A DNA stretch of 43,807 nt, filler included, from Jimgerdemannia flammicorona (GCA_003990765.1; 2 parts of 2 records of this genome joined end to end with filler, not necessarily neighbours in it); one strand, 5' to 3'. Shown: positions 1 to 43,807, numbered from the whole stretch's first letter. Notes: a model not told the origin generated them from the sequence alone. A program made the numbers and translations.

Positions 1-36
1 CTGTCTAGCTTCTATATAATACACAGTGCCCCACCC

Positions 37-3000
37 CTACCCAATCCCCCTAGGGACTCCTCCCCTCCTCCCCCCACTCCCCTCCCCTACCCCTTCTCAA
101 TGAAAGACCACTTTGTCAAACACCATCTCCACCTGCCCACCACTCTGTTTACAGATCCCTTCCACCAGATGGCGATGTTGCCCACCTTGTGGACCCCATC
201 CAACCCACCACCCCATCAGCAGATTGACCACTAACTCCTCTCATCTCAACAACTTCTCCTGAATTCCTATCTGCTGCCCCTCCTTAAAAACAAAGAGCCA
301 ATGTCCAGCCAACCCCATCCACACTGCTACAACCCACCCTACAGTAAGCCACCTATTGCCAACACCTCCCACAAGTCTATATTCCAGATTTTCCCAGCAA
401 CCTCACTCCCCATCTGGCCTCCTTTCAACCCCTAGCCAGTCCCCTACAGCTATCCAAAAGTCCCCCAGTACCTCACACTCCCCCAGCCAATGTTCTGGTG
501 TTTGCACAAATCCCCCAACTTGCCCAACATTAAAACACTCCTCACAATCCAGCTGACCACCATCCACCAGATGCCCAGCACGGAAGTTCAACATAACATT
601 TCTCTGCAACATTTGCCACCACACTACCCAGAACTTGGGAGGAAGCCACCACTGCACCTCCATACTCCAAGACCAGATCTCTGTCCAGTCCTACTCCTCA
701 CCAATCCTTACCACCTGCCAACCACTCAGCCAAAGATCCTGGCCAATTCACTGCTGATACTCCACTCCATCTCCCATGTCAAACTCAGTAAGTAGAACTC
801 CCCCTAGAAGCAGACAGTCCCATCTCCACATAGCTGGATCCCATACCACCTCTCTCTCATTGCCACACTAGCACAAGCCTCCCCATCAACCACTCTCCAC
901 CAGAAGCCCCTATACCATAGCTGTCAGCTTCTATTCAGACCCACCAAAGAGAGTAGATCCCCTGAGGACCCCTGGGGGGAGACTCTCATCTCCCACACCT
1001 TCTTCATCAGTGGTACCCAACCTCCACCCTATAGCTCAACAGCCCTTCTCAACCACCAAGCTCACAGGCAGTATAGGTGCTTAGGGAAATCAACAAGGCC
1101 CAGGCCTCCCTTCAGCACTGGCTCAACAAGGGTATCCCAACTAATCTGGGCCCTTCTACCTGCCCAAATCCAATCCCTAGCCAGTTTCATCAGCCTCTTC
1201 ACCACCTAAGCAGGAAAGTCTAAGTGGTGTACTACATACCACAGCTTGGGGAACCAGTATGTATTCAGAATTGCCACCTGCCCTGCCAGAGAGATGTGAT
1301 GACCCCCCCAACCTTTTAGAGCCTCCCCCCAGATGTTCACCCTCCTCTCCCACCATATCTGTGGTAGGACTGATCCATATACAGAGAGGAAGATACCTAG
1401 ATACCTCACCACCTCTCCTGTGGGGACAATTGTTCCAATAACATCCCCTCCCACTAACCCATTCCCCAGCACCATCATCTCACACTTATACCAGTTGAGC
1501 TTTGCTCCAGAGTGTGTCTCATACCACTCCACTATTTTCCGAAGAGCCTCTACATCCACTACTGATCCAAGTCCAACTACCATATCATCCACAAAGACCC
1601 CCACCTTCCACTCCATGTTATACACAGAGAGTCCAGTCACCCTCTTACAGATCCTGTCCATCAAAGGTTCCAAGGAGAGTGCATAAAGAATAGGAGACAG
1701 CAGGTCCCCTTGAGGGACTCCTCTCCCCAAGGGGAATGCCAAACCCCTATGACCATTATACATTAGTGCCGCTCTACTTCCTTCTAACAAACTCAACATA
1801 GAGGCCCAAAACTGTGGCAGAATACTAATTCTGTCCAGTACCTTGCCCAGCCAAACCTGCTGAACATGGTCGTAGGCCTTCTCTTGGTCCAAAAAAACCA
1901 GTCTACCATCCAGTCCACAGACCCGGGCTCCTTCAATGATGCCATGCACCCAGGCAGTTCCATCTCTGATAAGTCTATCTCCTACAAAGCTCCGCTGCTC
2001 CTCACCCAGTACTTGTTGAGCAACCTTCTGTAGCCTTGCAACAATCACCTTAGTCACCAACTTCTGATCCATATCCAGAAGCATGATTGGCCTCCAGTTC
2101 TTCCAATCCTCATGCCAGCCCTTGTCTTTGTACAATAGGGCCACCAGCCCTAAGTTCTGCTCTCCAACCCATATACCATTTAGAAGAACATAGTCACAAA
2201 GGGCCACCATCTCTCCCAGTATCCCAGGGATTTTCACCATCTTCTTCCAGAAGTCCCATGGTAATCCATCCTCCCCTGGTGCTGTCCTAAGTTTAGTCGC
2301 TGCCAGGACTCCTTGGATCTCCTCCTCCTGGACTGGTAAGATCAAGTCACCTAGCCCCTCTACCCATGGCAGCTCCCACTCCTCCAGTGTATCACCAATC
2401 ACCTCTACATCAGTACCCCCTTCTTTCTCACTCCACAGACCCCGCCAATTCTCCTTCAATACTCCCAGGATCTGCTGCATACCATGCACCAACTCTCCCT
2501 CAGCATCTAAGATCCCATCCCACCGATGTCTCACCTGCCTGGCTTTGAGGAGTCTAGACAAGTACCTAGTAGGCCGCTCCCCCTCCTCAAGCCCCTGCCA
2601 TCTTATCCTGGCTGCCATTCCTTGCATATGAGTCTCCTCCTCCTCTCTCAACACCTGTTGCAGTTCTACAACTTCCAATTTCGCCCTCTCTAACCTCCAA
2701 TCCTTCATCTCATCAGACATAAGCAAATCCATCCACTCCAACTGCAATCTCCTCAGCCTATTTGAAGCACACTGTATTTGCCTCCTCCTCCATCTCCCTG
2801 CCTCTCTACCAGCTCCACTCCAATAGACCCTCGCAGCCTCCTTCAATCTCATCCAACAGACACCCACAGACAAACCCTCCCGCCACCAAAGTGGAATCTT
2901 TGCCTGGACATCCTCCACCCATGAATCCCACAACCCCTTCTCAGCCAGCAGGGAGGAGTTAAGATGCTAATGTCTGGGTCCATCTCCACTCCCCCCAAAC

Positions 3001-3712
3001 TGCCCCTGCCCAAACAGTCTCCAGTGATCAGACCACAGGCACCACACCACCTCCAAAGTCTTCCAGACATCAGCACCCCAACATTCAGCTATCAGAATCC
3101 AGTCAATCCTTGTCCCTAAACCATTCACCCAGTGCATTTAGATCCTGGAGTTGCCCCACCATGTTCGGCCCATATCCCCTAAGGAGCTAAGGTTTTCCAC
3201 CTCCTTCCATACCTCTAGACTGCTACTTCTCCCACCTGCATTCCTCCCTCCATCAGTCCTATCCAGCTACAAATCTCGAACTATATTAAAATCACCACCA
3301 AGAATATTGACCCCTTCCTCCAAGAGAACACCCTCCTCCAGTAGCTCCTTAGTCTACACAATCCTCTCTCCCCTAGCCACCGGGCAGTAACAAGAGCCCA
3401 CCCTCACTGATTCCCACCCTGGCCAGTGCCATTCACCCCAGACCAAGCAATTTCCCTAGCTCTTGATTCCCTCCAAATCTCTTCTATCCTTCCTTACCAG
3501 AATTGCCACCTTTCCAAACCAAGTGGTAGCCCCACTCCATTCCCTAGTCCAATCTACCAGATCATTCTCATCCTCACACTGTACATCCTGCAGTAAAAAG
3601 AGATCAGTCTCCAATCTCTTTAGCTATGTAAAAATATTCTTATGCCGCCCAGATCCTTGAAGGCCATTCACATTGAGAGAGAAAATATTAGTTGTACTAT
3701 TTATGAGAAATA
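37..3712 (-). pseudogene. LINE-A ORF2 (endonuclease-reverse transcriptase-zinc finger) with premature stops
   Basis: ORF 1206-2933 has APGEDGLP, NWRPIMLLD, FLDQEKAYD, GVPQGDLLSPILY, FVDD and RYLGI. ORF 403-663 has CEEC...EHWLGEC. EN motifs SLNVNG, LGGDFN and TRID are readable on the minus strand at 3100-3690. Confidence 0.9.
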
Positions 3713-3739
3713 TTGTTAAAGATTAAACCTCTCCTCTAC

Positions 3740-5765
3740 AAATCTGCACTCAAGTCCTCCTGTGCCAAATCCAAGATGTATTCTGCAGCCAGTTCCTTCT
3801 TCTCAGCTCCCTGTATCTCCAACCCCTCCAGAAGTTCAACCATTGCCCCATCCTCTTTCTCCTCAAAGTCCTCCTGATACTCTCCACAGGCCTCCTGCCA
3901 GAACTACAGACCATGGCGTTCCACCCAACAATAGGCAGCCCGCTCACCAGCGACAACCACCAGCTCTGCCTTCCTCACCTCATCCACCTCATAACCCTCG
4001 TCCTCTAGTAATATTGTAAGAATCTCCATCTTCAACACCTCTGCCACTCCATCACCTCACAGAATCTGTGCTCAGTGCTCCTCCAGCATGACCCTCAGAT
4101 CCACTTCCCCCAATACCTCAGCCACAAGGTTATCTATCACCTTGCTCATCCACAGCAGATTCCCAATCTCCTTCCCTCCAGGGGTCCCCAGCCACCCTGC
4201 ATCCAGCATCATAGTATCAGTACCTACACTGGTATCCTCATTCCACTCCTCCTCTGGGACATCCACCAGCTCATCCTCACCAACCACCACCACCTGGCCC
4301 CCTTTTGCCATATCTGGGACCCCAAAGGTAACTCGCTGGGCCCCCTGCATCAGTACATCTTCTGCTGCCCCTCTCTGCCCCACCGGGCCCCTCCTGACAA
4401 GTGGGGGGGGGGGGTGCTCTCCAACTCCTCCTCCCAGACCTCAAAAGTACCATCAGCATAGAGATCTCTGCCCAGCACCTTCGCAGCTCATTCTTCCATC
4501 ACCACTGGCTCCTTTCCGGCTTCGCCAGCCCATACACTGGCTTCAATGCCTCCAGACCCCTCAGCCCCATCTACCTTCCTCTTCTCTCCTCCTATCATAC
4601 TCACCAAGAGCTCCCTCTGCCTCAAGCACCCCTGGGCCCGCTCCCACTGCCTCTTGTCAGTGTGGATACACTTCCCCTCTACAATCTCCAGGTGCATCGA
4701 CTCCTCATAGAGCTTCCAGGCCTTTGCCTGCTGTTCCACCGCACCACTCATCTCCTTCAATGCTTCTAACAAATCCTCCTCCTCCTCCTCACTCCCCTTT
4801 ACCCTCAACACCTTACAAATAAAAGCCCCCCACATCAACACTGAGGGCCAGTTACCCACCTTCCCCATGGCCTCCCTCCCTGCTAGCCAAATCCTGATAT
4901 CCACATTGCCTGTCCTAATCGTCATCCCCTCCCACACCTGGAAGCCAATATCCACCACATTCCCATACTCCACCATCACCTCCTCTATCCTCCTCCTCAT
5001 CTCCTCCTTCATCACTGTGGGCACCCCCTTCACCAGCAGCTGTACCACCCTGGGGTCCCACCTCAAATAGCGCACCATAGGGACCACTACCTCCTCAACT
5101 GCTACTCCAGCCCTCAGCATCTCTTCCAGTGGGCCTGCCTCCTCAAAGCCCACCTCAACTCCCTCCAGACCCTTCAGGAATTTCACTGAAGCTGTCCCAG
5201 CCACCTGCTTCAAGATAAGCCCCAAGACCATCCTTGCCATCATCCCTAAGCCTTGGAAGTATAGTGTCACTACAAACTCTGAGATTGATTTCTTGAGTAA
5301 TGGCGCCACTGCCAGCTTTGTTATACCATTGGCCAGATCCCCCTTCTGCATTGGAAACCCCTGCCCTGCTCTACCATTAGCCATCACATCTCTTATTTTT
5401 TCCTGATCCCTGGTCACACCCCCATCAACAGTTACACCCCCAGCCATAGCACTACCAGCCCCTATGCTCACTGCTCCCCCCTGAGGGCCACTCCCCCTTC
5501 TGACACTAGCCTTGCCCTTCTCCTCAGCAATGCCAGCCCTCGTCCCAGTAGGCCATCCACCCTCCTTCACTTTGTCAGCAAAGCTGGAGGGACCAGACCT
5601 TCCTCCAGATCCACCAGACACTTGTCTACCTCCGGAGTCTTCTCCCACCTTCAACCCTCCAAAAGCCCCCATCCCCAGTCCATAACCTCTCTCCACCTTC
5701 TGCCAGCTGAAAGCCCCAGGTCCACCTGACCCAGCATGCCCATCAGAACTCTTGCTCAATGACAT
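3740..5765 (-). pseudogene. LINE-A ORF1 (Gly-rich N-terminus, RRM-like core), frameshifted at poly-G ~4402-4414
   Basis: 425-aa ORF 4488-5765 plus downstream fragments 4072-4383 and 3750-3956, lying directly upstream of ORF2. Homologous ORF1s occur at ~25450-27480 and 34929-35830. Confidence 0.78.
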
Positions 5766-5852
5766 TCTTATAATACCTTTTCTCCAAGTTGTGTCAAAAA
5801 CTGTTGCTTGAAGTTTTGTATAATGTGAATTATACAGGAGAAAGGTGTCAAT

Positions 5853-6540
5853 TGTGGGAAGGTTCTATCTGTGGTTTCAATGTACTCAAGGTACTTATAG
5901 TTGAGTTCTTGTATCATGTCATTGATTTGGCCATAGGATAGGGTAGCAATCATTTCGCTGGTAGTAACTCAAAGATGGGGAATAAAGGTGCTATACTCAT
6001 AAAAGAGTTCTCTGTGTTTATGGGCAATGAGTTTCTGGTGTTGGGACATCTGGGTAATATCTGTATCATGATGGTGTTCAACCATATCTTCCAGGAGGCA
6101 GCCAATCTGATAGTAGCTTGAGATTTGTCTGATCTGGTGGGCCTCATTAAGTATGTTCAGGGTATTTCATTGGGCTTCCACAAAGTAAAGGGGTGCTAAG
6201 CTATGGATATTCATGAGGGGTAGAGGGGGTGTAGCTTGGTTTACAATGGCATTCCAAATGTCAGCACAGATGTGGTTGTAGATCTCAGTGGTCATATTGT
6301 ATATTTAGAAGTTGTGGTTGTTATTTGTTTTGGTTCTCTGTTTCAATGCATCTCGGTGCTCAGTATATATTGATTGGTAAGATTTCATTTATATGAATCT
6401 TGTGTTCTGTAACTTCATATTGACTCAGCTTCATGATTGAGTAGGTGATTTCCAGATTTGTTCAGAGGTTGCATGTGATTTTGGTGGCTTGTTCAGAGGG
6501 TGACATGTGATTTTAGTGGCTTAAAGGTTGTGCACTTACA
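5853..6540 (-). repeat. Gypsy-1 3' LTR, partial (interrupted by LINE-A)
   Basis: Colinear with 14447-15175. Begins TGTAAGTGCAC on the minus strand, immediately after the PPT. Confidence 0.92.
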
Positions 6541-6554
6541 ACTCTTCCCTTCTT
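6541..6554 (-). other. Polypurine tract of Gypsy-1
   Basis: Minus strand AAGAAGGGAAGAGT directly precedes the TGTAAG LTR start. Confidence 0.85.
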
Positions 6555-6969
6555 AGCTTTCAACATCCTCGTTGGGGCCTTCTAATTTTGCTCTAGTGTT
6601 GTTATACTGTTTGGAAGATCAAAAGTCCAGTAAAGTCTTTTTTTTCAGAAAGTGGCATGCTTGTAGTACAGTTGCCTAACATATTGGATTTATACATTAA
6701 AGGGTTGTATGTTCAATACTGTGTGCCAGAAGTGATTCTGACATTATTCACTGCTGGAGAATTTCCTCTAAGGAATCTTCTTAAATATCTATACCTTGTT
6801 TCCCACCAGTGGTATGGGGAGAATAGGCTGGCTTTTAGTTTTGCTATTTTTCTAGAGAGTCAGTATTCTTGGCTTGCTGCATTATTGGTTTTGTTCATGA
6901 TAATTATAATGTTCAGAAGAGTAATACATATATAGTATGTACTGATGGTATTGGAGTATTTGGATTTCA

Positions 6970-9900
6970 GTTGTTCAAGGAATCATATTCCTGAACTAAG
7001 TTGGTAGCATTCTGGAGATTGGTCTTGGGTTTCCAGGTTGCATCATGGATCAGGTAACCTTTCCATTTGACAAGATATTCTGGGTGGTTCTTGTGGCCAT
7101 ATTTGTTGAGGATCTGTTCAACTTCATACTCTTCTTGATCATTAATAATGACAGATGCAGGTGGTTCCGTGGTTCAGTTTGGGAATAGTTCATCATCATT
7201 TTCATTGTATCACTTGAGACATTGAACATTAAAGACTGAGTAAATCTTAATGGTATCTGGTAGTGCCAATTTGTAGGAAGTGGGAGAGACTTGTACAATG
7301 ACTTTGAATGGTCCAATGAACTTGCTGTTCAGCTTCATAGATGGTCTGTGCTTCAGGTTGTCTACTCGATACCCTCAGATGTCTAGTAGAACTTTTTCTC
7401 CAATGTTAAAGGTTTCTTCTCAGCAGTGTTGGTTAATATACTGTGACTGTTGTTCTTGAGCTCATGATAAATTCTCAATTGTGATCTGGCTCAGATTACA
7501 CATTTGGAGTAGGAATTCTTCAACAGCTTTGACTGTGGAGGGTTCTTCAGTAGTTCGGATAAGTATCAAAGGGGTGTTTGGGTTTTGTCCAATATTGGCG
7601 AAGAATGGGGTCATTCCCAGGGAGGCTTACTTGCTGTTATTATAGGCAAACTCAACTGCAGTCAGGTGTTCATGCCAATCATCTTGTCTGTAGGAAACAT
7701 AGTTCCTTAGCATTTGTTCTAGAGTTTGGTTCATTCTTTCAGTTTGGCCATCAGTTTCTGGGTGAAAGGCTGTGGATAGTACAAGTTTTATTCCAAGGTG
7801 TGCATAGAGGGCTTTCCAAAAATGGCTGGTGAATTTCGGGTCTCAGTCACTAACAATGATCTTAAGAAGACTATGATAGCAGAAGATGTTATCAAATAAG
7901 AGTGTGGCTATGTCTGGTGTTGTTGTAGTAGTAATAGTAGATACAAAGTGGACTTGTTTGCTGAGATAATCCACAAAGACAACAATTGCATCTTTCCCAT
8001 TTTTGGTTTGGGGTAGTTGTACAATGAAGTCCATAGAGATTTGTTCCCAATTACTGGAATAGGGTGGAGTAAGCCAGGTTTTGCTAGTGTTGAGGACTTA
8101 TTCCATTGACAGGCATTACAGGAAGTAATGTAGGTCTTGAACTGGTCTGCTATGCAGAGCCAATAGAAGTTTCAGGAGATAACTTTGTAACATTTATTAA
8201 ATCCTACATGTCCAGCTGTAGGGGCATCATGACATTCAAATAAGATAGTCCTTCAGAGGTCTTGGTTGTTTGGGACATATAGTCTGTCCTTGTAGTAGAT
8301 AGCATTGTCCTTCAGTTGGTATTGATGATACTGTATATGCTTGTCAGCATCATTACTGTTCAGGATTTCTTAGAGTACTTGAGCTTCCTTATCATCAGTA
8401 CATGCTGTGATAATTTGTTCCATGATGGAGTTTGTAACCAAGGTGAGGGTTTGGATAGCTTCTTCAATTGGTGGCCTAGAGATTGCATCAGCTACAATGT
8501 TTTTCTTGCCAGGGTGATACTGGATTTTATAGTCAAAGTTGGTGAGAACTTTTATCCATCTGGCTTGCTTTTGAGAAAGGGTAGCCTGTGTCTTGATATT
8601 GACTAGTGACTTGTTGTCAGTCAATATAGTAAAGTGTGCTCCTTCTAGATATGGTTGCCATTTGATCAGAGTGTCTATGATGGCTAGCATTTCCTTCTCA
8701 TGGGTTGTATAGTTAACTTCAGCATTATTGAACTTGCAGGAGTGGTAGGCCACAGGATGTCCTTCTTATATGAGTACTGCTCTAAGAGCTAGGTCAGAGG
8801 CATCAGTAGTAACTTCATATGGTAGGGCAGAATTTGCCACTTGAAGTACTGGAGTGGTTATCAGGGTATCTTTTAGTGCTTGAAAGGTAGTATCTTGCTC
8901 AGATCCCCAATTTACAAGATTGTTGAAGTCTTTCTCTTATTTTGTGGTCCAGGGTTGTTCTTGTTTCTTACTGTGCTTGGTCATTTGAGTGAGGGTGGTA
9001 GCAATTTTAGCAAAGTTGGCAACAAATTGCCTGTAATAGTTTGCTAATCCCAGGAATGACTGGAGGTCTTTCAGCTTCTTGGGTCTGGGCTAATCTTTGA
9101 TTGTAGAGATTTTGCTGGAGTCCACTTTAATTCCATTTGACATGACAATGTGTCCAAGGAATTGAATTTCTTTCAGGAGAAATTTGCACTTGCTGAGTTT
9201 TGCAAAGAGTCGGTTTTCTCAGAGTTTCAGTAGTACTAGTTCAAAGTATTTGAGATGTTTCTCCAGGGTTTTACTGAAGACTAGGATGTTGTCAATGTAG
9301 ACAACAATGAATTTGTCTAGATATGGATGCAGAATGGTATTCATCAGTATCTGGAAGGTTGCTGGAGCATTAGTTAAGCCAAAGGGCATAACCAGGAACT
9401 CGAAGTGTCTATAGCAAGTTCAGAAAGCTGTCTTGTAGATGTCTTCTTCTTTCATAGCAATTTGCCAATAACCATTTTGCAGATCGAAAGAGCTCATGAA
9501 TTGTGGGTTGGTGAGTCTATCAAATATTTCATCGATCCTCAGTAGTGGGCAATAGTTCTTGATGGTCTGTTCATTGAGGTCATGGTAATCAATGCACATT
9601 CTCAGGTCTCCTCCTTTCTTTATAACAAAGAGGACTAGTGCACCATAGGGTGATATACTAGGTCTGATGAATCCTTGTTCTAGGAGTTTGTCGATTTCTT
9701 TCTTGAGTGCATTGATTTCTCTTGGAGATATGTGGAAGATTGACTTGAAGGCTGGCTTGGTATCTGGAATAGTCTTGATTGCATGGTCTACTGCTTGTTT
9801 AGGAGGTAGGCCTTTTGGGAGCTTCTTCAGGAATATGTCTTGGAATTTCTAGAGTAGTGGTCTGACATAGCTGTCAACTTTGGAAAAGTCTTCTTCAGGG

Positions 9901-12900
9901 TTTTTGGGTTCTCCTTTGGATGGGTGGATGGAGATGGCAAAGAGAGGGCATTTCTTGGCTAATTTCTTGAGTTGTAGCTTGTTGATGTGAGTGATCTTTA
10001 GTCCAGGGTCACTAGAATTGAGTAGGTCTTTTTTGCCTTGTAGTTTGAAGTTATGGTGTCCTTTCTTGATGGTCAGAGAATGGTTTATCCAATCAATCAT
10101 GGGGTTCTCTTATTTCAACCATGGGGTTCCAAGGATGATTTCATTGTTAGGGAGTGGTATGATCTGGAGGGTAATATGTACTTGGTAGTCTCTAATTCGG
10201 AAGGGTAGATTGCAGACTTCTTTGCTAATAACATGTGAGGTTCCATCAGCTGTGGTAACTGCTTGAGTTTGTTTTACTGGAGAGGTGAAGACCTTGAGTC
10301 TATTGGCTGTTTCTTTATTAATGAAGTTGCCTGAGGCACCACTGTCTATCATAATCTTGACAGGTGCTCAGTTGACAAAAGCTTTAAGTATAAGTAGTTT
10401 GTCTGATCCAATGGTGGTGATTTTAGTTGTAGGAGCTTTCCTTCTATTGGTTCTTCTTTGTGCCAGTTCGTTGACACAAGAGAAGCAATCATCAATCATT
10501 TGGGAAGAGTACATTTCAATGCCATGAGGGCATCGGCCACTTGGTACATATCTGTCTTCGATCTTCTTATAGAATTATTCTTCTCTGCTCATGGTAGGTT
10601 GGACTGGGGCCTTGTTCAATGAGCCAAATCCTTTGGATCCTCAGATGGTAGGTAGTAGTTCAGGGACTTCCTTGACTGTCAGGGTTGACTCAATTTTTTT
10701 GAATAGGATCTGGGTGATACAGAAACCTATAGATATCTTGAAGGGTGTCCAACTATGGTTTCAGATGAGGACAATAATTTCATCTGTATAATCCTCATCA
10801 ATGACTCCTCCTTCTACTGAGGGTCCCTTCAATGCTAGGCTGCTGCGACAGCATATTCTTCCAACATATCCTTCAGGAATTTGGATACTGATTCCTGTAT
10901 AGACTTGCTTGACTTCTCAGTTGGAAACTGTAGCTTCTTCAGCTGCATACAGGTCATATCCAGCTGCTTTTTGACTTCCTTTGGTTGGGGCCTTAGCAGT
11001 TTGTTTTAACTTGACAAAGTCCAGTGTTCTGGTGGTCAGGTTATTGAGGTGGTGCAGAGTGGTAACAGTTGCTCATGTTGCTGTTCGGGGTTTTCAGTTG
11101 GGGCAGGCACTGGCCATGTGCCCTGTCTTTCAGCAATAGAAGTATGCTCTGCTTCTTCGAAGTTCATTTCTTTCACCTTCAGTGAGTTTCTTGAAGGTAC
11201 TTGGCTGGATAGATTCATGATTTCTGGGTGTCCATGAGGTGGATGTGGAGGGAGCTCAGAATGCTTCATACTTGGGTTCTTCTTTCTTAGTCCAAGTCTT
11301 TTCCTTATTGTTGAATTGTCTTCAGGGCAGAATTGGTCTAGCTGTTAAGATTTACTTGACCATAGTCTTGATTCTTGCCAGGCACTATTGTTGGTAATCA
11401 CAACCAACTGGGCAGTCTTGTTCTCGGGTTTTTCTAGTAAGCCATTTAGGCAGGGCATTGAATAAATGGTCTGCTCTTGTACCATTTCATGCTTCATCAT
11501 TGGTGATATATTCTAGACCAACAGTGTTCAGGAGTGACTTGAGTTTTATACAGAAGGTTTCAAATTCTTCTTTGCCATATACATCAAATTTGAGGTTGTG
11601 GAGTTTTACTCGAGATTCGGCAATCATGGTTTCACTGTGGTATTGAGCAATTATGAGTTGTTTGAGTCCAGGGGCCACAGGGTGGGCTCCATATCCTGAG
11701 GTATTATTTGCTATATTCTGTGCAACTACTGTAGGTCGGGTGTCCCATGTGAGGGGTTTTTCAGGAAGGGTTTGCCACCATTCTTCAGCAGGTCCTTGGA
11801 AGAATGTAACAACTTGGCAGACATAGGCTGTAGTAGTAGCAAAGAGTTGTTCCAGAGTGTGGTCTTGATTGTTTGTCAGAACATGGTCAGCAACTTGCTC
11901 ATTGGTCTATTGATTGGCTTTGAAGTTAGTGTCTACTATACTAATGAAGCTTTGGACTTCTTGTATAGTACCATTGAAGGTAGGTAGACTCAGATTTTTG
12001 GTAGGTCAGGTCTGTTCAGCTAGGGCAGTAATGATTGCTGCCATTATCACTACCTGGGCTGTGAGGTCTAGAATCTGTTGGTTCACCATGTTATTTACTG
12101 GAGATGGTTGGACTGCTGGTAGTGGTGTTACTGGTACTACTTGAGGTACTGGTGCAGAGTGTGAGGGTGTTTTTTGAGTCTGTGTAAGTTATTGGAGTAG
12201 TAGTTGTGGGTCTGGAGTAAGGGCTTGATAGATAGCTGTTTGTTGCTATATAGCTGTATTCTGTCCTGATAGAAGTACGTCTCCTTCGATAGTGTATCTG
12301 GGATCGAATTTACTGAGATACTCCTCCTCTTCTTCAGTTTGGTCTCCATGTAATTGGGTTTGCTTGGTGTCAAAGTAGACAGAATCAGTTGTATATCTGA
12401 TTTCAGATGGACTTAATTCAAAGTCAAGTTCAGGTTCAGTATTGGTTTAGGATTCAGGTAGGGCTGTAGCAGAGCCTGCTTCTAGTTCAGGGCCAGGTAG
12501 TTGATGAAGGGTTTCTCTTGCTTCTTCTTTAAGAATATAGCAGGCCTTGCTGTTCTAGAATCAGTAGTATAATGTAGTCTTGGTCCTGGTGCAGTGAAAA
12601 TTGGTAGAGTTGAGCCACTTAGCTATAGAGGCTTGGGCTTCATGAGGAACTAAGGCTAGAAAGACTGCTGATGGTTGTCCTAGGTCACTCAGATTTATAG
12701 AGCTGACAAAACTCTTGTTGAGAAGAGTAAAGAAGGCTTCAATAAGACCTTCTTCATCTTGACTTGTTGGGTGTAGAGCAAGGAGTTTGGTGAATAGGGT
12801 TTCACCTATTTGCTGATTTAACTGAAGTATTTCTTTCTTCAAATGAAGTTTGTCCCACTTGTTGCAGGTATGGAGGTCAAATTGTTCTTGTATGTCAGGT

Positions 12901-13013
12901 TCAATTCTCTCCAGATTATCAGATGGTTCAGGATAAATTCCAGTTCAGAGGTTGGGCTTTATACTAACTTATAGGAATTTGCAGAGGGGTTTTATAGTGG
13001 GATGAGGAAGCAT
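6970..13013 (-). pseudogene. Gypsy-1 gag-dUTPase-protease-RT-RNaseH-integrase-chromodomain polyprotein, many stops
   Basis: ATG at 13013; degenerate knuckle YFYC*KTGHMASAC ~11100-11145; IDSGASGNF (10110-10352); MCIDY and YIDNILVFS in RT; NYTTHEKEMLAI and NIVADAISR (8370-8753); MDFIVQLP (7843-8034); chromodomain YEVEQIL..YLVKWKGY..ATW at ~6990-7135. Confidence 0.88.
10620..11030 (-). pseudogene. dut: dUTPase domain of Gypsy-1, between gag and protease
   Basis: Manual translation gives LDFVKL..AKAPTKGSQKAAGYDL..TGISIQIPEGYVGRICCRSSLA..GGVIDEDYTDEI..ITQIL..GSKGFGS, covering all five trimeric dUTPase motifs. Confidence 0.9.
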
Positions 13014-13037
13014 CTTGAAGCGGAATTGGATTATAAA

Positions 13038-13049
13038 CCACTGCTACCA
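13038..13049 (-). other. Primer-binding site of Gypsy-1 (initiator tRNA-Met type)
   Basis: TGGTAGCAGTGG, 3 nt inside the 5' LTR end. Identical to the Gypsy-2 PBS. Confidence 0.8.
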
Positions 13050-13495
13050 AGTTATAAGAGGATTGCTTTTTAGGGTAACTGTTACATAGTTCTAGAAGGG
13101 TTTTCTAGAAGTTCTGGATGTTCTGGAAGACTATTTTCTTATGGTCAAGATCAATTTCATATAGAGTACATCCTCTATACTTATTGATTTCAAGATCAGG
13201 TTAATGTCTCAACCAAAGTCCCCTTTTGGACTAGTTCTGGATGTTCAGGATTTTCCATATTTCAGGAAGTTCAAGAAACTAAAACCAGTTTAGTTGAATT
13301 GGCATATTGCTGCAGACAATACCCAATTAGGAAATTTTGTGATAGGGTTAGGAGTGGGACCTAATGGAGAGCGGATTTACTTAAAAGTAGTTTGTGGGTT
13401 ATTAAATAGATTTATTTGCTATTTATGATATTGCTATACTAGGAGTAGTTGTATCAAGGTATATTGTGGGAAAGTGCTCAGGAGTTGTGTTTGGA

Positions 13496-13568
13496 TTGTT
13501 CAAGTCTGTTCAAGTCTGTTCAAGTCTGTTCAAGTCTGTTTAAGTCTATTTAAGTCTATTTAAGTCTG
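13496..13568. repeat. 10-bp tandem repeat (GTTCAAGTCT variants, ~7 copies) inside the Gypsy-1 LTR
   Basis: Directly visible: gttcaagtct/gtttaagtct/atttaagtct units. Confidence 0.9.
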
Positions 13569-13791
13569 AGATTCTGAGGTCTGGGGGAGGGGGTATTTAT
13601 ACTAATGAGAGGCTATCTGGACTATGCTAAATATGGATGTAGCACTAAGTGCCTTGCTGAGTCAGAATGCAGTCATGTAGTAGAAGTGTGATCTGACATA
13701 TCAAAGAGATCATCTGACTGCTGAGTCAGTTCACAGTCACATTATATGAGGCTAATCTAACTATACTATGACTGCTAAGCTATTTATAGGT

Positions 13792-14888
13792 TTAGACACT
13801 ATCTGGGTAGTCTTTGGTGATATCACCATTGATGATATCATCTCTGATGAAGTAGTCATCTAGGAAAAGTAGTTTGCAGATTCCTTCTCCTTATTTGCTA
13901 AGGTAATAATATATTGGAACTTTATCACTATCTCACAGAATAGCATCATCTGTCTCATATGCTGGATAAGGTGTTGGTGGGCAGAGGAGAGGTGCATTGC
14001 CTTCACTTTCATCAGATTCACTGTCTGCATACCTTTTATAGGTTATAGCACTATGAGTTACTGGGTTGTAGTAAGCTGGTGGCTGTGGTTCATATCATTT
14101 GTACTCAGGTAGTGGAGTGGTTGATTCAATCTCGAGGGTTGTCTGGAGGTACAGGTTGTGTTCTCTGGTCTCTTCATTATAGTTGAAGTAATCGAGGGTG
14201 AATGTGGGTTAGTATTCATATCAGTAGTCATTGTCCCAATAAGTCTCATAGATAGTTATGAACTATTGTAAGTTCATTAGTAAGGTTGGTAGTATGATCA
14301 GAGTTGGCAGAGATCCTTAGCTAGAGGTCATGTCAGTATCAGAGGAATCATTGTCTTCTGCTTCATCTTCATCGAACCAGATTATATCATAGACATCCTT
14401 TATAGCATATCTGACTTGAGGCATTTGCAGGATATGGTCATCCAGGTGTGGGAAGGTTCTGTCTGTGGTTTCAATGTACTCAAGGTACTTGTGGTTGAGT
14501 TCTTGTATTATGTTGTCAATTTGGCCATAGATAGGGTAGCAACTATTTCGCTAGTAGTAACTCGAAGATGGAGAATAAAGGTACTGTACTCATAGAAGAG
14601 TTCTCTGTATTTGTGGGCAATGAGTTTCTGGTGTTGGGACATCTGAATAATATCTGTATTATGATGGTGTTCAACCATATCTTCCAGGAGGTGGCTGATC
14701 TAGTAGTAGCTTGAGATTTGTCCAATCTGGTAGGCCTCATTAAGCATGTTCAGAGTGTTCCATCGGACTTCCATGAAGTAAAGGGGTACTAAGCTATAGA
14801 TATTTATGAGGGGTAGAGGGGGTGTGGCTTGATTGACAATAACATTCCAAATGTCAGCGCAGATGCAGTTATAGATCTTGGTGGTCAT
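13792..14888 (-). pseudogene. LTR-embedded ORF of Gypsy-1 (~365 aa, acidic, unknown function)
   Basis: Reads MTTKIYNCICADIWN...DITKDYPDSV* with one 1-nt deletion near 14530. Every stop is explicable as a C-to-T/G-to-A change, and several are sense codons in the other two LTR copies. Confidence 0.75.
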
Positions 14889-15175
14889 ATTGTGTATTTG
14901 GAAGTTGTGGTTGTTATTTGTTTTAGTTCTCTGTTTCAATGTATCTCAGTACTCAGTATATATGCATTTGGTCCTGATTGGTAAGATTCTGTTTGTATGA
15001 ATCTTATGTTCTATAACTTCATATTGACTCAGCTTTGTGTATTATGACTTTGGTTTGACTCAGCTTCATGATTGAGCAGGTGATTTCCAGATTTGTTCAG
15101 AGGTCATATGTGATTTCAGTGGCTTATTCAGAGGGTGACATGTGATTTCGGTGGCTTGGAGGTTGTGTGCTTATA

Positions 15176-15432
15176 TCTTCTCTACTAAAGTCTCCTCTAC
15201 TAAAGTCCTCTCTGCTGAAGTCTCCTCTATCAAAGTCTTCTCTATCAAAGCTCTCTCTGTCAAAGCCCTCTCTGCCAAAGTTCTCTCTACTGAAACCTTC
15301 TCTATCAAAGCCCTCTCTACTAAAACTCTCTCTGCTGAAATTCTCTCTACTGAAGTCCTCTTTACTGAAGTCTCCTCTGCTGAAGTTCTCTCTACTAAAG
15401 TCCTCTTTACTGAGATTCTCTTTGTCAAAATC
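15176..15432. repeat. 15-bp tandem repeat (~17 copies, consensus ~CTCTCTACTAAAGTC)
   Basis: Directly visible periodicity. Explains the spurious SLLKS-repeat ORFs. Confidence 0.9.
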
Positions 15433-15499
15433 CCCTACCAGTAGCCTTACTGCTCAACTATAGTCTTACTACATAACTATGAGCTAGCAAATAATAAGC

Positions 15500-15652
15500 T
15501 AATAAATAGTATAAATATGATAAATATAAATATAGTGAGTGTGAATATAGCAGACATGAATATAGTAGGTGCAAATATAGTAAGTAGACATGAATATAGA
15601 GAGTATAAATATAGTGTGTATGAATAAAGTAAGCATGAATATAGCAGATAGT
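15500..15652. repeat. Degenerate ~15-bp tandem repeat (ATGAATATAG core)
   Basis: Units gtgaatatagcagac, atgaatatagtaggt, ataaatatagtgtgt, atgaatatagcagat. Confidence 0.75.
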
Positions 15653-15696
15653 TTTTGCAGATAGAGGTCTCAGTAGTGTATCAGAGACTGGCTGTG

Positions 15697-16099
15697 TGTA
15701 ATGGTTCTAGTTTCTAAATGAGGAAGCGACTTAATTCTGGTAGTCCTAAGTAGCTTGAAGAGATACTAAGGATTCAAGTGTTCTCAAAGGATTTCTGGGA
15801 GAAAATATTCTGAGCTTTATTCATGAGAACAAAGGGAATATTTATACAAGATCTGAAAGAAGGATCTGGAAGGATCTGAGAAATCAAAGGAAAATGCCAA
15901 GAGGAAAGTTCTCGGCAAAGATGACAAATGATGACAAATAAAGTTCTACAAGTTTCCAGGACATTCAGTGACTAACTAAATAAGTACTAGTTAATGCTCG
16001 GTGCCAAGAAAGGATTTCTAAGCATTTGGAAAGTACCAGAAGGTCATAGAATATTGGAGAAAGACAAAGAAAAGGAATAAACTATGCTAAAATATTACA
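15697..16099 (-). repeat. Gypsy-2 3' LTR
   Basis: About 15 substitutions versus 21326-21728 by manual comparison. PPT AAGGAGGGAGAGA is adjacent on the minus strand. Confidence 0.97.
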
Positions 16100-16412
16100 T
16101 CTCTCCCTCCTTAAGAATCAACATCCTTGTTGAATTCTCAAAGTTACACATGATAAACAATAAGACTAAAAGAAACTTCAAATTAAATATACCGACTCAT
16201 TGGCAAGGATTGGCCATCCTTGTATAAGGCAAGGGCCAAAGTATCATCTTGATTGGATGAGAACTGGTTCGAACCTCATTGGTTGCAGGATTTATAGGGT
16301 TCTCCTGTATCTCTTGCTTCTGATGCTGTATCCCTTAGAGAGCCCCGATGCGTAATGTGCCTGATCAGCACAGTAGGTCATCTACTATTCAAGGGGAGAA
16401 CCTCATGGGCAG

Positions 16413-19400
16413 TCAATGAGTTCCTTTTTGCTCGAACTCTTGGATGAGGTCTTGGGAGTTCTTGAGATTGGCAGCAGGTTCCCAGGTGGCGTCATATTCA
16501 GGGTAACCCATCCACTTGACTAGGTATTCTGTGCGACGGTATCAGACTCATTTGTCTAAGATTTTCTTGACTTCATACTTGATGTAATCTTCAACTATAA
16601 CTGGTGCTGATAGCATCGGAATTCGGCCAGGGTATAGGGGTGACTGGTTCCAGGTCTTGAGTTGTGACATATGGAATACTGGATGTATACACATGGTTGT
16701 TGGCAAGTTGAGATAGTAAGACCAGGTAGAGACTTGCTCGGTGATCTCGAAGGGTCTAAGGTACTTGGGCTGGAATTTGGCTGACTGGCGGTTGACTTGA
16801 GATTGAGCCTTGATGTTGTTGGCTTTGAGTAGAACCATATCGCCAATGTTGTATATAACATCTCGCCGCTTCTTATCTGTATACTTAGCTTGATGTTGCT
16901 GAGCCTTTTGCAGGTTCGTAGTGGCGATCTTGAGAAGGGAATCCATTTTGTCGATAAGGTTCTGGGCTGTGGGGACTTGTGTGTAACTGGATTGCTGGAA
17001 TTGGACTAGACTTGCAGGGGTCTCGGGGTTTTGACCGTGAAGTAGCTGAAATGGGGAAAGACCCGTTGATGATTGGTTGGCATTATTGTAGGCGAACTCG
17101 GCATAAGTCAGATAGTGGTCCCAATCATCTTGCTCATAGGACACGTAGTTTCTGAGCATTTGTTCAAGTGTTCTGTTCATTCGCTCTGTCTGTCCATCAG
17201 TTTGAGGATAGAAGGCCATAGACATAGCAATTTGGGTTCCCAGGGTCTTGAAAAGTGCTTGCCAGAAGTGACTTGTGAACTTGGGGTCGCGGTCACTGAT
17301 AATTACTCAGGGAAGTCCATAATGGCAGAAGACAGTCTTGAAGAAGATTCTTGCAATTTCTGGGGCAGTGGCATTGGTTGTGGTTGGCTCGGCGATTGTA
17401 ATCTTGGTGAGACAGTCCACAAACACAACAATAGCATCATAGCCTGTTTTGGTTCGTGGGAGTTATACAATGAAGTCCATTGTGACTTGTTCGAACTTCT
17501 TGGTTAGAATTGACAAGGGTTGTAGAAGACCGGCAGGTGCTTGGTTGCTTGACTTATTTCTTTGGCAAAGATTGCAGCTTTGGACATACTCCTTAATTTC
17601 CTTGAGCATGTTTGGCCAGTAGTAGTCTCGTTGGATATTCTTGATGGTCTTCTCAGTTCCAAGGTGGCCAGTTAGTGGGGAGTCATGGTGTTCATGGAGA
17701 ATCTTGTACCATAGTTCAGGGTTGGCAGGAATATATACTTTGTTTTGATAGTATACGAGGTTGTCCTTGATGGTGTACTTTTCCTTGAATTCCTTGGTGT
17801 TCCTTTGTAGAACCAGAGAGTCTTGTTCGTATGGCTTCTTGATCTGATTGAGGAATTCAGGTGCCATGGTGACTTGTAAAATTGCGGCAAGGTCAGGTCT
17901 CCTTGAAAGTACATCTGGTACAACTAGAGTTTTGCCAGACTTATAGATGATGTTTGGGATAAAGGTCTGAAGCAGTTGACTCCACTTGGCTTATTGGCGA
18001 GAAAGGGTTGGTTGAGTGTTGATATACTGAAGGAATCTGTGATCAGTGATTACATCGAACTCAACTCCTTCTAGATAGTGTCACCAGGTCTTGAGGGCAT
18101 GTATGATTGCCAGGAGTTCCTTTTCATGAGTAGCCAGCTTTTGTTCTGCTGGGGACAATTTTCTTGACTCAAAGGCAATAGGTCAGTGTCCTTGACCATC
18201 ATCTTGAGAAATGACTGCACCAATGGCAAAGTTAGATACATCTATAGTGACCGTGAACTTTAAGTTTGGGTCTATGTTTCTAAGGACAGGTGCATGGGTC
18301 AGGCAGTTCTTGAGTTCTTGAAAAGCTTGTTGACAGAAGGCATCCCAGATGTAGGGGACATAGAGGTCAGAGTTGGGTTTCTTTCGCAGGAGGTTTGTCA
18401 GAGATTCTGCGATGCCAGAGAAGTTCTTGACAAATCGATGGTAGTATCCAGCTAGACCAAGGAAGGACCTGAGTTCAGTGAGGTTTGCTGGTACAGGCCA
18501 CTGTTCAATGGCTTGTATTTTCCTTGGGTCTACTTGAATTCCTTTGGCTGATACAATGTGTCTAAGATATTTGACTTGTTCCTTGAAAAATTCACATTTC
18601 TTGAGCTTTGCATAGAGCTTGTTCTCGTGGAGGATCTTGAGGACTTGTTCGATATGCTTGAGGTGTTCTTCTTCAGTGCTACTGAAGATCAGGATGTCAT
18701 CAATGTACACGAGTACAAAGATATAAAGCTGGTCCTTAAAGACAGTTTGCATGAGGTCTTGAAAGGTTGCTGGCACATTGGTGAGACCAAAGGCCATGAC
18801 TAGAAACTCGTAGAGTCCAAAGGGTGTCATGAAGGCAGTCTTGGGTATGTCTTCTGGCTTGATTTGAATTTGGTGATACCCAGAGGTGAGATCAATCTTG
18901 GTGAAGTACTTTGCATTCTTGAGAGCATTAATGATTTGATCTATGAGCGGTAGTGGATAGTGGTTCTTGACAGTGATCTTGTTGAGTGCTCGGTAGTCTA
19001 TGCACATTCGCAGAGTATTATCCTTTTTCTTGACAAATAGGACTGGGGAGCCAAAGGGTGACTTGCTTGGCTGAATGGCTCCTCATTCAATGATTTTATT
19101 GAGTTCCTTCTTGACTGCTTCAATTTCGAGTGGAGACATACGGTACATTTTCTTCTTAGGTATAGCTGCATCAGGTACCAACTTGATTTCGTGGTCATGG
19201 TCTCTTGAAGGTGGTAGACCAGGTAGTTTGTCTGGGAAGACATCCTTGTACTTATTCAGCAGTAACTTAATGCTTTCATCAATTGATAGCTTCTTGTCTT
19301 CTTTCTTTGGTCGGATCAGTGCCACAAAGGTGCAGGTAGCTTTCTTGAGGGCCTTCTTGAACTGGATTGCTGAAAGGGTAGCAATTGGGGTTCTCATCTG

Positions 19401-21257
19401 AGTCTTGTCTGGCTTGATGGTAATATTGACTCCATCTTGAATCAAGGTGACTTCATTCTTGGTCCAATCAATCTGAGGGTTGTGCCATGTAAGCCAGGGT
19501 TTGCCTAGGATCAGGTCATGGTCTCCTAGTGGTGCTACCTCGAAATCTAAATGTTCCCAGTACTTCTGGATCTTGAGGGGAAGTTTAGCAGCAATTGAGT
19601 CAATTGGTAAGGTGGTGCCATCCGCAGTGACAACTCCACCATTCTTGCCAGCTGGTTTGGTGAGAATCTTGAGCTTGTCAATGAGGTTCTTGTTGATGAA
19701 GTTCCCAACAGCTCCGCTGTCTATGAGAACATCTAGTTCTTGTCCCTTGACTAGATCTTTGAAAATGAGCATTGAATTGGCTCGGTTCTCAGCTATGCTT
19801 GCAACTTTGTCAGTGCTGCCAAAGCCTTTCTGATCTCACTTAGTGGAAGACAGCTTGGTAACTTCTTTGACAACTGGTAGGGTGGCTCACTCCAGGATGA
19901 GCTGTGCAATTCTATCTCCTTCATTGATGGTATATGGCTGGTTCTTGTGGTTGACTAGCAGAACTTGCATTTCACCTTGGAAGTCAGAGTCTATGACTCC
20001 AGCACTAACATCCAATGAGTGCTTGAAGCTGAGACCAGATCTTGGTGCAATTCTTACATAATATTCCTTGGGGATTTCGACTGAAAGGCCAGTTGGAATG
20101 AGCCTTCTTTCATGTGCCGGAATAGTGACTTGTTGTACTGCTTGAAGGTCCAAACCGATGGCTCCTTCTGACTGTGCTTGAGGGATCTGAGCCTTGGGGT
20201 TGACTCGCATAAAATTGAGTACAACTTCTTGTTCAACTGGTTGACCTTGAGTGTCTTTGGACAGGACCAGGATCCTCTTTGGTTCCGCAGTTTTCTTGGG
20301 ACATTTGGTTGCAATGTGACCAGGCTGATGGCAAAAAAAGCAGGCTCCAGCCTTCTTGAGGCGCTCCTTTTCCTCAGGTGTAAGCTTGCCTTTCTTGCTC
20401 TTGTCGATGGTGTCTAGGTCCATGGGGGCAGGTCCAACAGTTCTGACTTTGGGTTCCTCCCTTCTGTGGTTGTTGTTGTTGTTGAAAGGCGGTCTCTTCT
20501 GTTCAAAGTGGTAACCATAGGTGATGACATCAAACCTATCAGCAATTTTCATTGCTGTGTCTAGGTCCTTGGGTTCTTCTAGTTCAACATGAACTCAGGT
20601 TTGACCTTTCAAACCTCAGATGTACTTGTCAACCTTCTCGTCTTCAGTGACATGTGGTAATTCTAGCAGGATTGACAGGAATTGTGTATTGTATGCTTGC
20701 ACAGACTTGAGTTGTTTGATGTTTGCCAGACAGTCTCGTGCAGCCTTGGTGCTGTTGACTGGTTCGAATTGGCCTTGAATTGCATCAGAGAATTCGCCCC
20801 AGGTCTTGATTCGGCCAGAGAATCTGGTATTCTGGACATGATTTCACCACCAGATTGCAGCATTCCCTCAGAGAAGTGTGGCAGCAAATTGGACTAGTGT
20901 TGTTTCTTCCAAATTGGTCAGTTCTCTATATTGCTCCAATTGGAAAAGCTAGGCGTTGGTAGACAGTCCTCCTCTTTGACCATCAAAGGTGTTGGGCTTC
21001 TGAGGCTTGATAGTGACTGCTGTCAGATGTATTGATGTCAGTGGAGGTACGGAGGTATGAGCAGAGGCCTTGCTTTCCTTTCTTTCTATGCATTCTTGAA
21101 GTTGGGCAATCTGAGCTAATGTAGTTTGCAAAAGACTCTCGATGGACCCGGTTGACTGGGTGGGGATTGGCTGTTCCTCTTCTTTTTCTTGCTGATGGTA
21201 AGAGGCATTGCCTGGACCGTAGGTACTGTATGAAGGATTCCACCCATTGTCCTCCAT
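16413..21257 (-). pseudogene. Gypsy-2 single-frame gag-dUTPase-PR-RT-RH-IN-chromodomain polyprotein (1614 codons, nonsense-interrupted)
   Basis: ORFs 20949-21257, 19887-20552 (CFFCHQPGHIATKC), 19083-19772 (LIDSGAVGNF), 18183-19007 (YIDDILIF), 17463-17867 (HH..GH..CNLC) and 16548-17225 (QTDGQTER) are all in one frame. Chromodomain YEVKKIL..YLVKWMGY..ATWEP ends at TGA 16413-16415. Confidence 0.95.
19808..20220 (-). pseudogene. dut: dUTPase domain of Gypsy-2, between zinc knuckle and protease
   Basis: Motifs GAIGLDL, RIAPRSGL, GVIDSDFQGE, GDRIAQL and KGFGST. Confidence 0.95.
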
Positions 21258-21311
21258 AGTGTTATAACTGATATCTTGAGAGGTGTCTTGATAAGGCTAG
21301 ATGTAACTTCA

Positions 21312-21323
21312 CCACTGCTACCA
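21312..21323 (-). other. Primer-binding site of Gypsy-2 (initiator tRNA-Met type)
   Basis: TGGTAGCAGTGG, 2 nt from the 5' LTR. Confidence 0.85.
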
Positions 21324-21325
21324 AG

Positions 21326-21728
21326 TGTAATAGTTCTAGTTTCTAAATGAGGAAGCGACTTAATTCTGGTGGTCCTAAGTAGCTCAAAGAGATACTAAGG
21401 ATTCAAGTATTCTCGAAGGATTTCTGGGAGAAAATATTCTGAGCTTTATTCATGAGAACAAAGGGGATATTTATACAAGATCTGAAAGAAGGATCCAGAA
21501 GGATCTGAGAAATCAAAGGAAAATGCCAAAAGGAAAGTTCTCGGCAAAGATGACAAATGATGACAAATAAAGTTCTACAAGTTTCCAGGACATTCAGTGA
21601 CTAACTAAATAAGTACTAGTTAATGCTCAGTACCAAGAAAGGATTTCTAAGTATTTGGAAAGTACCAGAAGGTCATAGAATATTGGAGAAAGACAAAGAA
21701 AAGGAATAAACTACGCTAAAATGTTACA
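21326..21728 (-). repeat. Gypsy-2 5' LTR
   Basis: Direct repeat of 15697-16099, followed by TSD CTGTG. Confidence 0.97.
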
Positions 21729-21857
21729 CTGTGAAAGGTCTACCTTCAGAGAGAACAGATATGTGATAATGCTGATCAGGAAGCTGAGCCACTCCCAACT
21801 AGTCTCATAGGTAACATAGAGTCTCAGCAGTATAAAGTCTGAGTGGTATGAAATCTT

Positions 21858-21957
21858 NNNNNNNNNNNNNNNNNNNNNNNNNNNNNNNNNNNNNNNNNNN
21901 NTTAATTAATTAANNNNNNNNNNNNNNNNNNNNNNNNNNNNNNNNNNNNNNNNNNNN
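21858..21957. other. Artificial assembly gap/linker (44 N + TTAATTAATTAA + 44 N)
   Basis: Exactly 100 bp and symmetric, with a palindrome that places stops in all six frames. Confidence 0.95.
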
Positions 21958-22508
21958 CCTCCCCCCCTACCCCTTTCCAGTGAAAGACCACTTTATCAAA
22001 CACCATTTCCACCCACCCACCACTCTGTCTACAGATCCCTTCCATCAGTTGGCGATGACGCCCACCTTGGGGCTTGGCAGTCCTGTTACCATCAGTTATC
22101 ATGCTCTCCCCAGCCACTACTCCCTCAGCTCCACTGCTCTCACCACTAAGGACTACTCCCCCATGAACTGCTGTCTTCTCCATCTCCTTGCCTTTTCTCA
22201 GCCAACCCTCTAACCCAGATGTCTGCTGCCTCACCTTCACTATCTCCACAAAGCTCACCCTCCCAGACCCCTGTCCACCACCACTGCCTCCTCCCCCTCC
22301 TTGTCCTCTTGCCAACAGCCCCCTCATGCCTCCCCCCAGACCAGGACCTCTCTCCACCTGCTGCCAGTCAAATGTACTAGGGCTGCCCTGCCCAGTATGC
22401 ACCCCAGATTGCTTGCTGTTTGTCATTGTCTTAGTATCTTTCTCCAATAAATGACTTAAAAGTATATTGTAAAAGTGTGTGTAATGTGAATAGTAGCTGA
22501 GAAAGGTC
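21958..22508 (-). mobile_element. Internally deleted LINE (LINE-C): 5' UTR and ORF1 start joined in frame to the ORF2 3' end
   Basis: 22070-22430 matches the ORF1 N-terminus of LINE-B (~27130-27480). 21958-22069 matches the LINE-A ORF2 end (~78-189: GICKQSGGQVEMVFDKVVFH). Confidence 0.85.
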
Positions 22509-22519
22509 ATTGTTTGGTT

Positions 22520-25500
22520 ATACTCAATCCCATCTCTATATCACCAGGCCCCAAGGTACCTCTCCTTTATCTCTCTGCCAGCAAATTCTGATATAGTGAG
22601 CCCCATCTACTACTCTCCACCAGAAGCCCTTATATCTCATTCACCCTCTATTAGGAAGCCCAACTAAGGACAGTAAATCTCCAGTCACTCTTCTTGGTAA
22701 GCACTACATCTCCCAGACCTTCTTCATTAGGGGAACCCAGCTGCCACCTCTCAGTTCTACTGCTCTCTTCAGTCACTATACTTGTAGACAATATAGCCTC
22801 TTTGAGAAGTCAACCAGCCCAAGGCCCCCTCCAGTCACTGGTAATAACAAGATTTCCCAGCTAATCTGACTCCTCTGCCCAGCCCAGATCCAATCCTTTG
22901 TCAGCTTCAATAGCCTCTTCACTACCCAGGCTGGAAAGTCCAGATGATATACCAAATACCATAACTTCAGTAGCCAGTAAATATTCAAAATTGCAATGCA
23001 CCCTGCTAAAGACAGGTGGTGGTCTCCCCAATCTCTCAGGACCTCTCTCCAGATGGCCACTCATTGCTCTCACCAAATGTGTGTCAGAACTGACCTATAC
23101 ATAGAGAGATAAATACCCAAGTATCTCACAGCCTCTCCAGCAGAGACAATTGTTCCAATGACATTCCCTCCCACCAGACCATTACCTAACACTATTATTT
23201 CATACTTGTACCAGTTAAGTTTAGCCCCAGAGTATACCTCATACCACTCCACTGTTTTCCAGAGTTCCTCAACATCAGCAATCAACCCCAGACTGACTAC
23301 CATATCATCTGCAAAGGCTCTAACCTTCCAAAAAATACTGAATATGGAGAGCTCCACTATCTTCCACCAAATCCTATTTATCAATGGCTCTAAAGACAGA
23401 GCATACAAAATCAGGGACAGGGGGTCTCTCTGGGATATACTCCTCTCCAGAGAGAATACTACCCCTCTATGTCTATTGCACATAAGTACTACTTGACTTC
23501 TTTCCAGTAGACTGATCATTGTCTCTTGAAACTGCTGAGAGATATTAATCCTGTCCAGCACCTTTACTAGCCAGACTTACTATATATAGTCATAAGCTTT
23601 CTCCTGATCTAAGAAGACTAGTCTCCCATCTAGTCTACAGGCTTGGGCCCCTTCAATAACATCATACACTCAGGCCATACTATCCCTAATGAGCTGACTC
23701 CCTACAAATCCTCGCTGCTCCTCATCCAAAACTTGCTGAGCTATCTTCTGCAGTCTTGCCACCACTATCTTAGTGACCAACTTCCTGTCTATGTCCAGAA
23801 GCATGATGGGCTGCCAATTCTTCCAGTCCTCTCTTCAACTCTTGTTCTTATAAAGTAGTGCCACAAGCCCCAGATCTTGCTCCCCCACCTACCTCCCTGA
23901 CTGTAATACCAAATCACACATTACTATTATCTCTCCCAGTACTCTAGATACTCTCAGCATCTTCTTCCAAAAGTCCCAGGGCAGTCCATCCTCATCAGGT
24001 ACCATGCCCAGTATAGTCATGGCAAGAATCTGGTGAATCTCCTCCTCCTGAACTGATATATATTACCAAATTATCCAGCCTATCTACTTGTAGTAGGTAC
24101 CAATCCTTCAAAATATATGTAATAGTAGTAGCTATTGCCCCACTCTCTTCTTCACTCTACAAACTGCTCTACCTCTCCTTGAGTGAGCCCAGAATGTCTT
24201 ATAAACTATGCACCAGTAGCCCATCTGAATTCAGTACCCCCTCCCACCTCTGCCTCACCCTCCTTGTCTGCAGAATCCTTGAAAGATGTTTAGACAGCCT
24301 CTCCCCCTCCTCAAGCCCCTGCTAGTATAATCAGATAGCCAAACTCTACATTCACATCTTCTCTTCTTCTCTCAACACCTGTCATAGCTCATTGACCTCT
24401 ATCTTAACCCAGCTCAACTGCCAGTTCTCTACCCCCTCCAGGGTCAAAATATTAGCCCAATTTTCCAAAAGTTGAGCCAGTCTAGCAGAAGCCCAGTTCA
24501 CTCTCCTTCTCCTCTGTCTGCCTGCTACCTCTCCTGCCTCTCTTCAATAAACCCTAGCAGCCACCTTTAACCTTACCTACTGAACACCAATTGTGACACC
24601 CTCTTGTACCTAACTCTCTACCTTCTACTGAATGTCCTCTACCCACTTATTCCACAATGTCTTCTCAGCTAACAAAGAGGAATTTAGGTGCCAATGTCTA
24701 GGCCCATCCCCACTCTCTCCAAAATGTCTCTATCTCAATAGCCCCTAATGATCAGACTATGGACACCACTCAGCTTCTAGTGACTTCCAAACATCTGGCC
24801 CCCAGCAATCTGCCATCAGCACCTAGTCAATCTTAGTCTCTAGACCATTTATCTAGTATATATATACTCATCTATCTCTCCAGAATCTCCTTCCAGTATC
24901 TATCAGAAAGCCCAGCCTTTCTATATCCTCTCATACTACCAGGTTTCTGCTCTTACCCTCAGCACCCCTCTCTCCATCAGTCCTATCCACCAGTACATCT
25001 CAGACCATTTTAAAGTCCCCTCCAAGAATATCCACTCTGGCCTCCATAAGGACTCCACTTTCCCTAAGATTCTCTACCCACTCCACCTACTTACTCTGTA
25101 CAGTAGGGCAGTAGCATGAACCCATAGTAACTAGCTCCCAACCAGGTTGACACTACTCTCCCCACACCAGCTGGTCCTCCCAGCCCTCTATATCCTGTAT
25201 CTCTCCTTTGTCTCTCTGAACTAAGATCTCAACCTTGCCCTTCTATACTGCCACACCTCTCCATTCTCTCATCTACTCTATTCTATCCAAGTCATCCTCA
25301 CATCTGATATTCTATAATAGAAAAAGATCAGCCTCCAATCTCTTCATCTATGTAAAAATATTCCATCTTCATACTGATTCCCACAGTCAATTCATATTCA
25401 CATTTATAGAGAAAATATTTATTGTACTATTCATAAGGAATAATGTTAAGTATCATGCTCCTTCTCTACAAATCCACATTTATCCTCTCCTGTACTAAGT

Positions 25501-27565
25501 CCAAGTTAAGTTCCACAGTCAATTCCTCCTCTTCAGCTGTCTTAGCCTCCAATCTAACCAGAAGTTCAGCTATCTTATCATCCTTCTTTTCCTTGAAGTC
25601 CTTATGATACTTCAGGCAGGCCTCCTGCTAGAGCTGCAATCCATGATGCTCTGCCCAATAAAAGGTAGCTCTCTCACCAGCAACAACTGCCAGCTTGGCC
25701 TTCCTCTCCTTATCAATCTCATACCCTTCCTTCTCTAGGTAAATTGCAAGTACCTCTGTCTTCAGCACCTCCACTACTCTATCACTATGTAGAATCTATG
25801 CCCAATGCTCATCACTCATTACTCTCAGATCTACTTCTCCCAACTCTTCAGCTGTAAAGATGTTCATCATTCAACATATCTATAGTAGTTTTCTCACTTT
25901 CTTCCTCTCTGGAGTTGCTGGTCTTCATGCACCCAGCATTGAGGTATCTGCCCCTGTACTTGCCATCTTATTTCACCCCTCCTTCAGGACATCCATCAGT
26001 TTATCCTTACCAACTGCCACCACCATCCCCCTTTTGCTACCTCAGGAACTCTAAAGTATACTTGCTGGGCACTATATATTAGTATATTCTCTACTGCCTA
26101 GCTCCTTACAACTGGACCCCACCTAATAAGAGAGGGAGTGTCCTCCTAGACTTCAAATATACCATCAGCATATGAGTCATTACTCATCATCTTCCTGGCC
26201 TTATCTAGACCCTTCTCTATATTCCCTCCTTTCTTACTGGTCCAGACACTTGCTTTTGTACTCTCAGACTCCTCAATGCTACTAGCATCCTTCTTTGCCC
26301 TTTCTTCCAGACTCACCAATAACTCCCTCTGCCTCTTGTACTCTTGAGACCTCTCCCACAGCCTCTTATTAATATGAACTCATTTCCTATTCATGATCTC
26401 CAAATGTATCAACTCCATATATATATATCTTTCAAGCCTTCATTCTTTACTCTATAGCTTCACTCATCTCCTCCAATGCCTCTAACAAATCCTCCTCCTC
26501 TTCTTTCTCATTCCTCTTTACTCTTGTTACCTTATACATAAAGGCCCTCCACATTATTACTGATGGCTAATCACGAGTCTTCCTAATAGCCTCCCTCTCT
26601 GCCAGCTGAAGCCAAATATCAATATCTTCTGTTCTGAATGAGATCCCTTCCCAGACTCAAAAGCCAATATCAATCACCTCTCCATACTCAGCTATGACCT
26701 TCTCTACTCTTCTCCTTATCTTTATAGTAGTCACTGTGGACACTCCTTTCATCAGAAGTTATACCACCCTGGAGTCTCACCTCATATATCACACTATTGA
26801 AACACATACCTCCTCAATAGTCAATCTTATCTTCAGTGCAGCTTCCAATGGCTCAGCCTTCTCAAAGTCCACCTCTACCCCTTCCAAACCCCTCAGAAAC
26901 TTCACTGATGCCACTCTATCCATCTGCTTCATAATTATTCCCAAGACTATTTTTGCTATCACTATCAAGCTTCAGAAGCACAGAGTGACTGCAAACTCTG
27001 AGATTGACTTCTTGAGTAACAGTGTCACCATCAGTCCCATTACACCATCAACTAGGTTACTAGGTCTCATGCCTTTCCCATAGCTTGGTCTACTATTAGC
27101 AGTCCTATCTAGATTTTTTTCTAGATTATCTATTATACTCCCATTAGCAGTCACTCTCTCAGCTACTATACCATCAGCCTCACTACTCTGGCTCCCCAGA
27201 GAGACTCTCTCTTGAAGCTACTACCTCATAGTCTTTGTCATCTCCTTCTCTCTCCTCAGCCAACCCTCTAGTCCAGCTCCCTGCTGACCCCCCTTTACCT
27301 TATCTATGAAGCTTGCCCTCCCTGTCTCTTGAACACCAGCACTACCCCCTCTCCTACCACATCCTCCCACCAGCAGGCCCCTCATACTTCTCCCCAAGCC
27401 AGGGCCCCTCCCCACATACTGTCAGTCAAATGCACCAGGGCCACCCTGCCCAATATATATCTCAGAATGCTCATCAGTCACTATGATACTAGTATTTTTT
27501 CTCCAAAAACTATATTATAAGTATTGCCAGAAGGTTGTGTAATCTGAATATTATTAGAGAAAGAT
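22520..27565 (-). mobile_element. L1/Tx1-like LINE (LINE-B), heavily decayed, 3' part interrupted by LINE-C
   Basis: Colinear with LINE-A. ORF1 ~25450-27480 (LLKKSISEFAVTL); EN start ~25440; RT ORFs 23070-23561 (FADD, RYLGI) and 22776-23060. Confidence 0.9.
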
Positions 27566-27787
27566 ATTGAAGATCTTTTCTTTAGCATTCTTTCTGATTT
27601 CTTACAATATGAAAGTTGTCTCATTAACAATCAACAATGTCACCATCGCCAAGCATGACTCGTCTGGAGGCCCACAATATCCCAGCGTGTCCAAACGAAT
27701 ATATAATATTACGGAACAAAGATCAAGAAAGCAGGGTTCAAGTTACGGACCGGCGGAAAAAAAAAACAAAAGAAATAAATAAAAAAT

Positions 27788-28126
27788 GTGCTTACCAATC
27801 TTTGTACGAAGGACGAGATGGGGAAGATAATTGGAAAATTCCTTGCACTTAAACAAGAGTGTTTGAACCCGGACACAAAATTGCAATATATCATTGAAAT
27901 CAAACATGGAGTCGCTATCTCGTTGGAAGGTTCAGACCAAGGTTTCAACTACGGCTTCATCGTCAAATTCCCAAGCAAGGAGCTCCTCGAATATTACATT
28001 TCCACCGATCCGAAACACCTTGACTTCAAGAATTTGGTCAAAGTTACAGGATGCTTAGACAATATTAATGGTGATGGCGGCGTTTTTGTTTTCGACTTCG
28101 AGACTTCTTACAATTGCCTTGTTTGA
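27788..28126 (+). CDS. Stress-responsive alpha/beta-barrel (Dabb) domain protein, last exon (true start probably in an upstream exon ~27637-27740)
   Basis: FLALKQECLNP...GSDQGFNYGFIVKFPSKELLEYYISTDPKHLDFK...VFVFDF is typical of the Dabb family. CpG-normal island. An A-rich putative intron with CTTAC branch and AAG acceptor lies at ~27745-27811. Confidence 0.8.
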   Translation: MLTNLCTKDEMGKIIGKFLALKQECLNPDTKLQYIIEIKHGVAISLEGSDQGFNYGFIVKFPSKELLEYYISTDPKHLDFKNLVKVTGCLDNINGDGGVFVFDFETSYNCLV

Positions 28127-28409
28127 TACTTAGTCTTTGACTTTGTAGCGTTCGTAATTAGCTCAATCACCATTAAATATATTCTTTAACAAACAATTCT
28201 TAGCTGTTAATATCAAGTTGTGGGATATTGGTTTATTCGAGTGGGTAATGTGAAATTGGTTCGCAACTTTGACAAGCAAAGATTGCTTGCGCCGTTGAAT
28301 GTAATAAATCCTATCCGAGGGAAAGACATCCCAAAGTTTAGACTAGGGCGCTAGCGAAGAGGTTTAGGAGAAAGTGGTGATGGGTGATGTTAGGAGCCAA
28401 AAATTGTCA

Positions 28410-29940
28410 ATCAGATAGCAGTCTACTGTCTTCTAAAAGTTCTTAAGTATTATATATATACTCTTTCAGCAAATGTTCAAACATTGTATCACTATCTTCT
28501 CCTATCTAACATTATAGCACTTCTCACACTTAAAGGCCCCCCCTTCTATCAAATAATTAGACTTAAAGTTCAGTATAATATTTCTTTATAAGAAAGAAAA
28601 TATAATTACTATTAATATATGTTTTAAACTTCTTTAACTAAACCTATAGCTTAGATTTAGAATACTCTTCTATTAGTTAAACTAATGACTTATTAAACTA
28701 ATCTGATGACTTCTTCTAATTAATATTAACCTATAAAAAATTATCCAACCCTAACCCTAATCTGAACTCTAACTTTATAAAATAATTCTTATTAGCCAGT
28801 ATATTTAGACTTAGAGAGAAAAAAAACAGAAAGTGCACATGTCCTAGCTGAGTCTTTGAAGCAGAATACAATCTTGATCTTACTGAATCTTAGATATATC
28901 GCCAGAATTTAGTCAACAGTATTTCACTCATTATCTATACACCTCTTCTGTAGCTGATTCCATCTACCCCTCTACTATCCACCCTCTGATTTTTCTATTT
29001 AAGATAATAGTCTACTGTCTTCCAAAAGTTCTCAAGCACTTCATACTCTTCTAACTATTGTTCAGATAATTGTACTAACCTCTCTTGCAGCTAATTCCAT
29101 CTACTCCTCTACTATCTACCCTCTGATCCATCTCTCTAAGATAATAGTCTACTGTCTTCCAAAAGTTCTCAAGCACTTTATACTCTTCTAGCTATTATTC
29201 AGACATTTGTACCATCTCTCTCTTCTGCTTAATATTATAGTACTTCTTATATTCAAAGACTCTTCCTTCTAATAAAAAAACTCCAACTCTACTACTATCT
29301 TATAAGAATATTAAGAACTAGCTCCTCTTATCTCACTATTTTCTCTCTTAGTAACATCTGCTAGTAATCCTTAAATATAAAATACCAATATCCAACTAGA
29401 CTCACCTAGATAGCCAGAATTTAGTCAATAGTCTACTACTTATTATCTATACTCTACTAATCTCTTTCATTTACCCTCTAGCTTCTCTTCTCAAGATAGC
29501 AGTCTACTGTCTTCTAAAAGTTCTTAAGTATTATATACTCTTTCAGCAAATATTCAAATATTGTATTACTATCTTCTCCTATCTAACATTATAGCACTTC
29601 TCACACTTAAAGACCCCCCCTTCTATCAAATGATTAGACTAAAAGTTCAGTATAATATTTCTTTTTAAGTGTTATATCTATAATAAAGATAAATTTTTAG
29701 AAATTTTGGCAAGAAAGGAAGAGAGAATGAATAACTTAAAAGGTTGAATAGTCTTATATATTAAGTACAAGGCTCAAACTCTCATAGAATCTCACTTGAT
29801 TCTCATTGATCCTGTTAATCCTCTTCAAAAATAAATACATAGTAATTATTATAGCTGAGTAATGAGTGATGACATAGACAAGTTGGTCTTAATTCCTAAC
29901 CCTAACTCTAACCCTCTTCTTATTTACTACTAGATATTCT
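28410..29940. repeat. AT-rich, heavily decayed repeat region with internal duplications
   Basis: The unit agatagcagtctactgtcttc...ttctatcaaa recurs at ~28412 and ~29493 (partial at ~29001 and ~29138) and again at ~30968-31180. Essentially CpG-free. Confidence 0.75.
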
Positions 29941-29956
29941 CAAAGCAAAGGAGCTT

Positions 29957-30967
29957 TGTAAGTGCACAACCTCCAAGCCACCAAAATCACATGTCACTCT
30001 CTGAATAAATTTGGAAATCATATGCAAGATCATGAAGCTGAGTCAAACTGAAGTCACAGAAAACAAAGCTGAGTCAAACTGAAGTCACAGAAAACAAAGC
30101 TGAGTCAACTCGAAGTCACGGAATACAAGATTTACACAAATGGAGCCTTACCAATTAGGACCAAATGCATATATACCAAGCACTTAGACACATTGAAACG
30201 GAGAACTACAATAAATCAAATAAACAATTACAACTCTTGAATATATACACAACCATGACCACTGAGATCTACAACTATATCTGTACTGACATTTGAAACA
30301 CCATTGTCAACCAGGCCACACCTCCCCTACCCCTTATAAATATCCATAGTCTGGCACCTCTCTACTTTATGGAAGCCTGATAGAACACCCTGAACATGCT
30401 CAGTGAAGCCCACTAAATCAGACAAATCTCAAGCTACTACCAGATTGGCTGCCTCCTAGAAGATATGGTCAACTACCACCATGATACAGACATTATCCAG
30501 ATGTCTCAACATCAGAAACTCATTGCCTGCAAACACCAAGAACTCTTTTATGAGTATAGTACTGCTATTCCCTGCCTCTGAGTCACTACTGCTGAAATGG
30601 TTGCCACTTTGACCTATGGCCAAATTGACAACATGGTACAAGAACTCAACCAGAAGCACCTCAAGTATGCCCAGACCTCTGACAGACCCTTCCCCCATCC
30701 AGATGACCACATTCTGCAAATGCCCTGTTGAATATATTATGAAAGACATCTATGATATAATCCAGTTTGATATTGATGAAGCAGAAGATAATGATCCCTC
30801 CAATACTGACATGACCTCCAGCCAAGGACCCCTGCCAGCCCTGATCACCCCACCAATCTTACCAATGAACTTACAACAGTTCATAACTACCTACAAGACC
30901 TATTGGGATAATGACCAATGGCACGAGTACCAACCTGCATTCACCCCTGACTACTTCAACTATAATG
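29957..30967 (+). repeat. Partial solo LTR of the Gypsy-1 family, carrying the first ~240 codons of the LTR ORF (ATG 30255)
   Basis: Starts TGTAAGTGCACAACC. Reverse-complement match to ~14172-15175. Confidence 0.9.
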
Positions 30968-31180
30968 TTAAGTATTATATACTCTTTCAGCCAATGTTCA
31001 AACATTGTATTACTATCTTCTCCTATCTAACATTATAGCACTTCTCACACTTAAAGGCCCCCCCTTCTATCAAATGATTAGACTAAAAGTTCAGTATAAT
31101 ATTTCTCTATAAGAAAGAAAATATAATTACTATTAATATATGATTTAAACTTCTTTAACTAGACTTATAGCTTAGATTTG
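30968..31180. repeat. Further copy of the AT-rich repeat unit seen at ~28445-28660 and ~29524-29665
   Basis: Near-identical text ttaagtattatatactctttcagc...atagcttagattt. Confidence 0.85.
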
Positions 31181-31423
31181 ACATGAGTGACATGAGTGAC
31201 CACGAATGCAGTGAGAACGAAACTGAGCGTACTTGTGATTCGGTTTCAAACTCTCGATGGAATTGGTGTGAGGAAACAAGACCAATAGGTTTTCTCCACA
31301 AAACACACAGAAGGTAATATCTGTGTTCGCCGTGTTGCCATTGGCAATTAGTTCTACCTCGCGAAGTCGGAAATAGCGTTTGCAATTGCAGCAGCTGTGA
31401 ATACTCTTTGTAGTTGTTGACAT
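31172..31423 (-). CDS. Small putative zinc-ribbon protein (CxxC...CxxC), 3' end abutting a repeat
   Basis: 83-aa ATG ORF with CCNC and CVFC pairs in CpG-normal sequence. No family recognised. Confidence 0.4.
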   Translation of the reverse strand: MSTTTKSIHSCCNCKRYFRLREVELIANGNTANTDITFCVFCGENLLVLFPHTNSIESLKPNHKYAQFRSHCIRGHSCHSCQI

Positions 31424-31689
31424 GTTGCGGTAAACACGTCACCTGAGATTTCGGCAAAGGGTGTTTTTGCCTATCGTACGATAGGCATTTGGAGCGAAAT
31501 ATTTGTGTCACAACATTTTCGCGCAACATTTAATTGATAAAAATATATATAATACAAGACCAGTTGAACAGAAATAATACATAAGACCAACTGAAAATAT
31601 GAATATATTTGTATCACAGAGCCACCAGCGGCGAAATATTTATGGCCAGATAAAGATATTATGGCTTTCGGGGATTCATGAATTACGTA

Positions 31690-33030
31690 TCACTTCTTCT
31701 TTGCGATTCTCCCTCCTCTTTTGGGGCGCGCTACCTTCTCACCTTCTAATTCCATTGCTTTTTTTTCTAATGCAATTGCTTTTCTTGCTGCTCTGGCTGT
31801 GGGTTTTGTATTGTCGCCATTTGCTGCATCCTCTTTCGCTTTCATCCTTGCCTTAACATAAAATTGTATCCTTTCGGACTTGCGAAATTGATTTGGCCCA
31901 ACAGTCGGAAGAATAGGAGGAGCCCGCTTCTGTGAACCATCTAGAGGTGGAGCTGAACCATCTAGAGGTAGAGCTGAACCGTCTAGAGGTGGAACTGAAC
32001 CATCTAGAGGTGAAGCTGATCCATCTGGAGGTGGAGCATCTAGATGTGGAGGAGGTGAAGCTGGATCATCTAAATCCATTGTTTCCAAGACCTCGCTCAA
32101 ATTGGTGGCCGGAGACATCTCCCTCTGGCTCAAATCGGTGGGCGTAGTCATCTCCCTCTCCTTCCCTTTGTTGCGACTTCCAGACGACGGCCCCCCCGCG
32201 GATGGCGATTGAGGATTTGTTTGGATATCCTCCGGATCTCGATATCCCGGCCTATGAATGCCCCAAATCGGTTCAGATTGTGGTAATACATGATTTAAAG
32301 CCGCCAGCATTTCGTTTACTTCGTTGGAATCGATTTTACCGCTTCTGGCGTGATTCAACAAATTTTGCTCCTTATCGTTTTGGTTTGGATATGGCCGTTG
32401 TTCAAGTTTCAGAGCCAGTAAGTAGGCCTGAATTTTGATATGTTGTTTTTCTAATTGTTGTAGTGTCTTTCGCTGTGGATCTGTGAGTTGCGATATTTCA
32501 TTCTGCAAACCATCCAGAATATGCTTTTGTTGATTGACTCTCCGCAGCAAATTGTTCATTTCTTCCGCGGACGGAAGTACCAAGGGCAGGTCGTTAAGCA
32601 AAGGTTGCAATTTGGAATTCGTCTCAGAGTCCGTCGCTCCAACCTCTTGAGCTGTCCATATTTCTCGTATTAAATTTGTTTTCTCCATCAATGGCTCTAT
32701 AGAGTATTTTATATCGGCTTGAATTTTTAACTGTTCTTCACCCACGCGATCCATTTGATCCTGTCGTTGCCGTTGCCGATCTTCGTTCAATTGCCGGTGT
32801 CTCTCTCGTTCTTGATCTTCGCGCTGTTGCCGCTCGTGTTGCCGTTGCTGCTCTTCATCTTTCAATCGCCGTTGTCGCTCTTGCTCTTCGCGCTGCCGTT
32901 GTGGCTCCTTTTGTTGCTCTTCGCGCTGCTGCCGTTGTTGCTCCTTTAGTAAGCGTTGTCGTTCTTGCTCTTCGCGCTGCCGTTGTTGCTCTTTACCTAT
33001 TATACTAACCCCTGACTTTTTTCCGAACAC
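31690..33030 (-). CDS. Hypothetical coiled-coil protein (E/Q/R-rich N-part, PLDGSAP repeats, basic C-terminus); start uncertain, probably spliced
   Basis: 446-codon open frame in CpG-normal DNA. GCTAAC branch plus AAG acceptor immediately upstream (33030-33050). Confidence 0.75.
   Translation of the reverse strand: MFGKKSGVSIIGKEQQRQREEQERQRLLKEQQRQQREEQQKEPQRQREEQERQRRLKDEEQQRQHERQQREDQERERHRQLNEDRQRQRQDQMDRVGEEQLKIQADIKYSIEPLMEKTNLIREIWTAQEVGATDSETNSKLQPLLNDLPLVLPSAEEMNNLLRRVNQQKHILDGLQNEISQLTDPQRKTLQQLEKQHIKIQAYLLALKLEQRPYPNQNDKEQNLLNHARSGKIDSNEVNEMLAALNHVLPQSEPIWGIHRPGYRDPEDIQTNPQSPSAGGPSSGSRNKGKEREMTTPTDLSQREMSPATNLSEVLETMDLDDPASPPPHLDAPPPDGSASPLDGSVPPLDGSALPLDGSAPPLDGSQKRAPPILPTVGPNQFRKSERIQFYVKARMKAKEDAANGDNTKPTARAARKAIALEKKAMELEGEKVARPKRGGRIAKKK
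31935..32090. repeat. 21-bp coding tandem repeat (~6-7 units, PLDGSAP)
   Basis: Units ccatctagaggtggagctgaa are visible on the plus strand. Confidence 0.85.
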
Positions 33031-33138
33031 TTGTACCGTAAAGTTAGCAATGCGTATTTGTCATTACTAGCAGAAGATTCTAGAAGAACGTAACTAAGTT
33101 ATTTAAATGACAATTTTCTTAAAATTTCCTATTCCAAA

Positions 33139-34221
33139 ATGGAAAAATCGGGACGTACCTTGCCCTCAGAAGTTTGGATTCAAATATTCTGCGAGATGCT
33201 GGCAGAAAATGAAATCGCCAATACAGATCTATTGGCCTGTTCGCTGGTTTGCAAGACGTGGAATGAAATTCTTCTTCCATTGCTCTTTCGACGATTGAAC
33301 CTGCATCCTTCCGCAACGAATTCTACACTAGACCAGCTCATAACGCGGTTAAGCCAAAATTCGACGGACGCTGTTAAGCGTACGGAGTTTGTGAGATCTC
33401 TTGAAATACGATTTCGAGTCAATTATCCAGTGCTCTCAAACATTCAAAACCTATTCCGATATTCCCCTTGGAGCCAACTTCAGACACTTCGACTCCGGGG
33501 AGATCTACGACGATATGAGAAAGTTGATTTGCCACCTTTTCCCAAGTCACTCACACACCTTTTAATGCATCAATACCTCCCATTCCCATCCAATTGTCAA
33601 CAAGAACCGTTGTTTTTACGAGTATCTCTCAGCATCGGTGCTGCAATTGCTCCGTGTAAGCTTCGGGAATTAAGTCTTGAAAACATCCAGTCAACTGATT
33701 CGCTAGATCTCCCCCAAATTATAAGGGACAGTTGGAATAATCTTTCCACCCTGCATCTTAGAGGTTGTGCAGAACTGTTTAACGACAACGTTTTCGAAGC
33801 GGTGGTACAGACCTGTTCCAACCTGCAACACCTAGCAATTAATAGGGGCGACGGAGAACATCACATATCAGAAAATATTTTTTGCACTCTTATTGAAAGG
33901 TGTAAACAACTTCACACACTAATAATTCATGAAATCAATACTTTGACGGACCGATTTATTAGGCATTGTGGCATGTTCGCATTCAATCTACGGGTATTGC
34001 GCATTTATGATAGAAATTTACAGATTACCGGAATGGGCGTAAAAGATCTAAGCGCGTTAACAAAACTGCAGGTTATGATATTTGGTATGAGGGCGAATTT
34101 TGATGTAGGGTTTTTGGCAGTTGTCAAAGACCAGTTAGGAGTTAGTTGTGATGTCAGTTGGCCAGGTCTGTTGTGCATTTGTACTTTAAGAGATCGTAGC
34201 CCGTTTGATATATGGGAATGA
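33139..34221 (+). CDS. F-box / leucine-rich-repeat (RNI-like) protein, single exon
   Basis: F-box LPSEVWIQIF...DLLACSLVCKTWNEILLPLLFR, then FVRSLEI and LRR units LQTLRL, LRELSL, LSTLHL, CSNLQHLAI, CKQLHTLII. Confidence 0.92.
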   Translation: MEKSGRTLPSEVWIQIFCEMLAENEIANTDLLACSLVCKTWNEILLPLLFRRLNLHPSATNSTLDQLITRLSQNSTDAVKRTEFVRSLEIRFRVNYPVLSNIQNLFRYSPWSQLQTLRLRGDLRRYEKVDLPPFPKSLTHLLMHQYLPFPSNCQQEPLFLRVSLSIGAAIAPCKLRELSLENIQSTDSLDLPQIIRDSWNNLSTLHLRGCAELFNDNVFEAVVQTCSNLQHLAINRGDGEHHISENIFCTLIERCKQLHTLIIHEINTLTDRFIRHCGMFAFNLRVLRIYDRNLQITGMGVKDLSALTKLQVMIFGMRANFDVGFLAVVKDQLGVSCDVSWPGLLCICTLRDRSPFDIWE

Positions 34222-34928
34222 TAGGATTCTTTTCATAGGTCATGGAGTTTGTTTTACAATACATTTTATTTAAAGATTAGTAAACAACACAGAGATATGT
34301 GAGTGGCGACATGCATGTTGTTGTACTGCTGACAAATATAATGCTGTGAGTTCAAGTTATACAATGTCCCTCTTGGCATTGACCACGATATTTCAAGGCC
34401 CCAATCCCACTCCTTACGTTCACCCGGCCTAGGAGGTATATATGTGTTTATGCGTCAGTGGATATCATCATGTGATTCATAGTCCAAAACGAACCTGTCG
34501 GAAAAAATCAAAGTCAATCCGCTATAGGAACAGATATTTCTGCCTTTTCAAAATATCATTTGGACCCCCAAAAAAAAAAAAAATATATATATATATATAT
34601 ATTGTATTTATTGTTTTGCCTATCATTTTTATTATAGTTGTGGATGAAGTCCAAACTGCAGCAAAGTGTATATAGATCGGACAACCATTGACAGACGGAC
34701 CCTAAAAGGCCTTTTACCAACAAATTCCTCCGTAGCTTGGTTTTAATCACTATCGTTTTGATGACTCCTTTTGCTCAAACAATCCAGAGAGAGCTAAGCC
34801 ACAAATATATATTTTCATGAAAGCAACATGTTCAAGAGTTTTAACTTTGTATACAATGGTGTACCAGGTATCAGGAGTCAGGGATTCCACATATACAAGT
34901 TTTATTCGGGTGTGATAAGTTTCCAGAG

Positions 34929-35830
34929 CATGGCAAGTCAAGAATCATCAAGCTCAGAAAGGTTGAAGAGGGGAGAATATGGTCTTGGATTTCTAAGGAG
35001 CTATGCAGCTGCTGCTTAAAGGGGAGGTACTAGGGGAGGTGGAGGAAGAGTGGGAACTAAGGCAGATGCAGGTGGATAGACAACTGTTGGCAGAGGATAG
35101 GAGAGCTCAGTTGGGACTCTAGGGGCAGCTGGAGGGGAGCATAGTATTGACAGAGAGGGCAGTTGGGTGATGAATCAGGTGACTGGCAGAGGCCAGAGAT
35201 AGAGGGGTGACTGGCAATTCAGTAGCTGAGCAGAACTGGAGAACTGGTGGTGAGACCCTTCTTACATAAATTGATCTTGATGTAGGCAATTTCAGCAAAT
35301 TTTCTAGGGCTCAGATTATCAGTCAGAAAAGTACTAAAGACAGTTGGTGAAAGAGTAGAGGGTGCAGAGTCATTGAAGTTCATCACTTTGGCAGAAGCAG
35401 TTGAAATTGGATTTGTAGAGGAGGGGAAAATAGTATCAGTACTTGAGAAAGAACTTATAGTTAATGGGGTCAAGATTGATATGGCAAGATGTCTGAGGTG
35501 GGACCCATGTGCAGTCCATCTGGTGATTGAAGGTGTCCCTACTCTGGGGAGGCAAAAAACAAAGGAGCTGATTGTAGCAGAAATGACAAAGTATGGAGAG
35601 ATGGTGGACTTTGGGTTCATGTTCTAAGAGAGTACAAAGTTGCAGAATGGCATATGTGAGGTAATGGTGTGGGTGGAAGGACAGGAGGTAATGGGTCAGA
35701 AGAAGGACTAGCCTGAGGTGATCTACATTGCTGAGCAGGAGTGCAAAGTCTGGAGGAGGAAAGGAGCTGAGAATGAGGAGAACAAACTGATAATGGCTCT
35801 TAAAGACTATGCAACTGCAAGGAGGCCAGA
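34929..35830 (+). mobile_element. Divergent LINE ORF1 fragment (LINE-D), 3'-truncated
   Basis: ARCLRWDPCAVHLVIEGVPT..YGEMVDFGF aligns to LINE-A ORF1 RYLRWDPRVVQLLVKGVPT..YGNVVDIGF. CpG-depleted. Confidence 0.82.
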
Positions 35831-36154
35831 AAAAGAAGATGGGAGGAATACTTTAACCCTTAGTCTGTAGTTTTATTAACTTTACTAAAAGTATATAGAA
35901 ATATTAATCTTAATTTTTAAATAATAATAATTGATCATATTAACTTGCACAATATCAAATATTTCCTAATTTAGTATTAGTTTATTTATTTTTAATTCAT
36001 TATATATAAACTACATATGCTACAAATCACAAGCCAAAAGTGCAAGCCACAATAGCAGGTGGCAACGGCAGGCCAGGTCATAACCACAAGCAATCGTGAT
36101 TGATATACTGTGACACGTGCCTAACATAATGGATGCAAAAGACAATGTAACAGG

Positions 36155-36290
36155 CGATGACATACAAATGATGACATACAAATGACGACATACAAACAAT
36201 GACATATGAATGATGACATACGAATGATGACATATGAATGACAACATAACGAATGATGACATAATGAACAATGGCATAATGAACACTTAT
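36155..36290. repeat. Degenerate 12-14-bp tandem repeat (ATGACATA core)
   Basis: gatgacatacaaat variants, ~9 copies. Confidence 0.8.
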
Positions 36291-36379
36291 AATAGCCAAT
36301 GTATAAAATATAGTGTGACTATAGCAATTACTGTACAACTTGTATAAATAACTCAGATAGCCCTATTAGGAAACATTCT

Positions 36380-36460
36380 GAACCCCCAAGGTTTCAAACC
36401 TCCAAGGTTCCAAACCCCCAAGGTTTCAAACCTCCAAGGTTCCAAACCCTCAGGGTTCGA
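36380..36460. repeat. 15-bp tandem repeat (AAACCYCCAAGGTTY, ~5 copies)
   Basis: Directly visible; each unit is bracketed by AACC/GGTT. Confidence 0.88.
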
Positions 36461-37388
36461 TTTTCCAAGTTACAGATCATAAATAGCCTTACTGCGCATT
36501 TTATAATTAGCCAGATAGCAACCAAGGTAGCAACCACAAATGTATAAAATACCCCAGAGATTAGAGTGAATAAAACCTCAGTCCAAAATTGCAAACACAT
36601 TTCTACTCCAGTCCACTTTCTGATACAAAGAAGAGTCTGAATTTGAAAAGCAAAAGCCAATTGCCTGGTACACTTAGGAGAAATGCCTGCCAAAAGCCAC
36701 TTGATCCTAAAGATTGGATTGCAACACTTAGGAGATATGCCTGCCAATGAGCCACTGCCAAGAATTGTGAGCATCATTCCACTCCGGTCCACTTTCTGAT
36801 ACAAAGCCTGTTCGTGGCCCAAGTTTGAGGGAAGAACTTCACCACCTTTTGGTCTGCTTACCCGAATAAGCCTGAAGAGTGCCGCCCTTTTTGGTACACT
36901 TGCCAGATAAGCCTGAAATCCACCAAGTTCGAGTAAAGAACTTCACCACCTTTTATCATGCAACAAACGTAGATTGTACCTGAGCGATCAGAGAACCTGA
37001 ACAATCACAGAAAACCGAGTCACGCAAACAATATAGAATCCAAACGATCATAGAAAACAAGTCATGCGAACCAGAGAACATGCACGATTAAGGATAAAAC
37101 GACAAATTCATACAACCGCTGAGTCACACGAATCAGAGAATGCATACAAACGACAAATTTGTACAACTGCCGAGTCACATGAAATCACCCATATCTCAAG
37201 AATGCCACCAAATTAGGAAATCGCTCACAGAGATCTCCAGCTATTGAATATTATACTGCTAAATGCCAGAACTAGACCAACATATCTGAACATTTTGTTG
37301 TTTTTTGACAAAGTAACTGAGGGCTTAAGCCAATCTACACAGCCATCCAACCTTGTAATTTGCCTCTATTGAGCCAGCATGTTACATT

Positions 37389-37405
37389 TGGGGGCTCAAC
37401 TGGGA
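37389..37405 (+). other. Primer-binding site of Gypsy-3 (tRNA-Pro type)
   Basis: TGGGGGCTCAACTGGGA, 2 nt after ...TTACA. The canonical tRNA-Pro PBS is TGGGGGCTCGTCCGGGA. Confidence 0.75.
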
Positions 37406-37425
37406 AGATTTTTCTCAAAATCTAC

Positions 37426-39876
37426 ATGACTTTCCAGCTCACAGAACTCAACCTTCAACCTGGAGACAAACACCACTGAAACCTTTGACACAGCACCAAT
37501 CTCAGCTACTACAGGAGAAGAAATCCCAGCACTACAAAGCATCTGGACAGGAAGAGACGTAATTACCTCCAGAATCGGATACCACTCAGCATCAGAAGGA
37601 TCTGAAGTTACAGGAGCCAGCACTGTACGAAATCCACCACCAACTCAGTCACCAAGCCCACAGCTTGTAAATACTCCAGAAGTAGCAGAAAATATACCAC
37701 CAAGAGAGCTGCACTCAATCTCTCAGACTCAGAATCAGAAATCGAAACAGAACCAGAAAGCAGTAATGATGAAATGGCAACACTACCCACATTTGCTGGA
37801 TACCCAGAAGAAGACCCAAGAGAATTCCTGAATACTATCGAAGGAATAGCAGTCTTAAGGAATCTACCAACACAAAGATTAATTGCTATCTTCAAGGTAC
37901 AATTAAGAGAACCTATCTTCATCAGGATAGCAAGTGATGCTACCACAGACCTAGGAGATACCATGATAAATGGAGACTTCGATGAGCAATATGTAGCCAT
38001 GCAACATTGGATTATCGAAAAGTATACAGGAAACAAAACCCACCACAAGGCTCAAAAATCCATTATGGGAATGAAGATGAACCTTGGAGAATCCCCAAGA
38101 GCATTCTTCACCAGAATCCAAAAGAGAATGCATGCTGCTGGATTCAATGCTGCCAATCAAGACATCATCGGTCCAATGACCTTCATGAATGGAATTCCAC
38201 CCAACATCACTCAACATGTCCGAACCCTGGGTATCAGAAGGCCAGAAGAACAAGTTGATGCTGCTCAAGGATATTTCGATGTCAAACAAGGGACCACTTG
38301 GACAGACAACAAGAAAGAAGACAAGGAGGACCTCCTGGTCAAGGCCTTATAAGGAATCCTTCAAGGAGAAACAAGGGGAGAAAAACCCACCAAAGAATAG
38401 AAGAAGGACAAGAATGAGATTCAAGACCTCAATTCGAAAGTGGACAGACTGGTTGGGCAAATAGAAAAGCTCACCTCACGCGAAAATCGGAATTACCAGC
38501 CAAGCTACCCACGCGAAAATCAGAATTTCCAGCCAAGATATCCACCATGTGAAAACCAGGATTACCAGAGAAATTACTTACATCCTGAAAGTCGAAACTA
38601 TCCTCCAAGAGATAGGGCACAAGTCCAATGCTACAAATGTGGACAGCAAGGACACTATGCCACCGAATGCAACAGCCAAGGTAGCTCAAGGAATTCCGAA
38701 CCACCAAATCGAAAAGACAACTACAACAAGAAGACAGAAGCTCACCCAGTTGAAGACTATGACCAGAGTGACAGTGATGAATACAGCGACCTAGACCTGT
38801 ACCCAGCCAAGGCCGAATACAGAGAAACAGTCTACCCCACAGAAAAAAGGAAGAGAGCAGTAGGCCATCCCAGAGTAGTAGGAAAACCACCCAAAAGAGC
38901 AAGCAGGAGAATCAAGGAGATGACTGAGCAAAAATCCGAAAGGAGAAAAAGAAGAAACCTACAAGAAAGGTCCTCAAGATATATGATCTAGGAGAAAATA
39001 TCCTGGCTCTCATTCGCCATGCAACTCGCCAAGGATGGATAGATGATGCCATCAATTTCATGGAAGTCCTGGACCCCACTGGAAAAAGAGGAATCAATTA
39101 TCTCTGAGACCCCTCTACTGGAACAAGATGGCCTCACCTAGACATCAGAGGCTGGAGATCCAAAGCCACAGGAGCCTCAACCCATGGACAGCCTACACTT
39201 GGCAAAAATATCACACAGTTCACCCTACTTCATCCCAATGCAATTCCATCCAAGAAAGCACACCAAGAAGATGTTGGCTATGACCTCAGTAGCATCTGAG
39301 ATACAGTCATAGGCCCTGGAAGTACAAAACTTATTGGCACTGGACTTGCCATATGACCACCAGAAGGGACATACATCCAATTGACCTCAAGATCAGGACT
39401 TGCAAAAGAAGGAATAACAACTGAAGGAGAAACCATAGATCCAGAATATACAGGTAAAATCAAGGTCATTCTAAGAAATGGAAGCAGTGAATGAACTCGA
39501 ATCAACAAAGGAGACAAAATCACACAAGCAGTCTTCCTCGAATACAAGACTCCTCAGCTACAGGAAGTACCCAAGCTCACTCAAGGTACCAGACAAACCA
39601 AAGGATTTGGAAGCTCAGACAAAAAGGAAGTGCATCTCCTTCAGGTCAATCGATTCAAAACAAATGCCCCTCAGCAAGTTTTCCGCCAGCCAGTAAAACT
39701 TCATAAGAACCTCATCCATGAGCCAGGAGAGTAGACTACTATCGAAATCTTTGCATCACTCGACTCCAGGAATCTCTTCTTTGAACCAAATGAAGAAATC
39801 CGAAATCTGCACATAGAGGGATACACATTCCCTGACAAGATGAATCCAGTACATTCCCGAGCAACCAACACAATGA
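37426..39876 (+). mobile_element. Gypsy-3 copy A internal region: gag with CCHC knuckle, 1.7-kb internal deletion, dUTPase; truncated at telomeric repeats
   Basis: LPTFAGYPEEDPREFL...MNLGESPRAF (37774-38352) and CYKCGQQGHYATEC (~38628-38670). Junction at 38914/38915 lacks the segment equivalent to 40426-42157. Confidence 0.85.
39212..39620 (+). pseudogene. dut: dUTPase domain, Gypsy-3 copy A
   Basis: [37 protein letters not shown]. Confidence 0.9.
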
Positions 39877-39900
39877 CCCTAACCCTAACCCTAACCCTAA
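39877..39900. repeat. Interstitial telomeric repeat (CCCTAA)4
   Basis: Four perfect units at the Gypsy-3A/LINE fragment junction. Confidence 0.9.
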
Positions 39901-40285
39901 TCCAGAAAAACTATTCTTCCATCAATATTTCGACTTTAACAGCCTTCAATGACATTTTGAACCCAAGCTGTACTATCCCAGATTAGGTGGCCATTCACAA
40001 ATCCTCTCTAGTCTCTACCAATAAAGTCTCTAATTTTTTTCTATAGATGTTATGCTAGTCAACATTCAGCAGCATTATCAGCTACCAATTTTTCCATATT
40101 CTCCTGTCCCCCTTATTCTTATATATTAGTGACACTAAACTCAATAGACTATTGTTCAATCAGTACTCATATTCCGATACTGCATTTATCATCTCCACTA
40201 ACTACCCCCCAAATTCCAGTCAGAACTCCTTTCAGAATTCTCAGGGTAGGCCATCCACACCTGGGGAGGATTCATTTTAGACATC
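39901..40285 (-). mobile_element. LINE reverse transcriptase fragment (LINE-E)
   Basis: Minus-strand translation SPGVDGLP*EF*...LVSLIYKNKGD..KNW*LIMLLNVD...FVNGHLIWDSTAWV...DGRIVFLD parallels LINE-A RT. Confidence 0.85.
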
Positions 40286-40290
40286 ACTCA

Positions 40291-42902
40291 AATACAGTGA
40301 CCTAGACCTGTACCCAGCCAAGGCCAAATACAGAGAAACAGTCTACCCCACAGAAAAAAGGAAGAGAGCAGTAGGCCGTCCCAGAGTAGTAGGAAAACCA
40401 CCCAAAAGAGCAAGCAGGAGAATCATTCAAGATGAAGATGAAGAAGAACAGGTTGATACACCTCCCCATTCCCCTTCACCCTTTGTCCCTGGAACTATCA
40501 TCAATGGAGAAAACCCTCTACTAGAATCTGCCGATAAAGAAATACAAGAAGAACCTGAATCAGAAGCCAGAATTCCAAAGCCCAAGAAGAAATATCTCCC
40601 AAAGACCATACCACGGGACATCTACAATGAGGCATGGAAGAAGATCCAAGAAGCCAAAATGGAGGTCCCCCTCCTGCAATTCCTGTAGTTGACATCAGCT
40701 GGAGTAAGGAACAAACTGCTGAGAACCACCAGATCCAGCACAGGAAGAGTTCCAATCCAAGAAGAACCAGCAATTCAATCTGCAGAAAGACATGTCAGCA
40801 CCTATCTGTATGGAGAAATCGGAGGCCAGAAGGTGAAAATTCTCATTGACACTAGAGCTGCTGTATGTGTCATTGCAAAGAAATTCCTAGACAACATTCA
40901 ATGGCCCATTGACGGACCATCCAGCCTCAGCATCATTGTAGCTGATGGAGCCCGAACTCAACCCCTGGGAGAAGTCCAAAACATCACCATCACCTTGGGA
41001 CACATCTAATTTGCCATACCCAAAGCTGTAGTAACAGAAGTAGTTACCTACGACATGATCCTTGGAACAAATTGGATGAAGGAAATGCATGCAGTTGTCG
41101 ACATTGGCCAACAGGTGCTCAAATTCGACTATAGAGGGAAGAAATACTGTATCAAGGTGACCAGCTTCGAACAGTCAAAGAAGAAGAAGAAGGTGACCAT
41201 CCAAGAAAAGTATGCCAGCAGCGAAGAATCCACTATAGAAGAAGAAGAGGAGGAATCCGAAAATGACAATGATCCAAGATTGCATCCACAAATCAACCTG
41301 ATAGAAGACAGGTCAGAAGACAATGTATGGGCCCAAGATACCATCCCAATCACCATTGGAGTCATTGCTGGAGAAGCCTGAGGATGCCCTACATGCCTCC
41401 AGAAATACAGATGCCCTGAACACAGCTCCAGGATCATTGGAATAAGAAAAAGCCCAGGCACAGCATGCCTTGAGTGCAGGAAGAAGAAGAAGAGATGTAG
41501 GCACACTATTCCAACCCCCAGAAACCATGTACAAATCGCTCCAAACCCTGAATCTGATGCTGCAGAAGTACAAGCCATCTGGGACCAACCATCCGAGGAA
41601 GAAGATATGTCCGAAACTGAAGGGCTCCCCAAAATCATTCCCTGGGATGATCCACATTGGACACCACCAGAAGGAGAAGACAATGAGCCATGGAACAATG
41701 AAGCAGGACCCAGTACACAACCAGCTATCCAAAGACCAGAAACAAACCAAGAAAAAGCCTTCAGAATCAGAAGATGTCAGCACTGAGTTGTTTTCCATTC
41801 ACCCAGAGACTACTGCTATGAATGCCACATACTGGATTAGCAACAGTGACATCCTGAACCAATGTCACCCGAGATAGTTGCGGAGGTCACCACATTTCAA
41901 TAAACCACTACTAGGCTTACCAAACAATGAAATGGAAGAGGATATGTCACCTATCAAGAGGTACATCCCCTTTCCACACTCCCAACCACCTATGATTCAG
42001 ATGGTTATCGGTTCCTCAAGCAAAAGAAAATAGAAGAAAGAAAACAGCACTCTCAAGCCATGGGACACTGTCATCATGGAAAGCATCTCAAATGCCAGGC
42101 CTGTCTATATGAAAAAGTCCACCTCAGCAAGGATGTAATTGTACACACACTCAAAAGAGGAGATGACCGAGCAAAAATCTGAAAGGAGAAAAAGAAGAAA
42201 CCTACAAGAAAGGTCCTCAAGATATATGATCTAGGAGAAAATATCCTGGCTCTCATTCGCCATGCAACTCGCCAAGGATGGATAGATGATGCCATCAATT
42301 TCATGGAAGTCCTGGACCCCACTGGAAAAAGAGAAATCAATTATCTCTAAGACCCCTCTACTGGAATAAGATGGCCTCACCTAGACATCAGAGGCTGGAG
42401 ATCCAAAGCCACAGGAGCCTCAACCCATGGACAGCCTACACTTGGCAAGAATATCACACAGTTCATCCTACTTCATCCCAATGCAATTCCACCCAAGAAA
42501 GCACACTAAGAAGATATTGGCTATGACCTCAGTAGCATCTGAGATACAGTCATAGGCCCTGGAAGTACAAAACTTATTGGCACTGGACTTGCCATGTGAC
42601 CACCAGAAGGGACATACATCCAATTGACCTCAAGATCAGGACTTGCAAAAGAAGGAATAACAACTGAAAGAGGAACCATAGATCCAGGATATACAGGTAA
42701 AATCAAGGTCATTCTAAGAAATGGAAGCAGTGAATGGACTCGAATCAACAAAGGAGACAAAATCACACAAGCAGTCTTCCTCGAATACAAGACTCCTCAG
42801 CTACAGGAAGTACCCAAGCTCACTCAAGGTACCAGACAAACCAAAGGATTTGGAAGCTCAGATAAAAAGGAAGTACATCTCCTTCAGGTCAATCGATTCA
42901 AA
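40291..42902 (+). mobile_element. Gypsy-3 copy B: end of gag, aspartic protease, Cys/His-rich insert, dUTPase (single frame); truncated at both ends
   Basis: 40291-40425 duplicates 38780-38914 and 42158-42902 duplicates 38915-39659. Protease ILIDTRAAV...DMILGTNW at ~40790-41130. Confidence 0.87.
42455..42863 (+). pseudogene. dut: dUTPase domain, Gypsy-3 copy B
   Basis: [37 protein letters not shown] (ORF 42624-42944). Confidence 0.92.
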
Positions 42903-43467
42903 CGAGCCCAAGAAAAACTTCCTCACTTTCACTCGCGTCGATAAGTCTGTTGTTCTTGATCTCAACACGAACGAAACCATAGGCGAGCTTCGCGCTAGGA
43001 TCCAGGAACATATTGAAAAAAAGGACAACGCCAAGGTTGGTTATATCAAGATTCGCGTCGGCGATCAAGTGTTACTTGCCAATGATGATGAAAAGCTTGT
43101 CGAAAGCTTCGCAGACAAGAAGGATGCTTGGCAAATTCGCCCCCTGTTCGAAGGAACTAAGGAACTCGAGGTGTTCGAGGAAGCTATGGCCAAAGCCAAC
43201 GCCGACGCCGACGGTAGTAATCCAAGTGTCGCCTTCATCAGCGTAGTATATAATCCACCAATATACGTTGACAATAGGAGGGAAATTCGTACCCAAGTGA
43301 TAAATGATCAGCGTGTTTTCCACACTTATGAGTCGTATACAATCAACGGCAATTTCTACCTCTCCAATGGCCAACCGTTATCCGCAATTGACGATTTTGG
43401 CGGCGGGAATTTTGGCGGCGGGTACTACCCAGATCCTATTTACAATTGGAACATCGGTTGGTATTGA
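42903..43467 (+). CDS. Host-like ORF with putative ubiquitin-like domain, lacking its own start (open frame extends to retroelement ATG at 42721)
   Basis: Abrupt switch to CpG-normal DNA at 42903. SVVLDLNTNETIGELRARIQEH...IKIRVGDQVLLANDDEKL resembles a beta-grasp/UBL pattern. Aromatic Gly-rich tail. Confidence 0.6.
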
Positions 43468-43807
43468 TGTATTACCGTTGTATTGAAGTACATTGTATTT
43501 GATAGCTTATAATGTACCGCTCATGTTTTGTTCTTTCGAAATGCATGCGTGCATAATTTTAAAATGTCCCCTATAAAACTTTTTGGATGAAAGAAAAAGA
43601 TATCTATTGCTATGTCTGGAACGTATTGTGCGGATAAATGCGTCGCCGAAAACGTGACTTCAAGAATGTCACTTTGGAATAATATTCACAAAGACTAGAA
43701 ACCAGGATAGATATTACAGTTGAGAAACATCTCAAAACGTACAAGTAATGAAACATGGCTATAAGGATATATATTCTGCCAAGAATACAAAAAAAAAAAA
43801 AAAACAA

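What the first reader, a model, noticed from the sequence alone, without database searches (positions are those of the whole stretch)
10620..42863. Three distinct LTR families in 44 kb all carry dUTPase, at two different polyprotein positions
Seen: dUTPase lies between Gag and protease in Gypsy-1 (10620-11030) and Gypsy-2 (19808-20220), but downstream of the protease and a long insert in Gypsy-3 (42455-42863; duplicate 39212-39620). The three sequences are clearly diverged (AAGYDL / AIGLDL / DIGYDL), the LTRs are unrelated, and two PBS types are used. Known: dUTPase was acquired repeatedly at different positions in retroviruses (betaretroviruses, non-primate lentiviruses, ERV-L) and only sporadically in fungal LTR elements. 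Inference: at least two independent captures, implying host-specific pressure such as a high dUTP:dTTP ratio in non-dividing nuclei/spores or uracil-based restriction of cDNA.
Basis: partly seen in the sequence, partly recalled or inferred. Interest (0 to 1): 0.75.

Follow-up and report, generated by a model that had tools for sequence, protein, structure and literature searches.

The report
Dead fungal-type retrotransposons carrying dUTPase domains
Three decayed Gypsy-type retrotransposon families in this window each carry a dUTPase domain, before the protease in two and after it in the third, a pattern already described for fungal Gypsy elements, so the finding is real but largely ordinary.

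Summary
Pfam finds dUTPase (PF00692) at all four stated places. All copies are dead: each dUTPase has 2-3 in-frame stops.

Gypsy-1 and Gypsy-2 (minus strand) are chromoviruses ordered gag-Zn knuckle-dUTPase-PR-RT-RNaseH-IN-chromodomain. They share an identical 12-nt PBS.

"Gypsy-3" (plus strand) reads gag-Zn knuckle-PR-about 450 aa-dUTPase. The "duplicate" is a second copy, 98% identical, with a 1732-bp deletion that removed PR and the insert. No RT, IN or LTR pair of Gypsy-3 lies in the window.

Database relatives show both orders: 16 proteins PR-before-dUTPase and 5 dUTPase-before-PR, of 199 examined.

The inference of at least two independent captures is not established. The dUTPase tree is unresolved. 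An AU test does not reject one clade for all 21 Gypsy-borne dUTPases (p=0.34).

Variable dUTPase position among Gypsy families of one fungal genome, and independent acquisition, were published in 2010 (PMC2864245).

One new detail: in Gypsy-3's lineage the dUTPase is followed by a conserved domain predicted to have a dUTPase fold without the catalytic motifs.

The parts
5853..15178 (-). Gypsy-1, a decayed chromovirus ordered gag-Zn knuckle-dUTPase-PR-RT-RNaseH-IN-chromodomain
   Evidence: LTR pair 5853-6543 / 14447-15178 at 87-90% identity. Pfam hits: Chromo 6970-7173, SH3_Tf2-1 7213-7374, RT_RNaseH 8373-8936, RVT_1 9222-9848, PR 10113-10367, dUTPase 10764-11072. 25 stops in 1342 codons from gag to the IN zinc finger.
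10620..11030 (-). Gypsy-1 dUTPase domain (AAGYDL ... KGFGS), 3 in-frame stops, lying between the Zn knuckle and PR
13038..13049 (-). Gypsy-1 primer-binding site TGGTAGCAGTGG, identical to Gypsy-2's. It implies a 5' LTR of about 2.1 kb (15178 to ~13056) and a 3' LTR truncated at 5853.
   Evidence: Only 2 exact matches in the window; the other is G2's PBS. The preceding CTTATA is the inverted complement of the LTR start TGTAAG, allowing one transition. The long LTR is inferred.
15696..21728 (-). Gypsy-2, a complete but dead chromovirus with LTRs 15696-16099 and 21325-21728, TSD CACAG, and a 1614-codon polyprotein at 16416-21257
   Evidence: LTRs 96% identical. One frame with 15 stops and no frameshift. 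Pfam hits: gag, dUTPase, PR, RVT_1, RNaseH, Integrase_H2C2, SH3_Tf2-1. The chromodomain motif was read by eye.
19808..20220 (-). Gypsy-2 dUTPase domain (AIGLDL ... KGFGST), 2 in-frame stops, between the Zn knuckle and PR
   Evidence: PF00692 E 1.2e-31.
21312..21323 (-). Gypsy-2 primer-binding site TGGTAGCAGTGG, 2 nt after the 5' LTR end ...ATTACA
   Evidence: The assignment to initiator Met tRNA is recalled, not tested.
37774..39872 (+). Gypsy-3 copy A: gag, Zn knuckle (38629-38671), a deletion junction at 38914/38915 (PR and insert missing), dUTPase, and the first ~70 aa of the post-dUTPase domain
   Evidence: 38780-39659 matches copy B at 98%. The stretch 39660-39872 matches P0006 at 79% identity.
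39212..39620 (+). Gypsy-3 copy A dUTPase (DVGYDL ... KGFGSS), 3 stops
39660..39872 (+). Remnant of the post-dUTPase domain. In relatives this domain is predicted to have a dUTPase fold without the catalytic motifs.
   Evidence: Alignment A1. Model of the P0074 tail has pLDDT 87-95 over residues ~20-100. Foldseek top hits are all dUTPases. With VIA-align the top 22 rows (Z 11.2-7.2) are all dUTPases, dCTP deaminases or herpesvirus proteins (pp71, ORF10); the next row is at Z 5.6.
40291..42902 (+). Gypsy-3 copy B, truncated at both ends: linker after the Zn knuckle, PR (DTRA at 40839), ~450 aa insert with Cys-rich motifs (from 41385), and dUTPase. 13 stops in 882 codons.
   Evidence: The relative P0001 (E 6.9e-93, 35% identity) has the same order.
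42455..42863 (+). Gypsy-3 copy B dUTPase (DIGYDL ... KGFGSS), 3 stops
   Evidence: PF00692 E 2.9e-22.
37379..37405 (+). Putative Gypsy-3 LTR end (..TGTTACA), then TT, then a PBS-like TGGGGGCTCAACTGGG that differs from the G1/G2 PBS
   Evidence: Read by eye. No second LTR lies in the window, so this is unconfirmed.

Best explanation
The window is a transposon-rich stretch, probably fungal. It holds three mutationally dead Ty3/Gypsy-type retroelement families, each with a trimeric-type dUTPase domain fused into its polyprotein.

Gypsy-1 and Gypsy-2 are chromoviruses of related lineage. They share the domain order gag-Zn knuckle-dUTPase-PR-RT-RNaseH-IN-chromodomain and the same primer-binding site, so they most likely inherited one insertion of dUTPase at the gag/PR junction.

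Gypsy-3 belongs to another lineage whose first ORF reads gag-Zn knuckle-PR-long insert-dUTPase-second degenerate dUTPase-fold domain. Its RT-IN part is missing here because both copies are truncated.

Inferred mechanism, by analogy with retroviral dUTPases: when such elements were active, the enzyme hydrolysed dUTP near the reverse-transcription complex. That would keep uracil out of the cDNA in cells with little host dUTPase.

The arrangement is a further example of what was described for Postia placenta and other fungi. How many times the domain was captured remains open.
For: Domain calls and order: Pfam and read-through translations.

Shared PBS 12-mer in G1 and G2: exactly 2 matches in the window.

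RT-RNaseH tree of 16 rows: G1, G2 and P0151 (all dUTPase-before-PR) can form one group (1 change; support 54/9). G2 is 56% and G1 49% identical to P0151. PR-before-dUTPase elements fall in separate starred clades.

Gypsy-3 architecture is backed by P0001 (Zn knuckle 169-184, PR 400-502, dUTPase 897-1021, 158-aa tail). The PR plus post-PR region of P0001 is homologous to P0004, which continues into RT and RNaseH.

Three relatives' ORFs (P0001, P0006, P0074) end just after the tail domain.

All five catalytic motifs are recognisable in all copies.

Literature: three dUTPase positions in Postia placenta Gypsy families and the non-dividing-cell rationale (PMC2864245, passages); PR-dUTPase-RT in rotifer elements (PMC5408684, passages).
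Against: No copy here is intact, so no function operates now.

No RT, IN or LTR pair of Gypsy-3 is in the window. The contig of P0001 could not be fetched, so its class rests on gag/PR homology.

The grouping of G1 with G2 in the RT tree has weak support (54/9), and two dUTPase-less chromoviruses (P0198, P0199) sit in the same unresolved region.

A tail-only BLAST finds no tail in any RT-bearing relative.

The organism is unknown and the host's own dUTPase could not be included. Enzyme activity and the uracil-avoidance role are inferred, not tested.
Confidence: 0.8

Rival explanations
1. One reading: the dUTPase was captured at least twice independently from cellular or viral genes, once at the gag/PR junction (Gypsy-1/2 lineage) and once after PR (Gypsy-3 lineage), driven by a host-specific need to avoid uracil in cDNA.
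For: Different insertion points in different RT/PR lineages. Each element's dUTPase is closer to standalone dUTPases (45-52%) than to the other elements' (33-39%). In the free trees Gypsy-borne dUTPases are scattered: 7 changes for 21 rows. The published NJ tree is said to suggest independent sources (PMC2864245, passage only; its Additional file 2 not seen).
Against: The scatter has no strong support: starred branches force only 1 origin. One clade of all 21 Gypsy-borne rows is not rejected (p-AU 0.34). Long branches of decayed copies distort placement; the G1 end branch is 2.34 and G3's 1.51. The host DUT1 is not available.
Confidence: 0.45
2. There was one ancient acquisition by a Gypsy ancestor. 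The domain was later moved within the polyprotein, or exchanged between co-resident elements by recombination of co-packaged RNAs.
For: Monophyly of Gypsy-borne dUTPases is not rejected. G2's dUTPase is as similar to that of a PR-before-dUTPase element (P0152, 50%) as to that of a dUTPase-before-PR element (P0151, 50%). Both orders and a C-terminal position occur widely among database polyproteins.
Against: No supported clade unites them. No flanking homology travels with the domain between G2 and G3: the alignment outside the motifs shows no conserved flanks. dUTPase-less chromoviruses sit near G1/G2 in the RT tree, which would require losses.
Confidence: 0.35
3. 'Gypsy-3' is not one element with a duplicated piece. 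It is a rearranged or mis-joined region: two separately truncated copies of one family brought together, possibly by an assembly error or a healed chromosome break.
For: A (CCCTAA)4 telomere-type repeat lies at 39877-39900, exactly where copy A breaks off. About 390 bp of unrelated sequence follows before copy B starts mid-gene at 40291. Copy B ends abruptly at 42902 and abuts an unrelated intact ORF.
Against: This does not touch the domain order inside copy B, which is continuous in one frame from the linker through PR to dUTPase and is matched by P0001. No reads could be laid: the one run found held 7% of the sampled words and was not used.
Confidence: 0.3

Closest known systems
PosPlaTy3-3, -4 and -5 Gypsy families of Postia placenta, with the Phanerochaete chrysosporium and Tuber Tmt1 dUTPase-bearing elements (Novikova, Smyshlyaev and Blinov 2010, PMC2864245)
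   Same: These are chromodomain-containing fungal Gypsy elements in which different families of one genome carry dUTPase at the N-terminus of Pol, between PR and RT, or at the C-terminus. The authors already suggest independent acquisition and a role in non-dividing cells.
   Different: Sequences of those elements were not at hand, so kinship was not tested. Gypsy-3 has a much longer PR-to-dUTPase spacer (~450 aa) and a second dUTPase-fold domain. Neither is mentioned in the passages I read.
Betaretroviral gag-pro dUTPase (MPMV, MMTV)
   Same: dUTPase lies between gag and PR in the polyprotein, as in Gypsy-1 and Gypsy-2. The MPMV dUTPase is among the structural matches to the tail model (Z 9.3).
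   Different: Those are vertebrate retroviruses with env and frameshift-separated ORFs. Here the elements are chromoviruses with a single gag-pol frame.
Bdelloid rotifer Juno, Vesta and TelKA LTR retrotransposons (PMC5408684)
   Same: dUTPase lies between PR and RT in several related lineages, as in the Gypsy-3-like order and in P0004 and P0152-P0160.
   Different: The host is an animal, there is no chromodomain, and an env-like ORF3 is present. Gypsy-3's ORF appears to stop after the tail domain.
Herpesvirus monomeric dUTPase (EBV) and dUTPase-related proteins (HCMV pp71, MHV-68 ORF10)
   Same: Two dUTPase folds occur in one chain, one of them degenerate. EBV dUTPase domain 2 is the best structural match to the Gypsy-3-lineage tail (Z 11.2, rmsd 2.3 over 90 residues).
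   Different: There is no sequence similarity (6-15% identity). In the retroelement the first domain keeps all five motifs, whereas in EBV the motifs are split between the two halves (recalled). Common origin is not implied.

Membership tests
Trimeric dUTPase (Pfam PF00692) | Profile score above the curated cut-off (22 bits) | tested here: met
   G2 109.6 bits; G3 copy B 79.2 bits; G1 piece 42.8 bits; G3 copy A pieces 24.8 and 23.4 bits.
Trimeric dUTPase (Pfam PF00692) | Five conserved motifs (AxGxDL, (P)RSG, GxIDxxY, GxRIAQ, GFGS) | tested here: met
   The alignment with yeast-, Ustilago- and Mucoromycota-labelled and acidobacterial dUTPases shows all five. G1 motif 4 is degraded (GFCITQ) and G3 has GDKITQ.
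Trimeric dUTPase (Pfam PF00692) | Open reading frame and enzymatic activity | tested here: not met
   There are 2-3 in-frame stops in every copy. Activity is not testable with these tools.
Ty3/Gypsy chromovirus (Gypsy-1, Gypsy-2) | LTR pair, PBS, gag-PR-RT-RNaseH-IN order, C-terminal chromodomain | tested here: met
   LTR pairs; PBS; TSD CACAG for G2; Pfam domain order. The chromodomain is a Pfam hit in G1. In G2 it was read by eye only.
Ty3/Gypsy LTR retrotransposon (Gypsy-3) | RT-RNaseH-IN following PR, and flanking LTRs | tested here: not met
   No RT, RNaseH or IN hit on the plus strand at 28000-43807. No repeat pair flanks it. Both copies are truncated, so this shows absence from the window, not from the family. 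Kinship rests on the gag Zn knuckle, PR, and homology of PR plus post-PR sequence to the RT-bearing P0004.
dUTPase-bearing fungal Gypsy elements (Novikova et al. 2010) | dUTPase domain inside the polyprotein of a chromodomain Gypsy element, at the N-terminus of Pol or between PR and RT | tested here: met
   Positions established; description read. Fungal origin of the window is inferred only from named relatives (Phanerochaete sordida P0157; Linderina pennispora P0012).
Tandem dUTPase-fold proteins (herpesvirus dUTPase / DURP type) | Two dUTPase folds in one polypeptide | tested here: inconclusive
   The second fold is predicted for the relative P0074 from a 5-row alignment (pLDDT 87-95 in the core). 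Sequence profiles do not confirm it: hmmsearch found nothing significant and hhalign gave probability 7.7%. Only about 70 aa of it survive in the window.

The most novel reading that the evidence does not exclude
The Gypsy-3 lineage (window copies, P0001, P0006, P0074) is an undescribed branch of Gypsy-like elements. Its gag-pro ORF carries, after a ~450-aa Cys-rich insert, an active-type dUTPase followed by a duplicated, catalytically dead dUTPase-fold domain. That would be a retroelement parallel to the tandem dUTPase folds of herpesviruses. The second domain could replace a subunit in the trimer, or could have a non-enzymatic role, as herpesviral dUTPase-related proteins do.
Probability: 0.3. 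Interest if true: 0.55.

Novelty: new member of a known kind. Interest (0 to 1): 0.3.

Why it matters
It adds one more genome region in which several Gypsy families carry dUTPase at different polyprotein positions. It also shows, from database polyproteins, that both orders, a C-terminal position and a Copia IN-dUTPase-RT form are common in environmental eukaryote sequence.

It does not settle how often the gene was captured. The useful lead is the second, degenerate dUTPase-fold domain behind the enzyme in the Gypsy-3 lineage. If confirmed, it would be a new architecture for retroelement dUTPases.

Tried and rejected
- Word-index search with Gypsy-3 copy B (882 aa) at near lengths found nothing at E<=1e-3. 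The full HMMER search did find relatives.
- No genome is held for the window, so there is no census of dUTPase-bearing families and no host DUT1 or UNG check.
- The sequencing-run search with 31600-34300 gave one soil-metagenome run holding 7% of the sampled words.
- The metagenome locus search for P0001's contig returned only a weak dUTPase relative, L001 (33% identity over 88 residues). What follows the Gypsy-3-type ORF could therefore not be read.
- ESM Atlas gave no usable hit for the P0001 insert, and only sub-0.9 hits for the tail.
- The AlphaFold model of the PR-to-dUTPase insert, from a 2-row alignment, had mean pLDDT 40. It gives no fold information and was not searched.
- KGFGS in motif 5, shared by all three window dUTPases, is not diagnostic: 32 of 185 GFGS motifs in proteins of 200 aa or less have K.
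- The local dUTPase HMM against the tails gave no significant match.
- In the whole-protein BLAST P0021 aligned ~90 aa beyond its dUTPase, but a tail-only BLAST gave no P0021 hit. I dropped it as evidence that RT follows the tail.
- Cluster look-ups of 30 proteins named only a few organisms. Most tree neighbours stay unlabelled, so 'cellular' rows were chosen by source name or by long contigs.
- Earlier-findings look-ups returned nothing.
- Additional files 1 and 2 of PMC2864245 (element structures and the dUTPase tree, old .DOC files) were not opened, because the task's note on supplements says old .doc files are not readable. They bear directly on the independent-capture claim.

Full report
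**What is in the window**

The 43.8-kb window is mostly transposon sequence.
- LINE-like elements with RVT_1 lie on the minus strand at about 1-5850 and 22000-28000 (they match each other at 71-73%).
- A third 5' piece, recognised by eye, lies on the plus strand at about 34800-35850.
- Two LTR elements lie on the minus strand between 5853 and 21728.
- A third retroelement family lies on the plus strand from about 37400 to 42900.
- An apparent host stretch holds an F-box ORF at 33094-34218.
- No genome is held for the window.

Six-frame translation and Pfam place dUTPase (PF00692) at all four stated places:
- 10620-11030, minus strand.
- 19808-20220, minus strand, E 1.2e-31.
- 42455-42863, plus strand, E 2.9e-22 on the read-through.
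- 39212-39620, plus strand.

All five dUTPase motifs align with named cellular dUTPases. Every copy has 2-3 in-frame stops. The three families' domains are 33-39% identical to each other.

**Gypsy-1 and Gypsy-2**

Gypsy-2 is a complete dead element.
- Its LTRs are at 15696-16099 and 21325-21728, 96% identical.
- A 5-bp duplication, CACAG, flanks both sides.
- The PBS TGGTAGCAGTGG lies 2 nt after the 5' LTR.
- One 1614-codon frame (16416-21257) has 15 stops and no frameshift.
- Its order is gag, Zn knuckle (residue 306), dUTPase (365-482), PR (511), RT, RNaseH, IN, chromodomain.

Gypsy-1 has the same order (ZnK ~11105, dUTPase, DSGA at 10352). It is older: the LTR-matching parts are 89% identical, and there are 25 stops in 1342 codons.

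The same 12-mer PBS occurs at 13049-13038. These are the only two exact matches in the window. It is preceded by the inverted complement of the LTR start. I therefore infer a 5' LTR of about 2.1 kb, and a 3' LTR cut at 5853 by the neighbouring LINE.

The G1 and G2 LTRs show no BLAST similarity to each other.

**Gypsy-3**

The plus-strand reading gives gag from 37774 and a Zn knuckle at 38629-38671.

The segment 38780-39659 (copy A) recurs at 98% identity as 40291-40425 plus 42158-42902 (copy B). Copy B holds 1732 extra bases between the two parts. In copy B a single frame runs from the post-knuckle linker through a retroviral-type PR (DTRA at 40839; Pfam gag-asp_proteas, E 5e-8) and about 450 aa with Cys-rich motifs into the dUTPase. 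It has 13 stops in 882 codons.

Copy A is therefore a deletion derivative in which dUTPase directly follows gag. It is not a second 'downstream of PR' instance.

After the dUTPase, copy A continues for about 70 aa with sequence 79% identical to the database protein P0006. It then breaks at a (CCCTAA)4 repeat at 39877-39900. Copy B breaks at 42902 and abuts an unrelated intact 188-codon ORF.

No RT, RNaseH, IN or LTR pair of this family is in the window. A possible LTR end and a different PBS-like sequence at about 37379-37405 were read by eye only.

**Relatives of Gypsy-3**

A full HMMER search of 1.84 billion representatives with copy B gave the following:
- P0001: 1179 aa, E 6.9e-93, 35% identity, aligned over query residues 423-872.
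- Fragments at 73-90% identity.

P0001 has Zn knuckle 169-184, PR 400-502, dUTPase 897-1021 and a 158-aa tail.

The PR and post-PR region of P0001 is homologous to P0004 (E 1e-24). P0004 continues as dUTPase-RT-RNaseH. That is the basis for calling the lineage Gypsy-type.

The tail is conserved in P0074 (44% identity), P0006/P0320 and the window. The ORFs of P0001, P0006 and P0074 all end shortly after it.

**The tail domain**

A model of the P0074 tail was built from a 5-row alignment. Its core has pLDDT 87-95 over residues ~20-100.
- In Foldseek, every listed PDB hit is a dUTPase; the best E is 6e-4.
- With VIA-align against 48,161 chains, the top 22 rows (Z 11.2 to 7.2) are all dUTPases, dCTP deaminases or herpesvirus proteins (HCMV pp71, ORF10). 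The best is EBV dUTPase domain 2, and the next row is at Z 5.6.
- Sequence profiles do not confirm this: the local HMM gave nothing significant, and hhalign gave probability 7.7%, although in the expected register.

I read the tail as a second, catalytically dead dUTPase-fold domain. This is predicted, not shown.

The insert between PR and dUTPase gave no fold (pLDDT 40) and no Atlas hit.

**How common are the two orders?**

I classified 199 retrieved proteins by local phmmer with Gypsy-2 domains:
- 16 have PR before dUTPase (11 of them continue into RT).
- 5 have dUTPase before PR.
- 9 have IN before dUTPase.

Pfam shows many Copia-type IN-dUTPase-RVT_2 proteins and ginger (Zingiber) RVP-dUTPase proteins.

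Named relatives include a Phanerochaete sordida polyprotein (P0157) and Linderina pennispora dUTPase-like proteins (P0012).

**Test of independent capture**

- A 97-row dUTPase tree is poorly resolved: 8 of 94 inner branches are starred. G2 pairs with P0151 (dUTPase-before-PR), G3 pairs with P0012 and P0058, and G1 is a long unresolved branch.
- Forcing the four window rows into an exclusive clade is marginally rejected (p-AU 0.040). That is not the single-capture hypothesis.
- A cleaner 46-row set had 21 Gypsy-borne rows, 6 Copia-borne rows and 19 cellular-type rows chosen by source name or long contig. Ambiguous short rows, including P0012, P0028 and P0040, were left out. It again shows scatter without strong support.
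- Holding all 21 Gypsy-borne rows together is not rejected (delta lnL 9.0, p-AU 0.34).
- The RT-RNaseH tree (16 rows) allows G1, G2 and P0151 to form one group, with weak support (54/9). It puts PR-before-dUTPase elements in separate starred clades.

So position correlates with element lineage, but the number of captures is open.

**Literature**

- Novikova, Smyshlyaev and Blinov 2010 (PMC2864245; passages read) report dUTPase in several Postia placenta Gypsy families at the N-terminus of Pol, the C-terminus of Pol, or between PR and RT. They cite earlier cases in Phanerochaete chrysosporium and Tuber. They state that independent acquisition from different sources seems likely, and they give the non-dividing-cell rationale.
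- Rodriguez et al. 2017 (PMC5408684; passages) report PR-dUTPase-RT in three rotifer lineages.
- An Entomophthora muscae preprint (passage) lists dUTPase among TE-linked Pfam families enriched in that genome.
- Searches for a dUTPase-like second domain in retrotransposons (listings only) showed nothing of that kind. This covers only the held library.

**Mechanism**

Shown: the domains are bona fide dUTPase homologues embedded in gag-pol polyproteins.

Inferred, from retroviral dUTPases as summarised: the enzyme lowers dUTP at the site of reverse transcription, so that less uracil enters the cDNA.

Nothing in the window bears on host pressure. The decay pattern of the copies is 112 transitions among 114 differences between paired copies. 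CpG observed/expected is 0.08-0.35 in the elements, against 1.0 in the host stretch. That pattern looks like methylation-linked deamination of genomic copies, not cDNA editing. This last reading is my inference.

**Verdict**

The evolutionary inference is unproven. One side lead is worth following: the second dUTPase-fold domain in the Gypsy-3 lineage.

Noticed in passing
window 39877-39900: (CCCTAA)4, a telomere-type repeat, lies inside the contig exactly where Gypsy-3 copy A breaks off. It may mark a healed break, an old fusion or a mis-join.
   Followed up: partly
window 1-5850, 22000-28000 (minus strand); 34800-35850 (plus strand): These are LINE-like non-LTR elements (RVT_1 hits). Their sense strand is extremely G-rich: GC skew on the + strand is about -0.45 across the two minus-strand copies. 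The copies are 71-73% identical to each other.
   Followed up: partly
window LTR pairs 5853-6543/14447-15178, 15696-16099/21325-21728; G3 copies: 112 of 114 differences between paired copies are transitions. CpG observed/expected is 0.08-0.35 in all transposons but 1.0 in the host-gene stretch 31600-34300, which suggests methylation-linked C-to-T decay aimed at repeats.
   Followed up: partly
window 42901-43464 (+): An intact 188-codon ORF starts exactly at the breakpoint of Gypsy-3 copy B. It has a weak ubiquitin-like hit (UCH_UBL1, E 2.9e-4, below the cut-off), and its origin is unknown.
   Followed up: partly
window 29959-30967: This is a third, inverted copy of the Gypsy-1 LTR region, 78% identical to 14175-15173. 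It sits among local repeats at 28413-31179 and is probably a solo or truncated LTR.
   Followed up: no
window 15140-15454: A 15-bp tandem array of about 14 or more copies lies at the outer edge of the Gypsy-1 5' LTR. It translates as a Lys/Glu-rich repeat and gave a spurious HC2 hit.
   Followed up: no
window 21858-21901 and 21914-21957: Two runs of 44 N lie just outside the Gypsy-2 5' LTR. They are assembly gaps or masked stretches at the junction with the LINE-like element.
   Followed up: no
window 33094-34218 (+), 31693-33060 (-): Two intact ORFs look like host genes. One is an F-box-like protein (E 3e-8). The other is a 456-codon ORF with no Pfam hit and internal 84-bp repeats at 32770-32991.
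   Followed up: no
P0007, P0009, P0013, P0018, P0037 (database proteins): Several hits carry two or three dUTPase domains in tandem. Those that are named come from plants (Salix, Zingiber).
   Followed up: no

Follow-up and report, generated by a model that had tools for sequence, protein, structure and literature searches.

A candidate accessory gene inside the long terminal repeats of a fungal-type Ty3/gypsy chromovirus

The closest described counterpart of the locus reported here is the sag gene of MMTV, a sense-strand open reading frame (ORF) that lies wholly within the U3 region, is present in both long terminal repeats (LTRs), occupies the 3′ end of the genomic RNA, and is expressed from an mRNA of its own or from a subgenomic mRNA. 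Its product, Sag, is a type II membrane glycoprotein. The Tas protein of foamy viruses acts in trans, has a separate internal promoter and carries an acidic activation domain. To our knowledge, a protein gene contained wholly within U3 is, apart from the case described here, a retroviral trait represented by MMTV sag; the phrase 'LTR ORF' leads, in literature listings, almost only to papers on MMTV, and a full-text literature search returned no paper on an LTR-borne gene in a fungal Ty3/gypsy element, although such a paper may still exist. Additional ORFs (aORFs) of LTR retrotransposons include, in the sections of the account on which we draw, the env-like ORFs of Athila and Bagy2, the antisense ORFs of Grande, RIRE2 and Retand, and the ORF of Boty from Botrytis (PMC7264820).

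In this study, we describe an ORF located inside the LTR of a retrotransposon in a stretch of 43,807 nucleotides, filler included, from Jimgerdemannia flammicorona (GCA_003990765.1), the whole of which is referred to as the window. The ORF resembles MMTV sag in that it is a few hundred codons long, runs on the sense strand, lies, as U3 is predicted here, wholly inside that region, and is present in both LTRs. The evidence set out below argues that it is probably a real LTR-borne accessory gene of the retrotransposon family, now pseudogenised in the window.

The carrier element and the place of the frame in its LTR

The carrier element, on the minus strand at 5853-15175, can be assigned to the dUTPase-bearing Ty3/gypsy chromoviruses of fungal type because of its Pfam domain order and the CCHC knuckle that precedes the dUTPase. 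A Pfam search of 5853-15186 in every minus-strand frame, stops being entered as X, returned the pol domains in the order RVP_2, RVT_1 (1e-29), RT_RNaseH, Integrase_H2C2, rve, SH3_Tf2-1 and Chromo (5e-12), together with a dUTPase (PF00692, E 1.4e-28) situated between the CCHC knuckle and the protease. Fungal clusters, headed by Mucoromycota, are the closest to an F-box protein encoded nearby. The parts of the carrier and the related LTR fragment are as follows.

6541 to 13040, minus strand: internal region, decayed, with gag including a CCHC knuckle, dUTPase, protease, RT, RNase H, integrase, SH3 and chromodomain
13041 to 13049, minus strand: primer-binding site TGGTAGCAG, 3 nt past the inner end of the LTR at 13053
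13053 to 15175, minus strand: 5′ LTR of about 2123 bp, with TATAAG at 15175 and CTTATA at 13053
5853 to 6540, minus strand: 3′ LTR, first 688 nt only, cut by another element inserted at 5853/5852
29957 to 30967, plus strand: fragment of a third LTR copy, whose homology stops at 30967 beside an unrelated repeat at 30968-31179

The copies of the LTR are designated A (the 3′ LTR), B (the 5′ LTR) and C (the third copy). The length of about 2123 bp is derived from the TGTAAG...CTTACA termini, the primer-binding site and the loose ends of contigs. The three copies start aligning at TGTAAGTGCACAACC, which corresponds to 15175 in B, 6540 in A and 29957 in C, the last on the plus strand, and the outer end reads TATAAG in copy B and TGTAAG in copies A and C. 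At the opposite end, CTTATA at 13053 is, apart from a single C>T change, the inverted counterpart of TGTAAG, and a family contig has CTTACA there. At 13055 and at 15173, contigs from public runs (X2, X5 and X6) break off into loose ends that differ from one another; an end in ...GTGCACTTACA is seen among them, as is ...GGAGGTTGTGCACTTACA followed by unrelated letters. The 9-mer TGGTAGCAG, presumably complementary to the 3′ terminus of initiator tRNA-Met, has two matches in the window, each bordering a 5′ LTR on its inner side; the second, at 21323-21315, adjoins the 5′ LTR (21325-21728) of a sister element. A purine-rich tract (PPT) is found directly upstream of 6540, that is, before the 3′ LTR. 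From 5852 downward, homology is to the end of a different element, which recurs at 22601-27563, and the outer end of the 3′ LTR, at which a target-site duplication of the carrier would be expected, lies beyond the window.

The ORF and its surroundings within the LTR comprise the following features.

13792 to 14888, minus strand: accessory ORF, copy B, 365 codons, with ATG at 14888, 8 internal stops and a terminal TAA at 13794-13792
14530 to 14531, minus strand: frame-shifting 1-nt deletion private to copy B (alignment column 778, gapped in B alone)
13781 to 13788, minus strand: first TATAAATA box, 4 nt past the ORF stop codon
13594 to 13601, minus strand: second TATAAATA box, 191 nt past the ORF stop codon, previously annotated as the TATA box
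13497 to 13568, minus strand: 10-nt tandem array (7.2 copies) that closely follows the second TATA box, with a copy number that differs among family contigs
5853 to 6295, minus strand: ORF copy A, codons 1-147, with ATG at 6295, 2 stops and no frameshift
30255 to 30967, plus strand: ORF copy C, codons 1-237, with ATG at 30255, 5 stops and a 2-nt gap near 30743

The ORF occupies LTR positions of approximately 288-1384 out of 2123 and is thus wholly LTR-internal, rather than part of the internal region between the LTRs. Read without correction, the frame of copy B is broken after about 120 codons, and a 1-base shift at 14531/14530 restores the run to the C-terminus ...DDYFIRDDIINGDITKDYPDSV. Since the ORF lies upstream of both TATAAATA boxes, it can be placed in U3, a placement that depends on these boxes and on a transcription start that is predicted only. 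An earlier interpretation made from the DNA letters alone (hereafter the sequence-only reading) had proposed a chromodomain Ty3/gypsy carrier with a 2.1-kb LTR, a 365-codon minus-strand frame running from ATG 14888 to a TAA, and a position upstream of the TATA box at 13594-13601, in U3. The Pfam order, which includes the Chromo domain, and the LTR length of about 2123 bp agree with the first of these, the coordinates as read confirm the second, and the third holds for both TATAAATA boxes, as the ORF ends before either of them.

Lesions of the three copies and their intact relatives

In copy B, the ORF frame contains 8 stops, and the other two sense frames contain 16 and 44. In 3000 first-order Markov sequences of 1095 nt modelled on copy B, stops numbered 26.5 per frame (sd 5.0), and the minimum over three frames was 9 as against the 8 observed in a copy that has already decayed; the frame of copy B is more than chance. 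In the alignment of the three copies, a stop begins, in any copy or sense frame, at 67 columns, 32 of which are common to two or three copies; within the 237 codons, 30 of these 32 common columns belong to the other two sense frames (8 of them, all within the first 148 codons, present in all three copies) and only two to the ORF frame. Both of the latter are stopped in A and C and intact in B, namely Trp43, where A has TGA and C has TAG, so that two separate changes must have occurred, and Arg109, a CGA codon that reads TGA in both. Because no stop column of the ORF frame is common to all copies, no stop can be inferred for the ancestral ORF. Since stops in the ORF frame are private and those in the other frames common, the common ancestor was open over at least 237 codons, with the other two sense frames closed.

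Coverage of the frame differs among the copies. The ORF is present in all three LTR copies of the window (3/3), which derive from at least two insertions. Copy A is limited to 147 codons because another element was inserted at 5853/5852. In copy C all stops fall in codons 1-157, and codons 158-237 (80 codons) are stop-free; codons 238-365 occur once in the window, in copy B. The sequence-only reading had stated that three LTR copies share the frame, which is correct in that all three carry it but has to be restricted to 147 codons in A and 237 in C, and that 1-nt deletions fall at different positions, of which only the one in B was recovered, C having a 2-nt gap and A none. Its view that the lesions are complementary between copies is upheld by the finding that no ORF-frame stop is common to all three, and its further claim of an intact ancestral ORF gains support both from these private lesions and from two intact relatives found in protein databases.

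The first of these relatives, P0002, was the sole match of a word search of 5.8 billion proteins with the C-terminal 249 residues of copy B, in which stops were entered as X. It is a stop-free protein of 247 aa that is 56% identical to copy B over 245 residues (codons 121-365) and ends in YPDSI, where copy B ends in YPDSV. A profile built from all ORF pieces and run with HMMER against 1.84 billion representatives yielded exactly two matches, P0002, which spans profile positions 115-363 and reaches the same C-terminal end as copy B at codon 365, and P0003, which has 128 aa, covers profile positions 1-128 and begins MTTEIYN at the same Met start as the window copies. Identity to P0003 amounts to 86% for copy A, 77% for copy B (codons 1-124) and 77% for copy C. 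Each is a fragment from a metagenome contig of about 1 kb and the single member of a 90% cluster, and no full-length intact copy was seen, the relatives being represented by these two fragments only. Protein searches for further homologues returned, for P0003 at near lengths, itself only and, for P0002 at shorter lengths, none; metagenome contigs scanned with one C-terminal and one N-terminal alignment gave no confirmed relative, and viral contigs scanned with P0002 and P0003 gave 0 loci, with one matching stretch noted in one scan. The protein database contains open frames only, and therefore the intact relatives constitute an ascertained sample.

Comparison with these proteins indicates the direction in which the window copies have decayed. 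P0003 has Arg where the window copies read Cys, His, Gln or a stop, and every stop within codons 1-128 falls on an R, W or Q of P0003. C>T/G>A changes by themselves suffice to account for 16 of the 18 amino-acid differences between copy A and P0003, for 23 of 24 in copy B and for 22 of 30 in copy C. Against P0002, such changes can explain 38 of the 103 differences of copy B and four of its seven stops; of the remaining stops, one falls on a Q in a way that a single transition cannot reach, and two fall on D and N. Once C>T/G>A differences are counted as identities, copy B and P0002 are 73% identical over 241 aligned codons, leaving a divergence of about 27%, and the two indels that separate them are each 2 codons long and keep the frame.

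Contigs from public runs, whose best share of window words was 0.16, provide a further view of the family. In each of the four public runs compared (4/4), the ORF is covered by contigs with a likeness of at least 80%, contig depth in these data not being a copy number. The TAA stop of copy B at 14319-14317 reads CAA in contigs of X1 (28), X2 (2), X5 (2) and X6 (6), which account for nearly all of the depth there; among the 40 of 586 contig differences that were listed, one of the eight copy B stops is represented. None of the runs listed is registered as RNA; in X2 and X5, which are guessed to be RNA, contig depth is uneven along the LTR, and per-contig depth cannot rank the parts of the stretch.

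These observations bear on the reading that the frame opened by chance in an A/C-rich, G-poor U3 strand and was never translated, the database proteins being artefacts of gene callers. The composition of the copy B ORF span is indeed skewed (A 0.34, C 0.25, T 0.26, G 0.15), the second sense frame of copy B has only 16 stops, and neither Pfam, the PDB profile search nor the AlphaFold2 models gave evidence of a family or fold. Set against this are the stop count of copy B, which falls below the simulated minimum even after decay, the 30 common stop columns confined to the other frames over 237 codons, and P0002, which stays open for 247 codons, is 56% identical and stops at the same point, so that a chance origin must be considered very improbable.

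Transitions show an excess at third positions in the B-C comparison (41/22/68 for first, second and third positions), and the excess is equally strong between A and B (17/8/27), which, as the two LTRs of one element, have diverged neutrally. The third-position excess is attributable to mutational context because this neutral pair has it equally, and it was dropped as a signal of selection. Transversions show no third-position excess (8/6/9). An apparent 3-fold lower density of transversions in the ORF than upstream (11/444 vs 24/281) vanished when a misaligned repeat block was left out of the upstream count (4/198), and the density in the ORF (11/444) is not lower than in the well-aligned upstream LTR. 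Codon-level selection was thus not detected by codon-position or transversion counts within the window, and the case for constraint is made instead by the retention of frame, start and stop, together with indels that stay in frame, across a protein divergence of about 27%.

A sister element lies in the window at 15696-21728. It has the same order of gag, dUTPase, PR, RT, RNaseH, INT, SH3 and chromo as the carrier and the same primer-binding site TGGTAGCAG, and one 416-nt stretch of pol is 69% identical between the two. Its LTRs, which share 96% identity, measure 404 bp as against 2123 bp in the carrier; its gag leader is also the shorter of the two, and the ORF finds no match in it. As an element of the same architecture exists without the ORF, the latter appears to be an accessory gain of one lineage.

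A fivefold difference in LTR length, 2123 vs 404 bp, is also what might be expected after a capture, in which case the ORF would derive from a host gene or some other mobile element, a fragment of which was transduced as passive cargo and open in young copies because it was captured recently. Selection is not measurable within the window, and gene transduction by LTR retrotransposons is described in the relevant sections of PMC7264820; those sections also have transduced genes usually present in one or a few copies (PMC7264820), as opposed to an ORF found in three of three LTR copies from at least two insertions. Among 1.84 billion representatives, moreover, no homologue was detected except the two LTR-type fragments, Pfam gave none, and frame, start and stop are kept, with indels in frame only, at a protein divergence of about 27% after decay is discounted. 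Capture of this kind is consequently unlikely, if less so than a chance frame. The sequence-only reading had itself allowed for a nested insert or host-gene fragment that would be rare among the LTRs, and the occurrence of the segment in all three copies, with two intact relatives and no other match, speaks against that. The preferred interpretation is still that of an accessory gene belonging to the family and decayed in the window copies.

Properties of the predicted protein and a possible route of expression

As anticipated by the sequence-only reading, the protein belongs to no known family that could be recognised: apart from one chance-level row, no Pfam family was returned at E values up to 10, a PDB profile search gave 0 matches, and ESM Atlas yielded no usable match, with a recognition score of 2273 that lies under the tool's mark of 2300. 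The best Atlas rows (0.91-0.93) were unnamed clusters, a closterovirus coat and a phage translation repressor. AlphaFold2 models, based on a shallow alignment, placed five helices in residues 1-121 of the N-terminal 128 aa at a pLDDT of 49.7, and the C-terminal 247 aa, likewise from a shallow alignment, had a pLDDT of 30.6 and no confident structure. The N-terminal region of about 160 residues is probably helical, and it is Arg-rich in the intact relative. The C-terminal region of about 200 residues is very acidic, rich in Tyr and Pro and probably disordered: P0002 has a pI of 4.05, with 46 D/E vs 10 K/R, 23 Tyr and 24 Pro, and its last 47 residues carry a net charge of -12 along with many F, Y, I and L.

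The sequence-only reading had put forward anti-silencing, transactivation or trafficking as possible roles, and short motifs in this region had been proposed to act as late domains. Under that proposal, PPAY and LPEY would bind WW domains and recruit ESCRT or ubiquitin ligases, making the protein an adaptor for budding or trafficking; copy B does read EPQPPAYYNP and TPLPEY, and a PPTPYPAY stretch is kept in both copy B and P0002. At the named sites, however, P0002 reads QQPLAYYNP and TPLSEY, that is, PLAY and LSEY, so that neither PPxY nor LPEY is kept there, and no transmembrane or Gag-like domain was found. A role of this type can hardly be expected, and among the readings considered here it ranks lowest. 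What the composition and the short motifs suggest, tentatively, is that the product of the accessory gene might serve as a transcriptional activator or adaptor, the acidic and aromatic tail acting as its activation domain.

The part of the LTR that precedes the ORF contains elements that may drive its expression.

14889 to 15175, minus strand: U3 leader, 287 nt before the ATG, candidate ORF promoter
15096 to 15157, minus strand: 32-nt direct repeat, present twice, in the U3 leader
15064 to 15055 and 15033 to 15024, minus strand: repeats of GCTGAGTCAA in the U3 leader
14963 to 14956, minus strand: ATATATAC, some 70 nt ahead of the ATG and present in each of the three copies

The repeat GCTGAGTCAA has 6 matches in the window vs 0.16 expected, all inside the three LTR copies, where the number of units is one in A, two in B and three in C. 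The TGAGTCA within the leader repeats is, we assume, a site of the Gcn4/AP-1 type. An AATAAA is located at 13416 in the LTR, and a short LTR-internal mRNA is plausible because of the leader repeats, ATATATAC and this AATAAA. A reading of the LTR start, T-GTAAGT, as a splice signal, prompted by its resemblance to a fungal 5′ splice site, found no support and was dropped.

In the mechanism that we propose, the initial 290 nt of the LTR would contain a promoter, composed of the TGAGTCA repeats and ATATATAC, and this promoter would start a short mRNA that ends at the poly(A) signal of the LTR, such that every LTR would form a self-contained transcription unit. Alternatively, as with retroviral U3 genes, the 3′ LTR could supply a subgenomic RNA from which the protein is made. 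By either route, the product would act in trans for the element. On this view, C>T/G>A hypermutation, together with small indels, disabled all three copies in the window once they had inserted, RIP or CpG methylation being candidate processes for the transitions. It is conceivable, though at present doubtful, that the LTR constitutes an autonomous gene, with promoter, 365-codon ORF and poly(A) signal, whose trans-acting factor would be an LTR activator or an anti-silencing protein that could be produced from both LTRs and even from solo LTRs.

Comparison with retroviral and retrotransposon accessory genes

The ORF product shows no similarity to the product of MMTV sag in Pfam or in the PDB profile search, and the hosts of the two genes are of different kinds, a vertebrate retrovirus vs an env-less Ty3/gypsy retrotransposon of fungal type; unlike the membrane glycoprotein Sag, moreover, the ORF protein is acidic and probably disordered. 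Lentiviral nef and the foamy-virus genes bel2/bet and tas encode accessory proteins that work in trans, and they lie in U3 or at the 3′ end; Tas, with its internal promoter and acidic activation domain, is the parallel for the working model proposed here. Nef and bel2/bet overlap the LTR only in part, whereas the ORF is entirely inside it, and neither homology to nef, bel2/bet or Tas nor a DNA-binding domain was found in Pfam, the PDB profile search or Atlas.

With the aORFs of LTR retrotransposons, as they are treated in the sections of PMC7264820 concerned with them, the ORF shares its status as an extra to gag and pol, the lack of an outside homologue and the lack of an assigned function (PMC7264820). 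In the same sections (PMC7264820), aORFs sit in the internal region, either ahead of gag or in the stretch that separates pol from the 3′ LTR, while the ORF described here is within the LTR itself and in a chromovirus of fungal type.

Should the LTR prove to be an autonomous gene, its product would be the first accessory protein known to be encoded in U3 by a retrotransposon that is not a retrovirus, and it would found a new protein family. If functional, the ORF would mean that LTRs, including solo LTRs, can be protein-coding units, that a retrotransposon lineage has gained a regulator independently of retroviruses, and that a class of orphan proteins is concealed by annotation pipelines in which LTRs are masked as non-coding. 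The analysis also illustrates that repeats decayed by C>T changes can be made readable by comparing their copies with one another and with environmental sequence. Seen alongside the known systems, the frame is an additional ORF of a retrotransposon that is placed in U3 as in MMTV and encodes a new orphan family.

Transition decay and the neighbouring host-like DNA

Comparison of the two LTRs of the studied dUTPase chromovirus over 444 sites revealed 52 transitions against 2 transversions, and transition decay is heavy in the repeats of the window. When repeat DNA (5853-15175) was set against a nearby segment (31200-35000), the CpG observed/expected ratio was 0.10-0.12 in three elements, whereas it reached 0.95 in the adjacent host-like DNA. 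The transitions may derive from deamination of methylated CpG or from a RIP-like process. Two intact ORFs lie in this CpG-normal DNA:

31690-33030, minus strand, intact ORF
33139-34221, plus strand, intact ORF

One of them encodes a 360-aa F-box-like/LRR protein; its closest Atlas clusters come from fungi, Mucoromycota ranking first. The remaining ORF encodes 446 aa and has no assigned family.

LTRs, flanking sequence and public contigs

In the studied element, the 3′ LTR is interrupted by the insertion of one copy of another retroelement, and the outer end of the 5′ LTR directly adjoins a tandem array:

881-5852 and 22601-27563, two copies of the other retroelement, 67% identical to each other
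4488-5765, Gly-rich ORF of 425 aa in the other retroelement
15179-15411, 15/45-nt tandem array with 15.5 copies of the 15-mer

The plus strand of the other retroelement is highly C-rich (GC skew about -0.5), and RVT_1 was the sole domain detected among those of its ORFs that were scanned.

Contigs from X2 and X5, two small public sequencing runs that are RNA only by guess, were compared with the window. In X2 (organism A), a 161-nt contig spans the junction between LTR and flank and is identical to 15075-15235; organism A probably carries the same insertion. Over 13064-13533, an LTR segment that follows the second TATA box, contigs of both runs have depth figures far above those of U3 and internal contigs; contig depth cannot rank parts of the stretch, so this signal serves only as a starting point for locating R/U5. 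Separately, viral contigs were scanned with P0003, an intact 128-aa metagenome relative of the accessory ORF (codons 1-128); one stretch encoding a relative was reported, yet 0 loci were returned.

The sister chromovirus and a possible gag extension

A second chromovirus in the window is nearly intact, and the studied element contains an additional, largely open stretch upstream of its CCHC knuckle:

15696-21728, minus strand, sister chromovirus
about 12950-12070, minus strand, largely open stretch of ~300 codons in the studied element, within the interval from PBS to CCHC knuckle

In the sister element, Ty3 capsid/gag, dUTPase, PR, RT, RNase H, INT, SH3 and chromo domains form one frame with few stops, flanked by LTRs of 404 bp each that are 96% identical to one another. 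The ~300 extra codons, for which a Pfam scan gave no match, may either extend gag at its N-terminus or form a second ORF without a known family. Both chromoviruses share the same PBS, and the distance from it to the CCHC knuckle is ~655 codons in the studied element, compared with ~350 in the sister element.
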